Shown one piece after another: positions 1 to 64,000 of a stretch of 64,000 nucleotides of DNA. Numbering within the stretch: the first letter of the stretch is position 1; the number at the start of each line of letters is the position of its first letter. Both the position numbers and the translations under genes were made by a program. The notes under the pieces are model-generated. The model was given only the letters and a program-made list of their open reading frames with translations, made no database searches and was not told the DNA's origin. The DNA is from a bacterium (GTDB lineage: Bacteria > Pseudomonadota > Alphaproteobacteria > Rhizobiales > Aestuariivirgaceae), in NCBI GenBank assembly GCA_022842165.1, contig JALHQC010000015.1, positions 12,030 through 76,029 on the forward strand, read 5' to 3'.

Positions 1-375
1 CTCGCGGATGGGCTTGCCGTTGTCCATCGTCTCCAGCACGGAAAGAAAGCGTTCGCGCTTCTGGATCAGGCGGGCGATCGCATAGAGATGGGTGGCGCGG
101 ACATGGCCCGCCAGCCTCGACCATGTGTTGAAAGCCTTGCGTGCCGCTTTGACCGCGGCATCGACATCGGCGGCGGAACCTCGTGCCACGCGAGCCAGCC
201 TTTCGCCATCGGCTGGATTCATCACGTCGAAGGTGGCGGATGAGGCCACGAAAGCACCACCGATGAAATGGCCGAAGCCCCTCTCGTGCGACTGCAGCCA
301 GTTGGTGATGTGGCTGCTGGCTTCCGGCGCCGGACCGTATTCCATGGTGTCGAGTATCTCTTTGACGCTGGGCAT
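1..375 (-). CDS. Aldehyde dehydrogenase family protein, N-terminal part (runs off the window edge)
   Basis: Manual translation, absent from the track: MPSVKEILDTMEYGPAPE...FDVMNPADGERLARVARGSAADVDAAVKAARKAF...LETMDNGKPIRE, a typical ALDH N-terminus. Starts 9 nt after the deoC stop. Confidence 0.9.
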   Translation of the reverse strand, partial: MPSVKEILDTMEYGPAPEASSHITNWLQSHERGFGHFIGGAFVASSATFDVMNPADGERLARVARGSAADVDAAVKAARKAFNTWSRLAGHVRATHLYAIARLIQKRERFLSVLETMDNGKPIRE

Positions 376-384
376 CGGATTTCC

Positions 385-1374
385 TCAGGCGAGAGCGTGA
401 TGGGTGAGGGCCGCGTAACGCCCAGTGACGTGGTGCTCGAGCTGGCGTTCGATGTCGGCCAGCATCGAGGACGCACCAATGCGGAACAGGTCAGGCTCCA
501 GCCAGCGGCGGCCCAGTTCTTCCTTCATCAGGATCAGCCAGCTGATCGCATCCTTTGCGGTTTTCAGTCCGCCGGCGGGCTTGAAGCCGACCTTGAAGCC
601 TGACAGTTCGCCATAGTCTCTCAGTGCACGGACCATGGTGAGGCTGACGGGCAAGGTGGCGTTGACATCCTCCTTGCCGGTGGAGGTCTTGATGAAGTCG
701 GCACCTGCCTGCATTGCCACCATCGAGGCCTTGTAGACGTTGCGGAGCGTTTTCAGGTCGCCAGTCGCCAGAATGGCCTTCATGTGGGCTTCGCCACAGG
801 CCTCGCGCATGGTGGCGACTTCATCGTAAAGCGCTGCCCAGTCTTGCGTGAGGACCTGCGCGCGGTGGATGACGATGTCGATTTCCTGCGCGCCCTCGCC
901 GGCCGCATAGCGGATTTCCGCGAGGCGTTGCGGCAGGGGCGTGAGGCCGGCGGGGAATCCGGTGGCGACGGAGGCCACAGGTATGCCGGAGCCTTCCAAT
1001 GCCTTCACAGCCGGAGGAATCATGGCAGGATAGACGCAGACGGCGCCCACTTTTGGCGGTGCATCGGCGAGACCCAGCGCTTCCACGATGTCGTCACGCA
1101 GCGGGCGCCTGGCCTTGGCGCAGAGGCGGCGCACGCGGCCCGGCGTGTCATCTCCCGCAAGCGTGGTGAGGTCGATGCATTGCAGCGCCTTCACCAGCCA
1201 GGCGGCCTGATAGTCCTTCTTTACCGTGCGGCGCGTTCCCAGGGTAGCGGCGCGGCGTTCGGCGGCCGACAGATTGACCTGCACATCCTCAAACCAGTCG
1301 CGGTTGAGCTTTGTGCCCGGGTTGCGCTCGACGGGCGCGAAGGCGGCACCCTTGACGGGGCGAAGTTCATTCAT
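385..1374 (-). CDS. deoC: Deoxyribose-phosphate aldolase
   Basis: IDLTTL, EIDIV, ADFIKTSTGK and GFKPAGG motifs; GAGGAGG RBS upstream. Confidence 0.92.
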   Translation of the reverse strand: MNELRPVKGAAFAPVERNPGTKLNRDWFEDVQVNLSAAERRAATLGTRRTVKKDYQAAWLVKALQCIDLTTLAGDDTPGRVRRLCAKARRPLRDDIVEALGLADAPPKVGAVCVYPAMIPPAVKALEGSGIPVASVATGFPAGLTPLPQRLAEIRYAAGEGAQEIDIVIHRAQVLTQDWAALYDEVATMREACGEAHMKAILATGDLKTLRNVYKASMVAMQAGADFIKTSTGKEDVNATLPVSLTMVRALRDYGELSGFKVGFKPAGGLKTAKDAISWLILMKEELGRRWLEPDLFRIGASSMLADIERQLEHHVTGRYAALTHHALA

Positions 1375-1440
1375 GACACATACCTCCTCACGGCGTGTGG
1401 CCGCGAAACTTCAAGCCGACAGCTTACCGGACATTGCCTT

Positions 1441-2274
1441 TCAGGTGAAGGAGATGGCTTTGAAGCGTTTCGTCTGCTCGACCAAAGCCACCTCGGTGGG
1501 AAGACGTTCCATCGAGGACGCACCATAGAAGCCGTGGCAGTTCCTGGTGTTCTTCAGGATATACTCGGCATCATCCGGCATCGAGACGGGGCCGCCGTGG
1601 ACGATGACGATCGCATCCTTGTTCACTTTCAGCGCAGCTTCCGCCCATTCATCGACAAGGGCCGGGCAATCCTTCAGTTTCAGAGCGGTCTTCGAACCGA
1701 TGGAGCCTCCAGTGGTAAGACCCAGATGGCAGACGATGATATCGGCTCCAGCTTCCGCCATCGCTGCGGCTTCCCCCGCGTTGAAGGCATAGGGCGTCGT
1801 CAGCATGGCTTTCGAGTTTGCCAGCCGGATCAGGTCGACTTCCAATCCGTAGGACATGCCGGTTTCCTCAAGGTTGGCGCGCAGGATGCCGTCGATGAGG
1901 CCTACCGTCGGGAAATTCTGGATTCCGGAGAAGCCGATGGCCTTCAAGTCGTCGAGGAACTTGTCGAAGATGCAGAACGGGTCGGTGCCGTTGACGCCGG
2001 CCAGCACCGGCGTGCGTTTCGTGACAGGGAGCACTTCGCGCGCCATTTCCATGACGATGTCGTTGGCATTGCCATAGGCGAGGATGCCCGATAGCGAACC
2101 CCGGCCCGCCATGCGGTATCGCCCGGAATTATAGATCACCATCAGGTCGATGCCGCCTTCTTCCTCGCATTTGGCGGAAAGGCCGGTACCCGCCCCGCCG
2201 CCAACTATGGGGACGCGGCGGCGTTTCATGTCCTGAAATTTTTCCATGAGGGCCTGGCGTTCGAAACGGGGCAA
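1441..2274 (-). CDS. Phosphoenolpyruvate hydrolase family / TIM-barrel signal transduction protein
   Basis: [41 protein letters not shown] and [12 protein letters not shown] motifs; TTG start at 2274 with GGAG RBS chosen over the track start. Confidence 0.85.
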
Positions 2275-2352
2275 GGGAATTCTCCATCGGATAACTGGCA
2301 AGTGGGTTATGGAGCGGACAAGGCCGATCTGCAACCCGCGGCCAGAAACGAA

Positions 2353-2378
2353 GCACCCGGCTGTTTCCAGCCGGGTGC
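2353..2378 (-). terminator. Intrinsic terminator-like hairpin after the APC permease
   Basis: 11-bp stem GCACCCGGCTG/CAGCCGGGTGC, GAAA loop on the minus strand, followed by TTCGTTTCT. Confidence 0.7.
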
Positions 2379-2400
2379 AGCAGTGTTGCGCTGTTGGAAG

Positions 2401-4092
2401 CTAGCCCGGAAGCACGAAGAACCAGTTGGCCCACAGCACGACCACCGCACCGGCGGCAAGCGCCAGGTAGGGCAGGATGCCGGCCTTACGTTCGCCCATG
2501 TCGCCTTCGCTCAAGCCCAGTTCCTCAAGCGCGCCCTTGGGGAACTTGCCGCCATCCTGAATGTAATGGCGGTAGTAGAACACCGGCAGGATCAGCGCCG
2601 CGAAGACGAGTCCAGCCCAGAGTGCCGTGTTGTAGCCCCACACCTTCGCGCCGGCGCCGAGGAACAGCGCGTTGACGAAGGCCAGTACTGTGTTGACGCC
2701 GATCAGCACGGTGGGCGCCTTCCAGGGGCGAGCAATGTGACCGGAGTCGATGCGGTGGATCCAGCCGGCATTGAGGTTCAGGAAGTTGAAGATGAGATAG
2801 CCGACGTTGGAAATGGCGAGCACGTAGAAATAGCCCGTCGCATCCGAGGCCAGAGCCAGCAGGAAGAGGTTGAAGACCAGGTCCGTCCACATGGCGCGGG
2901 TGGGTGCGCCGTGCGCGTTCACCTGGGTCAGGTACTTCGGCAGCCAGCCATCCTTTGAGCCCTGATAGAGAGTGCGCGATGAACCGGCCATGGCCGTCAT
3001 GATCGCCAGGAACAAGGCCAGGATCATGAGGATGACCAGCACCTGGGTTACCACCGTGCCGCCCTTGACCATGGCTGCCAGGGCCTCACCCACGCCCAAG
3101 CCGCTGACCACGCCGGGAGCAGTCATGCCCTCGACGCCGTAGAAACCTTGGAATGAGAATGGAATGAGGAAAAAGAAGACGATGCACAGGAGACCCGAGA
3201 AGAAGATGGCCTTGAAAGTATCGGTCTTCGGGTTTTTCAGTTCACGCGTGTAGCAGACAGCAGTTTCGAAACCATAGGTCGACCATGCCGCGATGTAGAG
3301 CCCTCCGAGGAAGAGCGTCCAGCCGCCGACCGACCATGTGCCATCGGATGTCGGCGGAACGAGGCCGGTGACGTTTGCGGCACTGATCGTGCCAGTGAAG
3401 ATCGGCACCAGTCCGACCAGCAGCAGCGGGACGAGGACGATGATTGCCAGCCACTTCTGTGCAGCGGCGGTCTGCGAGATGCCGCGATGCTGAATCCAGA
3501 AGATGATCAACATCAGGATTGCGCCGATCACGAAGGTCGAGTTGAAGTGCAGCGCGCCCAGGCCCGGAATCTGGATCTGCAGCAGTTCCCAAGTCTGTAT
3601 CCATGGCGTTGCCGCGGCGGTGAGCGCGCTCACGGCATCGGCCGCGGTCTTTCCGGCATTGGCAGGATCGGCGAGCCAGGCCAGAACTTCAGGCGCATTC
3701 TCCGCGATGACCGGAACCGGGAACAGCGCATTCAGGATGTAGCCCGCACCAATGGCACAGCCCAGCGACAGGACGGGCGACCACGCAAACCAGTTGCACC
3801 ACACAGACAGTGGCGCGATGAATTTCGAATAGCGCAGCCAGGCCGTCGCGCCATAGACCGAGGCGCCACCTGACTTGTTGCCGAACATACCGGCCATTTC
3901 GGCATAGGTGAAGGATTGCAGGAAGCCCATGGTCATAGAAATGATCCAGACCAGGAAGGCGAGCTTACCCGTTGTGGCGCCGATTCCGCCGATGGAGAAG
4001 AGGACGAGCGGCGGCACGCCGGCGGCCACCCAGAAGGCCCCTCTCCAGTCCAATGCGCGGACGAGTTCGCCCGAGCCTGATTGAGTTGTCAT
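2401..4092 (-). CDS. tmoP: APC-family permease, probable TMAO permease (TmoP-like)
   Basis: Multi-TM APC transporter (AWSTYGFETAVCY, SSRTLYQ); divergent from tdm, and an APC-type TMAO permease is known to accompany tdm; ATG 4092 with GGAGG RBS. Confidence 0.7.
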   Translation of the reverse strand: MTTQSGSGELVRALDWRGAFWVAAGVPPLVLFSIGGIGATTGKLAFLVWIISMTMGFLQSFTYAEMAGMFGNKSGGASVYGATAWLRYSKFIAPLSVWCNWFAWSPVLSLGCAIGAGYILNALFPVPVIAENAPEVLAWLADPANAGKTAADAVSALTAAATPWIQTWELLQIQIPGLGALHFNSTFVIGAILMLIIFWIQHRGISQTAAAQKWLAIIVLVPLLLVGLVPIFTGTISAANVTGLVPPTSDGTWSVGGWTLFLGGLYIAAWSTYGFETAVCYTRELKNPKTDTFKAIFFSGLLCIVFFFLIPFSFQGFYGVEGMTAPGVVSGLGVGEALAAMVKGGTVVTQVLVILMILALFLAIMTAMAGSSRTLYQGSKDGWLPKYLTQVNAHGAPTRAMWTDLVFNLFLLALASDATGYFYVLAISNVGYLIFNFLNLNAGWIHRIDSGHIARPWKAPTVLIGVNTVLAFVNALFLGAGAKVWGYNTALWAGLVFAALILPVFYYRHYIQDGGKFPKGALEELGLSEGDMGERKAGILPYLALAAGAVVVLWANWFFVLPG

Positions 4093-4366
4093 GTGTTTCC
4101 TCCATTGAACCCGATTTCCATTGCCGCGAAGGCCCTTGTCACCTCTCCGGGTGCTATGGGCCTCACGATGGTAAAAAAGGTCGCGGGAGTGCTGGCACAA
4201 ATGGCACCGGCGCTTCCCCCTCTCCTTATCCCCAGGAAATATTTTTTAATGCCATTATATCGACGGTCAAGCGGAACTGTGAGATATTCCTTTGAAATCG
4301 CCTGCAGGATTGCCAATTCCCGGTCTCAGCGCCTCACGACCCGGCATGTTTGAAAGTTGACAGAGC

Positions 4367-6730
4367 ATGAATGTCTTGCCGCACCGCAGCACGGCCCCTG
4401 CGCCCAGCCGGATCTTACGGCCGGGTACTAGGATGCTACCGCTGGGCCACGAACGTTACATCGTGGCCGGCGGCGGTTCGCTGGTTGCCGATGTGCGGAC
4501 GGGCGACATCGTCACGTTGACGGACATCGAAGGCGGCCAAGTGTGTGAAGTGGCATTCTGCGATGCGCAGGGGCGATTCGATGCCGGTGGCCTTGGCGCC
4601 AGGGCCGAGAGTTCCGGCGACGGGCTGAAAGCGATGCTATCGCGAAACAGCGAAAGCGCGCGGCGGACGGTGGCAGCCCTCAAACGGCGCAACATCGACT
4701 TGGGCCAGGCGCAGACAGTGCGGCTGTTCGGCTCCCACAGCTTGCCGCGCAGTGCCGCGAGCCTTGTTGCCTCGCGCGACGGGGTGTTGATCGTGGCGGC
4801 TCCGGCGCCCGAAATGCTGCCCGATACGCAGGATACGGCAACCGACATCGAACTTCGGATCGCGCGGGCAAACCCCAAGGCGAAATCGTTACTGAGCGAC
4901 TTGCCGGAGCCCCTTGCCGACCCGCTGCAAGACATTCGCGTCAAGGCGGCGACAGCGCGGGCCTATGAGGTGAAGGCGGGTGAATTCATCCAGATCATCG
5001 ACGTTTCCGGACGGCAGATGACGGATTTCCAGTGCTTCTCGGCCAGGAAGCTCGACAAAGGCATCGAGAACGCGCTCGACGCGACAGTGACGCGCACATT
5101 GACGGGCCGTGCCTACCCCACGCCCGGCTTGCCGTCAAAAGCCTTTGGCTTCGATTTCGAGCCGATGGTGGAGGTGATCCAGGATACCTGCGGGCGGCAT
5201 GATGCTTTCGCCACAGCATGCAACTCTCGCTACTATGACGACGTCGGATATCCGGGCCACATCAATTGCACAGATAACTTCAACTATGCGCTGGACCCAT
5301 ACGGCATTGCCAAGCGGCGCGGCTGGGAAGCACTGAACTTCTTCTACAACACGCGGATGGACCACTCGAACGCGATCGTTTCGGATGAGGCATGGTCGCG
5401 CGCCGGCGACTATGTGATGGTACGCGCGCTGACAGACCTCGTGTGCGTCACCTCCTCCTGCCCCGACGATATCGATCCCGGAAATGGCTGGGACCCGACC
5501 GACATTCACGTCCGCACCTATGCGGCAACCGAAAAATTCTCCAGAGCAGTGGCTTATCGCATGACACCCGAAGCAGATGCGCAGATGACGCGCGAGACCG
5601 CCTTCCATCCGCGCTTTTCGGCGCTGACGCGGAACTATACGGAGTATCGCGGCTACTGGCTGCCGAACCGCTTCAACAACGACGGGCCGATCGAGGAATA
5701 CTGGGCGGCGCGCGAGAAATGCGTGGTGCTGGATCTATCGCCCTTGCGCAAGTTCGAGGTGACGGGACCTGATGCCGAGGCACTCTTGCAGTATTGCCTG
5801 ACGCGCGACATCCGCAAGCTTTCCACCGGTCAGGTCGTCTATTCCGCCATGTGCTACGAGAACGGCGGCATGATCGACGATGGCACGGTGTTCCGCCTGG
5901 GGCAGAACAATTTCCGTTGGATCGGCGGAGACGATTATTCCGGCATCTGGCTGCGCGAGCAGGCGGAGAAGATGGGTTACAAGGCGTGGGTGCGCTCCTC
6001 CACGGACCAGTTGCACAATATCGCGGTTCAGGGACCGAACAGCCGCGAACTGATGAAGGAAATCATCTGGACGGCGCCGGCGCAGACCGCGATCGGCGAG
6101 CTGGAATGGTTCCGGTTCGCGGTCGGCCGCATCGGGCATTTCGAGGGGCCGCCGCTGGTTGTTTCGCGGACGGGCTATACGGGCGAACTCGGCTATGAAA
6201 TCTTCTGCCACCCGAAGGATGCGGTGGCCGTATTCGACGCAGTGTGGGAGGCGGGCCAGAAATACGGTTTGAGGCCCATGGGCCTCGAAGCCCTCGACAT
6301 GGTGCGGATCGAGGCCGGATTGATCTTCGCCAACTACGAATTCACATCAGAGACCGATCCGTTTGAAGCTGGCATCGGCTTCACCGTGCCGCTGAAGACC
6401 AAGGCAGATGACTTCATCGGCAAGCAGGCGCTGATCGAGCGGAAGGACCATCCGCGGCGAAAACTCGTCGGACTTGAGATCGATGCCAATGATGCCGTGG
6501 GGCACGGCGACAGCGTGCACATCGGGCGGGCACAGGTGGGCGTCATTACCAGCGGCATGCGTTCGCCCATCCTGGGCAAGAACATTGCACTGGCGCGCGT
6601 CGATGCGCTGAATGCGGACATCGGCACGGAGGTGGAGATCGGCAAGCTCGATGGCCATGCCAAGCGGCTTCCCGCGCGCATCGTGAAGTTCGCGCACTAC
6701 GACCCTGAAAAAAAGCGGCCACGAAGTTAA
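4367..6730 (+). CDS. tdm: Trimethylamine N-oxide demethylase (DUF1989 + GcvT-like aminomethyltransferase)
   Basis: Duplicated DUF1989 region with ACNSRYY, HINCTDN and SSCPDD cysteines, then a GcvT fold (DLSPLRKF, SRTGYTGELGYEI, RIEAG); next to tmm. Confidence 0.85.
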   Translation: MNVLPHRSTAPAPSRILRPGTRMLPLGHERYIVAGGGSLVADVRTGDIVTLTDIEGGQVCEVAFCDAQGRFDAGGLGARAESSGDGLKAMLSRNSESARRTVAALKRRNIDLGQAQTVRLFGSHSLPRSAASLVASRDGVLIVAAPAPEMLPDTQDTATDIELRIARANPKAKSLLSDLPEPLADPLQDIRVKAATARAYEVKAGEFIQIIDVSGRQMTDFQCFSARKLDKGIENALDATVTRTLTGRAYPTPGLPSKAFGFDFEPMVEVIQDTCGRHDAFATACNSRYYDDVGYPGHINCTDNFNYALDPYGIAKRRGWEALNFFYNTRMDHSNAIVSDEAWSRAGDYVMVRALTDLVCVTSSCPDDIDPGNGWDPTDIHVRTYAATEKFSRAVAYRMTPEADAQMTRETAFHPRFSALTRNYTEYRGYWLPNRFNNDGPIEEYWAAREKCVVLDLSPLRKFEVTGPDAEALLQYCLTRDIRKLSTGQVVYSAMCYENGGMIDDGTVFRLGQNNFRWIGGDDYSGIWLREQAEKMGYKAWVRSSTDQLHNIAVQGPNSRELMKEIIWTAPAQTAIGELEWFRFAVGRIGHFEGPPLVVSRTGYTGELGYEIFCHPKDAVAVFDAVWEAGQKYGLRPMGLEALDMVRIEAGLIFANYEFTSETDPFEAGIGFTVPLKTKADDFIGKQALIERKDHPRRKLVGLEIDANDAVGHGDSVHIGRAQVGVITSGMRSPILGKNIALARVDALNADIGTEVEIGKLDGHAKRLPARIVKFAHYDPEKKRPRS

Positions 6731-6763
6731 GAAGCATTCCTCGAGACCAAGAGGACGAAACAA

Positions 6764-6790
6764 AAATGGCCGGGTTTTTCCCGGCCATTT
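6764..6790. terminator. Bidirectional terminator between convergent tdm and tmm
   Basis: Perfect 11-bp inverted repeat AAATGGCCGGG-TTTTT-CCCGGCCATTT. Confidence 0.8.
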
Positions 6791-6811
6791 GCTATTCAGT
6801 AGCGCTGGTCC

Positions 6812-8152
6812 TCAGGCGTTTCTGAGATAGGCTTCCATGGAATCGTCGAGCTCGTCCTTCCATGGCGTGTGATGCTTCGGGCTCATGGTGCCGGTCATCA
6901 GCGAGGCATAGGAATTGTTCCGGAAGCCCATGATGTCGTCCATCTTGTGGTGTTCCCAGACCATGAAGGTCTTGTTCACGGCTTCGATATCGAAGGTCGG
7001 GTAGTCCGTCGCCTCGATCAGTTCCTTCACATAATCGCCCTGGAACCAGATCATCTGCTCGGCATCGGCCAGCTTCTCTTCACGCTTCAGCCACTTCTTC
7101 CAGTCCTTCTTCATGGCGTCCGCCTTCGGCAGCTTGATGCGGCCGAGGATGATGTCGCGAACGTACCAGGCTTGTGCGTCGAACATGTTGAAGGTGTAGA
7201 ACTGGTCCTGCATGCCGATGTAGAAGAACTTCGGATTGTCTTGCCACACCACGCCCTTGTAGAGATTGGGCGGCCACATGCGGTTCGCGGTCTTCAGGCG
7301 GAGGTCTTCCGGCAGATAGGGGAAATAGTGCTGATAGCCGGTGCAGAGGATGATGGCGTCCACGTCTTTCGTGGAACCGTCCTTGAAGTAGGCAGTCTTG
7401 CCTTCGACCTTCTGGAGCAATGGGCGCTCTTCGAAGTTCTTCGGCCACTTGAAGCCCATGGGCTTCGAACGGTAGGTGGTCGTCACCGACTTTGCGCCAT
7501 ACTTCCAGCATTGCGAGCCGATATCTTCCGCCGAATAGCTTCTGCCGACGATCAGGATATCCTTGCCCTTGAATTCCAGCGCGTCGCGGAAATCATGGGC
7601 GTGGAGAACACGGCCATTGAACGTGTCGAGACCCGGGAAGAACGGCACCTGCGGCGTCGAGAAATGGCCTGACGCGCAGATGACGTAGTCGAATTCCTCC
7701 GTCGTCATGATGTCCTTCGGACGGTTGTGCGACGTCACCAGGAACTTCTTCTTTTTCTTGTCGTAGTTGACCATGCGCACTGGCGTGTTGAAGCGGATCC
7801 ACTTGCGTACGCCGGCCTTCTTCACACGGCCGACGATATAGTCCCACAGCACGGCGCGCGGCGGATAGGAGGCGATGGGCTTTCCGAAATGCTCTTCGAA
7901 GGTGTAATCGGCAAATTCGAGGCACTCCTTCGGCCCGTTGGACCACAGGTAGCGGTACATCGAGCAGTGGACGGGTTCACCGTACTCATCGAGCCCGGTG
8001 CGCCAGGTGTATTTCCACAACCCGCCCCAATCATCCTGCTTCTCGAAACAGACGACTTCCGGAATCTTCGCGCCCTTCTTCTTCGCCGACTGGAAGGCGC
8101 GAAGAGCCGCGAGGCCGGACGGACCGGCACCGATCACTGCAACACGAGTCAT
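6812..8152 (-). CDS. tmm: Trimethylamine monooxygenase (flavin-containing monooxygenase)
   Basis: GAGPSG FAD motif, [24 protein letters not shown], FxGxxxHxxxF signature ([11 protein letters not shown]), CTGY. Confidence 0.9.
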
Positions 8153-8188
8153 TTATTCTCCCTCAGTTTATTGTTGTATTGCCTGCCA

Positions 8189-9232
8189 TCATTCCGGAAA
8201 AATGCCAGGGCTGGTCGGCTGGCCGTCATCATATTTCGAAAGCCACTCCACCGTGGTGGGGCGGTAGCGCGTCAGGCCCTTGTAATCGATGAGTTCGGGC
8301 GGCAGGTCGCGCAGCACGCGGTGGAAGCGGCGGCCCCATTTGGGAACGGTAACCAGCTCTTCCATCTTGATCAGATAGCAGCGGATGACGAAAAGGATGG
8401 CATTCGAGCGCGGCAGGCGCCACAGGCTTTGCAGCTCGCAGCGGAGATGCACCTTGTTGCCGACGTTCTCAGGCGTCACCGTCATGCGATCCCTCCCCCA
8501 CTTGTGATAATTCTCGGGAGAGGTGTCGAGGCGGGGATTGATGGTCATCGTCCAGTTCAGCCGCCGGACCGGCTTGCCGAGTTGGAGGTTCAGAAGGAAT
8601 TTCAGCGCGCGGTCGAAAACGCCCATCTCGTGGGCCAGCGGCACGGGACCGTGCCACTCCATGAAATTCATGCCGATGTCGAAATCGAGCGACCAGTCGG
8701 CCTGCGTCGTCACCATGCCGGCATCGCACCAGAGATTGTTGTCGCGCTGGTCGACAATGACGAAATCGCCCTGTGCCTGGCGCGTGATGAATTCCAAAGG
8801 CTCCATCGGCAGCGACGCGGCATCGCCAAAAGTGAATTTCTGGTCGATGCCGAGCGGACGGTTGATCCAGTGCCAGTTGCCGCCATCCTTCGTCAGCGAG
8901 AAATGTTCAGGATAGGAGGCAGCCTGATGCTCCATCAGGAGTTCGAGCGTATCCCACTGCGCCGCCATCATGTGGGGCAGCGCCTGATAGCGGAGCGGGT
9001 CTTCCTTCAGCACCTGCTCCCGGTCGCGCATTTCGGAGACGTAGTGTTCGTCGACATCGATGGGGTTGTTGTAGGCGTGGCCCGGCGGGCCGGCGGGCAC
9101 ATGCGGTTCCATGTTGACGGCATACATGTACTTGTCGTCATGGAAAGGGAAGGGAAAGCGGCGGATCGCTTCCGGGCTATTGCGGAACGTGAAATCGTTC
9201 CTGAAGGTCTCGGTCTTGAAAGTGATGTTCAT
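8189..9232 (-). CDS. dmmC: Dimethylamine monooxygenase heme subunit (DUF3445 / heme-dependent oxidative N-demethylase alpha)
   Basis: EAIRRFPFPF, QADWSLDFDIGM..EWHGPVP and PVRRLNW motifs; last gene of the dmmD-A-B-C order. Confidence 0.8.
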   Translation of the reverse strand: MNITFKTETFRNDFTFRNSPEAIRRFPFPFHDDKYMYAVNMEPHVPAGPPGHAYNNPIDVDEHYVSEMRDREQVLKEDPLRYQALPHMMAAQWDTLELLMEHQAASYPEHFSLTKDGGNWHWINRPLGIDQKFTFGDAASLPMEPLEFITRQAQGDFVIVDQRDNNLWCDAGMVTTQADWSLDFDIGMNFMEWHGPVPLAHEMGVFDRALKFLLNLQLGKPVRRLNWTMTINPRLDTSPENYHKWGRDRMTVTPENVGNKVHLRCELQSLWRLPRSNAILFVIRCYLIKMEELVTVPKWGRRFHRVLRDLPPELIDYKGLTRYRPTTVEWLSKYDDGQPTSPGIFPE

Positions 9233-9245
9233 GGCGGGTCCTCTC

Positions 9246-10211
9246 CTAGAGATCGAGCGTGATCCCGTTGCCCTTGATGCGCGAGACGCAAATCATGATC
9301 TTTCTTCCGGATGCCTTTTCCTCAGGCTCCAGAAAATGGTCATTATGCTCAATTTCGCCATCGCAGGCGATGACCTGGGTTTCGCATTGCCCGCAGGCAC
9401 CGCCACGGCAGAGGTAGGGCGCATCGATACCGGCGGCTTCGACGGCTTCCAGAATGCTCTGGTGAGCGGCGACCTCGATTCCGCGTTTCGATTTCACAAG
9501 CTCTGCCGTGAAAGGCTTGCCAATGGGCGGGGCGAGGAACTCCTCGGAATGAAGGTTCTGCTTCGGCCAGCCCTGCTTCACAGCGGTGCCCAGAACGCCA
9601 TTGATCATGCCGGCGGGACCGCAGACATAGAGATGCGTTCCGAGCGGCTGGTTCTCGAGAATCGATTGGACGGGAATGAAGAGCTTTTCCTCATCGCAAT
9701 AGATCTTTACGCGGTGGGCGCCGTAACGCTGCACGAGTTCCTTCCAGTAGGCGCCGTGAGTGCGGGTGCGCACGGCATAATGGAGTTCGAATACCCTGCC
9801 CTCGCGGTCCATCTGGTCCATCATGGCGATGAAGGGCGTGATACCGATGCCCCCCGCCATCATGATGTGCTTCTTGCCGCGATGATCATAGGCGAAGAGA
9901 TTGACGGGCTGGCTGAGGGTGAGCGTGTCGCCTGCCTTCAGCTTTTCGTGCAGGAAGGCGGAGCCGCCGCGCGACTGCTCAACGCGGAGCACGCTGATTT
10001 CATAGGCACTCGTATCGAGCGGCGAGGACATCAGCGAATAGGGATTGCGGCGCAGCACGCTGCCGTCGCGCATCGAGACGATCACATGCGCGCCGCCCGA
10101 AAAGATCGGCATGGGCTGACCGTCGCTGCGTTCGAAACGGAAGCGCTTCACCTTGTCCGCAACCTGGGTGACCTTCGCGACACGGACCTGCATTTCGGTG
10201 TTGATCGTCAC
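9246..10211 (-). CDS. dmmB: PDR/VanB-family reductase, dimethylamine monooxygenase reductase subunit
   Basis: RNPYSL, GGIGITP, HLYVCGP, [2Fe-2S] CRGGACGQC..C; GTG start at 10211 overlaps the dmmA stop (GTGA). Confidence 0.8.
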   Translation of the reverse strand: MTINTEMQVRVAKVTQVADKVKRFRFERSDGQPMPIFSGGAHVIVSMRDGSVLRRNPYSLMSSPLDTSAYEISVLRVEQSRGGSAFLHEKLKAGDTLTLSQPVNLFAYDHRGKKHIMMAGGIGITPFIAMMDQMDREGRVFELHYAVRTRTHGAYWKELVQRYGAHRVKIYCDEEKLFIPVQSILENQPLGTHLYVCGPAGMINGVLGTAVKQGWPKQNLHSEEFLAPPIGKPFTAELVKSKRGIEVAAHQSILEAVEAAGIDAPYLCRGGACGQCETQVIACDGEIEHNDHFLEPEEKASGRKIMICVSRIKGNGITLDL

Positions 10212-10813
10212 GGGAAAAGCTCCTCCGGCGGGGGGGCCGTGCCCGGCTCCTCGGCATCGATGCACACGCCCTGGAATGCGCCGATGCGGCGGGAGTAGTG
10301 ATCGCGGACCAGAAGCGAAAGGCCACAATGGGTGCAGGTGAAAGGGCTGGTTCTCACGCTGTCGGTGATGCCCTTGCAATGAACGCATTGCACGCGGCGT
10401 GCGGCCGAGCCACGGTGTTCGGTGAAGATCGAAGCCTGGTCGACGCCATGGTTCATTGCCACCTGCATGGCCTGACCGATGAAACCCTCGGTGCCCGAAA
10501 CATACATCCGGGTACCCATCTTCGCCTGCCCCAGCACGGCATTGAAGCGATTGAGAAGGACGGGAATGGTTGGCGCCGTCCACAGATCATGAGGGTTCAG
10601 GGCCGCGAGTTTCCGGTCGTGATCTTCCGCTCTCGAACCTGTCGCGACATAGAGGATTTCCGTCTTCTCGAGAAAGTCCTGCCCGGCGGATTTTACCTGA
10701 TCGAGAAGCGCCAGCGCCCCTTCGCCCTCAAGGGCGAAGAGGTGCCGCCGTGCATTGGGATCGATGTTCAAACCGCTGTAGACCGGACGGCTCTTGATGC
10801 CTGCAACGAGCAT
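10208..10813 (-). CDS. dmmA: Dimethylamine monooxygenase subunit DmmA family
   Basis: IKSRPVY N-terminus; RRVQCVHCKG and CTHCGLSLLVRDHYSRRIGAFQGVC C-terminal CxxC pairs; lies between dmmD and dmmB. Confidence 0.78.
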   Translation of the reverse strand: MLVAGIKSRPVYSGLNIDPNARRHLFALEGEGALALLDQVKSAGQDFLEKTEILYVATGSRAEDHDRKLAALNPHDLWTAPTIPVLLNRFNAVLGQAKMGTRMYVSGTEGFIGQAMQVAMNHGVDQASIFTEHRGSAARRVQCVHCKGITDSVRTSPFTCTHCGLSLLVRDHYSRRIGAFQGVCIDAEEPGTAPPPEELFP

Positions 10814-10822
10814 GCGTGTTCC

Positions 10823-11956
10823 TTAACCGACCGCGGTACGCTTCTTCTTTTCCGGATCATCGAAGCTGATGGTGTGGGCGATGGCCTTGGCCTTCAGGTT
10901 CTTGCCGCGCACCTCAAGCGGTGTTCCCTGCTTGGCATAGGGTACGTCCAGACGGACGATTGCCATGCTCCTCTTGGTGAGCTTCGAATAGCTCGGGCAG
11001 GTAATGACGCCGACTTTTCTGCCATCGGCCCAAAGTTCGTCACCGCCTTCGGCCATCTTGTCGCCCTCGATCAGGAGGCCAAAAATCTTGAAACGCTCCT
11101 TGCCCTTGAGCTTGTAGTGCTCCTCGTGACCGCGGAAGCCGGTCTTTCCCGGCGAGACGGTGAAATCGAGGCCCAGCTCCCAAAGCGAATCGCCGGGGGG
11201 CTGATCGGGGAACGGATACATCTGCGAATTGTCGAAGGGATAGAAGAGAAGATAGCTTTCGACACGCAGGAAATCGAGGGTGGTGAAGGACACGGGCTTT
11301 ATGCCCATGGATTTGCCCTGATCGAGGATCGTGTCCCAGATCATTCCCGCATCCTGCCCACGGCAGAAGATTTCATAACCGCGTTCGCCGGTGTAGCCGG
11401 TGCGCGAGATCATGACGGGTGCGCCGAACAACGTCGTCTGCATGTGGTGGAAATAGCGAAGGTCGCGGATGCCGGGCACGTGCTTGGCCAGGAAGTCGAC
11501 AGCCACAGGTCCCTGCAGAGACAGATCATGGAGATCATCGTCGAACAGCACCGCGCAGTTGCGGCCATAGGCCTGTTTCACGACTTCCTCGTGCGCCGTG
11601 CCCGAGCCGTGGACCAGCATCCAGGAGTTGGGGCCGGTGCGGTAGACGATGCAGTCGTCGGTGAACATGCCACGGTCGTTCAGCATGCAGGCATAGACCG
11701 ACTTGCCGGGATAGACCTTGGTGAGGTCGCGGGTGGTGATATAGTCCAGCACGGCAATGGCGTGGGGCCCAACGAGGTGAACCTTCTTCAGGCCGGACAC
11801 GTCCATGAGGCCGGCCTTGGTGCGGACGGTGGCGTGCTGCTCGACCAGATCGTCGTCATAGGTCCAGGCGGTGCCCATGCCGCTCCAGTCCTCGAGCTTC
11901 GAGCCCAAGGCGCGGTGACGGTCCCCCAGCGCAGAAAATCTCCATGACAACGGCAT
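10823..11956 (-). CDS. dmmD: Aminomethyltransferase (THF-binding), DmmD
   Basis: SWRFSAL..RH, DVSGLKK, SRTGYTGERGYEI, RVESYL; first gene of the dmm operon. Confidence 0.8.
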   Translation of the reverse strand: MPLSWRFSALGDRHRALGSKLEDWSGMGTAWTYDDDLVEQHATVRTKAGLMDVSGLKKVHLVGPHAIAVLDYITTRDLTKVYPGKSVYACMLNDRGMFTDDCIVYRTGPNSWMLVHGSGTAHEEVVKQAYGRNCAVLFDDDLHDLSLQGPVAVDFLAKHVPGIRDLRYFHHMQTTLFGAPVMISRTGYTGERGYEIFCRGQDAGMIWDTILDQGKSMGIKPVSFTTLDFLRVESYLLFYPFDNSQMYPFPDQPPGDSLWELGLDFTVSPGKTGFRGHEEHYKLKGKERFKIFGLLIEGDKMAEGGDELWADGRKVGVITCPSYSKLTKRSMAIVRLDVPYAKQGTPLEVRGKNLKAKAIAHTISFDDPEKKKRTAVG

Positions 11957-12134
11957 TCATCCCTCCCCTTTTTTATTTCCCATGTGGAAACTATTGTTCC
12001 TGACTGTAATGAGATTTTCGTCTCTTGCAAGACAGGATTTTCAGCAATGGGCGTCAATCAGACGATCGTTTGACACATGCTTCGCAGCATTGACCCGAAT
12101 CGCGGCGATGTCACGGTCTGTCCGGATCCCGCCT

Positions 12135-13469
12135 CTACGCAGCCGTGCCGATGCCGTCTCTGAGGCTGACGAAGTAATCGTCTAGCCCGACTTGACCACC
12201 CTTCATGGCGATCTCCAGCCCATCCAGCTGCGGATCGCTGCTGTGAGCAATGCAGAGTGGCGAGCCCGGCGTCGCCTTAAGGGGAAAGCGCAACGTCAGG
12301 GCGAACACGTCAAGCCGGCCCAGGGCATGGCTCGATGTGTCGCCGCCGGCGAGGATGGCGCGGCGCAGTCCGCAGGTCCTGATCGCATCGCCAGCAATCA
12401 TGCCCAGAGCAGCGCCGACGCGATGGCGGCCGCCGGGGATCCGGTCCAGCTCTGTTCCCTTGTCGTTCTTCGGATCCAGCGCAGTGTAGACGATCACACT
12501 CCGGCCTTCCTTCAGATAGGCAATCGAAGCGGCGGTGAGACGCTGGCCTTCCTTCCGGCCTTGATCACCAGCCAAAGCAATGGGATCAGCCTCAATGCCG
12601 GCAAAGCCGTGGTTCAAGGCATGGCGAATCTGGCGTGCCGTCGTGGGTGAGCAGCTGCCTGAAACGGCAATGATGCGATCAACCCTGTCCAATGGCTGGA
12701 AAGACGACCGGCCGGGAATGATGCCAGCCTCCACCCATGCCTTGGCGAGCGCATAGTTCACGCCCGATGACCCCACAATGAAAGGGCCGGTCTTTTCAGA
12801 GAGACGCAGCAGCTGACGCCCGGTTTCGATCTGGGTTGCCGTATCCAGCACGTCGAACAGAACGATGCCGTCATGTCCTGAAACCGCTGCATCAACGGCG
12901 GAAGAGTTGGCACCGGCAAGGATATTGGCCGGAACGAGCGCCGCCGGTACCCCTGTTTGCCGTGAAAGATGAACCCGGAGGTCTGCCTCGTTCATCGGCG
13001 TGACGGGGTGACGGCTCATCACCGGGTGGCGGTCTATGCGGTAGGTTTCACCCTGATAGGCTGCAAAGAGATGACCGAAGGCCGTGTAACGCTTGAGCTG
13101 CGGTGCACCGACCACGAGCGGCGTGAGCTTCTGGCCGAAAATATCGCGTGCAATCTCGACGGCCCTGCCGATGCTGCCAACCGTGGGGCTCGAATCGAAG
13201 GTGGAACAGACCTTATAGTGACAGAACTGTGCGCCGCGGTCCTTCAGCCACCGGAAGTATCGTGGCAGGTGCTCGTCCATCCATTCGGGCGGCTGGCTGC
13301 GGCTGGTGCCTGCAATGCCGATGGCCCGGCAGGCGGAGAAGCGCTGCAGCTGTTCGTCGTTCGGAATGCGTGTGAACAGCGCCGTGTCGATGCCATGAAG
13401 GCTGAGCGCTTCCATCACATCGGTCGAGCCGGTGAAATCATCGCCGTAATAGGACAGGAGAAGCCCCAT
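12135..13469 (-). CDS. oiaK: Four-carbon acid sugar kinase family (DUF1537), OiaK-like
   Basis: YYGDDFTGSTD, YKVCSTFDSS, AGGDTSS and MKGGQVG motifs; coupled to the RuBisCO-like gene. Confidence 0.75.
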   Translation of the reverse strand: MGLLLSYYGDDFTGSTDVMEALSLHGIDTALFTRIPNDEQLQRFSACRAIGIAGTSRSQPPEWMDEHLPRYFRWLKDRGAQFCHYKVCSTFDSSPTVGSIGRAVEIARDIFGQKLTPLVVGAPQLKRYTAFGHLFAAYQGETYRIDRHPVMSRHPVTPMNEADLRVHLSRQTGVPAALVPANILAGANSSAVDAAVSGHDGIVLFDVLDTATQIETGRQLLRLSEKTGPFIVGSSGVNYALAKAWVEAGIIPGRSSFQPLDRVDRIIAVSGSCSPTTARQIRHALNHGFAGIEADPIALAGDQGRKEGQRLTAASIAYLKEGRSVIVYTALDPKNDKGTELDRIPGGRHRVGAALGMIAGDAIRTCGLRRAILAGGDTSSHALGRLDVFALTLRFPLKATPGSPLCIAHSSDPQLDGLEIAMKGGQVGLDDYFVSLRDGIGTAA

Positions 13470-14740
13470 CAGGAGGCCTTGCCGTCGCCGAAGAACTTCA
13501 GCGATGCAGCAAGTTCTGGATGATCCACGGCATAGGTTTCGAGGGCAATCCCCTTGACCGCCGCCTCCCAGGCCTGGCGAACGGCGCGGACGCCCGCTGC
13601 AGGGCCGCCAGGATGGCTGACGATGCCGCCGCCGCAGAGATAGAGGAGATCCTGCGTCTTGCCGGTGCGCTCGTACGTGTCAGGCGCCTGCCCGCCCCAT
13701 TGGCCGGAACCTGCGACGGGGAGCGGGCAATCGGCCCCGGAAAAGATCGGCTGCTGCAGCGCCTTGAAGGAGGCAACGAAGCTTTCATCAGGCTCCCAGT
13801 ATTTCACGCGGATGCCGTTGATCTGGAACTGGTCGACGCCGAGCAGACGCCAGAACTGTTGGTAGACAGAGAAATCCATGCCGAGGCCGGGGTGACGGGT
13901 AAGAATGTCCCAGCCGTTCCGATGGGCATGGAGCACAAGGCCGGAGCGTTTGCGCAAGAACGCCATTCCGCCAAAGCCGATCGAGTTGATGTTGATGACG
14001 GCGCAATTGCCGCCTGCCTTCAACACCATGTCGTGGTTGCGCATCATGATGTCCGGATCGGCATGGCTGATGCCAAAGGCGTACATCACCTTGCGGCCGG
14101 TACGCTGCTCGCGATCGAGGATCAGCGGCATGATGGCCTTCACACGCTCTTCCAGCGGCGAATAGGCAGGGCTCATCAGCTTTTCGTCGTCCTTGATGAA
14201 GTCGACGTCAGCCTCGATCAGGTCCTTCACCAGCTCGGCGGTTTCATGCGGGCGCAGACCCAGAGCGGGCTTTACGATCGTACCGATGATGGGGCGGCCG
14301 TGAACGCCGGTGAGCCTGCGGCTTCCGGCAATGCCGAACTGCGGGCCTGGATGTGCGGCGGCGAAAGCACCTGGCAATTCCAGTCCGGTCACGCGGATAC
14401 CGGTGAAGCCCTTGATCGAATAGATGCCCGCTATGGCGATCGTCATCAGCGCCGAGAGGTCGGTGCCGATGGCATCGAGCGGAAAATCGATATCGGCTTC
14501 GGCGCGGTTAAACGGCCCGTCTTCGCTTGACGGAAAAGACGATTGCTTTACAGGGGCCAGCCGCCGGAGCGCGGTGACGCGCGCAGCCACCCGAGCCTTG
14601 AGTTCTTCCGTCTCTCCGGGGACAGCGACGAAGGTTCCGGTGGATTGATCGCTTGCAATCTTGTCTGCCAGCCTTTCCGGATCACCTGTCGATTCAATGA
14701 GATAGGTCAAGCGGATCATGTTGGAAGCCGGGTTGCGCAT
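13469..14740 (-). CDS. oiaX: RuBisCO-like protein (form IV), 3-oxo-isoapionate-4-phosphate decarboxylase-like
   Basis: ASDQSTGTF, GTIVKPALG, DFIKDDE carbamate motif, HAHRNG; no small subunit or prk; adjacent DUF1537 kinase. True start may be ATG 14719. Confidence 0.75.
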   Translation of the reverse strand: MRNPASNMIRLTYLIESTGDPERLADKIASDQSTGTFVAVPGETEELKARVAARVTALRRLAPVKQSSFPSSEDGPFNRAEADIDFPLDAIGTDLSALMTIAIAGIYSIKGFTGIRVTGLELPGAFAAAHPGPQFGIAGSRRLTGVHGRPIIGTIVKPALGLRPHETAELVKDLIEADVDFIKDDEKLMSPAYSPLEERVKAIMPLILDREQRTGRKVMYAFGISHADPDIMMRNHDMVLKAGGNCAVININSIGFGGMAFLRKRSGLVLHAHRNGWDILTRHPGLGMDFSVYQQFWRLLGVDQFQINGIRVKYWEPDESFVASFKALQQPIFSGADCPLPVAGSGQWGGQAPDTYERTGKTQDLLYLCGGGIVSHPGGPAAGVRAVRQAWEAAVKGIALETYAVDHPELAASLKFFGDGKAS

Positions 14741-14798
14741 GGGTTGTTTACTGGTATGATGAACTGAACTGATGACAAACTAGCAGCCTTGCCGCGTC

Positions 14799-15518
14799 AT
14801 GCAAACCGATCGCATCATCCGCCGAAAACTTTCCGACGAAGTGCTGGAACGGCTGCTCCGCATCATTTCGGAGGGCAATCTCAAGCCCGGCGATGCCATG
14901 CCGTCGGAGCGCGAACTGATGGAACGCTTCGGCGTAGGGCGGCCTGCCATCCGCGAGGCGATGCAATCGCTCAGCAACATGGGGCTGGTTTCAATTTCGC
15001 ACGGCGAACGGGCACGGGTTCAGGAACTTACCGCGCAATCGATCATCCGGCAGGTCGACCAGTCGGCCCATATCATGCTGTCGCGATCCTCCGACTCGCT
15101 CGAGCATCTCAAGAATGCACGGCTATTCTTCGAGCGCGGCATGGTGCGCGAGGCCGCAGCCAAGGCCACGCCTTCCGATATCGAAACCTTACGTGCAACC
15201 GTCGCGGAGCAGCGGGAAAAACTGGGTAAGGCTGAAGAATTCATGACGGCGGATATGCGCTTTCATACGCAGATTGCCGCAATCTCGGGCAATCCCATCT
15301 TTGTCTCGGTGAGCGAAGCAATGCTGGGCTGGCTCAAGGCCTATCACGTGGAACTGCTGTTCTGGAGCGGCAAGGAAACCTTCACGATGGCCGAGCACGA
15401 GCAGATCATCGCCGCCATCGCGAAGGGCGATGCCGATGCGGCCGAAGAGGCGCTGGTGATCCACCTCAAGCGTTCCGCCATTCTTTATGCGCTGAACAAC
15501 CAGAAGGAACAGCCTTAA
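14799..15518 (+). CDS. GntR/FadR-family (NanR-like) transcriptional regulator
   Basis: wHTH PSERELMERFGVGRPAIREA plus FCD domain (DMRFH..IA..SGN); divergent from oiaX. Confidence 0.9.
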   Translation: MQTDRIIRRKLSDEVLERLLRIISEGNLKPGDAMPSERELMERFGVGRPAIREAMQSLSNMGLVSISHGERARVQELTAQSIIRQVDQSAHIMLSRSSDSLEHLKNARLFFERGMVREAAAKATPSDIETLRATVAEQREKLGKAEEFMTADMRFHTQIAAISGNPIFVSVSEAMLGWLKAYHVELLFWSGKETFTMAEHEQIIAAIAKGDADAAEEALVIHLKRSAILYALNNQKEQP

Positions 15519-16345
15519 GCGGCTGCAAGGCCGAGTATCGCGCGCGCCTCGGCGGGGCTCGCGGCATGCCTGTCAAACTCTCCGCAGAGGACGGCAACAC
15601 GCTTCACAAGCTCGGCATTCGATGCCGCAAGACGCGTTTCGTCCCAGCGGATGTTGTCCTCCAGTCCGGTGCGGCAGTGGCCGCCACGCTCGAGGCACCA
15701 GCGGTTCACTTCGAGTTGATGCTTGCCGATCCCTGCCGCGACCCAGGTCGATTGCGGCGAAAGCCTCGTTACTTCATCGACCATGAAATCGAAGGCCTGG
15801 CGGATGACCGGCATGGCGTTCTTGACGCCCATGACGAACTGCACGTGCAGTGGCTTCTTCAACATCCCCTCGTCCGCGAGGCGCAATGCCTGATAGAGCA
15901 TGGAGAGATCGAAAACCTCGATCTCGGGCTTCACGTTGTAGTCCAGCATCTTTTGCGCAAGTTCGCGGACGAGGTCTGGATGGTTCTCGTAGATGATGGT
16001 GGGGAAGTTGCACGAGCCTGTGGAAAGCGAGGCCATGTCGCATCCCAGATGCAGCATGCCGCCGCGTTCCGCGCCCTTGCCGGAACGCCCGCCTGTCGAG
16101 AACTGCACGATCATGCCGCGGCAATGCTTGCGCAGACCCTCCAGCAGCGCCGCGAAACGATCGGGGTCCGATGTCGGAGTCTGGTCGTCTTTCCGCACAT
16201 GCACGTGCGCGATGGTGGCCCCGGCCTCGAAGGCGGCGTGGGTCGATTCCACTTGTTCGGCAATGGTGATCGGAACTGCTGGGTTGTGCTCCTTCCGCGG
16301 AACGGAACCCGTGATGGCGACGGTGATGATACAGGGCTTTGTCAT
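15515..16345 (-). CDS. Beta-keto acid cleavage enzyme (BKACE / DUF849)
   Basis: IITVAITG, AHVHVR Zn motif, KPEIEVFD, RTGLEDN. Confidence 0.88.
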   Translation of the reverse strand: MTKPCIITVAITGSVPRKEHNPAVPITIAEQVESTHAAFEAGATIAHVHVRKDDQTPTSDPDRFAALLEGLRKHCRGMIVQFSTGGRSGKGAERGGMLHLGCDMASLSTGSCNFPTIIYENHPDLVRELAQKMLDYNVKPEIEVFDLSMLYQALRLADEGMLKKPLHVQFVMGVKNAMPVIRQAFDFMVDEVTRLSPQSTWVAAGIGKHQLEVNRWCLERGGHCRTGLEDNIRWDETRLAASNAELVKRVAVLCGEFDRHAASPAEARAILGLAAA

Positions 16346-16357
16346 GAGCGATGCGGA

Positions 16358-18004
16358 TCAGGCTTCGGCGTAGTGTTTCATTTCATTGCGCTCCCATTCC
16401 AGAACGGCGGCCGGCAGCAGCGGCTTTCCGGCGATGAGGTCTGACGCTTTCTCGCCAATCATCGTGGTGGGCGCATTGGTGTTCGAGGAGTTGATGAATG
16501 GCATGATGGAACTGTCGCAGACGCGCAAGCCTTCGAGGCCATGAACCTTGAGGTCGGTGCCAACGACCGACATCGCATCATGCCCCATCTTGCAGGTGCC
16601 GACGGGATGATGGTCGGTCTTTGCCATGCGGCAGGCATATTCGAAGATCGCTGCGGGGTCGCTCACACCCGGCAGCACCTCGCGTTTCACGAAGGGTTTC
16701 AATGCCGGTTGCGACATGATCTCGCGCGCCATCTCAAGGCCGCGGAGGGAAATTTTCAGATCATAAGGGTCCGACCAGAAGTTGGGATCGATCAGCGGCG
16801 CATCTGTGATGTCAGGCGAAGCAAGCCTTACCGTACCGCGTGAGCGCGGGCGCATGAAGGCAGAGTTGAGGGTGACGCCTGCGTTGTCGAGCTTGGCGAT
16901 GCCGGCCTCGATCCCCGAGCCCTGTCCGAAGTGAAACTGGATATCAGGCGAGCGCGCATCCGGATCGGCATACCAGAAGGCACCCGTCTCGAAGAGCGAG
17001 GAGACCACCGGGCCCGACTTGAACAGCAGATACTGCAGGCCCGCCATCACCATGCGATGCGGCTTCTGCAAACCGTCATAGGAATGATCGCCCGTGCATT
17101 CCGAAAGCACGCAGATATCGACATGATCCTGCAGGTTCGAGCCGACGCCCGGCAGATCGTGCACGACATCGACGCCAACGGACTTCAGATGATCCGCCGG
17201 GCCAATCCCCGAGAGCATCAGGAGGCGCGGCGAACCAATAGCGCCCGACGTGATCAGCACTTCCCGCGTTGCACGGTATTCCGTATCTTTGCCATCGACG
17301 CGTACCTTCAGCCCCACGGCCCTGCCCTTTTCGACCATGATGCGGGTGGCGAGCGCCCCCGACATGACGGTGAGGTTCTTGCGCGGCCTGGCGGGATTGA
17401 GAAAGCCGGTGGCCGCCGACGAACGCCGCGCATTCTTCTGCGTCAACTGATAGTAACCCACGCCGCGCTGGTAGCGGCCATTGAAATCCGGATTGTAGGG
17501 AATGCCGGCCTGCTGGGCGGCGCGAATAAAGGCGTCGCACACCGGAAGCGCGCTTTTCGGCATCGTCACGCCAATGGGGCCATCGGTTCCGTGATAGTCG
17601 TCGCTGAAGCGTTCGTTTCCTTCGGCGCGCTTGAAATAGGGGAGAATGTCGCGGTACCCCCAGCCTTCGCATCCGCCCTCATCGCGCCAGGCGTCATAGT
17701 CCTTGGCATTGCCGCGCGTATAGACCTGGGCATTGATGGTAGAGCCGCCGCCCACGACCTTCGCCTGCGTGTACCACAACACGCGGTCCTTCATGTGGCG
17801 TTGGGGAACCGTGGACCAGCCCCAGGACGCGATGCCTTTCGTCATTTTCGCGAAGCCAGCAGGCCAGTGAAACAGCAGACTTGAATCGGGTCCGCCAGCT
17901 TCGAGGAGAAGAACCGAAACATCCGGATCCTCGGTGAGGCGGCTTGCCAATACGCAGCCGGCGGTTCCCGCGCCCGAGATGATATAATCGAAGGTGGTGG
18001 ACAA
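16358..18004 (-). CDS. GMC-family FAD oxidoreductase
   Basis: FDYIISGAGTAGCVLA, GGGSTINAQ, VGSNLQDH, HHPVGTCKMG, SSNTNAP; TTG start with GGAGG RBS. Confidence 0.9.
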   Translation of the reverse strand: MSTTFDYIISGAGTAGCVLASRLTEDPDVSVLLLEAGGPDSSLLFHWPAGFAKMTKGIASWGWSTVPQRHMKDRVLWYTQAKVVGGGSTINAQVYTRGNAKDYDAWRDEGGCEGWGYRDILPYFKRAEGNERFSDDYHGTDGPIGVTMPKSALPVCDAFIRAAQQAGIPYNPDFNGRYQRGVGYYQLTQKNARRSSAATGFLNPARPRKNLTVMSGALATRIMVEKGRAVGLKVRVDGKDTEYRATREVLITSGAIGSPRLLMLSGIGPADHLKSVGVDVVHDLPGVGSNLQDHVDICVLSECTGDHSYDGLQKPHRMVMAGLQYLLFKSGPVVSSLFETGAFWYADPDARSPDIQFHFGQGSGIEAGIAKLDNAGVTLNSAFMRPRSRGTVRLASPDITDAPLIDPNFWSDPYDLKISLRGLEMAREIMSQPALKPFVKREVLPGVSDPAAIFEYACRMAKTDHHPVGTCKMGHDAMSVVGTDLKVHGLEGLRVCDSSIMPFINSSNTNAPTTMIGEKASDLIAGKPLLPAAVLEWERNEMKHYAEA

Positions 18005-18083
18005 AGAACGCCTCCGGATCGCCGTCGCCCGTTTCAAGAGCGAGTTCGCCGCTGCCGCGAAACAGCGAGAGTCTTGCCATTTG

Positions 18084-18097
18084 TAACCACTTGGTTA
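18084..18097. promoter_or_regulatory. Palindromic operator TAACCA-CT-TGGTTA (probable TetR site) between divergent sigma70-like promoters
   Basis: Perfect 6-bp inverted repeat between TTGCCA (18074-18079) and TATCAT (18096-18101); an opposite-strand TTGACA at 18117-18122. Resembles the RutR-type TTGACCAnnTGGTCAA box. Confidence 0.7.
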
Positions 18098-18136
18098 TCA
18101 TCAGGCGGGTTTCAAATGTCAAGCCGGGGTACAGCA

Positions 18137-19156
18137 ATGCCAGCCATCGGAAAACGCAAGTTCGGGCGCGTTGACCTCGAAGTGACCGACATGGGCTTTG
18201 GCGCCGCACCCATCGGCAATTTCCTGCGGCCTATCAGCGAAGAAACGTCCCACGCCATGGTGCAAAGGGCATGGGACCATGGCATGCGCTATTTCGATAC
18301 GGCACCTTACTACGGGCACGGGTTGTCCGAGGCGCGCCTCGGACATTCGCTGCGCTGGAGACCGCGCGGAGAATTCGTCATATCGAGCAAGGTGGGACGT
18401 GTGCTGACGCCAGCAAAGCGCTCGGCCATCAATTTCGCGCCATGGGTGGATGCGCTGCCCAACGTCTGCCGTTTCGACTACAGCTACGACGGTACGATGC
18501 GGAGCTTCGAGGATTCCCTGCAGCGACTTGGCCTCGAACATGTCGATATTCTCTATATCCATGATGCCGACGTGTTCACGCATGGCGAAGCGCAGCAGAA
18601 GGTCTATTTCCGGCAGGCGATGGAGGGCTGCTACCCCGCGCTTTTCAAACTCCGTGAGCAGGGCGCGGTGAAGGCGATCGGCGTTGGTGTCAACAATTGG
18701 GAAGTGATGCTCGATTTCATGAAGGCCGGTGACTTCGACTGCCTGCTGATGGCCGGCCGCTATACCCTGCTGGAACAGGAACCGCTCGACGAACTGATGC
18801 CGCTTTGCGAACAGCGCGGGGCCGCGATCGTCATCGGCGGCGGTCTGAACAGCGGCATCCTGGCGACCGGCGCCGTTCCCGGTGCCAAGTACAACTATGC
18901 CCCCGCCCCAGAACCCATCATGGAGCGTGTCCGGCAGATCGAGGCCGTGTGCAAGGCGCATAATGTGCCATTGCCCGCGGCCGCCCTGCAATTCCTGCTG
19001 GCCCATCCTGCGGTCGCATCGCATGTGCCCGGCACCCGCACAGTCGAGCAGATGGACCAGAACGTGGCATGGGTCAGCCATCCGATCCCTCAGGATTTCT
19101 GGGCCGAGTTGAAGCACCGGGGGCTGCTCCGGCAGGATGCGCCCGTTCCGGCATGA
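18137..19156 (+). CDS. Aldo/keto reductase (aldose/pyridoxal dehydrogenase-like subfamily)
   Basis: GFGAAPIGN, YFDTAPYYG..SE, SSKVGR, FDYSYDG, AGRYTLLEQ. Confidence 0.88.
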   Translation: MPAIGKRKFGRVDLEVTDMGFGAAPIGNFLRPISEETSHAMVQRAWDHGMRYFDTAPYYGHGLSEARLGHSLRWRPRGEFVISSKVGRVLTPAKRSAINFAPWVDALPNVCRFDYSYDGTMRSFEDSLQRLGLEHVDILYIHDADVFTHGEAQQKVYFRQAMEGCYPALFKLREQGAVKAIGVGVNNWEVMLDFMKAGDFDCLLMAGRYTLLEQEPLDELMPLCEQRGAAIVIGGGLNSGILATGAVPGAKYNYAPAPEPIMERVRQIEAVCKAHNVPLPAAALQFLLAHPAVASHVPGTRTVEQMDQNVAWVSHPIPQDFWAELKHRGLLRQDAPVPA

Positions 19157-19830
19157 TGGCGGGCAAATTGCCATCCGCCGTCCGCTCACGCGACCCTGAC
19201 GCAACGCGGCTCCGCATCCTCGATGCCGCAAAGAGCGAATTCGCGAGAAAGGGGCTGGGCGGCGCACGGGTGGACGACATCGCCGCCAAGGCAAAGATCA
19301 ACAAGCGGATGCTGTATCACTACTTCGGCAACAAGGAAGAATTGTTCCGGCGTACGCTGGAAGATGCCTATGGCGCCTTCCGCGCCGCGGAAGCCGAACT
19401 CAGGATCGAGCAGGACGAACCCATCACAGCGCTGAAGCGGCTGATGACGTTCACCTGGGAATACTATCTTTCAAACCCCGAGTTCATCACGCTGGTGAAC
19501 AGCGAAAACCTGCACAAGGCGCGGCACATCCGGAAGTCGGAAAAGATGGATGCCATGAACAAACCCTTCGTCGCCAGGATGAAGACATTGCTCGAGCGTG
19601 GCGTGGCGCAGGGCCAGTTCCGGCCGGATCTCGACGCTGTCCAGATATTGATCGCCCTCTCCGGGCTTGGTTTCCACTATCTCAACAACCGGCATACGGG
19701 CGCCATCGTCTATGGCCGCGACCTGATGAGCCCGGAGGCGAAGACGGCGCGACTGAGGTTCAACATCGAGGCGATATTACGGATCGTTTGCAGGCCGGAG
19801 ACACTCATGAAGCTGGAGAAGCTCCAATGA
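19153..19830 (+). CDS. TetR/AcrR-family regulator (RutR/NicS-like)
   Basis: RDPDATRLRILDAA..EFA..GLGGARVDDIA..A.INKRMLYHYFGNKE. Confidence 0.9.
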   Translation: MMAGKLPSAVRSRDPDATRLRILDAAKSEFARKGLGGARVDDIAAKAKINKRMLYHYFGNKEELFRRTLEDAYGAFRAAEAELRIEQDEPITALKRLMTFTWEYYLSNPEFITLVNSENLHKARHIRKSEKMDAMNKPFVARMKTLLERGVAQGQFRPDLDAVQILIALSGLGFHYLNNRHTGAIVYGRDLMSPEAKTARLRFNIEAILRIVCRPETLMKLEKLQ

Positions 19831-20588
19831 ACGGCCAAGCACTGGTGACGGGCGCGCGGCGCGGAATCGGCAAGGCCATCGCACTGGCGCTGGCGGATGC
19901 GGGCTTCGACCTGGCCGTGTGCGACCTGACCGTGTCGGATGAACTCGCCGGGCTTGCGGCCGGGATCGAAGCCAGGGGCCGCAAGGCGATTGCGATCGCC
20001 GCCGACATCTCCGAGATTGCCGGCCATGCACAAGTTCTTGACAAGGCGGAAGCCGCACTTGGTCCCTTGACGACGCTCGTCAACAACGCCGGTGTCTCGG
20101 TCATGGTGCGGGGCGACCTCCTCGATGTGACGGCGGAGAGCTACGACCGCTGCCTCGACGTGAATACGCGCGGCACGTTTTTTCTCACCCAGGAGTTCGC
20201 GCGCCGCGTCCTGAAGGTCCGCGGCGGAGCGCATCGCTCGATCGTCACCGTGTCTTCCGCCAATGCCGTGGCGCCGTCCATCGCACGGGGAGAGTACTGC
20301 GTCTCGAAGGCCGCGGTCTCGATGGTGTCGAAGCTGTTCGCGGCGCGGCTTTCGAACGATGGCATCGGCGTTTACGAAATTCAGCCTGGCTTCATCGAAA
20401 CCGATATGACAGCCCCCTCGAAGCCCCGTTATGATGCGCTTATCGAGGGCGGCCTCACAGTCATCAAGCGCTGGGGTCAGCCAGAGGAAGTGGCGCGCAT
20501 TGCCGTGACATTGGCGACAGGACTACTTCCCTATACCAGCGGACAGATCATCCAGGCCGATGCCGGGCTTCTGACAGTGAGATACTGA
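19827..20588 (+). CDS. Short-chain dehydrogenase/reductase
   Basis: TGARRGIG, NNAG, YCVSK catalytic motif; ATG overlaps the TetR stop. Confidence 0.9.
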   Translation: MNGQALVTGARRGIGKAIALALADAGFDLAVCDLTVSDELAGLAAGIEARGRKAIAIAADISEIAGHAQVLDKAEAALGPLTTLVNNAGVSVMVRGDLLDVTAESYDRCLDVNTRGTFFLTQEFARRVLKVRGGAHRSIVTVSSANAVAPSIARGEYCVSKAAVSMVSKLFAARLSNDGIGVYEIQPGFIETDMTAPSKPRYDALIEGGLTVIKRWGQPEEVARIAVTLATGLLPYTSGQIIQADAGLLTVRY

Positions 20589-20592
20589 ACCC

Positions 20593-21747
20593 ATGAAAAT
20601 CAAACTGCCGAAGTCCGATGGCTCCACCGAAACCTATGTTCTCGAGGGCGAACCGCTGCCGGCGCGAAAGCCGCGCGCGCCTTTCAACCGCGTGGCCCTT
20701 GCCGCCGCGCATGTGGTGGCAGATCCCCTTACCGGTGCGGACCCATCAGGCTCCCCCGCCATAGACTGGGAGAGAACGCTGGCCTTCCGCTCCCACCTGC
20801 TCGACCTCGGCTTCGGCATTGCCGAGGCCATGGATACCTCGCAGCGTGGCATGGGGCTCGACTGGCCGCGGGCGCTCGAGCTGATCGGGCATTCGCTGAA
20901 ATCGGCCGGCAAGCGCGCAGGGATGATCTATTCGGGCTGCGGAACCGACCAGTTGCCGATCGCCGAAGCCCGCACGCTCGACGATGTGATCCGCGCTTAT
21001 CTGGAGCAGTTTCATGCGGTACAGAAGCGCGATGGCCGCGTGATCATGATGGCCAGCCGCGCGCTACTGCGGGTTGCGCGCTCGCCAGACGATTATGTGA
21101 AGGTCTATTCGCGTGTTCTGGCCGAAGCCGATCGTCCGGTGATCCTGCACTGGCTGGGCGGCATGTTCGACCCGGCGCTGCACGGATATTGGGGAACGGA
21201 TGACCTTGGAGCGGCCATGGAAACCTGCCTCGCGGCGATTGCCGGAAACGCGGCAAGGATCGACGGTATCAAGATCTCGCTGCTCGACGACGCGAGGGAA
21301 ATCGCAATGCGGCGGCGTTTACCCGAGGGTGTCAAGATGTACACCGGCGACGACTTCAACTATCCAAAACTCATTGCCGGAGACGATCAAGGATACTCGC
21401 ACGCCCTGCTTGGAATATTCGATGCAATCGCGCCTGCTGCCTCCGCGGCGCTGTCCGCGCTCGCCCGTGGGAACATGACGAAGTACGAGGCGCTGATGGC
21501 GCCGACCGTGCCGTTGTCACGCCTGATTTTCCGCGCGCCGACCCAGTACTACAAGACGGGCATCGTATTTCTCGCCTGGCTCAACGGCCATCAGAATCAC
21601 TTCGTGATGGTGGGCGGCGCGCAGGCGATGCGGCCACTTCCCTATTTCACAGAAATCTTCAAGCTTGCCGATCAGGCAGGACTTCTGGCCGACCCGCCGC
21701 GCGCTGCCAGACGGATGAAGCAGATGCTTTGTCTCTATGGCGCGTGA
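20593..21747 (+). CDS. DUF993 / dihydrodipicolinate synthase-like protein
   Basis: AAAHVVADPL, AEAMDTSQRGMGLDW, ILHWLG, GIKISLLD, YTGDDFNYP, SHALLGIFD. Confidence 0.8.
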   Translation: MKIKLPKSDGSTETYVLEGEPLPARKPRAPFNRVALAAAHVVADPLTGADPSGSPAIDWERTLAFRSHLLDLGFGIAEAMDTSQRGMGLDWPRALELIGHSLKSAGKRAGMIYSGCGTDQLPIAEARTLDDVIRAYLEQFHAVQKRDGRVIMMASRALLRVARSPDDYVKVYSRVLAEADRPVILHWLGGMFDPALHGYWGTDDLGAAMETCLAAIAGNAARIDGIKISLLDDAREIAMRRRLPEGVKMYTGDDFNYPKLIAGDDQGYSHALLGIFDAIAPAASAALSALARGNMTKYEALMAPTVPLSRLIFRAPTQYYKTGIVFLAWLNGHQNHFVMVGGAQAMRPLPYFTEIFKLADQAGLLADPPRAARRMKQMLCLYGA

Positions 21748-22601
21748 TGCGCGATCTCGGGAAACATCCGGAGGCCTGTTCCATCAACACCGCCACACTC
21801 GGGTTTCAGGCACCCATCGAAACCGTCATCGACGCCGTTGCGCGCGCCGGGTTCGGCGGCATCGCACCATGGCGAAGGGAGGTGGAGGGCCATGACGTAT
21901 CAGCAATTGCGCGCCGCATCCGCGAGGCCGGGCTGACGGTTTCAGGCTATTGCCGCAGCACGTATATTCCTGCGCTGACTGAACATGACTACAAGGCGAA
22001 TGTCGCGGCAAACCGGCGCGCCATCGATGATGCAGCTGCACTTGGATCGCCGTGTTTCGTAATGGTGGTCGGCGGCCTGCCGGAAGGATCGAAGGATATC
22101 TCAGGAGCGCGGCGGCAGGTGGCGGAAGCTACCGCCCTGCTGCTCGATCACGGTAAGAATGCCGGCGTGAAAATCGCGTTGGAGCCCCTGCATCCCGTCT
22201 ATGCGGCGGAGCGGTCCTGCCTGTCGCTGCTGTCGGAAGCGCTCGATCTATGCGCCCTGATCGAAGGCAATTGCAGCGATCCCTGGCTTGGCACAATTGT
22301 CGATGTCTATCATTTGTGGTGGGATCCCAATCTTTCGCGAGATTTGGCGCGTGCGGGACGGGAAAACCGCATCCTCGGCTTTCACGCTTGCGACTGGCTC
22401 GTGCCTACTTCGGACATTCTCAACGACCGCGGCATGATGGGCGATGGCGTTATCGATGTGCCGCAGATCCGTCAAATGGTGGAAGACAGTGGCTACGAAG
22501 GGTCCGTCGAGGTCGAAATCTTCTCCGTCAATAACTGGTGGAGACGCCCGATCGACGAGACTCTGAGGACTTGCCGCGAGAGACTGGCCACCTCTACTTA
22601 G
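21747..22601 (+). CDS. Sugar phosphate isomerase/epimerase family TIM barrel
   Basis: SINTAT, ALEPLHP, DVYHLWWD, FHACDW, DRGMMGDGVID, EVEIFS. Confidence 0.85.
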   Translation: MRDLGKHPEACSINTATLGFQAPIETVIDAVARAGFGGIAPWRREVEGHDVSAIARRIREAGLTVSGYCRSTYIPALTEHDYKANVAANRRAIDDAAALGSPCFVMVVGGLPEGSKDISGARRQVAEATALLLDHGKNAGVKIALEPLHPVYAAERSCLSLLSEALDLCALIEGNCSDPWLGTIVDVYHLWWDPNLSRDLARAGRENRILGFHACDWLVPTSDILNDRGMMGDGVIDVPQIRQMVEDSGYEGSVEVEIFSVNNWWRRPIDETLRTCRERLATST

Positions 22602-23437
22602 TCCCAGCGCCCGTTCATCCAGGACGGACTGACAAGTCGGCCACCGCGCGTGCCGAGCGACGAAAGTGCCGTCATGTCATGGCCGGACAGTTCAAAACCC
22701 GTGGCATTGAGGTTCGACAGCGCATTGCCGCGCTTCGTGGTCATCGGAATTGCGGCGACGCCTTGCTGAAGGATCCAGCGCAACACGATCTCGGAAGCCG
22801 GCCGGCCGTATGCCGACGCCATGGCCCGAATAAGTTCTGCCTGCAGGGCCTTACCGCGTGCAAGCGGGCAATAGGCGGTGAGAGTGATGCCAAGGTCTCG
22901 TGCTTCTTTCAAAACCTCCCGCTGGTCGAGCAGCGGATGGAATTCAACCTGATTTGCAATGATCGCGCCCTGAGCGACGGTCTGCGCGCGGCGCATCATG
23001 GCAGGCGTGAAGTTGCTCACGCCGATGGCGCGGGCCATGCCCTTGTTCTTTTCCTCGACCAGACGCCCGACAACGGCATCAAGGTCTTCATCCGGAGGCG
23101 GCCAATGAATGAGCAGCAGATCGGGCGGACCGCCGAGGTCTTCCACCGAACGCGCGACCGATGCCGCGAAGCGGGATTGGGACAGATTGGAGGGATCGAC
23201 CTTGGTGACGACATAAACCTGTTCGCGAGGAATGCCCGAGGCGCGCAGCGCCTTTGCCACATCCGCCTCGTTAGCGTACATTTGTGCAGTGTCGATGTGG
23301 CGAAGGCCGATCTCCAGCGCCATTGCCACGGCGCGGGTCGCGTCGTCGCCGCGAAGCGGAAAGGTGCCTAGGCCAAGCGCCGGAATCCCATTCGGCAGGA
23401 TCGGAATTACAGGTGCTGCCGGCATTTGTGTTTCCAC
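22598..23437 (-). CDS. Aldo/keto reductase (2,5-DKG reductase-like)
   Basis: LGLGT, HIDTAQMY.NE, VTKV, DLLLIHWP, IGVSNF, NQVEFHP. Confidence 0.88.
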   Translation of the reverse strand: METQMPAAPVIPILPNGIPALGLGTFPLRGDDATRAVAMALEIGLRHIDTAQMYANEADVAKALRASGIPREQVYVVTKVDPSNLSQSRFAASVARSVEDLGGPPDLLLIHWPPPDEDLDAVVGRLVEEKNKGMARAIGVSNFTPAMMRRAQTVAQGAIIANQVEFHPLLDQREVLKEARDLGITLTAYCPLARGKALQAELIRAMASAYGRPASEIVLRWILQQGVAAIPMTTKRGNALSNLNATGFELSGHDMTALSSLGTRGGRLVSPSWMNGRWD

Positions 23438-23454
23438 GGCATTTGATGTTTACT

Positions 23455-23468
23455 GAACCGACTGGTTA
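23455..23468. promoter_or_regulatory. Second, degenerate copy of the TAACCAnnTGGTTA operator
   Basis: GAACCG-AC-TGGTTA (2 mismatches) in the divergent intergenic region between the AKR and acyl-CoA dehydrogenase genes. Confidence 0.55.
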
Positions 23469-23543
23469 CTTCATTGCCAGCGCCTGTCAAGCGCACCGCG
23501 GGGCCTGCCGCAGCGCAATCGATGCAACGCCGCAGGATCGTTT

Positions 23544-24710
23544 ATGACCACGACGCCCTTCTTCATCCCGACGTCGAAGCTTTCTTCCGATGTTTACGCA
23601 CAGATACAGGATACGGCGCGCCGCTTCGCTGCGGACAGAGTCAGGCCGCATGCAGCGGAGCTCGACGAAAGCGAGCGCTTTCCCGCCGAAATCTATGCCG
23701 GGATGGCCGAAGCGGGGCTATTCGGCATTACGGTGCCCGAAGCACTCGGGGGCGCGGGGCTCGACACCCTGTCATATGCGCTTGTGATGGAGGAATTGTC
23801 CCAGGGCTATGCCTCGGTTGCGGATCAGTGCGGGCTGGTCGAACTGATCGGCACCCTGCTCTCGGTTCACGGTTCGGACAGCCAGCGGACGCAATGGCTG
23901 CGCGATGTGCTGTCGGCGCGCAAGCGTGTGGCCTACTGCATCACCGAAGCCGAGGCTGGCAGCGATGTCTCGGGCGTCAAGACGACTGCCGTCCGCGACG
24001 GATCCGGCTGGCTGCTGTCTGGTTCGAAAATCTGGATTCACAACGCGCCGGTCGCGGATGTCGCGTTCGTCCTGGCACGAACCGACCCCGCGTTAGGACA
24101 CCGGGGCATGTCGATCTTCATCGTCGACCTCGCAGCCGAGGGGGTCTCGCGCGGCAGGAAGGAATCCAAGATGGGGCAGCGTGCGTCGCCGGTGGGCTCA
24201 CTCCACTTCGAAAGTGTGAGGCTCGGTGGTGATGCCATTCTGGGCGAGATGAACCGGGGCTTCCACATCATGATGAGCGTACTCGACAAGGGCCGTATCG
24301 GGATCGGCGCGCTGGCTGTGGGCATTGCGCAGGCGGGACTCGACGCCGCCGTTGGCTATGCAAAAACCCGCAGGCAGTTCGGCAGGCCTGTAGCCGAGAA
24401 CCAGGGGCTGCAGTGGCTTCTTGCCGACATGAAGAAAGATATCACCGCGGCCCGCGCACTCGTTCAGCGGGCGGCAATGATCATGGATGCGGGTCTGCCC
24501 GCGACAAGCGACTGCTCGATTGCCAAATGCTTTGCCAGCGATGTGGCGGTGGCACATGCCGCCAATGCCGTACAGGTGTTCGGCGGCTCGGGCTATATCC
24601 GGGGTTTCGAGGTCGAGCGGCTCTACCGCGACGCCAAGATCACCCAGATCTACGAAGGCACAAACCAGATCCAGCGGACGATCATTGCACGCGAATTGCT
24701 GAAAGACTGA
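23544..24710 (+). CDS. Acyl-CoA dehydrogenase
   Basis: YCITEAEAGSD, GSKIWIHN, KMGQRAS, FGGSGY, IYEGTNQIQR. Confidence 0.92.
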   Translation: MTTTPFFIPTSKLSSDVYAQIQDTARRFAADRVRPHAAELDESERFPAEIYAGMAEAGLFGITVPEALGGAGLDTLSYALVMEELSQGYASVADQCGLVELIGTLLSVHGSDSQRTQWLRDVLSARKRVAYCITEAEAGSDVSGVKTTAVRDGSGWLLSGSKIWIHNAPVADVAFVLARTDPALGHRGMSIFIVDLAAEGVSRGRKESKMGQRASPVGSLHFESVRLGGDAILGEMNRGFHIMMSVLDKGRIGIGALAVGIAQAGLDAAVGYAKTRRQFGRPVAENQGLQWLLADMKKDITAARALVQRAAMIMDAGLPATSDCSIAKCFASDVAVAHAANAVQVFGGSGYIRGFEVERLYRDAKITQIYEGTNQIQRTIIARELLKD

Positions 24711-24711
24711 C

Positions 24712-25152
24712 ATGCTCGAGGCGCTGAATGCAAGTGTCGGACAAAGCGTGACGTGCTCCAAGACCGTGGGCGAGAGCGACGTCTATCTCTTTGCCGGCAT
24801 AACAGGAGACCTGTCTCCCAACCACGTGGACGAAGCCGCCATGAGCAGGACGACCTATGGACACCGCATCGCTCACGGCGCCCTGCTGGTGGGCTACATG
24901 TCGCGGGCTTCGACCATGATCTGCGACGCCTGCGGGCCGCTGATGGCGACGCATCTACCGGTGTCGCTGGGTTATGACCGGGTCCGCTTCGTAAGGGCTG
25001 TGCTCATCGGCGACACAATCACGATCGATTACAGGATCAGCGGGATCGATGCCGGCAAGCTCAGAACGATGGCCGACATAGAGCTGCGCAACCAGAGCGG
25101 GGCTGTCTGCGCTGTCGCGGTGCATGTCATGCAGTGGATACTGCGAAGCTGA
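24712..25152 (+). CDS. MaoC-family (R)-enoyl-CoA hydratase-like protein
   Basis: FAGITGDLSPNH.D and IAHGAL hydratase-2 motif. Confidence 0.85.
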   Translation: MLEALNASVGQSVTCSKTVGESDVYLFAGITGDLSPNHVDEAAMSRTTYGHRIAHGALLVGYMSRASTMICDACGPLMATHLPVSLGYDRVRFVRAVLIGDTITIDYRISGIDAGKLRTMADIELRNQSGAVCAVAVHVMQWILRS

Positions 25153-25175
25153 ACACCCCCCTGCCGCAACCCGGT

Positions 25176-25200
25176 GGAACCTTTGCCGCCCTGTAGCATT
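25176..25200 (+). promoter_or_regulatory. EcfG/sigmaT-type promoter for the AI-2E gene
   Basis: GGAAC-N16-CATT. Confidence 0.7.
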
Positions 25201-25289
25201 TTAGGGTTGTATCGGCATACTTCGCATCCAGCTCACGCGGGAGTGCCGCATCCTTCATAAAGCCCTGAGCGGCATCTTCGAGGAACAGA

Positions 25290-27098
25290 ATGAGGCCTTT
25301 GCCCGCCGTGGTCTACCGCGAACAGAGCCTTGGCCCAGCGCCTGGACAGGCGCTCGTCAATGGTCTCTTCATATTTCTCGGCATCTGCGCCATTCTGTAC
25401 TTCGGGAGCGACATTCTCATTCCCGTGGCGCTTGCGGTTCTGCTGTCCATCCTGCTGGCGCCCGTCGTTTCGCTGTTGCAACGCTTGCGCCTGCCGAAAA
25501 CGCTTGCCGCCCTCACAACGGTATTTCTCGCGTTTCTGGTGCTCTCCGTGGTCGCTGCGGTTGTGGCCTCCACCCTCACCAACCTGGCTGCGGATCTCCC
25601 AAGTTATGAATCCAGCCTGCGGGAGAAAGCCCAGAACCTGAAGCAGATGACGTCGGGTAGCGGCACGCTGGAGCGCGCCGCGAATGTGCTGGAGGATCTT
25701 CGCACCGAGCTCGAAACGCAGGGGCCAGGCGCGGCGGGCACTGCCGCAGTACAGAAACCGATTCCGGTCGAGGTTCGGGAGCCAGGATATGGGCCGTTCG
25801 ATTCGGTCTTCGCAATTCTTGGCATTCTGATCCATCCGCTGACGCAACTCGGCATCGTGGTGCTTATGGTGACGTTCATCCTCATCTACCGCGAGGATTT
25901 GCGAAACCGTCTCATCAGGCTTGCAGGCACGGGTGATCTTCACCGCACCACGACGGCGCTCGACGAGGCGGGCCACAGGCTGAGCCGCCTGTTCGCAACC
26001 CAGCTGATGATCAACGGGCTGACCGGAGCCTTCATCGGAACGGCACTGTTCTTCATCGGCGTGCCGGGAGCGATATTGTGGGGCGTCCTCACCACCGTCC
26101 TGCGCTTCGTGCCCTATGTCGGTACCTTCCTCGCCTCGATATTTCCCATCATCATCGCCGTTGCGGTCGGCGACGGGTGGACGCTCGCCTTCATGACGCT
26201 GGGCGTGGTGCTGGTGACCGAAACCCTCGTCGGACACGTGCTAGAGCCTCTGTTCTTCGGTAAAACCACCGGGCTTTCTCCAGTTGCCATCGTGGCCTCC
26301 GCGGCGTTCTGGACGGCATTGTGGGGCCCTATCGGACTGGTCCTGGCAACGCCCATCACCATCATGCTTCTGGTGGTCGGCCGCCATATCGAGGCCCTTC
26401 AGTTTCTCGAAGTGCTGCTGGGATCGACGCCGGTGCTGACGCCGGATCACGCCTTCTATCAAAGAATGCTCGCCAACGATCCCATCGAGGCGGCAGAACA
26501 TGCGGAGACCTATCGCGAGGCAGGCGAACTGGACAAGTACATGACCGATGTGGTCATTCCCGGACTGCAGCTCGCGCAGTTCGACAAGGACCGGAAGGTG
26601 CTGACGCCGGAACGCGAAGTGTCGGTCGTGTCCACCTACTCGCGCCTCCTTGACGACATCTGGCCCGAGAATGACGAGGCAGAGGATGCGGCGTCCACGG
26701 TGTTTCTGATCTCGGCGCATGGCGCGTTGAACTTTGCGGCGACGCTCTCGGTTTCGGCCTATCTGAGGCTGAAGAATATTCCGCACCGCATGCTGCCGGA
26801 AGATGCCATCATGCCGGGCAAGTTTCCTGAGGACGCCGCGGCAGACGCTGCCTATGTGTGCCTCTGCTATCTGCAATCCCCCTCCGCGGCGAAGTATTCA
26901 TATCTCGAGAAGCGCATCGCGGCGCGGCTGCCAGATGCGAAGATTCTCGGTCTCGCGTGGGTCGATACCGAGGGTGGGCGCACCATGATCAACCCTGAGC
27001 ATGCCGCGGGCCTGTTGCCGTCCGCCGCCAGCGGCAGCAGCGAAATGATAGAGAACACGGCTCAGGAATCGCTTGATCTTTCTACCGTAACGTCTTGA
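25290..27098 (+). CDS. AI-2E family transporter with C-terminal soluble extension
   Basis: LIPVALAVLL.ILLAP, LRFVPYVG, EP..FG.TTGLSP.A, GPIGLVLATP. Confidence 0.88.
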   Translation: MRPLPAVVYREQSLGPAPGQALVNGLFIFLGICAILYFGSDILIPVALAVLLSILLAPVVSLLQRLRLPKTLAALTTVFLAFLVLSVVAAVVASTLTNLAADLPSYESSLREKAQNLKQMTSGSGTLERAANVLEDLRTELETQGPGAAGTAAVQKPIPVEVREPGYGPFDSVFAILGILIHPLTQLGIVVLMVTFILIYREDLRNRLIRLAGTGDLHRTTTALDEAGHRLSRLFATQLMINGLTGAFIGTALFFIGVPGAILWGVLTTVLRFVPYVGTFLASIFPIIIAVAVGDGWTLAFMTLGVVLVTETLVGHVLEPLFFGKTTGLSPVAIVASAAFWTALWGPIGLVLATPITIMLLVVGRHIEALQFLEVLLGSTPVLTPDHAFYQRMLANDPIEAAEHAETYREAGELDKYMTDVVIPGLQLAQFDKDRKVLTPEREVSVVSTYSRLLDDIWPENDEAEDAASTVFLISAHGALNFAATLSVSAYLRLKNIPHRMLPEDAIMPGKFPEDAAADAAYVCLCYLQSPSAAKYSYLEKRIAARLPDAKILGLAWVDTEGGRTMINPEHAAGLLPSAASGSSEMIENTAQESLDLSTVTS

Positions 27099-27148
27099 TC
27101 TTGCACATTGAATTTGGCGGACTGTCGCGTGTCGCGGCGGGCATCCTT

Positions 27149-27173
27149 GGAACTCCGATGTGGTTTGGCCGTT
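27149..27173 (+). promoter_or_regulatory. EcfG-type promoter for csbD
   Basis: GGAAC-N16-CGTT, perfect consensus. Confidence 0.85.
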
Positions 27174-27241
27174 TAAGTTTGCGATGGCGCTGCCAAGTGC
27201 CAACAGCATTTCGACTTCAACTTTTTTAGAGGAGAGCAATC

Positions 27242-27439
27242 ATGGATTGGGATCGGATCGAAGGAAGCTGGAAGACGTTCAAAGGCAAGGCCAAGACCCA
27301 GTGGGGCAAACTTACCGATGATGATCTCGATGTCATCGAAGGCCGCCGCGATGAACTGGAAGGCCGGTTGCAGAGTGCGTATGGGTATGAAAAGGATCGC
27401 GCCCGCACGGAAGTCGATAGCTGGATGAAATCGCTCTAG
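27242..27439 (+). CDS. csbD: CsbD family general stress protein
   Basis: MDWDRIEGSWK.FKGK.K.QWGKLTDDDL..IEGRR. Confidence 0.92.
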   Translation: MDWDRIEGSWKTFKGKAKTQWGKLTDDDLDVIEGRRDELEGRLQSAYGYEKDRARTEVDSWMKSL

Positions 27440-27655
27440 CGGACACTTCTCATCGGCGATCAGACAGAGGAAAACTGATCATGCGCTTCGTTACAACCAC
27501 TGCTATGGCGGTATGTCGGTTTGCAGCCTTGCCGTTCGCCGGAAGTCTGGCCAAGGACGCATTGCAGAAGAGCCGCATTTCTATCGATAGGAACAGGCTC
27601 GTAAGCAGGTACCGCCTATAAGTCTTTTGCACTGCAATCACTTGTATCATGTTAT

Positions 27656-27687
27656 AAGGGCCCGGACATTGCATCCGGGCCCTTTTT
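27656..27687 (+). terminator. Intrinsic terminator (probably bidirectional) between csbD and DUF1328
   Basis: 11-bp stem AAGGGCCCGGA/TCCGGGCCCTT followed by a T run. Confidence 0.75.
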
Positions 27688-27703
27688 CCGTTCTGCGAAA
27701 CTG

Positions 27704-27883
27704 TCAAGCCTTTCGTACAGCGCTGATGATGAACGACAGGATGGCAATCACGATCGCCACCCAGAACACGATCTTGGCGCCTTCCATCGCAGTGCCTGCG
27801 ACGCCGCCAAAGCCCAGAAGTGCGGCGATGATGGCCACGACCAGGAAGATGATCGCCCAGTGAAGCAAGTTGGAAAAATTCAT
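27704..27883 (-). CDS. DUF1328 small membrane protein
   Basis: [27 protein letters not shown]. Confidence 0.88.
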
Positions 27884-27933
27884 GATCTTGTCTCCGTCAA
27901 AGGATGGCAGACAGCTGGCATCCGTGCGTTGAC

Positions 27934-27958
27934 AATGTGGCGGCGACGGCGAAGTTCC
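27934..27958 (-). promoter_or_regulatory. EcfG-type promoter for DUF1328
   Basis: Minus strand GGAAC-N16-CATT. Confidence 0.75.
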
Positions 27959-27973
27959 CCTCGACCGCAACAC

Positions 27974-28573
27974 TCATTCGACAGTGCTGCGCACGGCCAA
28001 CGCGGCCTGGACGCGCGGCTCCACTCCGAACTCCGAAGTATCCTTCAGGTGCAGCAGCTCCCCGAGCTTGACACGCGCACGATTGACGCGGCTCTTGATC
28101 GTGCCAACCGCGACTCCGCATATCGCTGCCGCTTCCTCGTAGGACATGTCATTGGCGCTGACCAGAAGCAGCGCTTCGCGCTGATCGACCGGCAGCAGGC
28201 CAAGGGCAACCCGCATGTCGCTCAAATCCATGTAGCTATGCTGGGCCGGGTGAACGCCGACGTTGGCCGCGATAACGCCATCGGCGTCCTCGACCTCGCG
28301 CTTGCGTTTCCGGAATACAGTGTAGAACTCGTTCCGCAGGATGGTGAACAGCCATGCCTTGAGCTTGGTACCCGGTTCGAAGCTGGACCGGTTGGCCCAC
28401 GCCTTCATCAAGGTTTCCTGCACGAGGTCATCCGCGCGGTCGACCTTGCCAGTGAGCGAAATTGCGAAGGCCCTGAGCGGAGGAATAAACGCAATGAGAT
28501 CGTTCTTGAACTCACGATCGCTCATGGGAGACAAAACACTCCGGCCTGCGAATGACTTGACAACCTCAGTCAA
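27974..28573 (-). CDS. ecfG: ECF sigma factor EcfG/SigT (general stress response)
   Basis: LRAFAISL, ADDLVQETL.KAW, AWLFTILRN, GTIKSRVNRAR; downstream of nepR. TTG start overlaps the nepR stop; alternative ATG at 28525. Confidence 0.88.
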   Translation of the reverse strand: MTEVVKSFAGRSVLSPMSDREFKNDLIAFIPPLRAFAISLTGKVDRADDLVQETLMKAWANRSSFEPGTKLKAWLFTILRNEFYTVFRKRKREVEDADGVIAANVGVHPAQHSYMDLSDMRVALGLLPVDQREALLLVSANDMSYEEAAAICGVAVGTIKSRVNRARVKLGELLHLKDTSEFGVEPRVQAALAVRSTVE

Positions 28574-28743
28574 TCTTCACGCTCATCTGCCTTGTCGAGA
28601 TCCTGAAGGAGATCCAAAAACCGCTGCGGCACTTCCTGCCGGGAAATATCATCGTAATAGGCTCTGAGCTTTGTGCTCACAGCCTCCTTGACCACATGCT
28701 GGGCAGCAGAGGCCCTTGTCTTCTTCACTGGTTTGTCGCTCAT
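28570..28743 (-). CDS. nepR: Anti-sigma factor NepR
   Basis: KLRAYYDDI..QEVPQRFLDLL motif; lies between phyR and ecfG. Confidence 0.88.
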   Translation of the reverse strand: MSDKPVKKTRASAAQHVVKEAVSTKLRAYYDDISRQEVPQRFLDLLQDLDKADERED

Positions 28744-28797
28744 TTTTCCGATTTCGCGCGTACCCACCGCCGTCCGGGCAGCGGTCTGATGTTATAA

Positions 28798-28822
28798 AAT
28801 GCATTCAAACGCATCTTGTTCC
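28798..28822 (-). promoter_or_regulatory. EcfG-type promoter for nepR-ecfG
   Basis: Minus strand GGAAC-N16-CATT. Confidence 0.8.
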
Positions 28823-28841
28823 AATAAACTTGAAAAAATGT

Positions 28842-28866
28842 GGAACCGGACGATAAGTTTGGCGTT
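28842..28866 (+). promoter_or_regulatory. EcfG-type promoter for phyR
   Basis: GGAAC-N16-CGTT. Confidence 0.85.
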
Positions 28867-28923
28867 ATTGCATGACAGTCTCTATCAGGGAGGGCCGTGG
28901 CGTCAAGCCATGCCGTTGAATTC

Positions 28924-29718
28924 ATGAGTTTATCTGCCTCTGTTGCGCCGCACCTGCCTTTCTTGCGGCGCTTTGCGCGGGCTTTGACCGGTACCCAGGC
29001 GAGTGGCGATACCTATGTCGCTGCGGTGCTTGAAAGCTTGATTGCCGATCCGTCAATCCTGACGGGCTCAAGCAATCCCAAAATCACCCTCTATCAGACG
29101 CTTTGCACCTTGTGGGGATCGCTGCCGGTTAATGGCGGAAGTGACGTTGGTCAGCCAAGCTGGGAGGCAACAGTTCAGGGCCGCCTCGCCCATCTTCCGG
29201 GACCAGCCCGCCAGGTCTTCCTTCTATCGGCGGTTGAGGGATTCGATCGCCGCGATATCGCGAGGATCGTCAAGCAGACTGACAGCGAGGTCGATGCTCT
29301 CTTCGAGGAAGCCAACCAGCAGATCTCCGAGATGATCGCAAGCGACATTCTCATCATCGAGGACGAGCCGCTTATCGCGCTCGACATCGAAGACACGATT
29401 ACTTCACTTGGCCACCGGTCGGTCGGCATCGCGCGCACGCACAAGGAAGCTGTGAAGCTGGCGCGCGAGACGAATCCGCAGCTTGTACTGTCGGACATTC
29501 AACTCGCCGACGGCAGCTCCGGGATCGACGCCGTCAACGACATACTCCAGAGTTTCGATGTGCCGGTGATCTTCATCACGGCTTTCCCCGAACGTCTGCT
29601 GACCGGCGAGCGCCCTGAACCGGCGTTCCTCATCACCAAACCATTCTCGCCTGAAATGGTAAAGGCCCTCATCGCGCAAGCTTTGTTCTTCGACCTGCGC
29701 TCCAAAAAAGCGGCATAG
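28924..29718 (+). CDS. phyR: PhyR anti-anti-sigma response regulator
   Basis: N-terminal sigma-like domain (LPFLRRFARALTG) plus receiver (IEDEPLIALDI, SDIQLADGSSG, FITAFPERLLTGERPEP). Confidence 0.95.
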   Translation: MSLSASVAPHLPFLRRFARALTGTQASGDTYVAAVLESLIADPSILTGSSNPKITLYQTLCTLWGSLPVNGGSDVGQPSWEATVQGRLAHLPGPARQVFLLSAVEGFDRRDIARIVKQTDSEVDALFEEANQQISEMIASDILIIEDEPLIALDIEDTITSLGHRSVGIARTHKEAVKLARETNPQLVLSDIQLADGSSGIDAVNDILQSFDVPVIFITAFPERLLTGERPEPAFLITKPFSPEMVKALIAQALFFDLRSKKAA

Positions 29719-29735
29719 CAAGCCTTTCGACATGC

Positions 29736-29760
29736 AAAAGGACCCGGCGTGACCGGGTCC
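29736..29760 (-). terminator. Intrinsic terminator for the micropeptide gene (may also serve phyR)
   Basis: 8-bp stem GGACCCGG/CCGGGTCC with AAAA on the plus strand (U tract on the minus strand). Confidence 0.7.
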
Positions 29761-29796
29761 GGTATGGTTCTTTCCGTGTGCCGTTCCTGAATCGTC

Positions 29797-29868
29797 TCAG
29801 AACAAGAGGTAGATCAGGATGATAACGGAGATCGGAACGCCAAGAAGCCACAAAACGATGCCTTTCAT
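29797..29868 (-). CDS. 23-aa hydrophobic micropeptide MKGIVLWLLGVPISVIILIYLLF
   Basis: Below the track cut-off; AGGAGG RBS, own EcfG promoter and own terminator. Confidence 0.8.
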   Translation of the reverse strand: MKGIVLWLLGVPISVIILIYLLF

Positions 29869-29898
29869 GAAATCCTCCTGTCATTGACATGCTGAGGC

Positions 29899-29923
29899 AA
29901 TGCCGCCGGGTGCGCATGGTTCC
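29899..29923 (-). promoter_or_regulatory. EcfG-type promoter for the micropeptide
   Basis: Minus strand GGAAC-N16-CATT, 30 nt upstream of the ATG. Confidence 0.78.
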
Positions 29924-29959
29924 GCAATCTGTATTGAAAGGGAGTCGGCGCGTTCCGAT

Positions 29960-30982
29960 ATGGAAGAAACGATGGCAGAAATGACGATACAGCCGGCTTC
30001 GGCCGGAACGGCTCCCAAGCCTGAAACTCGTGCGCACACAGGGCGGACGGCGGTGCTGATCAATGCGCAATCCGGCACAGTGCGCAGCATGGGTGTCGAT
30101 GCCGCTCGAGCACTGGTCGAGTCCGAGCTTTCGAAATGGCCTGCTCCGGCCGAACTCCACATCCTGTCCGGCGCAGAAATCGATAGCACCGTTCGCGACA
30201 TGATCCGTTCAAAGACAGTCTCGGCCATAGTGGCAGGAGGCGGCGACGGCACGATCGCTAGTATTGCCGGGCACCTTGCGGGCACGGACATTGCGCTTGG
30301 CATGCTGCCGCTCGGCACCATGAATCTCATGGCCAAGTCGCTCGATATCAGCCAAGACCTGACTGAAGCGCTGTCGCAGCTCGGCAACGCGACGACACAA
30401 AAGATCGATGTCGGGCGCGTGGATGGCCGCGTGTTCCTCCATCATGTGTCACTCGGCATCCAGCCCCGCATGGTGCGCATCCGCGAAAGACTGGGCTACA
30501 GTTCGCGCTGGACCAAGATGCTGGCGGGAGCGCGCGCCATGCTTTCGGTTATCCTGAAGCCGCAGTCGATGCGGCTGAAAGCCGTTATCGACGGCCAGCC
30601 AAAGGAGATGAAGGCGCCGGCGTTCGTCATCAGCAACAATCGCTACGAGGATTCGGGGTGGATGAAGCACAAGCGCCTCGATGAAGGAGTTCTGGGTGTT
30701 TATGCAGTGAAGCCGATGTCGACCTTGGCTTTTCTGAAACTCGCGATGGACATGCTGCGCGGCCGCTGGCGTGACAACCTGAACGTAGAGGAAGGCAGCG
30801 CGCATGAGGTACGGCTGGAGAAACGGAGAAGGTTTGGCGGCAAGAGCCGGGCGTTGCTTGGTTCGCTGGACGGTGAAGTTACCCTGCTGAGGTCTCCCGT
30901 CGAGATTCGCATCGATCGCAGCGCGCTGAATGTACTGATTCCTCCGGTGGAGAATGCAGGGAATGGGCAGGAACTTTCGTAA
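29960..30982 (+). CDS. Diacylglycerol/lipid kinase family (YegS/BmrU-like)
   Basis: LINAQSG, GGGDGTI, LPLGTMNL.A, IDVG, LDGE; exact start uncertain (29960 or 29972). Confidence 0.85.
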   Translation: MEETMAEMTIQPASAGTAPKPETRAHTGRTAVLINAQSGTVRSMGVDAARALVESELSKWPAPAELHILSGAEIDSTVRDMIRSKTVSAIVAGGGDGTIASIAGHLAGTDIALGMLPLGTMNLMAKSLDISQDLTEALSQLGNATTQKIDVGRVDGRVFLHHVSLGIQPRMVRIRERLGYSSRWTKMLAGARAMLSVILKPQSMRLKAVIDGQPKEMKAPAFVISNNRYEDSGWMKHKRLDEGVLGVYAVKPMSTLAFLKLAMDMLRGRWRDNLNVEEGSAHEVRLEKRRRFGGKSRALLGSLDGEVTLLRSPVEIRIDRSALNVLIPPVENAGNGQELS

Positions 30983-30994
30983 ATCGACGACGTT
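30970..30994 (+). promoter_or_regulatory. EcfG-type promoter for the Pro/Thr-rich protein, overlapping the kinase stop
   Basis: GGAAC-N16-CGTT. Confidence 0.8.
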
Positions 30995-31035
30995 GGGTCG
31001 GTAACGCGGAAAGTTGCATTCAATTCGAGGAGAGC

Positions 31036-31488
31036 GTGAACATGGCCGACAATATTGAGAACCAGTACAATCAGAAAACCACCAGGCCCGCAGGCACAAC
31101 GCCGGTTGGCCAAAGGACATCAACGTCTTCTTCGTCGACGGGCTGGATTCTCGGCGCGGTCATCGCCTTGGCGGCAATCGCGGCGATCTGGTATTACGGC
31201 AGCATGAACAATGTCGATACCGTCGACAACAACGTGAATGTCGAGCAGCCTGCAGTCGTTGCCCCGGGAACGCCGCCAGCCGACACTTCGACGACAGCCA
31301 CGACGCCCCCCGCCGATACGAGCACGACGACCACAATAACGACGCCTCCGGCAGACACGACCGGTACGACAACCCCGCCAGCTGACACGACCGCAACGCA
31401 GCCTGCGGCGCCTGCAACCGACACAACGACGACGGCACCGTCTGCAACCGAAACTACGCCTGCGGTTCCGCCCGCGACGAACCAGTAG
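31036..31488 (+). CDS. Single-TM protein with a Pro/Thr/Ala-rich repetitive C-terminal stalk
   Basis: One TM (WILGAVIALAAIAAIWYY), four TPPADT repeats; GAGGAG RBS. Confidence 0.8.
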   Translation: MNMADNIENQYNQKTTRPAGTTPVGQRTSTSSSSTGWILGAVIALAAIAAIWYYGSMNNVDTVDNNVNVEQPAVVAPGTPPADTSTTATTPPADTSTTTTITTPPADTTGTTTPPADTTATQPAAPATDTTTTAPSATETTPAVPPATNQ

Positions 31489-31510
31489 CCGAACCAAAGG
31501 CCAAGAGAGT

Positions 31511-31540
31511 ACAGGCACCCTTACCGGTGCCTGTTTTTTT
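31511..31540 (+). terminator. Intrinsic terminator
   Basis: Stem ACAGGCACC/GGTGCCTGT followed by a T run. Confidence 0.8.
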
Positions 31541-31571
31541 GTGCGCCAGACGCAAAGAGAGAAGGCGGAGT

Positions 31572-32333
31572 TCAGTCGCGCTCTGTTTCAGTGGGGTATA
31601 CGCCTTTGAGAACCGTCTCGAAGTGCCCCTTGATCACCTCGTGGCATCCACAGGCCCGGGCGCGCAGCCGCTCTTCATCCCGCACGACGAAGTGACCCCG
31701 GCGCACCGCCAGCGTTCCATCTTCCTTGAACGTGCCGACAATGCGGCTGATATAGCTCCTGCCCACGCCTAGCATACCGGCCAGCCGTTCCTGCGTGAGC
31801 GGCACTTCCCGCGATCCCGAGCGTTCGATGGCAGCGCCGATCCATTTTGCCGTCCGCTGCTCGATGGTATGGGCCGCGTTGCAGGCCGCAGACTGGAAAA
31901 GCTGCGCCATGAGGCAATCGGCGTAGCGCGCAAACAGGTTTTCCACTGCCCGGGATTTTGTCTTGCCCTCGTCAAGAACATTGACAGGCAGGGCCAGCAG
32001 TTCGCCTTCGGTTTGAACCAGGATCTTCGAGAAGGCGGGAAGGCTCCCCTGGCTGACGATCCCTCCCACCGCGCCCTCGCGGCCGACGAGCAGAGCTTCG
32101 ACGGCGCCGCCGTCATCAGTGGAAACCAGGAACGACACGAGGGTCTGGTTGCACGGAAAATAAACAGTCTGCACAGTCTCGCCCGGATCGTAGAGGACGG
32201 CGTTCGGCTCATGACGAATGGCCCGCAAGTGAGGGCGCAACAAGTCGAGTTCCGATGGCCGCAGGACCGACAAAAGGTTGTTCCCACCCAGCAATGTATT
32301 CACCAAGGCAGAATTCTCAGAATGTGAGGACAT
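31572..32333 (-). CDS. Crp/Fnr-family transcriptional regulator
   Basis: cNMP-like domain (VYFPC, VGREGAVG) plus CNAAH.IEQR and LTQERLA.MLGVGR.YI HTH. Confidence 0.88.
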   Translation of the reverse strand: MSSHSENSALVNTLLGGNNLLSVLRPSELDLLRPHLRAIRHEPNAVLYDPGETVQTVYFPCNQTLVSFLVSTDDGGAVEALLVGREGAVGGIVSQGSLPAFSKILVQTEGELLALPVNVLDEGKTKSRAVENLFARYADCLMAQLFQSAACNAAHTIEQRTAKWIGAAIERSGSREVPLTQERLAGMLGVGRSYISRIVGTFKEDGTLAVRRGHFVVRDEERLRARACGCHEVIKGHFETVLKGVYPTETERD

Positions 32334-32475
32334 GTGTTCACCAGTGGACAGACAATGGACGCAGCGATGTGTAACGTTCCATTCCAGATCGAAGGCGGGT
32401 GCGCGAATGCGACTCACCTTTCTGCTTTGCGGCGCTCCACCTGAGGCTGCGGAGTTCAGCGGGAACGATTCTTTC

Positions 32476-32500
32476 AACGCTGCTGGGAAGTGTTTGTTCC
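32476..32500 (-). promoter_or_regulatory. EcfG-type promoter for the Crp/Fnr gene
   Basis: Minus strand GGAAC-N16-CGTT. Confidence 0.75.
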
Positions 32501-32545
32501 GGGAAACCGGCCGCTCTGTATTTCACACAAGGGTTCGCGACGGCC

Positions 32546-32971
32546 ATGACGCAGTTTCAATCGCTCGAAACGGTGATTCCGCTTCTTCAACCTTGTATTG
32601 TAGTCGAGGACGATGCGATTATCCTGCTCGACATCGAGCATACGTTGCGTCATCTCGGCTTCAGCGATATCCGCACCTCGACCACACTGGCAATTGGCTC
32701 GAAGCTGGCCGATGCGCCGGACATCCGCCTTGCCCTGCTGGATTTCGAACTGGGCCGAACGGTTACCAGCCTGGCACTGGCCGAGGCCCTTCTGCAGCGC
32801 GGGATTCCGATGGTTTTCCTGACCGCATATGGCGCGGACTTGCAGCTCCCCTCCTCGCTCGCCCACATTCCGATCATCGCGAAGCCATTCACCACCGAAA
32901 CGCTTGCTGCCACGCTTGCTGGCCTGACGCGAGTTGGCGCGGCTGCGAAGAGCCCGTGCGTCTGTAGCTGA
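32546..32971 (+). CDS. Single-domain response regulator (MrrA/SdrG-like)
   Basis: VVEDD, ALLD, PMVFLTAYG (FATGY-like), KPF. Confidence 0.8.
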   Translation: MTQFQSLETVIPLLQPCIVVEDDAIILLDIEHTLRHLGFSDIRTSTTLAIGSKLADAPDIRLALLDFELGRTVTSLALAEALLQRGIPMVFLTAYGADLQLPSSLAHIPIIAKPFTTETLAATLAGLTRVGAAAKSPCVCS

Positions 32972-33174
32972 AGCCTAGGCGTTGGCCCGCATGGCGGTGC
33001 TGACCGCGGTCAAGGGCGAATTCAGTCGATTCCACTAGCCCGGATGGCGCGACGACAGCGGAGCGCCATGCAGCAGGTGGCCATGCCACGTGCGGCTGCC
33101 GCAGCCGCGCGGCACTCGACGGCGCGGTAAGCGAGGCGATAAGGTCTGGCAGGCATGGGTGGAGGCGGCATCGA

Positions 33175-34092
33175 ATGAACAATACAGCGGCACGTCGCGT
33201 AGGCGTAATCGGGCTCGGGTCGATGGGGCTCGGCATGGCGCAATCGATGGTGCGCAAGGGATTGAAAGTCCGTGGCTTCGATCTCAACCCTTCAGGCATC
33301 GCCCGGCTTGAAGCCGCGGGCGGAGAAGCTGCGGCAAGTCTTGAAAACGCTGCCGCGGATGCGGATATCCTGGTCAGCGTCGTCGTCAATGCCGCGCAAA
33401 CGGAGAGTGTTCTGTTCGGCGAGAATGGCGCAGCCAGAAGCCTGGCGCGCGGCGCCGTGATCGTGTCCTGTGCCACCATGTCTCCGGACGATGCACGGCG
33501 ACTCGAAGCCAGGGCACAGGCGGCGGATCTCCATTACCTCGACGCGCCGATCAGCGGCGGAGCTGCCAAGGCTTTATCGGGACGGCTGACCGTCATGGCG
33601 TCGGGATCGGCCGCAGCATTCGCGAAGTCGCGGCCGGCACTCGATGCCATGGCCGAGACAGTCTATGAGCTTGGCGACAAGGCCGGCATCGGGGCATCCT
33701 TCAAGATGGTGAACCAGCTGCTTGCTGGCGTTCACATTGCGGCGGCCTGCGAGGCGGTGACTTTCGCCAAACGTCTCGGACTGGACCTCGACCAGGTCTA
33801 CAAGGTGATCACAGCCTCGGCGGGGAACTCCTGGATGTTCGAAAACCGCGTACCGCATATTCTCGAGGGCGATTATACCCCGCGCAGTGCGGTGGAAATC
33901 TTCACCAAGGATCTCGGCATCGTCAGCGACATGGGACGGCGGGAAAAATTTCCTTTACCCGTCGCGGCGACGGCGCTTCAACTGTTCATCATGACAGCAG
34001 CAGCCGGAATGGAGCGCGACGATGATGCGTCGGTGGCGCGCATGATCGCAGGACTGACAGGGCTGGAACTTCCAGCCGCCAGAAAGGACTAG
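33175..34092 (+). CDS. ltnD: L-threonate dehydrogenase-like beta-hydroxyacid dehydrogenase
   Basis: GLGSMG.GMA, DAPISGGA.KA, KMVNQLLAGVHIAAACEA, ENRVPHILEGDYTPRSAVEIF.KDLGIV. Confidence 0.8.
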   Translation: MNNTAARRVGVIGLGSMGLGMAQSMVRKGLKVRGFDLNPSGIARLEAAGGEAAASLENAAADADILVSVVVNAAQTESVLFGENGAARSLARGAVIVSCATMSPDDARRLEARAQAADLHYLDAPISGGAAKALSGRLTVMASGSAAAFAKSRPALDAMAETVYELGDKAGIGASFKMVNQLLAGVHIAAACEAVTFAKRLGLDLDQVYKVITASAGNSWMFENRVPHILEGDYTPRSAVEIFTKDLGIVSDMGRREKFPLPVAATALQLFIMTAAAGMERDDDASVARMIAGLTGLELPAARKD

Positions 34093-34099
34093 ACCCATC

Positions 34100-34867
34100 A
34101 TGCCAAGATTTGCGGCTAATCTCTCCATGATGTTCACCGAATGGAGCTTTCTCGATCGCTTCGCGGCGGCGGCCGATGCGGGCTTCACGGCCGTCGAATA
34201 TCTGTTTCCCTACGCCTTCGATGCCGACGACATCGCCGGCCGGCTTTCCCGCAACGGGCTGACGCAGGCGCTCTTCAACCTGCCGCCCGGCAACTGGGAC
34301 GCAGGCGAGCGCGGGCTTGCGTCAAACCCTGCGCGGGCGGAAGACTTTCGCGCCTCCATCCAGACGGCGCTGCCCTATGCCATGGCGACCGGAGCGAAGC
34401 GTTTGCATCTGATGAGCGGACACGGCGACCGTCGCGACGCGCTGGCGCTGGAAAGCTACAAGACTGCCATCCGCCATGCCTGCGATGCGGCAGCACCCCT
34501 CGGGATCGACATTCTCATCGAGCCGATCAACGGGCGGGACATGCCGGGTTATTTTCTCAACGACTTCACATTTGCAGCGAACCTCGTCGCCGAAATGGGT
34601 ATCGTCAATCTGAAGCTTCAGTTCGATATCTACCATCGCCAAATCCTCCATGGCGATGTCATGAAGAGTCTGGAGGCGCTGATGCCAGTCATCGGCCATG
34701 TGCAGGTGGCGTCAGTGCCAGGGCGCAACGAACCTGGCACTGGAGAACTCGACGATGCACGCATATTCCGTCGCCTCGACGCGCTGGGATACCAGGGCTT
34801 CGTGGGTTGCGAGTATCGGCCAGCCGCCGGCACCCTGGAAGGGCTGGGCTGGATGCGCGGCCTCTGA
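34100..34867 (+). CDS. otnI: 2-oxo-tetronate isomerase / hydroxypyruvate isomerase family
   Basis: MPRFAANLSMMFTE, LIEPIN.RDMPGY, FDIYH.Q, HVQVA.VPGR.EP, GCEYRP. Confidence 0.78.
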   Translation: MPRFAANLSMMFTEWSFLDRFAAAADAGFTAVEYLFPYAFDADDIAGRLSRNGLTQALFNLPPGNWDAGERGLASNPARAEDFRASIQTALPYAMATGAKRLHLMSGHGDRRDALALESYKTAIRHACDAAAPLGIDILIEPINGRDMPGYFLNDFTFAANLVAEMGIVNLKLQFDIYHRQILHGDVMKSLEALMPVIGHVQVASVPGRNEPGTGELDDARIFRRLDALGYQGFVGCEYRPAAGTLEGLGWMRGL

Positions 34868-34986
34868 ACCCAACTGCGCATGTCATGCGCGGCGCGAGCA
34901 ACGTACGTGCAACGCCGGTTCCTAAGAATATTGATGCCCGCGCGGTGAGGGTTCACCCCGCGAGCATTGTGTGGCGAATGCTCGGG

Positions 34987-35487
34987 CTAACGGCGGCTGC
35001 GGCCGCCGCTACGGCCGGATGAGGCCGTACCGAACCGGTTCATGCGGCCAAGCGGGCTCGGCAGCATCAGGCCGATCATCGCGCCGATCCCGAGGCCGAT
35101 GGCGCCGAGCATATAGGGGCGCTCGTCAGCCAGTTTCTGGACCATGCGCTGATCGGGAATGCCGCGAGCGGCGAGCGGAAGCGCCCGGCTTGCGCCTTCG
35201 GCGGCCCATTCATAGGCGCCACCCGCAGCACGTTTGCCGCGGCGCAAAAGCCGGGTCGCCGCGCCGGCATATCCGGTTCTTGCCGCAGCGGATTTCTTGG
35301 CGGTATTGCGCCCGCTACGCTTCGGGCCGGCTTTCGCGGCGCTCTTTGTGGCGCGCGAACCCGCCGCGGCCGCTGCCGGCTTCCGTTTTGCCGCGCCCCT
35401 GCGGGCGCCGGCCTTCCGCGCGCGATTCTTCGGCTGTGGCGACGTCGAGGTCACGCCATTCGCTTCCACTGATTTTTCCGCTGTCAT
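34987..35487 (-). CDS. Highly basic Lys/Arg/Ala-rich protein with a C-terminal YqjD/ElaB-like membrane anchor
   Basis: AAKRKPAAA...AAKAGPKR...AKKSAA N-terminus; ERPYMLGAIGLGIGAMIGLMLP anchor; AAGGAG RBS. Confidence 0.7.
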   Translation of the reverse strand: MTAEKSVEANGVTSTSPQPKNRARKAGARRGAAKRKPAAAAAGSRATKSAAKAGPKRSGRNTAKKSAAARTGYAGAATRLLRRGKRAAGGAYEWAAEGASRALPLAARGIPDQRMVQKLADERPYMLGAIGLGIGAMIGLMLPSPLGRMNRFGTASSGRSGGRSRR

Positions 35488-35797
35488 TGTTGTTCTCCTT
35501 TGAGGTTGCTCTTGGTGGTACGGGATCAGGCTCCCGCGGGCTTCGCGGCTTGTCCTTGTTGCGGCGGGGAGCGCCCACCAGCCAGCCAGCGCCTGCCAGC
35601 ACGGCGAGGCTAAGCAGCCTGTGTCTTCCAATGCTCGACCGGATACGGCCAAGCAGCGTCAGATCAGGATCGAGAAATGACATCACGTCCTCGGCAAGCT
35701 GCGGCGGGCTGACACGGGCCTTGAGCTCGGCAACCGTATCCAGGAGTGCCCTGCGGCTCGCGGCGAGTTCGGCCAAGGCTTCGGGCTTTGCTGTCAT
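35315..35797 (-). CDS. DUF3618/YqjK-like protein
   Basis: ELAASRRALLDTVAELKARVSP; TM LLSLAVLAGAGWLVG; ATG overlaps the holin-like stop. Confidence 0.65.
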   Translation of the reverse strand: MTAKPEALAELAASRRALLDTVAELKARVSPPQLAEDVMSFLDPDLTLLGRIRSSIGRHRLLSLAVLAGAGWLVGAPRRNKDKPRSPREPDPVPPRATSKENNNDSGKISGSEWRDLDVATAEESRAEGRRPQGRGKTEAGSGRGGFARHKERRESRPEA

Positions 35798-36195
35798 CGT
35801 CCAGTATCCATGCCGGAACCGCGCGTGAACCAACGGAAGAAAATGCTTTCGGTTTGCCAGGAGAGTGTCTTCCGCATCGCCATGATGGCGATGGCGGCGA
35901 TCGCCAATAGCAGCCCCGTTACCACCAAGGCTGCAAGCCCGGTGCTGCCAAGAACGGGTGTGAGCAGAGCAATCCCCGCCTGCGACAGAGCAATCAATGC
36001 GCACAGGCCAGAGGACAAGGCCAGCATCGCCCATGCCGCTGCGCGAATGACCCGGTTCTTCAGGTCCACGAGTTCGAGCTTGGCCACTTCCGACTCGGCT
36101 GAAGCCCACCTGCGGCCATCGGCCATCAATTTTTCGATAAGCCGGCTGATTTCAATTCGAGGATTGGGGTTCGCGCCGGTCGCACCTTTCAGCAT
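35794..36195 (-). CDS. Phage-holin-superfamily (YqjE-like) membrane protein
   Basis: SAESEVAKLEL..LK followed by two TM helices; start set at ATG 36195 because the promoter overlaps the track start. Confidence 0.7.
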   Translation of the reverse strand: MLKGATGANPNPRIEISRLIEKLMADGRRWASAESEVAKLELVDLKNRVIRAAAWAMLALSSGLCALIALSQAGIALLTPVLGSTGLAALVVTGLLLAIAAIAIMAMRKTLSWQTESIFFRWFTRGSGMDTGR

Positions 36196-36268
36196 CTGGA
36201 AGACATCACTCGCTTGCTGCCGTGACCTGGCATGTGAAGCCGGATATTCATTTTCCGTTACGGGCTGG

Positions 36269-36293
36269 AACGTCACTGCTTCGCAATAGTTCC
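36269..36293 (-). promoter_or_regulatory. EcfG-type promoter for the yqjE/K/D-like operon
   Basis: Minus strand GGAAC-N16-CGTT. Confidence 0.8.
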
Positions 36294-36348
36294 ACGTTGT
36301 GCTACAACCCCACCTTCACTCCGGCAAACCATCCCTGCTGCGGAGGGT

Positions 36349-36377
36349 AAAAAAAGACCCCGTCGGTACGGGGTCTT
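36349..36377 (-). terminator. Intrinsic terminator after the 36438-36935 gene
   Basis: Stem AAGACCCCGT/ACGGGGTCTT preceded on the plus strand by an A run. Confidence 0.75.
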
Positions 36378-36437
36378 CAAGGTGCAGGCAGCCTATGGGG
36401 GAGGGAGACACTGCCCGGGGACTGATAAATCGAAAAG

Positions 36438-36935
36438 CTACTCTTGCCGCAGAAGCGCGGTCTCCTCCTCCGGCGAACGCGCTCTGCGGGCGCGGGCCTT
36501 GCGCGGACGCGCCGCCGCGCGTGGTGATGGAGTGCGCGGCGTCCGCATGGCGGAAGTTCTCGCTTGCACCAACTGCGTGATGACAAGTCCCGCAACGATG
36601 CTGCCGCCCAGCGTCATCAGCGGGTGGCGATGTGTGAATTCGCGCGCATCCGCGGCGATTTCAGACAGATCGCTCTCGGTGACATAAGCCGCGAGGTCTT
36701 CGAGGGTATCGGCTGCCGCCTCGGCGTAGGCCTTCATCGTCGGAATTTCAGGCATGGCATCGGTGAACTGGCGAACCGAGTCTGCAACATTTTCAAGCTG
36801 CGCCGCTGCATAGTCCTTGCGGCTGCTGGCAAGGCTGCCGGCCATGTTCAGGATATCGTCGAAAAAAGCCGGACCGTTCCGGCCATCACGATCCCGGACG
36901 CGGCCTCGGGCCCGGGCCTGGCTATCTGCTGCCAT
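36438..36935 (-). CDS. ElaB/YqjD-like stress protein with C-terminal TM and basic tail
   Basis: Helical body then AREFTHRHPLMTLGGSIVAGLVITQLV and an Arg-rich tail. Confidence 0.7.
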   Translation of the reverse strand: MAADSQARARGRVRDRDGRNGPAFFDDILNMAGSLASSRKDYAAAQLENVADSVRQFTDAMPEIPTMKAYAEAAADTLEDLAAYVTESDLSEIAADAREFTHRHPLMTLGGSIVAGLVITQLVQARTSAMRTPRTPSPRAAARPRKARARRARSPEEETALLRQE

Positions 36936-36968
36936 TCATAAAGCTCCTGAAATTCGGGTTCCGTCTAT

Positions 36969-36993
36969 AACTGGACGTTTTCAAGTTTGTTCC
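36969..36993 (-). promoter_or_regulatory. Variant EcfG-type promoter
   Basis: Minus strand GGAAC-N16-AGTT, 33 nt upstream of the ATG. Confidence 0.5.
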
Positions 36994-37009
36994 CTTGGGA
37001 ACATCTCGA

Positions 37010-37372
37010 TCAATGGCCCCAGTAGGGCGGGACCTGATAGTGCCGATGCACATCGTCTTCCCATTTGCGATTGTCCCAGGAATCATCGCCAAATGCCGGG
37101 GAGTCCTTCAATTGTTCCGCCGCGACACCGGTGATGAAGCCACCGGCGGCCGGATCGTAGCTGAGCTTCGCCCAGGGCAGAGGAAAGTGGCTGTGGCCAA
37201 GCCCCAGGAATCCGCCGAAGCTGATGACGGCATAAACAACGCGGCCCGACCGCTTCTCGATCATCAGATGATCGACCTCGCCGATCGCATTGCCGCTCCC
37301 GTCATAGACGACACAGCCTTCGACATCTTCGCTCGATATGAAGTCGCGGTTCGGATGCACGGTATTTTTCAT
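37010..37372 (-). CDS. PRC-barrel domain protein
   Basis: VEG..VYD..G..IGEVDHLMI.K.SGRVVYAVISFGGFLGLG..HFPLPW..L.YD. Confidence 0.9.
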   Translation of the reverse strand: MKNTVHPNRDFISSEDVEGCVVYDGSGNAIGEVDHLMIEKRSGRVVYAVISFGGFLGLGHSHFPLPWAKLSYDPAAGGFITGVAAEQLKDSPAFGDDSWDNRKWEDDVHRHYQVPPYWGH

Positions 37373-37420
37373 GTTTCCGGCCTGTTTCGGGTTGAGGCCG
37401 CTGACGGACCTGCCGTCCCG

Positions 37421-37445
37421 AACGCCCGATCAGTGCGGCGGTTCC
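37421..37445 (-). promoter_or_regulatory. EcfG-type promoter for the PRC-barrel gene
   Basis: Minus strand GGAAC-N16-CGTT. Confidence 0.82.
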
Positions 37446-37461
37446 AGGTACCTGCGCTTCT

Positions 37462-37486
37462 GGAACGAAGAGTTTGCAGGGCCGTT
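37462..37486 (+). promoter_or_regulatory. EcfG-type promoter for the SLC13 permease
   Basis: GGAAC-N16-CGTT. Confidence 0.82.
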
Positions 37487-37525
37487 GTGGCGCAAGGGCT
37501 GACCGCCACCGGGGACATCACATTC

Positions 37526-39319
37526 ATGGAACTGACCGCAGACATCATTACCTGCCTCGCTATCCTAGTGTCGGCGATCATCCTGTTCTCATGGGACCGG
37601 ATACCATCGGATGTCGTCGCCCTGGGCGTGCTGCTTGCGGTGGTGGCAACTGGCCTCGTTCCGGCGGAGCAGGCCTTCCTCGGCTTCGGAAGCGGTACGG
37701 TCATCATGATCCTCGGATTTTTCGTGATGACGGCCGCCCTCTCGCACACGGGCATCGTCGATACGGTCGGCATGTGGATACTCTCGCATGTGGGGAACAG
37801 GCCATCGGTTCTCCTCGCGGTCATCATGGTGTCGGTTTCAACCCTGTCGGCCTTCATCAGCAACACCGCCGCCACGGCCTTCTTCATACCCGTCGTGCTG
37901 GGCCTGGCGCTGCGGAACAACACCAGCCCCTCGCGCCTGTTGATGCCTTTGGCCTTCGCCGCCATCCTCACGAGCTCGGTTTCGCTGATCAGCACATCCA
38001 CCAACATGGTGATCAGCGAGTTGATGGTGCGCGGCGGGCAAGCCCCCATGGGCATGTTCGAACTGGCGCCCGCCGGCATACCAGTCGCTATTGCTGGGCT
38101 CGTCTACATGCTGACCATCGGGGTACGGCTCATGCCGAACCGGAAGGCGCAGGAAGCCACGCAGGAAGAGGTTGGAGATCGCAGTTACAATGCCGATCTC
38201 GTCGTACCCGACGACTCGCCGCTGATCGGGGTTCCGCTCGCTCAGTCGCCTGTGGGAACCGATTCCGGCTTCAACGTCGTAAGACTCGTCCGCGATGGCA
38301 AGTCGCTGGCGGACCGCGCGGAGGCTACGCTCGAGGCCGGCGACGTCATCGTTGTCGAAGGCCGGCGCCGCGACCTGATCCGCGTCAAGGATATCAGCGG
38401 ACTCGACATCAAGGCGGATGTCCATCTTCCCGACGAAACGGAGGAAGACGGCGAGGAGCCCTCGATCGTCGAGGGCGTGCTGATGCCGAACTCGCCGCTG
38501 ATCGGACACTCGTTGCGGAGCGCCGAATTCTTCGACCGATACGGTCTCAAGGTCCTTGGCCTCAACCGCGCCAGCCTCACCCGGCCCAGACCCTTGAGCC
38601 AGATCCGCTTGCGGCTTGGCGATGTGCTGTTGCTGCAGGGCAAACCCGAAAACGTCAAGGCACTGGAACGCGGCAACCTGTTCAACATTTTCGGCGGCGT
38701 CCCCACCGAACGGCTCAACACCACTCATGCGGCGCTGGCGGTGGCAATTTTCGCGGCGGCGCTGATCGCCGTGAGCTTTGGCATCGTGGCGATGCCGGTG
38801 GCGGCGATCGGGGGCGCCTTCCTCATGATGCTGACGCGCTGCATTTCCCCCGACGAGGCCTATCGCAAGGTCGAGTGGAAAGTGTTGATCCTGATCGGGT
38901 CGTTGCTGTCGCTGGGTGCTGCCATGGAAGCCAGCGGCGCGGGACAATACCTGGCTGCCATGTTGATCCAAGTTGTCGGCGACCAGAGCCCGCTGCTGGT
39001 TCTGGGCTGCTTCTTCGTCTTGACGGTGGCACTGACACAGCCGATGTCGAACCAGGCCGCAGCAATCGTCGTGGTGCCGATCGCCTTCGAGACGGCCCGT
39101 CAGCTCAACCTCAACCCGCGCAGCTTTGCGATGATGATCGCCATCGCTGCAAGCTGTTCGTATCTGACGCCGCTGGAGCCTTCGAGCCTCATGGTCTATG
39201 GCCCAGGCAAATACCGCTTCATGGATTTCGTGCGCGTCGGCTTCCCTTTGACGTTTCTGATTTTCGCGATCGCCATGATTCTGGTGCCGATCATCTGGCC
39301 GCTGTCGGCACCGGCTTAA
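37526..39319 (+). CDS. SLC13/DASS-family permease with two TrkA-C (RCK-C) domains
   Basis: SAFISNTA, STSTNMV, two RCK-C-like repeats, MSNQAAA, YLTPL, GPG.YRFMDF.RVG; ATG 37526 follows the promoter. Confidence 0.88.
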   Translation: MELTADIITCLAILVSAIILFSWDRIPSDVVALGVLLAVVATGLVPAEQAFLGFGSGTVIMILGFFVMTAALSHTGIVDTVGMWILSHVGNRPSVLLAVIMVSVSTLSAFISNTAATAFFIPVVLGLALRNNTSPSRLLMPLAFAAILTSSVSLISTSTNMVISELMVRGGQAPMGMFELAPAGIPVAIAGLVYMLTIGVRLMPNRKAQEATQEEVGDRSYNADLVVPDDSPLIGVPLAQSPVGTDSGFNVVRLVRDGKSLADRAEATLEAGDVIVVEGRRRDLIRVKDISGLDIKADVHLPDETEEDGEEPSIVEGVLMPNSPLIGHSLRSAEFFDRYGLKVLGLNRASLTRPRPLSQIRLRLGDVLLLQGKPENVKALERGNLFNIFGGVPTERLNTTHAALAVAIFAAALIAVSFGIVAMPVAAIGGAFLMMLTRCISPDEAYRKVEWKVLILIGSLLSLGAAMEASGAGQYLAAMLIQVVGDQSPLLVLGCFFVLTVALTQPMSNQAAAIVVVPIAFETARQLNLNPRSFAMMIAIAASCSYLTPLEPSSLMVYGPGKYRFMDFVRVGFPLTFLIFAIAMILVPIIWPLSAPA

Positions 39320-39379
39320 GGCGCAGCCAGCAGCAAGCTTCCAGCAGATCGTGTCAGAGGTGCGGGCGGGGCGCATTCC

Positions 39380-39404
39380 GGAACTTCGGCTCCGACCAGC
39401 GGTT
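39380..39404 (+). promoter_or_regulatory. Variant EcfG-type promoter for yciF
   Basis: GGAAC-N16-GGTT. Confidence 0.55.
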
Positions 39405-39483
39405 GCTGATCCGGATCGCAAATGGCAACGCAACATCAAGCCGCGAAGCCCGTTCTGCAATATTTAATGGCGAGGAGCCTAAC

Positions 39484-39975
39484 ATGGCCGTGCAAACACT
39501 ACAGGATCTGTTCATCGAGACGCTCAAAGACCTCTACTATGTGGAGAAGACGCTGGTGAAAAGCCTGCCCAACATGGCCCGCAAGGCGTCATCCCCCGAT
39601 CTTCAGGCGGCGATCGAAAGTCACATCGCGGAAACCGAGGCCCAGGTCGGAAGGATCGAACAGATTTTCGAACTGCTAGGCGAGCGCGCGGCGGCCAAGA
39701 AATGCGAGGCACTGGAAGGCCTGTTGAAAGAAGCCGACGAAGTGACGCAGCAAATCAACGACAGGCAGACCCTCGATGCCGCCATCATCGCGTCGGCGCA
39801 GACGGTCGAGCACTACGAGATTGCGCGCTACGGTACGCTGGCCTGCTGGGCCGCTGAAATCGGCCAGGCCGAGATAGCACAACTCCTCGAACAGACGCTG
39901 GATGAGGAACGGGCCGCCGATGACAAGCTCAGCATGCTGGCAGAGAATTCTGTCAACCAGCAGGCGGTTGCCTGA
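39484..39975 (+). CDS. yciF: Ferritin-like DUF892 / YciF stress protein
   Basis: LKDLYYVEK, H..ETE.QV.RIEQIF, KCEALEGLLKE, VEHYEIARYGTL; GAGGAG RBS. Confidence 0.9.
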   Translation: MAVQTLQDLFIETLKDLYYVEKTLVKSLPNMARKASSPDLQAAIESHIAETEAQVGRIEQIFELLGERAAAKKCEALEGLLKEADEVTQQINDRQTLDAAIIASAQTVEHYEIARYGTLACWAAEIGQAEIAQLLEQTLDEERAADDKLSMLAENSVNQQAVA

Positions 39976-40072
39976 CCCTTCTGCACATCGGCAGCTGAAG
40001 CAGGACAATGCCCGCAGGCCATATCCGCTCGCGGGCAGTTCCGTATCTAGTGTTTCAGTGGTTGTGAGGAAC

Positions 40073-41167
40073 TCAAGCGTCCGGAACGCTGTGCGTATGA
40101 GGAGAGCGCGGCGTTGCCGAAGGGTCGCCCTCAAGCCCGTATATCGCGGCGTGGATGCCCCAGTAGCTTGTGGCGAAGAGTACCAGTGCAAGCGCGAGCG
40201 ATGCCGGCACCATCGCGATCGCCCGCAGGCTTGCCTGGGCCTGCGGCGCGGCCTTCGTCTGATCCGCGGCGATGGCGATGATGATGGCCATGATCAGGGC
40301 ATGACCGATCAGATCGACCCGGCCAAAGGGATAGACCGCAGCAGTGAAGATGACGAGCAAGGCGATGGCCGAAAGCCGGCGCACCAGCGGGGTCCACAGC
40401 ATGCCGAAACCCAGCGTGAACTCCGCCACCCCCGCCATGGGAATGAAAACATCGCGCGGCAGGCCAAAGGTGAGGAACGGCTTTTCCACCACCAGGGGAT
40501 AGAACCAGTCAGGATAGGCGAATTTTTCCAGGCTGGACCACATGAGGGCGATCGCGACACCCCATCGCAGCACGGAGAACCGGTGCTTTCGCCAGGTTTC
40601 GCGACTGGATGACTCCATGACGAGATAGGCGGCGACGGCAACACCGAGAGCCAGATAGTCGAGCAGGTGGAAAAAGGCATAGTCGCGCAAGGCGACGACC
40701 CACAGCAGGATGATCAGGCCCGCGGCAATGAACTGCGTGGCGCGGAAAAAGACGAGAGCGGCAATCAGCAGCTGAAGCCATGAGACCCACTCGGCGGGTG
40801 TCCGCAGGTCCGGCGTCAGATAAACGCCGCCGACCGCGAAGACAGCGACAAAGAATGCGGCAATGACGGCGCGGACAAAGTCATCGAGCCGCGAACCGAT
40901 GGGCTCGGTCACCCGGTTCAGCCCGGCGAGAGCGGTCTGCCCGAGGCGCGACTGCTCGACAAGATACGTGGCGATGAAGAAAACAATGACGAGCGCCAGT
41001 CCGGTCCAGAACCATGGATCCTCAAGAGTGCGGATGACGGGCTGTGGTGCTGCCTCCACGATATAGGGCGCAAACCACTTCACATGTGCGGAAGCCGGCA
41101 CAGCCATGCACCCGCTCCAGACGGAAACGGCAGCGAATATGGAATTGATCGCTCTGGCTCTGCTCAT
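40073..41167 (-). CDS. DoxX-family membrane protein (AHVKWF type)
   Basis: Signal peptide ending ASA|HVKWFAPY; duplicated DoxX-like halves; SSLEKFAYP, DLIGH. Confidence 0.7.
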   Translation of the reverse strand: MSRARAINSIFAAVSVWSGCMAVPASAHVKWFAPYIVEAAPQPVIRTLEDPWFWTGLALVIVFFIATYLVEQSRLGQTALAGLNRVTEPIGSRLDDFVRAVIAAFFVAVFAVGGVYLTPDLRTPAEWVSWLQLLIAALVFFRATQFIAAGLIILLWVVALRDYAFFHLLDYLALGVAVAAYLVMESSSRETWRKHRFSVLRWGVAIALMWSSLEKFAYPDWFYPLVVEKPFLTFGLPRDVFIPMAGVAEFTLGFGMLWTPLVRRLSAIALLVIFTAAVYPFGRVDLIGHALIMAIIIAIAADQTKAAPQAQASLRAIAMVPASLALALVLFATSYWGIHAAIYGLEGDPSATPRSPHTHSVPDA

Positions 41168-41199
41168 GCTCCACCATCACCGGCAGGTGTCCGGAGCGG

Positions 41200-41224
41200 A
41201 ACGGCGCAAAACTGGCAGGGTTCC
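41200..41224 (-). promoter_or_regulatory. EcfG-type promoter for the DoxX-like gene
   Basis: Minus strand GGAAC-N16-CGTT, 32 nt upstream of the ATG. Confidence 0.82.
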
Positions 41225-41248
41225 CATCAGGGTGACGGCGGCCAGACG

Positions 41249-42304
41249 CTAGTCGTAACCGGTCATCTCGATATAACCGCGCCCGGCATGGGTCCCCTCG
41301 AAACGCACCGGTCCTTCCCAATACGACACTTGTGTCGCCATCCAGGCTTCGGGGTTGAGCGCCCGCGTTTCGACGCGAAATCCCTTCGCGGGAAGTTCCA
41401 CCCTCCAGCGAGTCGGGACTTCGCGGCCTGCGACTGTTTCGGTTTCGAGCGGGGTGACTGCAAGGGCAGCGGGGGGCTGGGGCTCGGGAGTTCCGTCCGG
41501 TGCGATCCAGGTGGCAGACGTAAACCCGCCGGTTTCATCGCGCAGCCGGAAGCCCATCAGTTTCTCGCCCGATTCGAGGTGGAAGGAAAACCAGTCCCAC
41601 CCGGTCTGGCTGGGTGCCAGGGGCTGCGACGACCATTCATGGTCGAGCCAGGCCTGCCCCTCGACCGCAACGTCACCGCCGGGGAGCGACAGCGTGCCGC
41701 TGACGGCATAGAAGGGCTGCGAATAATAGAAACTTGCCTGGCCTTCAGCCGATTTCACCGAATATCCCTGTTGCCCCTGCAGCACAGGCGGGCGCTGGGC
41801 ATCGAGCTTCAGCTTATAGGAGAACTCCTTGCCCGACGCCGAAAGGTCGATTTTCGAAATCTGGTCCACGCCCCCGGCCGCTGAAGATGCCATGCGCCAG
41901 TCGTCGATCCAGGCGGCGAAGGGTTCCGCCGTAACGCCTGCCTGCCCGATGCCGCCACGCGACATGCGCTCGGCCACGAAATGACTCGTTGCCGAGGTCA
42001 CCGCAGCGTGACCCATCCACAGTTGCGGGCTGTCCCATCCGGCTTTCTCCTGCGGCGCCAGCGCCGAACGGAACAGGGTCCACTGCACGCCGTAATCCTC
42101 GCCGTCGGCGCCCTTCAGGTTCGCCGTGAGATACCACCATTCGATGCGGTACTCGGGATGCGGGCCGTGGTCCCTGGGAAAGATGATCGCACTGCCGGGC
42201 TGCGGAACGGCGAAGCCTTCGGCGTCCGTTCCCAGGCCAGCAAACCCCTGGGCCAGGGCTGGAACGGCGAGGAAGAGATAGATCAGAAACGCCCTAACGC
42301 TCAT
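41249..42304 (-). CDS. Secreted lipocalin-like / AttH (CrtC-like) protein
   Basis: Signal peptide; FPRDHGPHP.YRIEWWYLTANL, YYYSQP-like SFYYSQP, WLDHEWSSQ, GWDWF, YWEGPV. Confidence 0.82.
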   Translation of the reverse strand: MSVRAFLIYLFLAVPALAQGFAGLGTDAEGFAVPQPGSAIIFPRDHGPHPEYRIEWWYLTANLKGADGEDYGVQWTLFRSALAPQEKAGWDSPQLWMGHAAVTSATSHFVAERMSRGGIGQAGVTAEPFAAWIDDWRMASSAAGGVDQISKIDLSASGKEFSYKLKLDAQRPPVLQGQQGYSVKSAEGQASFYYSQPFYAVSGTLSLPGGDVAVEGQAWLDHEWSSQPLAPSQTGWDWFSFHLESGEKLMGFRLRDETGGFTSATWIAPDGTPEPQPPAALAVTPLETETVAGREVPTRWRVELPAKGFRVETRALNPEAWMATQVSYWEGPVRFEGTHAGRGYIEMTGYD

Positions 42305-44708
42305 GGGCAAAGACTTTCAGCAATACGGCGGGCCGCAGATTGAGCAAGCGCAGCGCAGGCAGGAGGGCAGCGGCGCCGGCCGCGGCAAGCGACAGCGCGC
42401 CGAGCAAAGCCCAATCGGCCGGGAAGACGTAAAGCGGCAGGCGCCAACCGAAGGCTTCGACATTGATGACCGCGAGCAGCACCCATGCGAGGCCAAGACC
42501 GGCTGGAATCGCGAGCAGCAGGGTCAACGCCGCAAGAGAAACGCTGCGGGCGAGTTCGAGCGCGGCGAGGTGCCGGCGTGTAAGCCCCATGGCCCATACC
42601 GGCGCCAGTTGCGGCAGGCGCATTCCCGCCAGTGTCAGCAGGCTCGAGAGGATCGCCAGGCCCGCGACGGCGAGGGTCAGAACGTTGAGTGCCGCGGTTA
42701 CCGCAAATGTCCGCTCGAAGATCTTCAACGAGAAGGATTTGATGCTGGCCTGATCGACAACATTTTGTGCCGGGAGACCGAATGCGGTGAGAAGGTCTTC
42801 CCGGAGTTTTCCGGCCTTCTCCGGATCGATCCGGACGGCATATCTCAGGCGGCCGATATCGGGATAAAACCTGACGAGGGTATCGTTGCCCAGAATTACC
42901 TGGCCCTTTGGGTTTCCATAGTCGGAAAAAATTCCAGCGACCGGCAGGCGATGGCCCCCCGGCAAGGTCACGTCCGCTCCCAGCCGCAGCGACAGGCGCC
43001 GGGCCAGCTGTTCGTTGACCATCAGGGCTTTTCCTTGTGCAACGAAGTCCCACACCTGCGGATCGGCGGTAAGTAGCGGCCACTTCTCCCGATATGTCGC
43101 GTGATCGAGGATGCCGAAGATCTGGACTTGCTGATTTGCAATTTGCCCCTCGGTACTCCAGATCGGCAACACCGCATCGCTGCGCGGTGAAAGCCAATTG
43201 CGCAATGCTGCGGCTTCTTCCTCGGTGCGGGCCGTGACGTAGAGTTCGGAGGTCAGGCGCTGATCGAGCCAGCCGACGAAGGTGAGGCGGAAACTCGACA
43301 CCATCGTGCCGACGCCGATGTTCGTTGCAAGCGCCAGAAGCAAGGCCATGAGTGCGAGCGAAAGACCCGGAAGCTGCTGGCGCGTATCGGCCCAGAACCA
43401 TTCCCCCAGAGCGGATGAAGAAACCCGCGCGCCGCCGGCGATGAGCCAGGAGAGCAGCAACGGCAGCAGCAGCGCGGCACCGAGAAGCATAGCCGCCAGC
43501 AAGGCAAAACCCGCAGCGAGTCCGGTGCCGAAATGCGCAAGCAGCAGCGCACCCGCCAGCAATGCCGCTCCGGCGATTGCCTGCAGCCGCATGTGGCGCT
43601 CGGAAGCCCTTGCCCATGCGCGCGGCTGGGCCGGGGCAAGCAAAGTCATGCGGGACACCTGCCAAAGTCCCCGCCCCGCCGAGAGAAAGGTCCCGGCGAC
43701 CGAAATCGCCACGCCCGCAAGCCACACCGCCGGGCGGATCGAAAGCGAACCCGGCACTTCGGCGCCATAGAGTCCGCGCAAGCTTGCTGCGACGTCGGGC
43801 AGCAGCAAGGATGCAATCCAATATCCCAGCACGACGCCCGCAAATCCGGCGATGAGAGCGAACACCGAAAGCTCGGCAACAAGCAGAAGGGTCAGCGCGC
43901 GGGCGGGCAATCCGAGCGCGCGCAGGGTGCGGAATACTGGCCGGCGCTGCTCGAAGGCCAGACCGATGGCCGCGTGAACGATGAAAAGCCCAACAGCGAA
44001 GGCCAGGAATCCGAAGGCTGTGAGGTTAAGGTGAAAACTGTCGGTCAGCCGGGACAGGTCGCTTTCCGCCGCTGGCGTCCTTACCTCGAGTTCCGGCGCG
44101 AGAATGGACAATGCGGCGCGGTCGATGAGCTGGTCCGGCGGCAGAAGAAGCCGCGACAGCCGTGGCCCGACGCCTAGAATGTCCTGGGCGATGCCAATAT
44201 CCGTCAGCGCTGTGCCGGCGGGAAGACTGTCGACAATCCGCAAGGGTGGTGCCGCATGCCCGGCAAGCCGCCGGGCGGTTTCCGCCGACACGAAGAACAA
44301 GCCAGGCGGAGCGATGAAGGCCCCAAGCCCGCCTTCGGCGGCCATGACATCGATCTGACGCGCCACCGGCGGCAGGGTGAGCGGGTCAATGCCGATGATC
44401 TTCACCCGCTGCTCGCCATACCGCTTTTCTCCTTCGACTACTGGCGAGACCAGCCAGCCATTCCGGCGCAGCGTGACGAACAGCTGTTGATCGAAGCGGG
44501 CTCCATCGGCGCGGGCAAGGCTTGCAAGCCTGTCCTGTCCCAGAACCGCCGCGGCCCGGGCGTAGCTCGCGCGCGCTTCGCCATTGATGGCCTGTACCGC
44601 GGACCATAGCCCCGTGGCGAGCGAAAGCCCCAGCAGCAGCATGGCAAGCTGAAGCGGCTTGCGCCGCCAGTGAGACAAGAGCGCCGCAAGGCCAGATCGC
44701 CACATCAT
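42294..44708 (-). CDS. FtsX-like ABC transporter permease (AttG-like)
   Basis: SHWRRKP.QL, FHLNLTAF, SFR.TF..WL.QRL, IFERTFAVT, AFGWRL. Confidence 0.85.
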   Translation of the reverse strand: MMWRSGLAALLSHWRRKPLQLAMLLLGLSLATGLWSAVQAINGEARASYARAAAVLGQDRLASLARADGARFDQQLFVTLRRNGWLVSPVVEGEKRYGEQRVKIIGIDPLTLPPVARQIDVMAAEGGLGAFIAPPGLFFVSAETARRLAGHAAPPLRIVDSLPAGTALTDIGIAQDILGVGPRLSRLLLPPDQLIDRAALSILAPELEVRTPAAESDLSRLTDSFHLNLTAFGFLAFAVGLFIVHAAIGLAFEQRRPVFRTLRALGLPARALTLLLVAELSVFALIAGFAGVVLGYWIASLLLPDVAASLRGLYGAEVPGSLSIRPAVWLAGVAISVAGTFLSAGRGLWQVSRMTLLAPAQPRAWARASERHMRLQAIAGAALLAGALLLAHFGTGLAAGFALLAAMLLGAALLLPLLLSWLIAGGARVSSSALGEWFWADTRQQLPGLSLALMALLLALATNIGVGTMVSSFRLTFVGWLDQRLTSELYVTARTEEEAAALRNWLSPRSDAVLPIWSTEGQIANQQVQIFGILDHATYREKWPLLTADPQVWDFVAQGKALMVNEQLARRLSLRLGADVTLPGGHRLPVAGIFSDYGNPKGQVILGNDTLVRFYPDIGRLRYAVRIDPEKAGKLREDLLTAFGLPAQNVVDQASIKSFSLKIFERTFAVTAALNVLTLAVAGLAILSSLLTLAGMRLPQLAPVWAMGLTRRHLAALELARSVSLAALTLLLAIPAGLGLAWVLLAVINVEAFGWRLPLYVFPADWALLGALSLAAAGAAALLPALRLLNLRPAVLLKVFAHER

Positions 44709-45385
44709 GCCAGGCGTCCATTGCGCAGATGCACGCGACCATCGAGCCGGGCCGCCAGCCGCGTCGAATGGGTGACCATCAAGAGGGACGCCCCGGTTTC
44801 GGCCTGGAGCGACAGCATCAGATCGAGCACGGCATCGCCGGTTGCCTCGTCGAGGTTGCCAGTGGGTTCGTCCGCGAGAATCAACCGCGGCCTGACCGCA
44901 AGCGTACGGCCAATGGCGACGCGCTGCTGCTGGCCGCCGGACAGTTGTTCCGGGTAACGCGCGAGGAAGGGTTTGAGGCCAAGGCGTTCAGCCAGTCCCG
45001 CCGTCCATGCCGGATCGAAGCGGCCGGCGAGCCGGGCCTGAAATGCAAGATTTGCCGCCACGTCGAGCGAGGGGATCAGGTTGAACTGCTGAAACACCAG
45101 GCCCACCGTTCCCCGGCGAAGAGCTGCGAGCCCAGCATCGTCGAGCGCTGCGATATTCTGCCCATTGAGAACGATGCTGCCAGAATCCGGCGTATCCAGT
45201 CCGGCCACAAGATGCAGAAGCGTACTCTTTCCGCTGCCGGATTCGCCCGTGAGCGCAATGCTCTTGCCCGGCTCCAGCGACAGGTTCACGTTTTTCAGAA
45301 CCTGAAGCGGCCCTTCGCTGGTGGCAAAGGCCTTGCTGACATCGTGGAGACGGAGAAGCATTCGGTCTTTCTTGATACGCGGCAT
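44705..45385 (-). CDS. ABC transporter ATP-binding protein (LolD/MacB-like)
   Basis: GESGSGKST, LSGGQQQRV, ILADEPTGNLD. Confidence 0.92.
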   Translation of the reverse strand: MPRIKKDRMLLRLHDVSKAFATSEGPLQVLKNVNLSLEPGKSIALTGESGSGKSTLLHLVAGLDTPDSGSIVLNGQNIAALDDAGLAALRRGTVGLVFQQFNLIPSLDVAANLAFQARLAGRFDPAWTAGLAERLGLKPFLARYPEQLSGGQQQRVAIGRTLAVRPRLILADEPTGNLDEATGDAVLDLMLSLQAETGASLLMVTHSTRLAARLDGRVHLRNGRLA

Positions 45386-45445
45386 TGATCCCTGATTACG
45401 CAGGACGGCGCAACACGGACCGGGGTTCCATCAGTAAGCAGGATG

Positions 45446-46213
45446 CTACTGCGCTTCAGTCATCCACGTGAGCATTTGCTGCCAGAGGCGGCGATAGCCC
45501 TGCCAGGCGCAAAATTCGGCCGACAGCCAGTGCGGGCCGATATCGGACGTCCACGCAACGGTGCGGCCTTTGCCATAGGTGCCGGCTACGAGCAGCGGGT
45601 GGCCGCCCTGATCCGCAGGCAGTGTGGCGATCACCTCGGCTCCGGGCTTCGGCCGCACCTCGTTGACGCCGAGCACCGGCGGCCAAGGCCCTGAAATCTC
45701 CTTAACGATGGCGTGGTTCGGCAGTTTCACCACTGCCGAAGCGCCTTCCGGCATCTCGATACGGTCGTCATAGGCCAGGCACTCGACAGGCAGTGCTTCC
45801 TCTACAGCCGTGCCACGCCAGCGCGCGCGGCCATCAATGCCCTGGAAGCTCAAATAACCGCCTATCATGGCCAGGCTACCGCCCTGTCCGACCCAATCGC
45901 GGATAAGCTTCACGCGGTTCGGAAAGGTTTTGGACCGCAGCCAGACGTCCGGATGCAGCAGGATCGAATTGGCGCCGATATCGGACAGCAATACGGCGTC
46001 GTATGACGACAGCGCCTCCATGGTGGCAGGGAACTTCTCGGGCGCATCGTGGCCCGTCATGTAATCTAGGTCAAAGGGGCTGTCTTTCAGCGCAGTCACG
46101 AGCGGTTCGGCTCCCAAATGAAAGGTGACGCTGCTGAATTGGTCAAACCCCTTGAAATGAGTGGAGGCCGAAACCCAGCTCTCGCCAACAAGCAAGACCC
46201 TTTTCTGCGGCAT
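45446..46213 (-). CDS. DUF1355 class I glutamine-amidotransferase-like protein
   Basis: LLVGESW, YDAVLLSDIGANS, MIGGY.SFQGI.G, WTSDIGPHW. Confidence 0.8.
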   Translation of the reverse strand: MPQKRVLLVGESWVSASTHFKGFDQFSSVTFHLGAEPLVTALKDSPFDLDYMTGHDAPEKFPATMEALSSYDAVLLSDIGANSILLHPDVWLRSKTFPNRVKLIRDWVGQGGSLAMIGGYLSFQGIDGRARWRGTAVEEALPVECLAYDDRIEMPEGASAVVKLPNHAIVKEISGPWPPVLGVNEVRPKPGAEVIATLPADQGGHPLLVAGTYGKGRTVAWTSDIGPHWLSAEFCAWQGYRRLWQQMLTWMTEAQ

Positions 46214-46294
46214 GTGCTGTTCCTCTTTGCGCCTCGATCCGGTTGACCACAAGTTAGAACAGGCAGACAGTCAGCCGCCACTGAAAACTCGGGC

Positions 46295-46320
46295 GGAACA
46301 GGGCCGGCTCCATGAACGTT
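46295..46320 (+). promoter_or_regulatory. EcfG-type promoter (17-nt spacer) for the secreted protein
   Basis: GGAAC-N17-CGTT. Confidence 0.55.
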
Positions 46321-46341
46321 GCGGCTGAGATGCGACAGCTC

Positions 46342-47049
46342 ATGAAATCCTGGCCTTTGGCGCTGGCACTAATCGCCATTGCGGCGTCTTGCACGCCGGC
46401 AAGGGCCGATTTCGAGTCGGCGCGACGCTCTTTCAATCAACTGTCAGACACGTCTCGGACGTCGATCACCCTGGCGCTGATTGCAACGGGCGACTTCGAC
46501 GGATTGATCGACTTTGGTTTCACGCGGCGCTTTTTCAACTCCATCCGCAGTTTCGAGCGGCGCGAGAAGCTGCGCGCGGACGGCGTTCTCGACGACGGAG
46601 AATTGCGGAGATTGAAATCCATCGCAGACGCCGTCTACGCCAGGCTTGGCAATCGCTACTACACGCACCCCGTTACGGGTGCAAAGCTGCTGGTGCCGCG
46701 TGAAATGTTCGACCGTGAAGAAGAAACGCCGGAAGGACTGGTATTCAGCCGCGATGACAAGAACCTGTCGCTAAGCTTTGTATCGTTTTCCGAGGCAGCA
46801 CGGCGCTTCGACGAGCTTTATGCGACGCTGACCGCGGGCACGGCAGACCGTAACGTGACCTACAAGCGAAAACTTGCTTCTTATTTTGTGGCGACCGGCA
46901 CCTTCAAAGGCCGGAAGTTCTATACGTGGATAAGCAGAACCGGCGACAGCTCAACCGGATTTACGGTATCATGGAGCAATGCCTGGGACGATACAGGCCG
47001 GAAGATCTCATCGCTCCTGGCAAATTCCTTCCTGGCGGAACCTCCTTAG
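46342..47049 (+). CDS. Secreted protein with a degenerate peptidoglycan-binding domain
   Basis: Signal peptide MKSWPLALALIAIAASCTPARA; ALIATGDFDGLIDFGF...IRSFE....LRADGVLD resembles PG_binding_1. Confidence 0.6.
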   Translation: MKSWPLALALIAIAASCTPARADFESARRSFNQLSDTSRTSITLALIATGDFDGLIDFGFTRRFFNSIRSFERREKLRADGVLDDGELRRLKSIADAVYARLGNRYYTHPVTGAKLLVPREMFDREEETPEGLVFSRDDKNLSLSFVSFSEAARRFDELYATLTAGTADRNVTYKRKLASYFVATGTFKGRKFYTWISRTGDSSTGFTVSWSNAWDDTGRKISSLLANSFLAEPP

Positions 47050-48023
47050 AGTCCAGCTTTCGCGCGGCGAAGCCTCACGCCTGCAAGACCTTTCGGCAAG
47101 AGGATTACGAAGACTGCGAGAACAAGGCCCAATCCGATGTCGCGCCAGTCTCCCACCTCGCGCATTCCCTCGTCAGCCAGCATCAGAAGGGCGGCACCCA
47201 GGAGTGGGCCCCAGATCGTTCCCATGCCGCCGACCACGATCATCGACAGCAGGAAGAGCAGCATGGCGATCGAGAACACGATGGGGCCGACCACGCCGAA
47301 CTGCGCGGCATAAAAGGCTCCCGCCAGACCCGTGAAAAAGGCTGAGAGCCCGAAGACCCAGAGCTGATACTTGAACTTGCTGATGCCGCGCGACATGGCA
47401 TAGCCCGGATTGTCGCGGAGCGCCTTGAAAGCAAGCCCAAGTGGTCCCCGTATGATGGCGATCGAGAACATGACCGCCAAAACCGCCAGGCTCAAGCCGA
47501 CATAGTAATGCGCCACATAGAACTTCGAACCGAGGAGTGCGCGGAAGCCAAGGTCGCCGAAGCGCGAGAAGCCACGCACGCCGCCGAAGAGCGGCAGGCA
47601 GCCCGATGGCGGATTTGTGAAGCACGCCGTGTCATTGACTACGACAAGATAGATGACCTGCGCGATCGCTAGCGTGAGCAGTGCGACATAGGGTCCACGC
47701 AGGCGGAGGCAGGCGGCGCCGATGACAAGGCTTGCCGCAACGGTGATCAAGGCCGCAGCCGGCATGGCGACGATGACGGGGATCGCGAAGTAGTATGCCA
47801 GCATCGCGGTGGCATAGGCGCCAACCGCGAAGAGCGCCATTTGGGCAAGCGAGAAGATGCCGGCAACGCCAAGAACCAAATTCCACTGGGTTACGACAAT
47901 GGCCCAGATGAAGAATAGCGTCATCTGCGTGATGATGTAGCGCGTGCCAATGACCAACGGCACCAGCGCCAGAACGATGGCGAGGCCGATGCAGACCAGG
48001 ACGTCGCGTTTTGCCGGGCTCAC
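47046..48023 (-). CDS. Branched-chain amino acid (Liv-type) ABC permease, LivM-like
   Basis: FSLAQMALF.VGAY, LRGPYVALLTLA, GGMGTIWGP. Confidence 0.88.
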   Translation of the reverse strand: MSPAKRDVLVCIGLAIVLALVPLVIGTRYIITQMTLFFIWAIVVTQWNLVLGVAGIFSLAQMALFAVGAYATAMLAYYFAIPVIVAMPAAALITVAASLVIGAACLRLRGPYVALLTLAIAQVIYLVVVNDTACFTNPPSGCLPLFGGVRGFSRFGDLGFRALLGSKFYVAHYYVGLSLAVLAVMFSIAIIRGPLGLAFKALRDNPGYAMSRGISKFKYQLWVFGLSAFFTGLAGAFYAAQFGVVGPIVFSIAMLLFLLSMIVVGGMGTIWGPLLGAALLMLADEGMREVGDWRDIGLGLVLAVFVILLPKGLAGVRLRRAKAGL

Positions 48024-48904
48024 ATGCGCACCACTTGGGTGCGCCCAAACAGGCCCGCCGGACGCCAGATCAATACGGCGATCACCAGCATGAGCAGGAT
48101 GGCGAAGCTGTATTGCACGCCAAAGACATATTGGATGAGCGATTCGAGAAGGCCCAGCACGATCGCCGCCGCCACGGCCCCATAGACATTCCCGAGACCC
48201 GCAACCACGCAGATGACGAAGGCTTTCAGCATCGGATCTCCGCCCATGTTCGGCAGCAGTCCGGAAAGCGAGGAAATCATGATGCCGGATACCGCTGCCA
48301 GGGCGCCCGAGATCATCAGCACCTGGGCATAGACCTTGCCGATGCGGATACCCATCAGTTGCGCCGCATCGCGGTTCTGCGCGGTGGCGCGGATGGCGCG
48401 GCCCATGCGTGTGCGATTGAGGACGAAGGCGACCACAGCCATGAGCAAGACAGCAACGCCGAGGATCAGAATATTCTGGTTCGGCACATAGACGCTGCCG
48501 ATGATGACGGCGCCGTCAACCTTCAGGGGCTGGGCGACGGGCTGGGGTCCGAATACGCGAAGGATGACATTTTCGAGCACCGCGCCGATGCCGATGGTGG
48601 CGATAAATATCTGGGTTTCGAAATTGCGCGACGCCAGCATGGGACGAGCAGCCAAGTGATAGATGAGCAGCCCGGCAATGCCGCACACCGCCATGGCCAT
48701 GGCGACGCCGGCAACAGCGGGAAAGCCCAGCACCGTCATCGCATAGAGGCAGACATAGCCACCCAATGCCAGCAAGGCGCCATGCGCCATGTTCAGCATG
48801 TTGAGCGAGCCGTAAACCAGCGCCAGCCCGATGGTCGAGATCGCATACATGGCGCCGAGCGTCAGGCCGGACGCGATGATCTGAACCAGAACATCCATCA
48901 TCAT
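48020..48904 (-). CDS. Liv-type ABC permease, LivH-like
   Basis: GL.LG.MYA, NMAHG, GRAIRATAQN.DAA.LMGI. Confidence 0.88.
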   Translation of the reverse strand: MMMDVLVQIIASGLTLGAMYAISTIGLALVYGSLNMLNMAHGALLALGGYVCLYAMTVLGFPAVAGVAMAMAVCGIAGLLIYHLAARPMLASRNFETQIFIATIGIGAVLENVILRVFGPQPVAQPLKVDGAVIIGSVYVPNQNILILGVAVLLMAVVAFVLNRTRMGRAIRATAQNRDAAQLMGIRIGKVYAQVLMISGALAAVSGIMISSLSGLLPNMGGDPMLKAFVICVVAGLGNVYGAVAAAIVLGLLESLIQYVFGVQYSFAILLMLVIAVLIWRPAGLFGRTQVVRM

Positions 48905-49614
48905 GCTCCGAGATAGGTTGCGATGATTTCGGGGCTCGACAGGAAATCGCTGCCGCTGCCCGACCAGGCGAAGGAGCCATTGTCCAGAAGGTGCAGCACA
49001 TCCGCCATCTCGGCGATGCGGGTGGCATTCTCCTCGACGATGAGTATGGTGCGGCCCGAGGATTTCAATGACTGGATGACGGCGTAGATCTGGTCGATGA
49101 CGATGGGAGCGAGGCCGAGCGATGGCTCATCCAGCATCAGGATGTTGCCGCCCGCCATCAACCCCCGGCCGATGCCAACCATACGGCGCTCGCCGCCCGA
49201 AAGCGTGCTTGCGAGCTGTGCTTGACGCTCTTTCAGCTTGGGCAGAAGTGCGAAGACCTCCTCGAGGCGCTGTGACTCCCGTTGTGCGGCATCGGGCAGA
49301 TAGGCGCCCATGCGAAGGTTCTCCAGCACCGTCATGTCCGGAAACAGGAGATCGCCCTGCGGCACGTGGATGATCCCGGCAGCGACGGTTTCGTCGGGGC
49401 GTAGCGTTTCGATGCGCCGCCCGCGGAACGAAACCGTTCCCGACCTTACGCGGACGAGGCCCGAAATTGTGCGGAGCAATGTCGTCTTGCCGTGGCCGTT
49501 GGGGCCGACCAGCGCGGCCAGCGTTCCCTCCTCTACCCTCAGAGAGACATCGCGGATGACGAGATGGTGGCCGTAGCCCGACGATACGCCGGCAAGATCG
49601 AGGACCGCGCTCAT
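48901..49614 (-). CDS. Liv-type ABC ATPase, LivF-like
   Basis: GPNGHGKTT, LSGGERRM, LDEPSLGLAP. Confidence 0.9.
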   Translation of the reverse strand: MSAVLDLAGVSSGYGHHLVIRDVSLRVEEGTLAALVGPNGHGKTTLLRTISGLVRVRSGTVSFRGRRIETLRPDETVAAGIIHVPQGDLLFPDMTVLENLRMGAYLPDAAQRESQRLEEVFALLPKLKERQAQLASTLSGGERRMVGIGRGLMAGGNILMLDEPSLGLAPIVIDQIYAVIQSLKSSGRTILIVEENATRIAEMADVLHLLDNGSFAWSGSGSDFLSSPEIIATYLGA

Positions 49615-50405
49615 GATTGGCCGGCCTCCATCAACTTGCCCAGGCGCTCCGATGCGCCTTCGCCCAAGTAGACGTCGATGACAGTGCGATCCTTCGCGAG
49701 GCCTTGCGGCGGGCCTTCGTAGATGCTTTCGCCATGATGCATGATAAGTACGCGCGTCGAAAGCTGTACGAGAAACCGCATCACGTGCTCGATCAGGACA
49801 ATGGTGACGCCGCCCTGGGCGATGCGGCGCACGGCGTCCATCATGTGGTCGATCTCTCTTGGGCTCAGGCCGCCGACGGGCTCATCCATCAACAGAAGCC
49901 TGGGCTTCGTGGCAATGGCGCCTGCAAGCATCAGAAGCTTGCGGTCCAGCACGGGGAGTTCGCCGGCAATCAGATGGTCCTTGCCGGCAAGGCCCACGGC
50001 TTCCAGCGCGGCGGTGGTCTGCTCCTCTACATCCGGGCCGACTTTCAAGCCCGGATAGGCGCGGTTCTCCCGCCCGAAATAGGCGGCAACGCGAACATTA
50101 TCGCGGACGCTCAGAGATTCGAAGCTGGCGTTCAGTTGAAACGTCCGCGCGATTCCCGCATGGCACACGGTTTCCGGTGGCAGCATGGAGATGTCGCGGC
50201 CCTGGAAGATCACGCTGCCGCTCGTCGCCTGGTTCAAACCGGAGATCACTTCAAATAGCGTCGTCTTGCCGGCGCCGTTCGGTCCCCCGATTCCCAGCAC
50301 GTCACCGGGATAGACATCGAAGCTCAGATTGTTGACCGCCGCCAGCGCGCCAAAAAACTTCGACACTCCCTTGCAGGAGAGCAATGGCTCGCGAGCGGCG
50401 GTCAA
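49611..50405 (-). CDS. Liv-type ABC ATPase, LivG-like
   Basis: GPNGAGKTT, GIARTFQ, LMDEPVGGL, IEHVM. Confidence 0.9.
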   Translation of the reverse strand: MTAAREPLLSCKGVSKFFGALAAVNNLSFDVYPGDVLGIGGPNGAGKTTLFEVISGLNQATSGSVIFQGRDISMLPPETVCHAGIARTFQLNASFESLSVRDNVRVAAYFGRENRAYPGLKVGPDVEEQTTAALEAVGLAGKDHLIAGELPVLDRKLLMLAGAIATKPRLLLMDEPVGGLSPREIDHMMDAVRRIAQGGVTIVLIEHVMRFLVQLSTRVLIMHHGESIYEGPPQGLAKDRTVIDVYLGEGASERLGKLMEAGQS

Positions 50406-50420
50406 GTTACTAGCCCTGCC

Positions 50421-51746
50421 TTATGCCTTCATCCAGGGCGGCAGCTTGAAGGTGGTCGTGTCGTAAGGGGTCGGCGCGATCAGCAGTCCGCTCCTGGTGT
50501 GGTCCTGAATCTGCAGGAACTGGTGCGGCATGCCGAGGGAGGAGTCCTTCGTCTGCGTGGGGTAGGTATAGGCCGACTGCTCATCCGTCACGAAACGGGT
50601 GGTGCCGCAGACGCCGCGCCAGATCATCGAACGCATGCGGTCCGCCACCTTGCGGTTCTGCTCCTCGTTGCCAGGCTCGCCGGAGCCGCCTGCCAGTGCT
50701 GCGGCGGTTGCCCATACCCAGGCGCCATCGTAGGATTGCGCACCGGAATTGTGGCCGGCGTTTTCGCCGAACTTCGCCTTGTAGCGCGTCTCGAAGGCGG
50801 TGCCGATCTCATCCTGCAATGCGCCGACTACCGTGGCATAGACAACGCCATTCGAGGCCTCCTTGGCGATATCGCGGAAGGCGGGGATCGAAGGACCGTA
50901 TTGCATGTAGACGAGGCTGTTCGTGGGGTTCGGCACGAACTGAACCATGAACTGCGCCAGATCGGCCGGCAGGAAATGCGTGACGCAGATGACGGCCGGC
51001 GGGTCCTGCCGGATCTTCGCCAATGTCGGGCCCCATTCCGAAATCGGAACGTTCACGGTTTCGAAGAGGCTGATTTCCCAGCCATACTCGCCGGCCTTTT
51101 CCTTCACGGCGTTGGCGATGTTGGCAGCATAGACGCCAGCAGAAAGGATAACGGCCATCTTGTTGTTGGCGCGCTTGTAGGATCCCAGTTCCTCAAGCTG
51201 CGCCACGAATTTCAGGAAGCCGGGGCCGTACCAGTATTCCGCCGGGTCGCCCTGGAAGGAACCGAAGTAGCGGTTGGGGTCCGACTTGATGAGGTTGTTG
51301 TGGCCGATCGTCGTGTCGTAGTGGACATAGATGATGCCCGCATCGGCGATCACGTCCTGGATGGCGCCGCCGGAGCCGATGTTGTAGCCGTTCAGCACGG
51401 CATGCACCGAATGCCGGTCGATCAGGCGCTGCACGGCCTGAACATTGGTGGCATCGCCCATCTGCTTGGTGTCTTCGAAATAGGGCTCGAGCGGACGGCC
51501 GAGAATGCCGCCCAGCGCGTTGATTTCCTCGCAGGCAAGCGTCAGCCCGTTCTTGAACTCGACGCCGTCGGCGGCGGCAAAGTCGGTCAAGGGCGCGGCC
51601 TGTCCCACGGGTATCGGGTCTCCGGCCGCGCGCGCGCCGTCATTGAGGCTCGCAAGCATCGCCGCACTTCCGCCCAGGGCGGCGGCGCCTTTCAGGAAAT
51701 TGCGGCGGCCCGGAATGATGTTCGGCGTCGAAAGCTTCTTGTCCAT
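50421..51746 (-). CDS. Tat-exported Liv-type ABC substrate-binding protein
   Basis: GRRNFLKGAAALG twin-arginine signal; EINALGGILGRP; start set at ATG 51746. Confidence 0.85.
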   Translation of the reverse strand: MDKKLSTPNIIPGRRNFLKGAAALGGSAAMLASLNDGARAAGDPIPVGQAAPLTDFAAADGVEFKNGLTLACEEINALGGILGRPLEPYFEDTKQMGDATNVQAVQRLIDRHSVHAVLNGYNIGSGGAIQDVIADAGIIYVHYDTTIGHNNLIKSDPNRYFGSFQGDPAEYWYGPGFLKFVAQLEELGSYKRANNKMAVILSAGVYAANIANAVKEKAGEYGWEISLFETVNVPISEWGPTLAKIRQDPPAVICVTHFLPADLAQFMVQFVPNPTNSLVYMQYGPSIPAFRDIAKEASNGVVYATVVGALQDEIGTAFETRYKAKFGENAGHNSGAQSYDGAWVWATAAALAGGSGEPGNEEQNRKVADRMRSMIWRGVCGTTRFVTDEQSAYTYPTQTKDSSLGMPHQFLQIQDHTRSGLLIAPTPYDTTTFKLPPWMKA

Positions 51747-51787
51747 CTGTCTCTCCCTCGATTGTCGTGATGTTATGAATGCACGGA

Positions 51788-52888
51788 TCACTTGATATTG
51801 TTGACGAGTTTCGCGGCCTCGGAGATCGCCTGTTCCTGATGCGGCTGCAGCGATTGCTGGCCCCATCTTGCCATATGCGGTCCCCACGGGTCCTCGACAC
51901 CGGTGCGGATGCCGCTCATTTCCTCCATCACGGCGAGGCCGCAATAGGGCACATACATGGGCGAATAGCCACCCTCGTGCGACATCACCAGCCTACCGCC
52001 GCAGAGGTCGTCCGCCGCCTTCAGCAGCAGTTTCGTCATGCTGCGATAGCCCTCCGAACTCACCATCATGCGCCCCAGCGGATCGACGCCCGAGGCATCG
52101 AATCCTGACGGCACCACGATCAGTTCCGGCTTGAACCTGTAGAGTGCCGGAATCACCACGCGCTCGAATGCGGCGACATAGGCGCCATCGCCACAACCGG
52201 GAGGCAGGGGAATGTTGAGATTGTAGCCCCTGCCCGCGCCTTCGCCATTCTCCTCGGTGCCGCCTGAATCCGCCGGGAAGAGATTGTCCTGGTGAAGCGA
52301 GATCGTCAGCGTCGTGGGGTCGGAATAGAATGCCGATTGCGTGCCGTTGCCGTGGTGAACGTCCCAGTCGACCGTGGCGATGCGGCCCAGCTTGTGGGCG
52401 GCGCGGGCGTGCATGACGGCGACCGCGACATTGCCAAACAGGCAGAAACCCATGCCGACATTGGCCGTAGCATGGTGGCCGGGCGGGCGCACCAGGGCAT
52501 AGGCGTTCTTCACCTTGCCAGTGATGACGGCGTCGAAGGCTTCCATCGTGCCGCCGGCAGAGAGCTGCGCGATCTCGAAACTGCCTTTGCCGAATGGGGT
52601 GAGCACGCTCGCGTCGCCGCCGTTCTCGGCACTCATGGCCTTGATGCGGGCGATGTGTTCACGCGTATGGAAGCGGGCGAGTTCGTCCTCCGTCGCATAG
52701 CGCGGCTTGATGGCGACAAGCTGGTCGAGAAGGCCTGAAACTTCCAGCAGGTTGCGGAAACGGCGCTTGGTTTCGGGATTCTCGGCATGCTCGCCGGGCT
52801 GGATCGTGAGGCTCGGCGCGAAGACTTGCGCCCAGTTCCATGTGTTGTGCCACATGTAGAGTTCGTGACAGACAAATCCAGTCGCCAT
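51788..52888 (-). CDS. Class II histone-deacetylase-like amidohydrolase
   Basis: HAENPETKRR, RPPGHHA, DWDVHHGNGTQ, GFDASGVDPLG, HEGGYS; start ATG 52888. Confidence 0.9.
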   Translation of the reverse strand: MATGFVCHELYMWHNTWNWAQVFAPSLTIQPGEHAENPETKRRFRNLLEVSGLLDQLVAIKPRYATEDELARFHTREHIARIKAMSAENGGDASVLTPFGKGSFEIAQLSAGGTMEAFDAVITGKVKNAYALVRPPGHHATANVGMGFCLFGNVAVAVMHARAAHKLGRIATVDWDVHHGNGTQSAFYSDPTTLTISLHQDNLFPADSGGTEENGEGAGRGYNLNIPLPPGCGDGAYVAAFERVVIPALYRFKPELIVVPSGFDASGVDPLGRMMVSSEGYRSMTKLLLKAADDLCGGRLVMSHEGGYSPMYVPYCGLAVMEEMSGIRTGVEDPWGPHMARWGQQSLQPHQEQAISEAAKLVNNIK

Positions 52889-53187
52889 GAGTGTTCCTCT
52901 GCTTTGCCGCTCCAGACGATGGGCAGCCTCATTCTTCAGGCGACAATAAAGGCACAAAACCGGCCGTCATGCGAGAGGGTTGGCAGCGAATATGCGGCAG
53001 CCATTCACTGACTGTACTGCAGCCATGCCAGATGCGGGGGACGCAAATCCCATGGATGGTTCCGCCGCAGGTTTCGATCTCTTTGCCCTGGCCGGCTACG
53101 CGCAGCGGCAGGGGACGTGTCGCGCCCCGCTACCGGCTGCGGCGACGAACCAATCTGCAGATCGGCGCATGGAGTCGCGGCTGCCGG

Positions 53188-53212
53188 GGAACCACGCTGA
53201 TCGTCACACGTT
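53188..53212 (+). promoter_or_regulatory. EcfG-type promoter with no convincing downstream gene
   Basis: GGAAC-N16-CGTT, perfect consensus, in a 450-nt intergenic region. Confidence 0.5.
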
Positions 53213-53337
53213 TTCCGGACGCGCACTCCATGTGTCAACCAGACGCGATGGCATAGGGAATGATCCGGTTTTTCTGGTTTCCCGCGTCAGCCGACGAATT
53301 GGCAGCCGAGCCCTTGTCCCATCCGTGGAGTCCGCAA

Positions 53338-54183
53338 CTATTCTGGCACGCCGGGGTGCGCAGCCACCGCTTCCGGCGTCACTCCGATCACCGCCTTCAC
53401 CGGCAGGTGATCGGACGCGATTCGTGAGAGGTCCGTCATCACCGCATACATCTCATAGACCGTGACATGCTTGTTGGTGAGCACGCGGTCCAGCGGCCAG
53501 ATTGGAAACCGCGAAGGAAAACTGGCGATCGCCATGTCCACATCGGCAAGGTGCGGATCGAAGGTGCTGAGAGTCGACTTTTCGCCAATGCGCCATTCAT
53601 TGGTATCGCCCAGCAGAATGACGGCACGGTCATGCACTGGGTGTGCCGCGTGCAATATCGCCTCAACCTGCTTCGCGCGCGAACGGCGCAGGAGCCCCAG
53701 ATGAGCGCCAATGATGCAAAGCGGAACGCCCTCGACCTCGAAATCGACCAGAACCGCCCCCCGCGGCTCAAGCCCGGGCAATGTCAACTTGTCGGCCGCG
53801 GTAACGATGCCTTTCCGGTAGAGGACGACGTTGCCATGCCATCCATGGCTCAGCTTCCGGGAGCCCATGTCGAGGACCGAACGGTAGCCCCCCTTGGAGT
53901 ACAGCGCATCGAGGTTCAGCAAGCCGCGCCTGCTGCCGAAGCGTTCATCAGCCTCCTGCAAGGCGATGATGTCGGCATCGAGTTCCAGCAGCACATTGAG
54001 AATGCGATCGGGATCGAAACTGCCATCCGTGCCTACGCACTTGTGCACATTGTAAGAGGCGACCGAAATCGACAGAGCCGGAATGGGAGTATCCGATCGG
54101 TAGCGCTTCTGGCCAACCGGAGCCGGAGGCCGCATGGCCTTACTTGTAAGATTCCGGCGAAGAGCCGGAACGATATGCTTCAT
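53338..54183 (-). CDS. Endonuclease/exonuclease/phosphatase family (YbhP-like)
   Basis: ASYNVHKC, ALQEAD, AHLGL, LGDTNEW, LDRV, ASDHLPV; start uncertain (54135-54213). Confidence 0.88.
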   Translation of the reverse strand: MKHIVPALRRNLTSKAMRPPAPVGQKRYRSDTPIPALSISVASYNVHKCVGTDGSFDPDRILNVLLELDADIIALQEADERFGSRRGLLNLDALYSKGGYRSVLDMGSRKLSHGWHGNVVLYRKGIVTAADKLTLPGLEPRGAVLVDFEVEGVPLCIIGAHLGLLRRSRAKQVEAILHAAHPVHDRAVILLGDTNEWRIGEKSTLSTFDPHLADVDMAIASFPSRFPIWPLDRVLTNKHVTVYEMYAVMTDLSRIASDHLPVKAVIGVTPEAVAAHPGVPE

Positions 54184-54332
54184 GTTGCATTCAACCTTAT
54201 CGGCCTTCCGCAAGTGGCGGCCGGAACTGATGTATTATCGAATCGACAAGGTGCATAGTCTGCTGCAAGGGTTCAAGTGTTTTTCCGGGCCATAAGGCAG
54301 CCGCGTAACTTTCGGGTCATTCCCTGACATAC

Positions 54333-55874
54333 ATGCTCACTGGACTTCTGATAGTTGCCGCCCTGATTGCCAGTGTGGGCTTTGTCTATTTCTACGGGAA
54401 TTCCGCGCAAAGACGCAGAGGCCCGAATTCATATGCCTTGCCGCAAAGCGATGGCGGCGGCGCGCTTGACCGGGCCCTTGCTCCGCAAGAGGCCGCGCAT
54501 CCGGGCGAGACCGGCCTTCACATCATGCCAGACAATATGGAAGCTTTTGCTGCGCGCTGGCAGACGCTAAAGCTGGCGGGCCGCAGCCTCGATCTTCAAT
54601 ACTATTACTGGAAAGGCGACCTGACCGGGCGCCTGCTCTGCCTCGGGCTGATCGAGGCCGCGGACCGCGGCGTACGGGTGCGGCTTCTGCTCGACGACAT
54701 CAACAACTACGGTTTCGACAAGACCTACCTGGCGCTCGACAGCCACCCCAACATCCATGTCCGCCTGTTCAACCCGAGCCGCAGCCGGGAAGATCCGTTC
54801 CGCCGCGGCATTGAACTCATCGTCAAGTATTTCACCGCCACGCGCCGCATGCACAACAAGTGCTGGATCGCCGATGGCCGGATTGCGATCGCCGGGGGCC
54901 GGAACATCGGCGACGAATATTTCGACGCGTCCGAAACCGCGAATTTCCAGGATATCGACGTTCTCGCGGCGGGCAAGGCGGTCAAGGACGCCGAAGCGAT
55001 TTTCGACAGGTACTGGAACAGCGAGGCGGCCTTGCCCATCCGGCAGTTGCACCGCATCAGGAAGCCAAAGCTCGGCAAATTGAGATTGAAGCTCATGGCG
55101 GACTGCCGCAGCGATCGCGCGGCGCGTTTTCTCGCCATGGCCAAGTGCACGCCCGGTGAGGCATCTCTCGTGTTACCCATCTCCAGATTTCACTGGTCCG
55201 CCGAAGCGAAAATGATCGCCGATCCGCCGGAGAAGGCATCCGGCGAAGCGCGGTCGGAATGGATGGGCGAGCGGATCATCGAGCTCATAAAGTCGGCACG
55301 GACGAGCCTGGCTATCGTTTCGCCCTACTTCATCCCCGGCCAGACCGGCGCCAGAACGATGGCCGGGCTGGCCGCGGATGGAGTGAACATCCGTGTGCTG
55401 ACGAATTCGCTTGCCGCAACCGACGTGATAGCCGTTCATGGCGCCTATGCGCGGTATCGCGAACTTCTGGTTAAGAGCTCGGTGAAACTGTTCGAGCTGA
55501 AACCCGAACCGAGACGGCATCGGGCCTCGCTCTTCGGCTCCACCACGGCCAGCCTGCACACGAAGGCCCTGATGGTGGATGGCGGCGTGGGCTTCATCGG
55601 CTCCTTCAATCTCGATCCCCGCTCGCGGTCGATCAATACCGAAATGGGCATCCTGTTTCGCTGCCCCGTTCTGGCTCGGCAGTTGCGAGCGATTTTCGAG
55701 AGCCAGATTTCGCCCGAAATCAGCTACCGGGTGAGCGAGAGCGGGGGAAACCTGCAGTGGGCGGACGTGCGTGACGGCAAGAGCCGCACTCACACCAGCG
55801 AGCCCGATGCGCCACTGCGGCGGATCATCCCGGCCACCATCATCGCGTGGCTGCCGATTGAATCGCAATTATAG
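54333..55874 (+). CDS. Phospholipase D family, cardiolipin synthase ClsC-like
   Basis: Two HKD motifs (RMHNKCWIAD, LHTKALMVD), GGRNIGDEYF, TNSLAATDV; N-terminal TM. Confidence 0.88.
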   Translation: MLTGLLIVAALIASVGFVYFYGNSAQRRRGPNSYALPQSDGGGALDRALAPQEAAHPGETGLHIMPDNMEAFAARWQTLKLAGRSLDLQYYYWKGDLTGRLLCLGLIEAADRGVRVRLLLDDINNYGFDKTYLALDSHPNIHVRLFNPSRSREDPFRRGIELIVKYFTATRRMHNKCWIADGRIAIAGGRNIGDEYFDASETANFQDIDVLAAGKAVKDAEAIFDRYWNSEAALPIRQLHRIRKPKLGKLRLKLMADCRSDRAARFLAMAKCTPGEASLVLPISRFHWSAEAKMIADPPEKASGEARSEWMGERIIELIKSARTSLAIVSPYFIPGQTGARTMAGLAADGVNIRVLTNSLAATDVIAVHGAYARYRELLVKSSVKLFELKPEPRRHRASLFGSTTASLHTKALMVDGGVGFIGSFNLDPRSRSINTEMGILFRCPVLARQLRAIFESQISPEISYRVSESGGNLQWADVRDGKSRTHTSEPDAPLRRIIPATIIAWLPIESQL

Positions 55875-55877
55875 GCT

Positions 55878-57254
55878 TCAGCCGATTGACGGCGTCGACA
55901 GCAGCCACAGGCCGAAGGCCGTGTAGACTACCATGGCCGCAGCGAGCGGGGCTTCGAGCTTCCAGGCCGCTTGGCGTGTCAGGCCGCTCCGCATGGCGAT
56001 CGAATGGGCGACCGCGACACTGACGATGTGGCCCAGAACGATTGCCGTGGTCTGGGCCGCGAAAATGGCCGCAACGCCCGATGCGTTGTTGAGGAACGAG
56101 GCAGTTACATGCTGGCCCCGAAGGCCCAAGAGATCCGCGCCCGTGCCGAGAGGATCGTTCGCGGCAAGAGCGAAATACTGGATGTTCACCAGCGCGTCGC
56201 CAAGATAATGGGCGAAATGATAGGCAATCGAGATCGGGATCAGCGCGTAGACGAAGCGGCCGGCGTGCAAGCGCAGGACGCCCGGCTTGCCCGCCCAGAG
56301 CCAGCCGAGCGCCATGCTGGCGAAATAGAACGCCGCCAGAACTCCGAATGACGCGGCCAGCCCCAACGTGTTGGCGGCAACAAGCGCCGTCCGCCCGGGG
56401 TGATCCAGCGGATTGATGCCAATTGAAGACAGCCACAAGAACGTGTTGGCGAAGCCATCGAAGGAAATCGTGCTCAAGGTGAGCAGCACGAAAACGCTGC
56501 CCGCGACGGGAAGAGCCGGCCGCACGGCAAGGCCCGCGCCGGGAAGGCGGAGCACCAGGCGCCCATTTACTCCGACCGGCGCCGCAGACGAGAGTTGGGA
56601 AAGGAAAATGGCGAATGGATCGCCCCGCCCCAGCCAAGCCTCAGCGCCGAAAACGATCATGGCCGCCAGCGTCATCACGGCATAGGTGGAGACGGCCATA
56701 GCGAGACGTTCCGGATCCTCGGGGGATGGGTAAACGAGCTGGAACCACGCGAAAGCCGCAAAGATGACGACTGCGGGCACGTAATCCATCCAGGGCGGAA
56801 ATCTCAGCAGCGGTTTCAAGCCTGAAGCCGCGTAAATTCCCCTGAACGGGTTGAGCGCCAGCCACAGGTTTCCGAAAACCGGATGAAGCAGCACGATGAC
56901 GACCCACCAGATCGTCCAGATCGCGAGGGGCAGAAGATTTTCCGCGGGATCGTGCGGGCCGATGAAGCCGATCGATATCAGCGCGGCGAGAATCACCAGG
57001 CTCGCGAGGCTGACCGCGACCGTCAGCTTTGCCGGAGCTTCACCAAGTTTCTTCCGGGCCGCCGTCAGGGTTTCGAAGTAGCGATCGGGCAGGACCGAGA
57101 CGATCGCGAATGTGGCGAGCACGGCGAGAGCTCCGCCCATGATGACAAGGCCCGTCGGCAGCAGGAGCACGAACCCCCGCGCCGAACTGTGCGCGGAGGC
57201 CGGAGCCGCGGTTGCAAGCGCCACCACGGCAAGTGCCGCGGCGAAGCGCATCAT
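55878..57254 (-). CDS. Conserved polytopic membrane protein (FedB / 'fenitrothion hydrolase'-annotated family), function unknown
   Basis: Signal ASA|HSS, WTIWWV, LIPISIAYHFAHY, DPLGTG.DLLG, GHIVSV.VAH. Confidence 0.6.
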   Translation of the reverse strand: MMRFAAALAVVALATAAPASAHSSARGFVLLLPTGLVIMGGALAVLATFAIVSVLPDRYFETLTAARKKLGEAPAKLTVAVSLASLVILAALISIGFIGPHDPAENLLPLAIWTIWWVVIVLLHPVFGNLWLALNPFRGIYAASGLKPLLRFPPWMDYVPAVVIFAAFAWFQLVYPSPEDPERLAMAVSTYAVMTLAAMIVFGAEAWLGRGDPFAIFLSQLSSAAPVGVNGRLVLRLPGAGLAVRPALPVAGSVFVLLTLSTISFDGFANTFLWLSSIGINPLDHPGRTALVAANTLGLAASFGVLAAFYFASMALGWLWAGKPGVLRLHAGRFVYALIPISIAYHFAHYLGDALVNIQYFALAANDPLGTGADLLGLRGQHVTASFLNNASGVAAIFAAQTTAIVLGHIVSVAVAHSIAMRSGLTRQAAWKLEAPLAAAMVVYTAFGLWLLSTPSIG

Positions 57255-57952
57255 GTTCCGACACCGACGTAGCGGTCAATCATCTGGCGGCTGGCCTTCA
57301 ACTCGCCGACGGCCACGGTCGCGGTCACCCGGCCATTCTCCACGAAGGCGACGCGATCCGCGACCGGGAGCACTGCGTCGACACGCTGTTCCACCAATAT
57401 GGTGGTGACCCCTTGCGCCTTCAGGTCGATGACGGATTGCCGGATGCGGGCGATCATCGCGGGCATCAGGCCTTCGGTCGGTTCATCGAGCAGCAGCACT
57501 TTGGGATCGATGCAGAGTGCTCGCGCCATGGCCAGCATCTGCTGTTCACCGCCGCTCATGGTGCCGGCGCGCTGGCCAAGACGTTCCTTCAGCAGCGGGA
57601 AGACTGCCAGCGCGCGGTCTAGCACCTGCGGCCCGGAATTTCGTGTCATCAAACCGATGCGCAAGTTTTCGATCACCGTCAATTCCGAGAAGAGCCTCCG
57701 GCCCTGCGGCACGTAACCGATGCCGAGGCGCGGAACCTGATGGGCGGCAAGCTTCCCCAAATCCGTGCCATCGAAGAGGATTTGCCCGCTCTTCGGCGGC
57801 ACGAGGCCCATGATGGCCTTCAGCGCTGTGGTCTTTCCGGCGCCGTTGCGGCCCAGAAGGCAGAGGATTTCACCGGCCTCCAGTTTCAATGCAAAGGCAC
57901 GGAGCACCTGCGCCGCGCCGTAGAAGCAGTCGATATCGCGAATATCAAGCAT
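57251..57952 (-). CDS. Liv-type ABC ATPase, LivF-like
   Basis: GRNGAGKTT, MSGGEQQM, LDEPTEGL. Confidence 0.9.
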   Translation of the reverse strand: MLDIRDIDCFYGAAQVLRAFALKLEAGEILCLLGRNGAGKTTALKAIMGLVPPKSGQILFDGTDLGKLAAHQVPRLGIGYVPQGRRLFSELTVIENLRIGLMTRNSGPQVLDRALAVFPLLKERLGQRAGTMSGGEQQMLAMARALCIDPKVLLLDEPTEGLMPAMIARIRQSVIDLKAQGVTTILVEQRVDAVLPVADRVAFVENGRVTATVAVGELKASRQMIDRYVGVGT

Positions 57953-58655
57953 CGGCAGTTCCCAGATAGGCGTTCTGCACGGCGCGATTGGCGCGGATAT
58001 CCTCCGGCGCTCCCTCTGCCAGGATCTGTCCGCGGTCCAGCACCGTGATGCGGTGGGCGAGTTCCATCACCACGGGCATGTTATGCTCGATCAGCAGGAC
58101 GGTGGCGGTTTTCGACAGCGTGCGGACGAGTTCGATGAAATTCGTAATCTCGGAATCGGAGAGACCTTGCGTCGGCTCGTCGAGGATGAGGAGCTTGGGA
58201 CGAAGTGCCAGTCCCATCGCGACCTCGAGAAGACGCTGATGGCCATAGGCCAGTGTTCCGGCAATCTGCGCGGCTCGGCCGGCGAGGCCGACTCGCTCGA
58301 GATATTCAAGGCTCGATTTCGCACCAGGTTGATGCGCGGCGAGTGCGACGTTTTCCGCCACCGTCAGGTTTCCGTAGATGCTGGTGATCTGGAATGTGTA
58401 AGCAATGCCAAGCCGTACGCGCTTAAAAGCGGGAAGCCTGGTGATGTCGTCGCCTTCGAAGAGGACAGCGCCGGAACTGGGCGCGAGCCGGCCCGAGACA
58501 AGGCTGACGAAGGTCGTCTTGCCGGCGCCATTGGGGCCGATGACGGCGCGTATCTCTCCGACCTCCAGCGTGAAATTCACATCCGACACGGCCTTGAGGC
58601 CGCCGAAACTGCGCGACAGGTTGCGGGTTTCCAGAAGCGGGCTCACGGCAGCCAT
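57945..58655 (-). CDS. Liv-type ABC ATPase, LivG-like
   Basis: GPNGAGKTT, LAYGHQR, LDEPTQGL, IEHNM; start set at ATG 58655. Confidence 0.88.
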   Translation of the reverse strand: MAAVSPLLETRNLSRSFGGLKAVSDVNFTLEVGEIRAVIGPNGAGKTTFVSLVSGRLAPSSGAVLFEGDDITRLPAFKRVRLGIAYTFQITSIYGNLTVAENVALAAHQPGAKSSLEYLERVGLAGRAAQIAGTLAYGHQRLLEVAMGLALRPKLLILDEPTQGLSDSEITNFIELVRTLSKTATVLLIEHNMPVVMELAHRITVLDRGQILAEGAPEDIRANRAVQNAYLGTADA

Positions 58656-59593
58656 TTCCAGTAGCGCTCGCGGATGGTGCCGAGAATGCCCTTCGGGAAG
58701 AACAGAACCAGCAGGATCAGCACGACGCCGATCATCAGCAGATTGGCGTTGGTGTAGCTCGAAGCGAGATCGACCAGCACGAACATCAGGCCAGTTCCAA
58801 GCACCGGCCCCAGAACTGTGGATGCGCCGCCAAGCAGGGTCCACAGCAGGGGATGGATCGAGTACTGGATCGAGGCCAGCGTCGAGCCTGCATAGGCGAA
58901 CATCAAGGCGTAGCAAGCGCCCGAAAATGCCGACAGCGTGCCGGACATGACGAAGGCCGCCAGCTTGTAGCGCTGGACATCATAGCCCAGCATGGACGTA
59001 CGCGTCTCGTTCTCGCGGATGGCAATCAGGATGTGGCCTATCCTCGAGCGCACGATCAGGAGGCTGAACGCAATAGCGCAACCGAGGAAAGCAAGCGCGA
59101 GATTGTAGCGGAGGACCGCGTTGGCGAGATCGACATCGAACCCAAGGAACGCAAACTTCCGGATCGTATCAGGGATGACGATGCCTTCATCACCCCTCGT
59201 ATACTCACCGAAATAGAGAACGGTAAGGAAGGCGGCCTGGCTGAACATCAGGGTCACGATCATAAAGGCAACGCCGCTGGCACGGAGCGTGATGACCCCC
59301 ATGACGAGCGAGACGGCAAGGCCCGCGAGAACAGCGAAGGCGAAGGCAGCGGGAACCGTGAGACCCATCAGCGTGGTGCCGAGGGCTGCTGCATAAAGCC
59401 CGGTGGCAAAGAACATCGCATGGCCAAGGCTCAGGAGGCCGGTGTAGCCGAAGAGCAGGTTGTAGCCGATGGCAAAGATCGCCAGCACCATGATGCGCGT
59501 GAGCATGAGCACGATGTATTCGCTGGCCGCGAACTGCGCGAGAAAAAGCGCGGCGATGACGGCGAGGTGGAGAAACATCACGCGCACGCTCAT
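58643..59593 (-). CDS. Liv-type ABC permease, LivM-like
   Basis: NLLFGYTGLLSLGHAMFF, AIRENE.R..MLGY, LLGG..T..GP. Confidence 0.88.
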   Translation of the reverse strand: MSVRVMFLHLAVIAALFLAQFAASEYIVLMLTRIMVLAIFAIGYNLLFGYTGLLSLGHAMFFATGLYAAALGTTLMGLTVPAAFAFAVLAGLAVSLVMGVITLRASGVAFMIVTLMFSQAAFLTVLYFGEYTRGDEGIVIPDTIRKFAFLGFDVDLANAVLRYNLALAFLGCAIAFSLLIVRSRIGHILIAIRENETRTSMLGYDVQRYKLAAFVMSGTLSAFSGACYALMFAYAGSTLASIQYSIHPLLWTLLGGASTVLGPVLGTGLMFVLVDLASSYTNANLLMIGVVLILLVLFFPKGILGTIRERYWKWLP

Positions 59594-60471
59594 CTTGCGG
59601 TTACACCGAAGAGGCCTTGCGGGCGCACCACCAGCACCAGCGCCACGGCAAGCGTTGCGATGATTGAGGCAAGTGTCGGGGAGAAGAAGACCGAGATGAT
59701 GCCATCGGCCATGCCGATAATGAGGGCCGCGATGACGCTGCCCTTGATCGAACCCAGCCCCCCGATGATGACGACGATGAAGCTCATGAGCAGCGGGTCG
59801 AGCCCCATCAGGTAGTGTGCCTGCTGGATCGGCACGATCAGGACGGCAGCGACGGCAACCAGCGCGGCTCCGGCCACGAAGACGGCGGAATAGACCGTGT
59901 TGACCGGAATGCCGAAGGCGGTGGCGGTCTCACGGTCGAACTGGGTGACCCGCATGATGAGGCCATAGCGGGTGCGGGCCAGAACCCACCATACTCCAAC
60001 CAGGATGAAGACAGAGGCCACGACGACGAAAAGCTTGTAGCCGGAATAGCCGAACCACGGGAAGGCAATGCGATAGGTGAAAGGTGCCGCGACAGGCTTG
60101 GCATCCGCTCCGAACAGCGACAACGCCAGTTGCTGGATGACGAACAGCAAGCCGATGGTGGCGACGATTGTGGCTTCGGGATCGTACTTGATGCGGCGGA
60201 GCAAAAGCCGCTCGGTAAGAAAGGCAAGAAAACCGACCGCGGCCGGTGCGACGACCAGCGCGGCCATGAAACCCGCGAGCGGCCCCCCCGGCACCATTTT
60301 CGCCGTCCACCACGCCAGCATGGCACCCAGCATGAAGAATTCGCCATGCGCGACATTGACGACACGCATGACGCCAAAGACCAGCGACAGCCCGAGGGCT
60401 GACAGCGCCAGCACGGCGGCGGCCACGGTGCCCTCAAGTATCGCCAGGAAGAGGTGAGGAAGAAAGGACAC
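59590..60471 (-). CDS. Liv-type ABC permease, LivH-like
   Basis: GLSLVFGVMRVVNVAHGEF, IIGGLGSIKG, RPQGLFG. Confidence 0.88.
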   Translation of the reverse strand: MSFLPHLFLAILEGTVAAAVLALSALGLSLVFGVMRVVNVAHGEFFMLGAMLAWWTAKMVPGGPLAGFMAALVVAPAAVGFLAFLTERLLLRRIKYDPEATIVATIGLLFVIQQLALSLFGADAKPVAAPFTYRIAFPWFGYSGYKLFVVVASVFILVGVWWVLARTRYGLIMRVTQFDRETATAFGIPVNTVYSAVFVAGAALVAVAAVLIVPIQQAHYLMGLDPLLMSFIVVIIGGLGSIKGSVIAALIIGMADGIISVFFSPTLASIIATLAVALVLVVRPQGLFGVTAR

Positions 60472-60540
60472 GGCGCTGAGATGCTCGATCTGTGTTTGCC
60501 GGACGTCTCCTCCCCGGCAGAACCGGAGAGGAGGCGAGTG

Positions 60541-61848
60541 TCAAAGCGCCATCTTGGTGTAGTCGCCTTCCGGCTCGTAGAGGCCCTCCTCGATCGTGGT
60601 GCGATAGACAACTTCGGCGACGCCCGATTTCACCTGCGTGATGTTCTGGTGGCCGAAGCACTGGTGGATCTTGCCGTTGAACTGCTTGTCGCCTTGCGGG
60701 TGCTCGTTGCCTTCCGCAAAGCTTGTCATGGCTTCGGTGGCCTCAATCAGTTTCGCCTTGTCGGCCGGGCCCTGATAGCCGGCAGACTCCATCGCCCTCT
60801 TCAGGATGAAAAGCGTCTCCCAACAGCCGAACATGTGGGAGAAGGTCGAGATGTCGGCGGCATCCGAGACGCTGGCGCCATTGGCATCAACGCCGACCTT
60901 CTCGCGGTAGAAGGTGTCATGCGGCTTCGGCGATGCGCCGGCAAAGCGCGGGTAGGCTTCCCAGAGATAGGAGCCTTCGAGGAACTCGAGTCCCGGGCTC
61001 TTGAGATCGACCGCCTCGAGGCTGTCGATGAAGCCGAAGAGCGCGGGGTGGCTCGAGCCGAAATGCTCGCCCAGTTCCTTGACGAAGGTGAGAACGGCGG
61101 GGCCGACCATCACGTGATAAATCACTTCCGTATCCGCCGGAATTTGCGGGAAGTATCGCGTAAAGGATGACTCCGTCGGCGGGATCGGGATCAGGGCGTT
61201 AACGTCGCCACCCTGAGCCTTGATGGCGGCGGAAAAATAGTCGCGATGATCGTGGCCGAAAGCAAAGTCCGGATAGATCATGCACACCTTCTTGCCGACG
61301 TTCTTGGCAATCCACGGCGCCATGGCGATGACCTGGCTTTTCACATCCGTGATGCCGGGCTGGAACGTGTAGCGGTTGAGGCCGGTCGAAGCCACGTGAT
61401 GGCCTTCGGAGACGACATAATAGGGCAGCTTCAGCTCGCCTGCGCGGGGTGCCGATCCCATCACCACATGGCTGAAGAGCGTGCCGAAGCCCACATCGCA
61501 CTTGTGCTGGGTTGCGAATTTCTCGACCACTTCGGCGCCGCGTCCTGGGTCCGTCCCGTCATCTTCCGCAATGATCTCGACCTTGCGACCGTTAATGCCG
61601 CCCTGTTCGTTGATGAGCGCCGCGGCGGCGGTCGTCGTACGCTCGTACCAGCGGCCATAGGCGGCGCCGATGCCGGTGCGATGGACCTGGAAGCCGATGC
61701 GGATGGGCTCGGAGGACTGCGCCTGCGCATAGCGCACGAAACCCGGGCCGGCGGCGAGGCCTGCCGCAGCGCCGGCGCCCATGAGCTTGATGGCCTTGCG
61801 GCGGGAAAGGCCGGGCTTTTTCGGAACTATCAGCTTGGAACCGTTCAT
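60541..61848 (-). CDS. Tat-exported Liv-type ABC substrate-binding protein
   Basis: LSRRKAIK twin-arginine signal, INEQGGINGR.VE...EDD; start ATG 61848 preferred. Confidence 0.85.
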   Translation of the reverse strand: MNGSKLIVPKKPGLSRRKAIKLMGAGAAAGLAAGPGFVRYAQAQSSEPIRIGFQVHRTGIGAAYGRWYERTTTAAAALINEQGGINGRKVEIIAEDDGTDPGRGAEVVEKFATQHKCDVGFGTLFSHVVMGSAPRAGELKLPYYVVSEGHHVASTGLNRYTFQPGITDVKSQVIAMAPWIAKNVGKKVCMIYPDFAFGHDHRDYFSAAIKAQGGDVNALIPIPPTESSFTRYFPQIPADTEVIYHVMVGPAVLTFVKELGEHFGSSHPALFGFIDSLEAVDLKSPGLEFLEGSYLWEAYPRFAGASPKPHDTFYREKVGVDANGASVSDAADISTFSHMFGCWETLFILKRAMESAGYQGPADKAKLIEATEAMTSFAEGNEHPQGDKQFNGKIHQCFGHQNITQVKSGVAEVVYRTTIEEGLYEPEGDYTKMAL

Positions 61849-61958
61849 CGCATCATCCTCCTGGTGTTTTTTGGGCCGGTTGTCGGCCATGTCCTTCCTG
61901 AGACGGAAGGCATCATAGCAAAAACGGAAACACAGGATAGAGGTAGCGGACCTTGGTC

Positions 61959-62420
61959 TCAGGCGATCTCGCGAAGCAGCCGCAACAATTCGGCGCGCTC
62001 GGCCGGGCTCAGGTTTTTCAGGGTTTCTTCGGTCACGGCCATGGCGGCAGGCAATCGCCGCACGATCACCTCCCTGCCCTGCGGCGTGATCTCGATCAGG
62101 TTGCGGCGGCTGTCATTGGGGTCGGCATGGGTGGTCAGGAGGCCGCGCCGGATCAGCCGGTCGACGACGCCCTTGATGGTCGCAACATCCATGGCCGTGT
62201 CGCGCCCCAACTGGTTCTGCGACACGGATTTCAACTCCGCCACCTTGACGAGGGCCGCCCACTGCGTAGGGGTGAGATCATCATCCATCCCACGTGCGAA
62301 GATCGCCGCGTGGCGCTGACCAGCCCTCCGGAGATAGAAGCCGACCTGGTCCTCAAGACGGTAGTTGCCGAGATCGATACCGGCGGCAGGCGGTTTGGGA
62401 TTGAGAGTGCGAAAGCTCAC
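61959..62420 (-). CDS. MarR-family regulator (NicR-like)
   Basis: YRLEDQVGFYLRRA.QRH..IF, LTPTQWAAL, MD.ATIKGVVDRL, D.RR. Confidence 0.88.
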   Translation of the reverse strand: MSFRTLNPKPPAAGIDLGNYRLEDQVGFYLRRAGQRHAAIFARGMDDDLTPTQWAALVKVAELKSVSQNQLGRDTAMDVATIKGVVDRLIRRGLLTTHADPNDSRRNLIEITPQGREVIVRRLPAAMAVTEETLKNLSPAERAELLRLLREIA

Positions 62421-63217
62421 CGTTCCACGAAGGCCTTCTCGATCACGTAGCTGCCGGGCTCGTTGCTGCTGCCTTCGATGAAGCTGCGGGCGCGCAGGAG
62501 TTCGGTGATATCGGAGAGGAAGGCCGGGCTGCCGCAGACCATAACGCGATCCTGCGTTGCTTCGAGTGGCGCGAGGCCTAGCGTATCAGTCAGCTTGTTG
62601 GAGGCCAGTGCAGCAGTGATCCGCCCGCCGTTGCGGAAGGGCTCGCGCGTGATTGTCGGATAGTAGAGAAGCTTGGCGCGGATTTCCTCGCCCAGCAGCT
62701 CATCGTTCGGCAGGCTGTTTTCGATCTCGTCCGCATAGGCGAGTTCATTGGCGAAGCGACAGCCGTGGACCAGCACGATCTTGTCGAAGCGCTCATAGGC
62801 AGCGGGATCCTTCGCGATGCTCAGGAAAGGCGCCAGGCCGGTGCCAGTGCCGAGGAGAAACAGGTTGCGGCCCGGAAGCAGGTTATCGATCAGCAGCGTG
62901 CCGGTCGCTTTCTTGCCGACAAGCACCTTGTCGCCAACTTTCAGGTGCTGAAGCTTCGAGGTCAGCGGCCCTTCCTGCACCTTGATCGACAGGAATTCGA
63001 GCTGTTCGGCATAATTCGGGCTGACGAGACTATAGGCTCGCAGCAACGGCTTCCCGTTGACGGGCAAGCCGATCATCGTGAACTGCCCGTTCTCATAGCG
63101 GAATGAGGGGGACCGGGTCGTGGTGAAGCTGAACAGCCGGTCAGTCCAGTGCCGGACTTTCAGGACTTCTTCTTCGAAAAGCGCACTCATGAAAGGGTCC
63201 GAAACTGGGGTTGTCAT
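62417..63217 (-). CDS. fpr: Ferredoxin--NADP+ reductase (bacterial FPR)
   Basis: VRHWTDRLFSF, RAYS, GPLTS.LQ, GTGTGLAPF, CGSP, EKAFVE. Confidence 0.92.
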   Translation of the reverse strand: MTTPVSDPFMSALFEEEVLKVRHWTDRLFSFTTTRSPSFRYENGQFTMIGLPVNGKPLLRAYSLVSPNYAEQLEFLSIKVQEGPLTSKLQHLKVGDKVLVGKKATGTLLIDNLLPGRNLFLLGTGTGLAPFLSIAKDPAAYERFDKIVLVHGCRFANELAYADEIENSLPNDELLGEEIRAKLLYYPTITREPFRNGGRITAALASNKLTDTLGLAPLEATQDRVMVCGSPAFLSDITELLRARSFIEGSSNEPGSYVIEKAFVER

Positions 63218-63221
63218 AAAG

Positions 63222-63241
63222 ATCGTTCGTATACAAACGAT
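63222..63241. promoter_or_regulatory. 20-bp palindromic operator, probable MarR site
   Basis: ATCGTTCGTATACAAACGAT (one mismatched pair), 4 nt upstream of the fpr ATG. Confidence 0.7.
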
Positions 63242-63374
63242 AACTAGGAATGCCGGATGGTGTTGTCAACGGCGGAGGCTATGAACTTTAGGCGGAATGC
63301 CATGCCTCAGGATGAGGTTGGAAGTGCTCATCCCGAAGGTCTATCACTTGCCATCCGTCACTCTTGAGGTTCAG

Positions 63375-64000
63375 ATGAAAGCCCTGCGTTTCCACCAGGC
63401 TCGCGATCTGCGGATCGATCATATCCCGCAACCAGACAAGCCGGTGGGCGATCAGGTGCTGATGCGGGTTTCCTACTGCGGCATTTGCGGCACTGATCTC
63501 CATGAATATCTGTCGGGACCGATCATTCTGCCGGTCAAGCCTCACCCCGAAACCGGCGCCAAGGTGCCAATCATTCTGGGCCACGAGTTTTCCGCAGTGG
63601 TGACGGATACGGGACCGGACGTCTCGGACGTCAAGGCGGGAGACCGTGTCGCCATAATCCCGCACCTGATCAAGGCGGGCGACTATTACACCCGCCGCAA
63701 CCTCGGGCAGTTCAGCCCGGCGACAGGCCTTGTCGGCCTAACCTGGCACTGGGGCGGCATGGGAGAACACGCCATGGTGCCGGAGCAGAATGTCGTGAAG
63801 CTTCCCGACACCGTGAGCGACGAACAAGGCGCATTGCTGGAACCCGCCGCGGTGGCGGTAAACGCCGTCGACTATGCAGGGGTCGCGGCTGGCAGCACGG
63901 TTCTGATCACCGGAGCCGGGGCCATTGGTGCCTTGACGGCACTGGCAGCGCTGGCCGCAGGCGCTACGAAGGTGTTCCTCTACGAACCCAATGCCAGCCG
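63375..64000 (+). CDS. Zn-dependent medium-chain dehydrogenase (2,3-butanediol dehydrogenase-like), N-terminal part
   Basis: Manual translation: MKALRFH..RDLRID, CGICGTDLHEY..GP, GHEFS, LLEPAAVA, GAGAIG; runs off the window edge. Confidence 0.85.
   Translation, partial: MKALRFHQARDLRIDHIPQPDKPVGDQVLMRVSYCGICGTDLHEYLSGPIILPVKPHPETGAKVPIILGHEFSAVVTDTGPDVSDVKAGDRVAIIPHLIKAGDYYTRRNLGQFSPATGLVGLTWHWGGMGEHAMVPEQNVVKLPDTVSDEQGALLEPAAVAVNAVDYAGVAAGSTVLITGAGAIGALTALAALAAGATKVFLYEPNAS

Follow-up and report, generated by a model that had tools for sequence, protein, structure and literature searches.

A probable operator palindrome conserved beside a TetR-family gene links DUF993 enzymes to a putative sugar-plus-CoA catabolic regulon

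The nearest described mixture of sugar-type redox chemistry and CoA esters is found in the oxidative deoxyribose and deoxyribonate pathways, in which an SDR oxidizes the sugar acid, and the route then proceeds either by cleavage with a BKACE and acetyl-CoA or through CoA-bound intermediates with a CoA transferase (Price et al. 2019, PMC6365646). These pathways run without DUF993, a TIM-barrel isomerase, GMC enzymes, an acyl-CoA dehydrogenase (ACAD) or MaoC. DUF993 is an orphan family that occurs in a widespread gene triad, such as SMc04130-SMc04133 of S. meliloti, where the gene order is dehydrogenase-DUF993-isomerase; a literature search on DUF993, PF06187, the SMc0413x genes and the gene combination described below found no functional study, and no published function for the triad. 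On the regulatory side, FadR of Bacillus and Thermus, KstR2 and PaaR belong to the TetR family, respond to acyl-CoAs and repress CoA-dependent catabolism, acting on genes for acyl-CoA dehydrogenases and hydratases by way of palindromes in their promoters. A further TetR-family regulator, RutR of E. coli, has a 16-bp box with the printed consensus TTGACCANNTGGTGAA (PMC2952853).

Here we analyse a cluster of ten genes in a 64-kb window, the whole stretch of DNA studied, from a member of the Aestuariivirgaceae (Table 1). The Pfam families of all ten are those named in the original prediction made from this DNA, but the starts of tetR, SDR and GMC(A) need correction. We propose that the TetR protein is an autoregulated repressor that would bind as a dimer to a 14-bp operator, TAACYAnnTRGTTA, and block RNA polymerase, and we put the probability of this explanation as a whole at roughly 0.75.

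Table 1. Genes, promoters and operators of the cluster, with the distant operator O2 (window positions unless a contig is given).
Feature	Coordinates	Strand	Remarks
BKACE	15515..16345	-	12 nt after GMC(A)
GMC(A) flavoprotein oxidoreductase, choline-dehydrogenase-like	16358..18004	-	start most likely TTG 18004, behind GGAGG; listed ORF extends to 18037
Promoter-like TTGCCA-16-TATCAT, for AKR1-tetR-SDR-DUF993-isomerase	18074..18101	+	sigma-70-like; O1 occupies the spacer plus the first part of the -10
Operator O1, perfect palindrome TAACCACTTGGTTA	18084..18097	.	TAACCAcuTGGTTA-type
Promoter-like TTGACA-17-GATAAC, for GMC(A)-BKACE	18094..18122	-	-35 TTGACA 18122-18117, 17 nt, -10 GATAAC 18099-18094
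AKR1, aldo/keto reductase	18137..19156	+	nearest solved relatives are L-galactose dehydrogenases
TetR-family repressor (predicted), 'TetR1' clade	19153..19830	+	225 aa; start most likely ATG 19153, ATGA overlap with AKR1 stop
SDR oxidoreductase	19827..20588	+	start most likely ATG 19827, ATGA overlap with tetR stop
DUF993 protein	20593..21747	+	predicted DHDPS/NAL-type TIM barrel; invariant Lys227 in strand 6 of the model
Xylose-isomerase-like TIM barrel protein, SMc04130-like	21747..22601	+	start GTG 21744 or ATG 21747; overlaps DUF993 stop
AKR2, DkgB-like aldo/keto reductase	22598..23437	-	convergent with isomerase gene
Degenerate operator O3 (probable), GAACCGACTGGTTA	23455..23468	.	2 mismatches; 76 nt before ACAD start, 18 nt before AKR2 GTG
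Acyl-CoA dehydrogenase (ACAD)	23544..24710	+
MaoC-like (R)-hydratase	24712..25152	+
Operator O2	C20:29713-29726		strongest operator of the genome

The perfect palindrome O1 was predicted to lie between the -35 and -10 of the AKR1 operon and to overlap the promoter of the divergent GMC-BKACE operon, and both statements hold, the -10 of the latter sharing 4 nt with O1. The minus-strand promoter was read by eye, being missing from the promoter scan because the last base of its -10 is C. As O1 occupies the overlap of two facing promoters, the AKR1-tetR-SDR-DUF993-isomerase operon and GMC(A)(-BKACE) should be shut off together. Only two matches to the palindrome with at most two mismatches occur in the window, O1 and O3, against a mean of 0.26 in shuffled windows, of which 2 in 100 reach two matches. 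When the whole genome is scanned with a matrix, two sites stand alone at 21-24 bits and the next best reaches 14 bits; O1, at 21.3-21.7 bits, is the second best of the genome, and the nearest relative (L119) carries an identical site at the same place.

Comparison within the genus Aestuariivirga points to TAACYAnnTRGTTA as this TetR's conserved operator. In all 18 genus loci first examined, the motif lies 30-50 nt upstream of tetR and is part of a conserved block (ttATAAA-TAACYAnnTRGTTA-TTTCAAG); it is present in nearly all of 80 further loci and adjoins tetR in about 75 related loci. Of 42 genomes with the TetR, 35 contain exact copies, nearly always adjoining tetR, as against 1 of 19 genomes without it (Fisher p = 6e-9, a value overstated because the genomes compared are kin). 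Phylogenetic footprinting and co-occurrence thus bear out the assignment of the palindrome to the local TetR, and judged from these sequence comparisons it is very probably the binding site of that neighbouring repressor.

The protein itself has the expected architecture, an N-terminal helix-turn-helix followed by an all-helical ligand domain, with scores that exceed the cut-offs for TetR_N (57 bits) and for TetR_C_29 (141 bits), PDB matches that are all TetR-family proteins, and a predicted palindromic operator adjoining its own gene inside a promoter spacer. The original prediction had drawn on RutR-like TetRs, a likeness that is apt for the layout of the operator but not for orthology. The layout TAACCAnnTGGTTA, with 6-nt half-sites, a 2-nt centre and an ACCA/TGGT core, is that of the RutR box, and a single palindrome with an ACCAnnTGGT core, bound by a dimer in the case of RutR, would likewise serve the present TetR. 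RutR is also the best-scoring NCBIfam family, yet the score is 52.2 bits against a cut-off of 368 for the equivalog TIGR03613. The operator differs from that of RutR in having A in place of G (TAACCA here, TGACCA in RutR), the ligand domain here is TetR_C_29, probably unlike that of RutR, and the genes under control have no connection with pyrimidine use. FadR and KstR2 are matched weakly, at scores far below the family cut-offs.

The regulon had been placed within the window, but the best operator of the genome stands outside it. O2 fills the 16-nt spacer of a TTGAAA/TATAAC promoter before a GMC(B)-CoA transferase-enoyl-CoA hydratase (crotonase) operon on contig C20, with a CUT1-type ABC importer downstream; O1 and O2 would be the two strong operators of this genome. 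The genome-wide motif scan that had been suggested does single out O1, but its second clear site is O2 and not 23455-23468. As for next-best matches as extra regulon members, a pair on contig C87 lies inside a tRNA gene and the others that were compared have no homologues of cluster genes on their contigs, and all were rejected. The ancestral locus runs from crotonase-CoA transferase-GMC(B) across the operator to tetR-SDR-DUF993-isomerase; it is split in this genome, and its GMC(B) half keeps O2. Reading a regulon from a single window may overlook its best site, as here, where that site is on a different contig.

Other genomes extend the list of linked genes. Detached members with extra operators upstream include GMC(A), whose orthologues have their own operator, SDR, DUF993-isomerase, another AKR and ACAD-AKR1, and in Marinobacterium an extra operator precedes the ETF genes. 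GMC, AKR1 and the ACAD-MaoC arm are linked to the TetR/operator system in many relatives: AKR1 either accompanies ACAD-MaoC or diverges from GMC(A), with operator-like sites in front of it, ACAD-MaoC-AKR1 lies inside the tetR operon itself in one locus (L132), and in gammaproteobacteria the tetR operon is headed by ACAD. The convergence of the isomerase gene and AKR2 is retained in many relatives.

Whether control within the window reaches ACAD-MaoC depends on O3. The second copy of the palindrome exists as predicted, with two mismatches and between AKR2 and ACAD, but it is weak: it scores 13 bits, a background level beside the 21-24 bits of the two clear sites, and the promoter region there has a poor -10 (CATTGC). 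Across the 4.3-Mb genome, which is GC-rich, the pattern with up to two mismatches has 37 matches against 31 for a reversed control, so that the pattern alone cannot support O3. A matrix trained without ACAD and AKR1 sites ranks O3 9th among 4.29 million positions. The AACC/GGTT cores are intact in both half-sites, the left one carrying two changes. In place and flanks O3 matches a conserved operator before the ACAD module of relatives, the flanks (tttact...GGTTACTTcat) being like those of the perfect ACAD operator of one relative (G009) and like those of operators in the clade of TetR2, the paralogous TetR that serves this module in other relatives. An alternative is that only O1 and O2 work, O3 being a dead relic of the operator of a lost TetR2 and ACAD-MaoC and AKR2 being unregulated, silent or decaying. 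Operators of the form GCACYAnnTRGTTACTT head TetR2-ACAD-MaoC operons in three genomes (G043, G049, G055), a single TetR of this family was found in the present genome, the region is deleted in L119 together with parts of AKR2, ACAD and MaoC, and a genome with the same gene order (G050) has no site in the corresponding gap. L120-L122 have no intergenic gap at this position, and five of the nine genomes with TetR1 only and ACAD have no operator before ACAD. We nevertheless regard the loss of function as the less likely case: AKR2, ACAD and MaoC are intact and full-length here, two genomes with TetR1 only (G009 and G061) retain operators before ACAD or AKR1, the recognition helices of the two TetR clades are nearly identical, and the chance of a site as good as O3 in its 106-bp gap is about 2e-4. 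We lean towards O3 being a real, if degenerate, operator, which would descend from the conserved ACAD-module operator and probably exert weaker control over the ACAD-MaoC promoter region.

A broader objection is that the ten genes make up no single pathway but a mosaic, in which rearrangement has put separate units side by side, BKACE having come with a GntR/RuBisCO-like/kinase unit and AKR2 with an ABC-transporter operon. BKACE orthologues 89-93% identical occur as AKR-BKACE beside GntR and RLP in three genomes without the TetR (G002, G053, G066), L120-L122 share the layout of the window but without BKACE, and among relatives BKACE was found near the cluster only in L119. Because it travels with the GntR/RuBisCO-like flank, its membership of the pathway is doubtful, although here it is probably co-transcribed with GMC(A), being 12 nt behind it with no terminator between, and the two genes are also adjacent, in reverse order, in G061. 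In L120-L122 a CUT2-type ABC operon ends with AKR2, and the split of the ancestral locus also fits a mosaic. By contrast, many genomes from two bacterial classes have GMC(A), AKR1, AKR2 and ACAD-MaoC close to the tetR cluster or downstream of its operator, and we judge a wholesale mosaic somewhat less likely than not. The original prediction of ten genes under one operator is thus supported in part: GMC, AKR1 and ACAD-MaoC are tied to the system in many relatives, but BKACE is doubtful, O3 is weak and the regulon exceeds the window. The neighbouring GntR/FCD protein (14799-15518), whose gene is 2.6 kb away, could also be thought to bind the palindrome in place of the TetR. This is very improbable, and we rejected it on co-occurrence: the motif tracks tetR and not gntR, adjoins tetR where no GntR is nearby, is absent from genomes that have GntR-RLP-BKACE without the TetR, and has the half-site spacing of RutR-type TetR operators.

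If the TetR is the repressor, its release might be brought about by a pathway intermediate, a sugar acid or an acyl-CoA, and the enzymes it controls would most likely act on a sugar-like compound that is imported, breaking it down in three stages. The first would be oxidation by AKR1, a candidate aldose 1-dehydrogenase by homology, and the two GMC enzymes. Neither GMC enzyme is BetA (choline dehydrogenase) by family score, GMC(A) reaching 485 against 732 (TIGR01810) and 573 against 605 (PRK02106), and GMC(B) 483 and 543, respectively. The second would be a keto-acid stage with the SDR, the TIM-barrel protein as isomerase/dehydratase and DUF993 as a Schiff-base enzyme, and the third a CoA-ester stage with the CoA transferase, ACAD and two hydratases.

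The model of DUF993 (pLDDT 87.8) is a (beta/alpha)8 barrel with the DHDPS-type aldolase fold. Its Foldseek matches include many DHDPS and KDG-type enzymes (E ~1e-9, TM-score up to 0.86 on target), and Lys227, invariant in 26 sequences, lies inside the sixth strand of the model (residues 223-228), which makes it a candidate for the Schiff-base lysine that class I aldolases of the DHDPS/NAL superfamily have at the end of that strand. The protein is 57% identical to SMc04132 of S. meliloti (PDB 4DNH), and the isomerase matches SMc04130 (PDB 3JU2; E = 3e-85). The gene order is also that of the S. meliloti triad, but an SDR takes the place of the Gfo/Idh/MocA enzyme, and in the present cluster two GMC enzymes and a CoA-ester arm come with the triad.

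A bolder reading, to which we give somewhat less than even odds as a whole scheme, is that a sugar or sugar acid is degraded by the products of this regulon along a CoA-dependent route that has not been described. In such a route the SDR, the TIM-barrel enzyme and DUF993, forming a Schiff base at Lys227, would make a short hydroxy or keto acid from the oxidized sugar, loading of that acid onto CoA would then fall to a YdiF-type CoA transferase, and the last steps of the breakdown to an ETF-linked acyl-CoA dehydrogenase and two hydratases. The gene combination had not been recognised as a described pathway; we too found no functional study of it, but the deoxyribonate pathways do join SDR, BKACE and CoA esters. 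A further difference from them is that the present cluster lacks BKACE as a conserved member. BKACE scores above the cut-off for 3-oxoadipate:acetyl-CoA acetyltransferases (473 bits against 350, NF053568; Pfam BKACE, 310 bits) and is a putative enzyme of that kind, but it is unlinked to SDR in relatives. The deoxyribonate pathway would call for SDR and BKACE as a conserved pair together with glycerate kinase, and none of the annotated stretches of the loci showed a glycerate kinase.

The switch itself, a TetR repressor with a palindromic operator, is ordinary; its value lies in the map that it gives of genes belonging together. The operator-gene pattern recurs in more than 100 genomes from two classes of Proteobacteria and ties the DUF993/TIM-barrel pair to two GMC flavoenzymes, aldo/keto reductases, a CoA transferase, ACAD and hydratases, with ETF added in Marinobacterium. 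The gene set so defined can be tested for a sugar-plus-CoA breakdown pathway, and cultured hosts that carry the cluster include Rhodovulum imhoffii DSM 18064 and Marinobacterium nitratireducens CGMCC 1.7286. If the proposal is true, a CoA-dependent sugar route would be the first function for DUF993.

The pairing of the TetR encoded in the window with the palindrome at 18084-18097 (TAACCACTTGGTTA; here O1), its predicted operator, is well supported by comparison with related genomes. Allowing up to two mismatches, a pattern search with TAACCANNTGGTTA found only two matches across the 64-kb window, the two that the original prediction had named: O1 and 23455-23468 (GAACCGACTGGTTA; O3). Shuffled sequences averaged 0.26 matches, and 2 of 100 reached two. 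The idea that one site is common to two facing promoters also agrees with the consensus matches: O1 is enclosed by plus-strand TTGCCA-16-TATCAT (18074-18101), and the minus strand carries a perfect TTGACA (18122-18117), 17 nt and then GATAAC (18099-18094), which overlaps O1.

A TetR orthologue (54-73% identical) is present in 18 of the 24 genus genomes sampled first, and almost all TetR-bearing genomes of that sample have TAACYAnnTRGTTA 30-50 nt upstream of tetR. Conservation extends around the site, as ttATAAA-palindrome-TTTCAAG; toward the divergent gene this block reads TTGAAA, a 16-nt spacer occupied by the palindrome, and TATAAg. Across 61 genomes of the genus, the exact site is present in 35 of the 42 with the TetR versus 1 of the 19 without it (Fisher p 6e-9, an overstatement given that the genomes are related and the counts non-independent). 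The sole TetR-less genome with a site is 72% complete and has it upstream of DUF993-isomerase. The same picture of site and tetR recurs in another 80 loci, taken from a genome collection at species level, and the nearest relatives, with TetRs 78-85% identical, have an identical or near-identical site at the same position. As most relatives are metagenome bins, some absences, and the deletion in the nearest relative discussed below, could be assembly artefacts.

Variants of this arrangement were also seen. Three loci (L034, L035 and L037, in genomes G024, G005 and G018) have a distinct TetR subclade with a variant operator, TAACCGGTTCGTTA, and an unchanged recognition helix; in G018, the aldo/keto reductase AKR1 is upstream of tetR too, with a site on either side of AKR1. 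In three other loci (L067, L088 and L089, in G054, G041 and G059), perfect operator copies far from tetR precede a third type of AKR, 34-38% identical to AKR2, suggesting additional unlinked regulon members in some species.

The original prediction placed ten genes of the window under this TetR. Its pairing of repressor and palindrome stands, but the regulon appears to differ in composition and to be larger than proposed. Across the genus, one side of the operator has conserved genes for an enoyl-CoA hydratase, a CoA transferase and a second GMC enzyme, GMC(B), which is 50% identical to the window's GMC(A); the other side has conserved tetR, SDR, DUF993 and isomerase genes. A GMC(A) orthologue often lies just past the isomerase gene, with or without AKR2 and with its own operator copy. 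In the window's genome the ancestral unit is divided between contigs: GMC(B)-CoA transferase-hydratase, followed by a CUT1-type ABC importer, lies on another contig, C20, which retains an intact ancestral promoter and operator (O2, C20:29713-29726; TTGAAA, TAACCAGATAGTTA, TATAAC). Abutting O2, exactly where relatives have tetR, is a 600-bp stretch (C20:29080-29700; L046 9380-10000) with 46-48% G+C, against ~62% for the genome, which contains a DUF4926 gene and appears to mark the rearrangement breakpoint. Scanning the whole genome with a position-weight matrix yielded two outstanding sites, O2 at 23.6-23.9 bits and O1 at 21.3-21.7 bits, with a gap below them down to about 14 bits. As these two alone stand out, the true second operator is the one on C20, outside the window, and the regulon is predicted to include the unlinked GMC(B)-CoA transferase-hydratase operon. 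Two further operator-like matches, 28 nt apart on contig C87 (1888-1929), are both within a tRNA gene and were rejected as false positives of the motif scan.

The Pfam families originally named are present in all ten genes of the window, three of which (tetR, SDR and GMC) need corrected starts. Because the corrected tetR and SDR starts form ATGA overlaps, the five plus-strand genes from AKR1 to the isomerase are tightly coupled; no terminator-like sites were found between them.

Genes of the window proposed as one regulon, with most likely starts where these differ from the gene list
Gene	Position	Strand	Remarks	Basis
BKACE	15515-16345	minus		Pfam
GMC	16358-18037 as listed	minus	most likely start TTG 18004, GGAGG in front	Pfam
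AKR1	18137-19156	plus		Pfam
TetR (TetR_N + TetR_C_29)		plus	most likely start ATG 19153, ATGA overlap with AKR1 stop	Pfam
SDR		plus	most likely start ATG 19827, in ATGA overlap	Pfam
DUF993	20593-21747	plus		Pfam
Xylose-isomerase-like barrel		plus	between DUF993 and AKR2 in gene list	Pfam
AKR2	22598-23437	minus		Pfam
Acyl-CoA dehydrogenase (ACAD)	23544-24710			Pfam
MaoC	24712-25152			Pfam

O3 had been proposed as the second operator. The bare pattern carries no weight: with up to two mismatches allowed, the genome contains 37 matches, and a reversed control yields 31. Scored with a matrix derived solely from relatives' sites adjoining tetR, GMC, SDR and DUF993, O3 reaches 13.1 bits, 9th of 4.29 million positions but within the background range. 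What lifts it above chance is its location, its flanks and the link of the ACAD arm to the TetR/operator system. The chance of an equally good site is ~2e-4 in its 106-bp gap and ~2e-3 in any 1 kb of nearby non-coding DNA. Its surroundings, tttact-GAACCGACTGGTTA-cttcat, are matched by tttaca-TAACCATCTGGTTA-cttcat in genome G009, which has the same distance to the ACAD gene and, like the window's genome, a single TetR of this family; a ...TRGTTACTT pattern also lies upstream of ACAD-led operons in Nitrincola and Marinobacterium. Behind the palindrome, ACAD-MaoC-AKR1 follows the isomerase within a single tetR operon (L132), ACAD follows the hydratase (G067), and ACAD is the first gene of two types of operon, ACAD-SDR-isomerase-tetR (two gammaproteobacteria) and ACAD-SDR-DUF993-isomerase (Rhodovulum).

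Several Aestuariivirga genomes have a separate paralogous repressor, TetR2, for the ACAD-MaoC(-AKR1) module. TetR2 is 55-56% identical and clusters with proteins of Rhodobacterales and Oceanospirillaceae in a distinct clade; its operators are GCACYAnnTRGTTAC. The window's genome lacks TetR2, and O3 could therefore be a relic. However, the recognition helix, NKRM(L/M/I)YHYFG, is almost identical between both TetR clades, and O3 keeps the AACC and GGTT cores intact; its two changes affect the outermost and the innermost position of the half-sites, and the half-sites GAACCA and TAACCG are found in other loci of this system. Several absences count against O3 as a working operator: genome G050, with the window's gene order, has no site at this position; 5 of 9 genomes that have ACAD and only the window's TetR clade have no operator upstream of ACAD; and the nearest relative (L119 9816-9918; TetR 85% identical) has, in a bin assembly, lost ~800 bp equivalent to window 22970-23766, comprising half of AKR2, the intergenic gap with the site and the ACAD start. 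L119 has further gaps, with ACAD and MaoC truncated more, which would mean that either the CoA arm is decaying in this lineage or the bin is misassembled. On balance, we lean towards the TetR binding O3 in vivo, most likely more weakly than O1 and O2, which would make ACAD-MaoC a probable but weak member of the regulon.

The membership of BKACE is doubtful. It lies 12 nt downstream of GMC(A) with no terminator between them, and so is probably co-transcribed with it in this genome. In three genomes without such a TetR (G002, G053 and G066), its closest orthologues (89-93% identical) form an AKR-BKACE pair that adjoins the same GntR and RuBisCO-like genes; BKACE is absent from L120-L122, which have the window's layout, and the only other GMC(A)-BKACE adjacency is in G061. 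We treat BKACE as a putative passenger or recent recruit. Its sequence score exceeds the NCBIfam cut-off for 3-oxoadipate:acetyl-CoA acetyltransferase, a candidate function. Directly to its left (12135-15518) are genes for a four-carbon acid-sugar kinase (SBD_N/NBD_C), a RuBisCO-like protein and a divergent GntR/FCD regulator; this unit, syntenic with BKACE in relatives without the TetR cluster, is probably its older neighbour and presumably resembles a portion of a route of the apiose or tetronate type. Many relatives have AKR2 convergent with the isomerase gene, and in L120-L122 it is the last gene of a CUT2-type ABC operon.

DUF993, on which a literature search found no paper, shares 57% identity with SMc04132 (PDB 4DNH), an unassigned protein of S. 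meliloti, and its model (pLDDT 87.8) has a DHDPS/N-acetylneuraminate-lyase barrel. This superfamily carries a Schiff-base lysine in the sixth strand; Lys227 of DUF993, invariant in 26 sequences, is within the sixth strand of the model. The isomerase matches SMc04130, the nearest solved relatives of AKR1 are L-galactose dehydrogenases, AKR2 resembles DkgB, both GMC enzymes fall under choline dehydrogenase cut-offs, and the CoA transferase belongs to family I as a fused, FadX-like enzyme. In the window's genome, L120-L122 and Rhodovulum, the cluster is flanked by sugar-type ABC importers. In Marinobacterium nitratireducens (L197 7639-11174), a perfect operator immediately precedes genes for ETF beta, ETF alpha and ETF-ubiquinone oxidoreductase, which adjoin a GMC gene and have the ACAD-SDR-isomerase-tetR operon nearby. 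One locus (L069 5569-7224, in G050) has a tetR-SDR-isomerase operon without DUF993 between SDR and isomerase, in contrast to all other examined loci.

In the candidate pathway, oxidation of an imported sugar-like compound would be followed by its conversion into a short acid through the SDR, the TIM-barrel enzyme and DUF993, and this acid would be broken down as a CoA ester. Among described pathways, a pair of oxidative deoxyribonate routes (PMC6365646) comes closest in logic, with gene sets that differ from this cluster. The regulatory device itself, now well documented by comparative evidence, appears to be an ordinary TetR/operator switch; the interesting part is the pathway.

Follow-up and report, generated by a model that had tools for sequence, protein, structure and literature searches.

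Do the numerous EcfG-type boxes around one phyR-nepR-ecfG locus mark a self-contained regulon, or a local instance of a wider chromosomal arrangement? The question was raised by a first-pass annotation of a 64,000-nt stretch of DNA (i.e. the window), in which 15 such boxes were reported around these regulators. [quoted passage not shown] The cluster is a large, ordinary example of an order-wide arrangement and is neither a new nor a self-contained system.

The regulatory core of the locus

The regulator genes were identified using Pfam domains and comparison with related loci (Table 1). PhyR, the anti-anti-sigma response regulator, carries its sigma-like domain at the N-terminus and its receiver domain at the C-terminus, and shares 84-92% identity with its counterparts in the nearest relatives within Aestuariivirga (83% in A. 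litoralis). The gene for the anti-sigma factor NepR is on the same strand as the sigma gene and 45 nt upstream of it. This sigma gene has the same position as, and is 55-91% identical to, the phyR-adjacent sigma gene in most of 80 Hyphomicrobiales loci; its product is provisionally assigned to the EcfG (ECF15) group from general sigma domains, position and this identity. Back-to-back divergent boxes between nepR and phyR are kept in three related loci (i.e. L031, L033 and L035) and, of the 80 loci surveyed, 66 have a box before nepR and 61 have one before phyR. With boxes at both positions, autoregulation, a hallmark of EcfG, is expected.

Directly beside phyR is a short unit comprising a box, a strong AGGAGG ribosome-binding site, a 23-codon hydrophobic ORF and a hairpin with a T run. 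The peptide is kept beside phyR in eight related, Aestuariivirga-like loci, five of them with the box, indicating that the unit is at least also an mRNA. Small RNAs of the GsrN-like, sigma-EcfG-dependent type adjoin GSR loci (Tien 2018, PMC5869019). The unit is like these in being short, EcfG-boxed, terminator-ended and next to phyR, and weakly resembles the Rhizobiales sRNA Atu_C9 (19 bits in Rfam, below threshold), but differs in having the ribosome-binding site and ORF. The core is accompanied by a single-domain response regulator, which among solved structures is nearest to 2lpm and 5ieb (SdrG), and then to PhyR receiver domains; a 41-nt DNA similarity to the receiver region of phyR was also detected.

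Table 1. Genes and EcfG-type boxes of the block, in window coordinates. Each box lies on the strand of the gene that it precedes; the -10 element is given in brackets.
Feature	Coordinates	Strand	Box	Family match
AI-2E family transporter	25308-27098	+	25176-25200 (CATT)	Pfam
csbD	27242-27439	+	27149-27173 (CGTT)	Pfam CsbD
DUF1328 gene	27704-27883	-	27934-27958 (CATT)	Pfam
ecfG, ECF sigma factor, EcfG type (downstream of nepR)	27974..28525	-	as nepR	Sigma70_r2 and r4_2
nepR, anti-sigma factor	28570..28767	-	28798-28822 (CATT)	Pfam NepR PF18557, 43.6 bits
phyR	28924..29718	+	28842-28866 (CGTT)	Pfam PhyR_sigma2, PhyR_sigma-like, Response_reg (PF22029, PF22233, PF00072)
Micropeptide unit (ORF 29868-29797)	29736..29923	-	29899-29923 (CATT)	
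DAGK/YegS-like lipid kinase	29960..30982	+	none	Pfam
Pro/Thr-rich single-pass membrane protein	31036-31488	+	30970-30994 (CGTT)	no Pfam family
Crp/Fnr-type regulator	31572-32333	-	32476-32500 (CGTT)	Pfam HTH_Crp_2
Single-domain response regulator, SdrG/Sma0114-like	32546..32971	+	none	NCBIfam PhyR receiver
3-hydroxyisobutyrate-dehydrogenase-like and xylose-isomerase-like TIM barrel genes	33175..34867	+	none	Pfam
Three-gene operon	34987..36293	-	36269-36293 (CGTT)	
basic 166-aa protein	34987-35487	-		
DUF3618-like	35315-35797	-		
holin-X-like	35794-36195	-		
165-aa tail-anchored protein	36438-36935	-	36969-36993 (AGTT variant)	no family match
PRC-barrel gene	37010-37372	-	37421-37445 (CGTT)	Pfam
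CitMHS/SLC13-type permease, two TrkA_C domains	37526-39319	+	37462-37486 (CGTT)	Pfam
DUF892/YciF-like gene	39484-39975	+	39380-39404 (GGTT variant)	Pfam
344/364-aa multi-pass membrane protein	40073..41224	-	41200-41224 (CGTT)	no Pfam or NCBIfam family
CrtC/AttH-like, FtsX permease, ABC ATPase, GATase1-like operon	41249..46213	-	no consensus box	Pfam
Secreted 235-aa protein	46342-47049	+	46295-46320 (N17, CGTT)	no family match

EcfG-type boxes in the window and the genome

All 15 reported boxes, each with a GGAAC -35 and a CGTT-like -10 element 16-17 nt apart, were found at the positions given. They lie in or at intergenic DNA in the correct orientation, as had been claimed, with a gene start 22-143 nt downstream of each (gene starts were taken from a home-made caller); the box at 30970 overlaps the DAGK gene by its final 13 nt. 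One further match (38665+), within the SLC13 gene, is probably due to chance, so that 15 of the 16 matches in the island are upstream of, and point at, a gene start. Two near-palindromic boxes also match the opposite strand (36267/36269 and 41198/41200). The window contained 10 matches to GGAAC-N16/17-CGTT versus 0.85 expected (largest shuffle, 4) and six to GGAAC-N16/17-CATT versus 0.96 expected, and the observed counts were reached in none of 100 shuffles. The spacer sequences are mutually unrelated, and no repeat element accounts for the boxes.

The genome-wide scan proposed in the first-pass annotation was performed on 4.3 Mb and returned intergenic oriented boxes with N16-CGTT (33), N17-CGTT (11), N16-CATT (15) and N17-CATT (8), as compared to 0-3 for the control spacers N14, N15 and N18. 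These 67 sites, with three more that the gene calls had missed, bring the total to approximately 70; for CATT and other variant -10 elements the false-positive rate is higher, and the spacer control puts it at about 3 in 15. Fourteen of the genome's boxes fall within the 16 kb from 25176 to 41224 as compared to 0.26 expected (Poisson P about 6e-20), and the next richest 20 kb stretch holds four. The resulting regulon prediction, i.e. about 70 promoters with one fifth at the GSR locus, is well supported and places many small unannotated membrane proteins in a regulatory context.

Attribution of the boxes to the EcfG/sigmaT/RpoE2 consensus was borne out by their match to the GGAAC-N16-CGTT consensus of Rhizobium etli EcfG1, as defined by transcriptomics (Martinez-Salazar 2009; Jans 2013, PMC3892343), and by their positions before phyR, nepR-ecfG and genes typical of the general stress response. 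The R. etli regulon has the same consensus and spacing and a paralogous EcfG2, whereas the motif described here is a prediction and includes CATT, GGTT and AGTT variants that are both used and conserved.

Genes with and without boxes

Several boxed families recur near phyR across the survey, with boxed AI-2E genes in 32 loci, CsbD in 21, PRC in 42 and DUF1328 in 54 of 80. The AI-2E and Crp/Fnr boxes are kept in L031, L033 and L035, and the variant box of the 165-aa tail-anchored protein is at the same place in these three loci; this protein does not resemble the DUF883-like neighbour seen in other genera. In A. litoralis and G031, genes homologous to that of the secreted 235-aa protein likewise have a box, located about 50 nt upstream. 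Within the three-gene operon, the holin-X-like label was confirmed by Pfam, and the DUF3618-like and 166-aa gene models share about 170 nt, their boundaries being provisional. The DAGK gene, boxless here, starts 63 nt past phyR in A. litoralis and is boxed in 21 more distant loci. The dehydrogenase/isomerase pair are embedded non-members. The labels DoxX, PG-binding and ElaB-like, given in the first-pass annotation, found no support from Pfam, NCBIfam or BLAST.

Some targets had been listed as not established for this regulon, a view that held only in part. RNA-Seq of Sphingomonas melonis Fr1 identified as EcfG-dependent a Crp-like regulator (#0072), a PRC-barrel protein, a DAGK-like kinase, a 'predicted permease' and a cardiolipin-synthase-like gene (Gottschlich 2019, PMC6599016), providing precedents for Crp-like, DAGK-like and permease targets; PRC genes are also RpoE2-dependent in Sinorhizobium meliloti. 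The S. melonis pathway likewise includes an SdrG-type single-domain response regulator. It differs in belonging to the Sphingomonadales, in a motif given as GGAAC-N17-20-GTT and in that clustering of targets round phyR goes unmentioned (PMC6599016). The SLC13/TrkA_C permease and the 344-aa membrane protein are still plausible as candidate members of the regulon, new or lineage-specific. Homologs about 70% identical to the 344-aa protein occur widely, in most cases as fusions to DUF305/CopM; none was found in five close relatives searched.

Conservation and order-wide survey

In four related Aestuariivirga genomes boxes occur at corresponding positions, and they are conserved across species at 50-80% protein identity. 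Conservation extends to variant -10 elements, e.g. a GGAAC-N17-GGTT box precedes the linked DUF892 orthologs in G032, G033 and G034. In the nearest species (G002) the block is collinear. The suggested synteny comparison indicated that the block does not move as a unit: in other species of the genus (G010, G012, G015 and G017), phyR is present and block orthologs are on other contigs. Boxes persist upstream of unlinked orthologs of AI-2E (G010, G012 and G015) and SLC13 (G012 and G013; linked and boxed in L035 and G002), and no box was found upstream of the SLC13 ortholog in G017. G013 retains boxes though its assembly has no PhyR or EcfG match.

Physical clustering, considered the interesting part by the first-pass annotation, proved to be a feature of the whole order. 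The 80 phyR loci across Hyphomicrobiales have a median of six oriented boxes per ~20 kb, and 582 boxes were counted in 1.49 Mb around phyR against an expected ~42; the clustering peaks at phyR. AI-2E, CsbD, DUF1328, PRC barrel, DAGK and a small tail-anchored protein form a core common across the order. On these comparisons the cluster is judged to be vertically inherited and fluid, with the genes for Crp, SLC13, the holin-X-like protein and the 344-aa protein added in this sub-lineage.

The pattern is also visible in published RpoE2 data for S. meliloti, where rsiB1/phyR (SMc01504), rsiA1/nepR (SMc01505), rpoE2 (SMc01506), the kinase SMc01507, SMc01508 and SMc01509 are induced together on RpoE2 overexpression; in Mesorhizobium loti, genes adjoining rpoE2 are co-induced by heat shock. 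The S. meliloti locus shares the divergent phyR and nepR-ecfG, the GGAAC...CGTT promoters, and contiguous co-induced neighbours, namely an intergenic RNA beside phyR and genes for small membrane proteins. It is shorter, with about six co-induced genes and an HWE kinase inside, whereas the present block has no kinase, 15 boxes over 21 kb, and extra Crp, SLC13/TrkA_C, holin-X-like operon, DUF892 and 344-aa members. A Hyphomicrobiales GSR locus goes beyond phyR-nepR-ecfG and an optional kinase: it is a ~12 kb stretch with ~6-7 EcfG-type promoters, in which DUF1328, a DUF883-like protein, PRC barrel, AI-2E transporter, DAGK/YegS and CsbD recur as partners. No explicit statement of such a ~12 kb multi-promoter locus was found in the literature searched, although the S. 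meliloti data contain the pattern. It is useful as a rule for annotation and poses a modest question on how the proximity of sigma gene and targets evolved; it is not a new mechanism.

Proposed mechanism and alternative explanations

Following the known pathway, HWE/HisKA_2 kinases encoded elsewhere in the genome would phosphorylate PhyR, possibly via the local SdrG-like response regulator. Phospho-PhyR would capture NepR, and the sigma-EcfG thereby freed would steer RNA polymerase to GGAAC-N16/17-(C/N)(G/A)TT boxes, amplify its own production through the back-to-back phyR and nepR-ecfG promoters, and switch on at least 13 neighbouring transcription units and about 55 elsewhere. The neighbouring units would supply, for the most part, small proteins of the membrane or envelope, along with two transporters and a second-tier regulator of the Crp type. 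The dependence on this sigma factor, the transcription start sites, stress induction and these roles are predictions from sequence.

Chance or compositional matches, or dispersed-repeat copies, are a scarcely credible source of the boxes: the motif has just nine fixed bases, one match is intragenic and some are near-palindromes, but the shuffles, the contrast of 33 sites with 0-3 for wrong spacers, the unrelated spacers and the cross-species conservation all argue for promoters. Which sigma factor reads them is a separate matter. The genome encodes a second EcfG paralog (61% identical, contig C98) and further ECF sigma factors; RpoE6 of S. meliloti activates 27 RpoE2 targets, and paralogous EcfG factors share a motif in R. 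etli and Sphingopyxis. Some or most boxes might on these grounds be read by the orphan C98 paralog or another ECF sigma factor that recognises a comparable AAC/CGT-type motif. This is unlikely, as phyR and nepR-ecfG are themselves boxed, the ecfG locus is where clustering peaks in 80 genomes, and the C98 paralog has neither a NepR partner nor a box of its own.

The regulators and ~20% of predicted targets occupy 0.5% of the genome and the nearest species is collinear, as might be expected of a self-contained, horizontally mobile island whose regulators and targets move as a unit. Such an island is nevertheless very improbable. No tRNA gene or flanking repeats were found, no integrase was present among the Pfam matches, and there is no marked composition shift (GC of 0.57-0.64 versus ~0.61 in the flanks). 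All five HWE_HK kinases, the second EcfG and ~80% of predicted promoters are on other contigs or elsewhere in the genome, contrary to the description as self-contained, and several genes in the block, including metabolic ones, lack boxes. Members are dispersed in four genomes that have phyR, and synteny of the core neighbourhood in many genera indicates vertical descent.

For the order-wide arrangement favoured here, a tentative and rather doubtful extension is that crowding of targets within ~12-20 kb of ecfG is a selected chromosome architecture and not just a historical accident, that the neighbourhood recruits genes by their gaining boxes in place, and that SLC13/TrkA_C is a genus-wide, previously unlisted regulon member. 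The gain might then be quick local capture of newly released or newly made sigma factor, or a co-inherited minimal survival kit. The 344-aa protein, whose gene is boxed here and in an 87% homolog (L136) and has no box in Bosea or Neorhizobium, would be an example of box gain in place.

Genome-wide survey of predicted EcfG-type promoters

Boxes consisting of a GGAAC -35 element and a CGTT-like -10 element were surveyed across the 4.30 Mb assembly (117 contigs), in which the window corresponds to C15:12030-76029. A caller based on codon usage predicted 4199 genes, which account for 89% of the DNA, and boxes were counted if intergenic and followed within 300 nt by a gene of the same orientation. 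The whole genome contained 33 N16-CGTT, 11 N17-CGTT, 15 N16-CATT and 8 N17-CATT boxes. Control spacers (i.e. N14, N15 and N18 with CGTT or CATT) produced 0–3 boxes each as compared to 33 for N16-CGTT, indicating that the motif is specific for spacer and position. Raw genome-wide motif counts in 30 relatives were too noisy against a reversed-pattern control, and spacer controls with intergenic filtering were used instead. The 67 listed sites and three others missed by the gene calls gave ~70 predicted promoters, 14 of which were located within the promoter-dense block as compared to an expectation of 0.26 (Poisson P about 6e-20). The runner-up 20 kb stretch of the genome contained four boxes. 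GGAAC-N16-CGTT is the experimentally derived EcfG1 motif of R. etli (PMC3892343).

Within the window, GGAAC-N16/17-CGTT was matched 10 times as compared to a mean of 0.85 in dinucleotide shuffles (highest shuffle, 4) and GGAAC-N16/17-CATT six times as compared to 0.96 expected, with a relaxed scan producing the variant AGTT and GGTT boxes. All 15 boxes reported in the first-pass annotation were present in these scans, each aimed at a gene start 22–143 nt away. Their description as correctly oriented and intergenic held for these sites with one exception to the latter, a box sharing 13 nt with the end of the gene before it. A 16th match, within the permease gene, is probably due to chance. Judging from motif, position and conservation, each box would depend on EcfG. 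An origin of the boxes as copies of a repeat element was rejected, as no repeat family carries them and their spacers are unrelated. Two boxes were near-palindromic (GGAAC...GTTCC) and matched both strands; bidirectional use is unlikely because no suitably oriented gene is present on the opposite side.

Coordinates of the features discussed (window positions, except for the paralog on contig C98)
Feature	Position	Strand	-10 element
Promoter-dense block	25176-41224		
phyR receiver stretch matching the response regulator	29357-29397		
Small boxed unit convergent on phyR	29736-29923	-	
Box overlapping the preceding gene	30970		
Single-domain response regulator	32546-32971	+	
Response-regulator stretch matching phyR	32604-32644		
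Overlapping ORF pair	34987-35797	-	
Basic 166-aa ORF	34987-35487	-	
DUF3618-like ORF	35315-35797	-	
Near-palindromic box	36267-36293	both	
Variant box	36969	-	AGTT
Match within permease gene	38665	+	
Variant box	39380	+	GGTT
344-aa membrane protein	40073-41167	-	
Near-palindromic box	41198-41224	both	
Perfect box with no gene after it	53188-53212	+	CGTT
Box and PLD/cardiolipin-synthase-like gene	54167-55874	+	CATT
Second EcfG and following boxed DUF3309 gene	C98:2304-3131		

Gene content of the block

Pfam searches identified PhyR (PhyR_sigma2, PhyR_sigma-like and receiver domains), NepR (PF18557) and an ECF sigma factor (regions 2 and 4_2). Partner switching would operate at this locus, judging from this domain architecture and the literature on the family. 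Boxed or neighbouring genes with Pfam support encoded an AI-2E transporter, CsbD, DUF1328, a DAGK/YegS-like kinase, a Crp-type HTH regulator, a PRC-barrel protein, DUF892, a CitMHS/SLC13-type permease with two TrkA_C domains, and a holin-X-like protein whose gene is followed by one with a weak DUF3618 match. The DUF3618-like ORF overlaps a basic 166-aa ORF in a different frame by ~170 nt; a start or an entire gene model of the pair is probably in error. Three earlier labels found no counterpart in Pfam or NCBIfam even at E values up to 10, namely DoxX for the 344-aa membrane protein, PG-binding for a secreted 235-aa protein and ElaB-like (i.e. DUF883) for a 165-aa protein. The last of these also had no BLAST similarity to the DUF883-like protein that fills its role in other genera.

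A single-domain response regulator without an EcfG box may partner PhyR in a phosphorelay. The nearest matches were Sma0114 (2lpm) and SdrG (5ieb), a Sphingomonas single-domain regulator linked to the general stress response (GSR), followed by PhyR receiver domains. A 41-nt stretch of its gene exhibited 80% identity to the phyR receiver coding region.

Relationship of the block to the wider regulon

The locus had been described as a self-contained regulon island. The kinases, a second EcfG and ~80% of the predicted promoters are located elsewhere, and several block genes lack a box, so this description does not apply. None of the five HWE/HisKA_2 kinases is encoded on the contig of the block. 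The second EcfG is 61% identical, has neither an adjacent NepR nor a box of its own, and is followed by a boxed gene for a DUF3309 micro-protein. Inside the block, no box was detected for the DAGK gene, the response regulator or a dehydrogenase/isomerase pair even at two mismatches, and a CrtC-FtsX-ABC-GATase operon had just two two-mismatch matches. Further along the window, a perfect CGTT box has no gene after it and a GGAAC-N16-CATT box precedes a PLD/cardiolipin-synthase-like gene by 142 nt.

A similar cardiolipin-synthase-like gene is EcfG-dependent in S. melonis Fr1, where RNA-Seq also assigned a Crp-like regulator with a box, a PRC-barrel gene, a DAGK-like kinase and a 'predicted permease' to the EcfG regulon (PMC6599016). 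As these families match those of the window, most targets initially considered unfamiliar have a precedent; TrkA and DoxX are absent from that dataset. Clustered responses have been recorded elsewhere: SMc01505-01509 and adjoining intergenic probes of S. meliloti rise as one run upon RpoE2 overexpression (PMC6180224 supplement), and heat shock of M. loti induces mll3685 (PRC barrel), mll3694 and the rpoE2 ortholog mll3697 (PMC3989490).

Conservation among relatives

PhyR was 92% identical to that of an Aestuariivirga MAG, 84% to those of three further relatives and 83% to that of A. litoralis KCTC 52945. Gene order was largely shared with three Aestuariivirga relatives (i.e. L031, L033 and L035, the last being A. 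litoralis), in which boxes precede AI-2E, csbD, nepR, phyR, the Pro/Thr-rich gene, crp, the holin-X-like operon, the 165-aa gene and SLC13, with some genes being uncalled or beyond the fetched stretch in some loci. Linked DUF892 orthologs retained even the unusual GGTT -10 element and homologs of the secreted protein retained a box ~50 nt upstream. Preservation of such short intergenic motifs between species whose proteins are 50–80% identical is good evidence of function.

Whether the block moves as a unit, as the first-pass annotation had raised, was assessed by synteny in same-genus genomes. Collinearity was limited to the closest sampled species (G002). AI-2E and/or SLC13 orthologs were on contigs other than that of phyR in G010, G012, G015 and G017, and crp was 20 kb away in G012. 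GGAAC-N16-CGTT was nevertheless kept before unlinked orthologs of SLC13 (G012 and G013) and AI-2E (G010, G012 and G015), indicating that regulon membership travels with the gene rather than with the block. No tRNA gene, integrase or border repeats were found at the block. A mobile island was rejected on the basis of the dispersed orthologs and the absence of a tRNA gene or border repeats.

A PhyR match was absent from six of 18 sampled same-genus genomes (G013, G009, G001, G003, G004 and G016), with an EcfG match also absent from G013 and G009. In G013, which is 100% complete, the SLC13 ortholog is nevertheless preceded by a consensus box and contig C20 has a box cluster; this could reflect an assembly gap or recent loss of the regulators with survival of the boxes.

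Box clustering across Hyphomicrobiales

Clustering was examined in 80 loci, each reaching 10 kb to the left and right of phyR; the genera covered included Aestuariivirga, Hoeflea, Mesorhizobium, Aquibium, Devosia and Rhizobium. These contained 582 boxes in 1.49 Mb as compared to ~42 expected from the shuffle rate of the window; the 500 that were both intergenic and oriented amounted to a median of six per locus. Density was raised between about -8 kb and +4 kb relative to phyR, peaking at 2.3 boxes per 2 kb as compared to 0.02–0.14 for a wrong-spacer control. By the same count the window contained 12 boxes, a tie with the highest locus, and several loci had 11. Boxed neighbours were DUF1328 (54/80 loci), a DUF883-like 111-aa protein (51/80), PRC barrel (42/80), AI-2E transporter (32/80), DAGK/YegS and CsbD (21/80 each) and HWE kinase (18/80). 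Clustering, previously singled out as the interesting feature, is thus shared, and the locus is the usual GSR locus of Hyphomicrobiales, here enlarged and with lineage-specific additions. Such clustering was not found stated as a rule in a literature search that was incomplete for key GSR papers, and a prior statement is possible.

Small unit beside phyR and the 344-aa membrane protein

An EcfG-boxed unit convergent on phyR comprises a hydrophobic ORF of 23 codons with an AGGAGG ribosome-binding site and a terminator. The peptide was kept beside phyR in eight Aestuariivirga-like loci. The sole match in an Rfam scan of 24–48 kb, a sub-threshold one to the Rhizobiales sRNA Atu_C9, fell on this unit, whose position corresponds to that predicted for GsrN-like sRNAs in Rhizobiaceae. 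Sigma-EcfG-dependent small RNAs typically adjoin the GSR locus (PMC5869019). The unit may be a small mRNA that is annotated elsewhere as an sRNA.

The 344-aa protein belongs to a strongly conserved multi-pass membrane family that is widespread in Hyphomicrobiales (homologs ~70% identical) and has no Pfam model. Most homologs are fused to a C-terminal DUF305/CopM metallochaperone domain that the window copy lacks; 'DoxX family' appears as the UniRef name of a single distant homolog, and one has a MauE Pfam match. Searches of the five closest named genomes did not recover the gene. Boxes are absent upstream of the Bosea and Neorhizobium homologs and present at an 87% identical copy from a related metagenome contig, such that the gene looks like a recent recruit to the regulon.

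What the first reader, a model, noticed from the sequence alone, without database searches (positions are those of the whole stretch)
29736..29923. Complete stress-sigma transcription unit for a 23-aa membrane micropeptide
Sequence (minus strand): GGAAC-N16-CATT promoter, AGGAGG RBS, ORF MKGIVLWLLGVPISVIILIYLLF, then a hairpin with a U tract. The whole unit is about 190 bp, convergent on phyR and missed by the ORF track. The peptide is one helix with a central GVP kink. I recall similar MxxxLLWLLGvPi peptides in alphaproteobacteria without an assigned function. Inference: it may modulate a membrane protein, such as a GSR sensor kinase or one of the island's transporters.
Basis: partly seen in the sequence, partly recalled or inferred. 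Interest (0 to 1): 0.75.

Follow-up and report, generated by a model that had tools for sequence, protein, structure and literature searches.

The report
Stress-promoter 23-residue membrane micropeptide gene
This is a real but unannotated 23-codon gene for a tiny membrane peptide behind a general-stress promoter next to phyR; it belongs to an unnamed, very conserved peptide family found across Proteobacteria, so it is a solid new small-protein gene, not a new kind of system.

Summary
On the minus strand lie GGAAC-N16-CATT (29923..29899), AGGAGG (29879..29874), a 23-codon ORF (29868..29797) and a 9-bp hairpin with UUUU (29760..29736). The unit is convergent on phyR.

The ORF is a real coding gene:
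- 138 related loci encode 119 distinct peptides of 23-29 aa with a nearly invariant W-x2-G-x-P-I-P core.
- Substitutions follow a coding pattern (diversity by codon position 4.6/1.1/11.0).
- 29 of the first 30 loci have an SD-like motif.

74 of 138 loci have a strict EcfG box, with GGAAC a median 59 nt before the ATG (55 nt here). Beta and gamma members have none. This genome's own nepR-ecfG promoter also reads GGAAC-N16-CATT.

The family has no Pfam or NCBIfam model and is usually left uncalled. phyR is adjacent in 11 loci.

The strongest functional lead is an equally unnamed ~300-aa four-helix membrane protein. It lies next to the peptide in 26 loci, and 26 of 39 partner-bearing genomes also carry the peptide, against 31 of 361 without the partner.

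This scan has met the same family before on other DNA (e1-5274716, e1-5272976).

The parts
29919..29923 (-). -35 element GGAAC of the EcfG-type promoter
   Evidence: Sequence and pattern scan. GGAAC starts 55 nt before the ATG; the family median is 59, IQR 55-63.
29899..29902 (-). -10 element CATT after a 16-nt spacer (variant of the CGTT consensus)
   Evidence: The nepR-ecfG promoter of this genome has the same GGAAC-N16-CATT. EcfG-dependent S. melonis genes #1442 and #1831 also have CATT (PMC6599016).
29874..29879 (-). Shine-Dalgarno AGGAGG, 5 nt before the ATG
   Evidence: An SD-like motif is present in 29 of the first 30 family loci. It is unpaired in the centroid fold of the predicted transcript.
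29797..29868 (-). 23-codon ORF plus TGA stop: MKGIVLWLLGVPISVIILIYLLF
   Evidence: Family alignment A1. Coding substitution pattern. 119 unique homologs.
29736..29760 (-). Intrinsic terminator: 9-bp G+C-rich hairpin followed by UUUU
   Evidence: Terminator scan. Fold of -26.4 kcal/mol, z -2.6.
28897..29718 (+). phyR (anti-anti-sigma response regulator), convergent neighbour
   Evidence: NF006623, E 3e-105; PF22029, PF22233 and PF00072.
28842..28866 (+). phyR promoter GGAAC-N16-CGTT
   Evidence: Pattern scan; sequence.
28798..28822 (-). nepR-ecfG promoter GGAAC-N16-CATT, the internal yardstick for the CATT -10
28570..28767 (-). nepR (anti-sigma factor)
   Evidence: PF18557 NepR on the identical gene of metagenome contigs.
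27974..28573 (-). ecfG (ECF sigma factor of the general stress response)
   Evidence: NF009199, E 1.5e-76; Sigma70_r2 and r4_2.
29972..30982 (+). YegS/MamU-like lipid kinase, divergent neighbour; also adjacent in L006 and L018
   Evidence: PF00781 and PF19279. Called start. Synteny.

Best explanation
Shown by comparison: 29868..29797 (minus strand) is a genuine protein-coding gene for a 23-residue hydrophobic peptide. It belongs to an unnamed, strongly constrained family of 23-29 aa. The family has an N-terminal M-(G)-R/K-G, an almost invariant W-x2-G-x-P-I-P core and a hydrophobic tail, and it occurs across Pseudomonadota.

Inferred from sequence signals: in this alphaproteobacterium the gene is transcribed as a monocistronic RNA of about 155 nt. 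Transcription starts from a sigma-EcfG promoter (GGAAC-N16-CATT) and ends at its own terminator. The peptide would therefore be made when the PhyR-NepR-EcfG general stress response is switched on, together with the neighbouring CsbD, DUF1328, PRC-barrel and DUF892 genes.

Inferred mechanism, my estimate about 35-40%: the peptide inserts into the inner membrane with its basic N-terminus in the cytoplasm. Through the conserved Gly/Trp/Pro face it binds a larger membrane protein and stabilises or modulates it. The best candidate target is the uncharacterised ~300-aa four-helix membrane protein family that is co-transcribed with the peptide in many genomes. This genome has only a distant, unlinked paralogue of that protein (contig C34), which also has an EcfG-like box.

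The confidence value applies to the gene, the family and the EcfG promoter, not to the target.
For: Gene and family:
- The peptide was found in 30 of 100 genomes of the same family, 57 of 400 of the class, and 15 genomes outside the class.
- 138 of 139 retrieved loci contain the micro-ORF.
- Diversity by codon position is 4.64/1.12/10.98, and synonymous codon differences outnumber non-synonymous ones 1831 to 869.
- ATG and an SD are present in 29 of 30 loci.
- It is always a stand-alone micro-ORF and never a fusion.

Promoter:
- A strict GGAAC-N16/17-[CG]GTT lies within 110 nt upstream in 74 of 138 loci (loose form in 93 of 138). The background is 0.027 per 100 nt.
- The position is fixed: median 59 nt, IQR 55-63, and 55 nt here.
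- No beta or gamma member has the box.
- The window holds 12 strict boxes against about 2 expected, next to classic GSR genes.
- The nepR-ecfG promoter uses the same CATT.
- CATT promoters are EcfG-dependent in S. melonis (PMC6599016).

Terminator. SD open in the fold.

Partner:
- It is adjacent on the same strand in 26 of 138 loci, with a median gap of 12 nt and in either gene order, in alpha, beta and gamma lineages.
- 26 of 39 partner-bearing genomes have the peptide, against 31 of 361 without the partner. The two genes are adjacent in 13 of those 26.
- The paralogue on C34 has GGAAC-N16-AGTT about 65 nt upstream of its start.
Against: - There is no transcript, ribosome or protein evidence for this organism.
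- No paper in the library prints the peptide.
- The -10 is CATT, not CGTT.
- The window's copy is atypical: Ser replaces the second Pro (3 of 119 peptides) and it has the minimum length (4 of 119).
- A same-genus relative (L004) lacks both the SD and the box.
- The partner is not next to the peptide here. A single-sequence search did not find it in this genome; only the profile did, and weakly (E 8e-27).
- 31 genomes have the peptide without any detectable partner, so the partner cannot be its only target.
- Related genomes are not independent, so the co-occurrence figures overstate the support.
Confidence: 0.72

Rival explanations
1. The peptide acts on the lipid bilayer itself rather than on a protein. 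One version is a stress-induced membrane modulator, for example a Pro-knot hairpin sitting in the inner leaflet. Another is a mild depolariser that slows growth, working like the small hydrophobic type I toxins (TisB, HokB).
For: - GRAVY is 2.3, with 20 consecutive hydrophobic residues and a central G-x-P-x-P.
- Subtype B peptides carry a basic residue at both ends in 52 of 55 cases, which fits both termini on the cytoplasmic side.
- 31 genomes have the peptide without the partner.
- The gene is induced by a stress sigma factor.
Against: - There is no toxin-type control. The SD is strong and unpaired in the predicted transcript, and no known antisense or sRNA family reaches threshold at the locus.
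- It is single copy here.
- Extreme sequence constraint across a whole phylum is unlike type I toxins, which are narrow in range and variable (my own knowledge).
- Invariant Gly, Trp and Pro positions suggest a specific contact.
Confidence: 0.13
2. One reading: the peptide feeds back on general stress signalling by binding a membrane-bound HWE/HisKA2 sensor kinase or phosphotransferase. This would be loosely like Prli42 tethering the Listeria stressosome, and would explain why the gene sits beside phyR.
For: - phyR lies within 1.5 kb in 11 loci: four genera of the window's family plus other lineages including a Rhizobiaceae and a Hyphomicrobiaceae MAG.
- 9 of these 11 loci have at least the loose EcfG box.
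Against: - 127 of 138 loci are not near phyR.
- The family also exists in beta- and gammaproteobacteria, which have no PhyR system.
- EcfG targets commonly cluster around phyR, so adjacency is weak evidence.
- No kinase gene recurs next to the peptide.
Confidence: 0.07
3. The unit is transcribed but acts as a small RNA, or is not expressed at all, and the ORF is incidental.
For: - A sub-threshold, end-to-end match to the Rfam 'sRNA' family Atu_C9 (19.3 bits against a gathering score of 40).
- No expression data.
Against: - The substitution pattern is that of a protein.
- Flanks are unrelated between lineages while the 25 codons persist.
- The fold of the transcript is not exceptional (z -1.6).
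- 0 of 16 family loci reach the Atu_C9 threshold.
- The Atu_C9 consensus itself contains a different SD-led hydrophobic micro-ORF.
Confidence: 0.03

Closest known systems
EcfG (ECF15; SigT, RpoE2) general stress regulons of Alphaproteobacteria, e.g. Sphingomonas melonis Fr1 (PMC6599016)
   Same: The promoter architecture is the same: GGAAC, a 16-17 nt spacer, then (C/G)GTT or CATT, about 55-60 nt before the start codon. The gene sits beside phyR/nepR/ecfG among typical regulon members (CsbD, DUF1328, PRC-barrel, DUF892).
   Different: This peptide family is not listed in any regulon paper I could search, and dependence on EcfG is inferred only. The family is older and wider than the EcfG system.
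Stress-induced small inner-membrane proteins of E. coli that bind larger membrane proteins (MgtS, AcrZ, KdpF, CydX; named from my own knowledge)
   Same: They share size class, a single hydrophobic helix, stress-dependent expression, frequent omission from annotation, and in many genomes co-transcription with a polytopic membrane protein.
   Different: There is no sequence similarity (no Pfam, NCBIfam or PDB match). The target here is unknown. The conserved W-x2-G-x-P-I-P core is not found in those peptides.
The same unnamed peptide family noted earlier in this scan (e1-5274716; e1-5272976)
   Same: It is the same family, with the same EcfG-type promoter and the same ~300-aa unnamed membrane neighbour. 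I re-derived all of this independently.
   Different: This copy is the phyR-linked, 23-aa, Pro-to-Ser variant with a CATT -10. The Bradyrhizobium-type copies lie between glyoxalase and GST genes.
Rfam RF02503 Atu_C9 (Rhizobiales 'sRNA')
   Same: Both are units of about 190 nt with an SD, an ATG, a U-rich hydrophobic micro-ORF and a terminator. The model aligns end to end.
   Different: The score is 19.3 bits against a gathering score of 40. The encoded peptide is different, and 0 of 16 family loci match. It is not a member.
Type I toxin peptides (TisB, HokB, Ibs, Ldr; my own knowledge)
   Same: They are tiny, very hydrophobic, stress-induced and usually unannotated.
   Different: There is no antisense partner or SD-sequestering fold. 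The gene is single copy, is conserved across a phylum under strong purifying selection, and is often in an operon with a housekeeping-looking membrane protein.

Membership tests
Unnamed W-x2-G-x-P-I-P micropeptide family (alignment A1) | Stand-alone micro-ORF of 23-29 codons with ATG and SD | tested here: met
   23 codons, with AGGAGG 5 nt upstream. Family lengths are 23-29 aa.
Unnamed W-x2-G-x-P-I-P micropeptide family (alignment A1) | N-terminal M-(G)-R/K-G with net charge +1 before the Trp | tested here: met
   The window has MKG. 113 of 119 peptides have net +1.
Unnamed W-x2-G-x-P-I-P micropeptide family (alignment A1) | Invariant Trp, Gly and first Pro (W7, G10, P12) | tested here: met
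   HMM E-value 8.4e-11 for the window copy.
Unnamed W-x2-G-x-P-I-P micropeptide family (alignment A1) | Second Pro (P14) | tested here: not met
   The window has Ser, as do only 3 of 119 peptides, including L004 and L036. This is a minor variant, not an exclusion.
EcfG (general stress) regulon | -35 GGAAC with a 16-17 nt spacer, at the family's usual distance from the ATG | tested here: met
EcfG (general stress) regulon | -10 CGTT | tested here: inconclusive
   The window has CATT. The genome's nepR-ecfG promoter has the same variant, as do EcfG-dependent S. melonis genes.
EcfG (general stress) regulon | Transcription depends on EcfG/PhyR and rises under stress | not testable with these tools
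Type I toxin-antitoxin | Antisense or overlapping RNA, or an SD-sequestering mRNA fold | tested here: not met
   The SD is unpaired in the centroid fold. No RNA family reaches threshold. An unknown antisense RNA cannot be excluded without RNA-seq.
Type I toxin-antitoxin | Toxicity on overexpression | not testable with these tools
   This needs an experiment.
Rfam RF02503 Atu_C9 | Score at or above the gathering threshold (40 bits) | tested here: not met
   19.3 bits. 0 of 16 family loci match.
Any curated protein family (Pfam-A, NCBIfam) or solved structure | Significant profile match | tested here: not met
   There were no matches for the window peptide. Only chance-level hits appeared among 30 members, and there was no PDB hit.

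The most novel reading that the evidence does not exclude
The peptide is the dedicated small subunit or regulator of the unnamed four-helix ~300-aa membrane protein family. That family has more than 7,700 members, no Pfam domain and conserved GGYxxGRLR...DE.FFRDTAHGF and GGRxRD motifs. Together they would form a previously unrecognised membrane module found across Proteobacteria, which Alphaproteobacteria have wired into the general stress response. In the phyR-linked lineages, such as this one, the peptide may have been uncoupled from the partner and may act on another target.
Probability: 0.3. Interest if true: 0.6.

Novelty: new member of a known kind. Interest (0 to 1): 0.45.

Why it matters
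Small membrane proteins are the least annotated part of bacterial genomes, and the alphaproteobacterial general stress regulon still consists largely of genes of unknown function.

This is a peptide family with near-invariant residues across a phylum. It has no name, no curated model and usually no gene call. It does have a clear regulatory input (EcfG) and a concrete candidate partner, so its function can be tested directly with simple genetics in model species such as Bradyrhizobium, Rhodopseudomonas, Methylobacterium or Pseudomonas.

In practical terms, a profile built from alignment A1 would let annotation pipelines call this gene. Regulon studies that count only annotated CDSs are missing it.

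Tried and rejected
1. The search for homologous proteins refuses queries under 40 aa and structure prediction needs at least 30 aa. So there was no protein-database search and no model of the peptide itself.
2. tblastn of a family peptide against the plasmid collection found nothing, probably because of the low-complexity filter. A DNA search did find it in about 35 rhizobial chromids and plasmids, mostly with no feature under the match.
4. The literature gave nothing direct. No paper prints the core sequence. The supplements of the S. meliloti Ribo-seq paper, the B. japonicum sORF and TSS papers and the S. meliloti TSS/RpoE2 paper do not contain it.
5. Rfam Atu_C9 looked like published transcript evidence, but it is a different micro-ORF unit.
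6. The AlphaFold2 model of the partner was too poor (pLDDT 57, pTM 0.40) for a fold search. Profile searches of the partner against the PDB and Pfam gave only chance hits.
7. Hits inside long open frames were checked as possible fusions. They are stand-alone ORFs with their own SD.
8. Genome-wide counting of the bare GGAAC-N16/17-CGTT pattern shows no enrichment over permuted -10 tetramers. The pattern alone is therefore weak evidence; the case rests on position, local clustering and conservation.
9. I could not name the organism. It is an alphaproteobacterium of 4.3 Mb and 62% G+C, and the identical locus occurs in a wastewater metagenome.

Full report
**1. What is in the sequence**

The minus strand between 29923 and 29736 reads as follows:
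- GGAAC (29923..29919), a 16-nt spacer, then CATT (29902..29899).
- AGGAGG (29879..29874), 5 nt before the start codon.
- ATG at 29868, 23 codons (MKGIVLWLLGVPISVIILIYLLF) and TGA (29799..29797).
- A 9-bp hairpin with 7 G-C pairs at 29760..29740, followed by UUUU.

The folded 3' region has -26.4 kcal/mol, z = -2.6. The open frame is only 27 codons long.

The unit lies inside the core general stress response (GSR) locus:
- ecfG at 28573..27974 (-).
- nepR at 28767..28570 (-).
- phyR at 28897..29718 (+).
- The micro-ORF (-).
- A YegS/MamU-like lipid kinase from 29972 (+).

Gene callers applied to metagenome contigs that carry the identical locus call all of these genes except the micro-ORF.

**2. 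It is a real coding gene of a large family**

Six-frame searches found the peptide in:
- 30 of 100 genomes of the window's family.
- 57 of 400 genomes sampled evenly over the class.
- 15 genomes outside the class.

A scan of named genomes returned it from Sphingomonas, Sphingobium, Bradyrhizobium, Rhodopseudomonas, Nitrobacter, Methylobacterium, Rhizobium, Ensifer, Mesorhizobium, Azospirillum, Roseomonas and Belnapia. It also returned it from Pseudomonas, Achromobacter, a Steroidobacteraceae MAG and betaproteobacterial MAGs.

In 138 of 139 loci I could delimit a micro-ORF of 23-29 codons, giving 119 different peptides. They show:
- One net positive charge at the N-terminus in 113 of 119.
- A W-x2-G-x-P-I-P core that hardly varies.
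- A hydrophobic tail.

Among 21 gap-free members, nucleotide diversity by codon position is 4.64/1.12/10.98. Synonymous codon differences outnumber non-synonymous ones 1831 to 869. 29 of the first 30 loci have an SD-like motif before an ATG. The flanks are unrelated between lineages.

Hits that seemed to lie inside long open frames are also stand-alone ORFs with their own SD. A non-coding reading is therefore very unlikely.

The window's copy is an unusual but natural variant. It has Ser instead of the second Pro (3 of 119) and the minimum length (4 of 119). The C-terminus ...LIYLLF also appears in L075.

**3. Regulation**

A strict GGAAC-N16/17-[CG]GTT lies within 110 nt upstream in 74 of 138 loci, and the loose form in 93 of 138. 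The background in the same loci is 0.027 per 100 nt. GGAAC starts a median 59 nt (IQR 55-63) before the ATG, and 55 nt in the window. None of the beta or gamma members, whose hosts lack EcfG, has the box. They serve as a natural control.

The window's -10 is CATT rather than CGTT. Two facts make this acceptable:
- The nepR-ecfG promoter of this very genome reads GGAAC-N16-CATT. It sits back to back with the phyR promoter GGAAC-N16-CGTT.
- The EcfG-dependent S. melonis genes #1442 and #1831 are listed with CATT boxes (PMC6599016).

The bare pattern is not specific genome-wide. There are 138 strict matches, with no excess over permuted tetramers. The window, however, holds 12 where about 2 are expected, and they stand before classic GSR genes: CsbD, DUF1328, PRC-barrel, DUF892, a holin-X-like gene and a Crp-family regulator.

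EcfG dependence is thus a well-supported inference, but it is not shown.

**4. Is it known?**

- There is no Pfam or NCBIfam match for the window peptide or for 30 members.
- There is no PDB match.
- The few members on record are JGI 'hypothetical protein' or unnamed.
- In the roughly 20 RefSeq chromid or plasmid records that carry annotation, nearly all have no feature under the match. The PLSDB gene table is incomplete, so this is only indicative.
- No paper in the library prints the core sequence, and four relevant supplements lack it.
- A sub-threshold end-to-end match to the Rfam sRNA family Atu_C9 turned out to be a different SD-led micro-ORF unit.
- Earlier notes of this scan had already found the same family on other DNA and reached the same reading (e1-5274716, e1-5272976). 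I re-derived each point independently.

**5. Clues to function**

Neighbour clustering over all loci gave two recurrent links.

(a) phyR lies within 1.5 kb in 11 loci. Seven are from four genera of the window's family, usually in the same convergent arrangement. Four come from other lineages.

(b) A ~300-aa protein lies directly beside the peptide on the same strand in 26 loci. The median gap is 12 nt, and either gene can come first. These loci come from alpha-, beta- and gammaproteobacteria.
- The protein has four long hydrophobic helices, an Ala-rich linker and a helical soluble part.
- It has invariant GGY..GR.R, E...RD.AHG..W and GG..RD motifs.
- It has no Pfam or NCBIfam model.
- It has more than 7,700 homologues, all labelled 'hypothetical' or, oddly, 'PhnA-like'.

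In the class sample, 26 of 39 genomes with the partner also have the peptide, against 31 of 361 without it. In 13 of the 26 the two genes are adjacent. Related genomes are not independent, so this is a lead and not a statistic.

In the window's genome, only a distant paralogue of the partner exists, on contig C34 (E 8e-27). It also has GGAAC-N16-AGTT about 65 nt before its start.

The variable gene order, and the many stand-alone copies with their own terminator, argue against a mere leader peptide.

**6. Mechanism**

I commit to the following. It is a GSR-induced inner-membrane micropeptide with its basic N-terminus inside. It works by helix-to-helix contact through its conserved Gly/Trp/Pro positions with a larger membrane protein. 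The four-helix family is the leading candidate, at about 35-40%.

Alternatives:
- A direct effect on the bilayer or on membrane potential. Subtype B peptides are basic at both ends in 52 of 55 cases, which would fit a Pro-knot hairpin. Against a toxin, the SD is open, the gene is single copy and the constraint is phylum-wide.
Only the phyR linkage supports this.
- An RNA-only function, which the coding signature contradicts.

**7. Verdict**

This is a new, unnamed small-protein family inside a well-known kind of system (stress-regulon small membrane proteins), and this scan has already met it elsewhere. Interest is moderate, at 0.45. It would rise if the peptide and partner prove to be a functional membrane module.

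Noticed in passing
window 27149-53212: There are 12 strict GGAAC-N16/17-[CG]GTT boxes in the window against about 2 expected from the genome rate. They precede CsbD (27242-27439 +), a Crp-family regulator (32477..31572 -), a holin-X-like gene (36276..35794 -), a PRC-barrel gene (37372..37010 -), a DUF892-containing ORF (37474-39975 +) and others. This is a general stress response island around phyR/nepR/ecfG.
   Followed up: partly
window 28798-28866: The phyR and nepR-ecfG promoters lie back to back. phyR has GGAAC-N16-CGTT and nepR-ecfG has GGAAC-N16-CATT, so the autoregulatory promoter of the sigma factor itself uses the CATT -10 variant.
   Followed up: yes
window 36267-36293 and 41198-41224: Two segments of about 27 bp read as an EcfG box on both strands (GGAAC-N15/16-xGTTCC), because the reverse complement of the -35 supplies the GTT of a -10. 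On one strand each faces a plausible gene start. Whether the opposite direction is used is unclear.
   Followed up: partly
window 30970-31488: A perfect GGAAC-N16-CGTT at 30970 (+), inside the 3' end of the lipid kinase gene, precedes a 150-aa ORF (31036-31488 +) that has no Pfam family.
   Followed up: no
Rfam RF02503 (Atu_C9) consensus, seen in the alignment to window 29889..29707: The consensus of this Rhizobiales 'sRNA' family contains AGGAgg, an AUG five bases later, about 25 mostly hydrophobic codons and a UGA. The catalogued sRNA may itself be the mRNA of a membrane micropeptide.
   Followed up: partly
L121:4082-4993 (+) and alignment A2; own genome C34:13210-14089 (+): This is a large membrane protein family (more than 7,700 members) of about 300 aa with four hydrophobic helices. 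It has no Pfam or NCBIfam model and is labelled 'hypothetical' or 'PhnA-like'. Its motifs GGY..GR.R, E...RD.AHG..W and GG..RD are invariant. It is often co-transcribed with the micropeptide. The paralogue in the window's genome has GGAAC-N16-AGTT upstream.
   Followed up: partly
L065-L138 (Bradyrhizobium and relatives): In Bradyrhizobium-type loci the micropeptide gene sits between a glyoxalase-family gene (upstream, same strand) and a glutathione S-transferase gene (downstream). This synteny is conserved in about 25 loci.
   Followed up: partly
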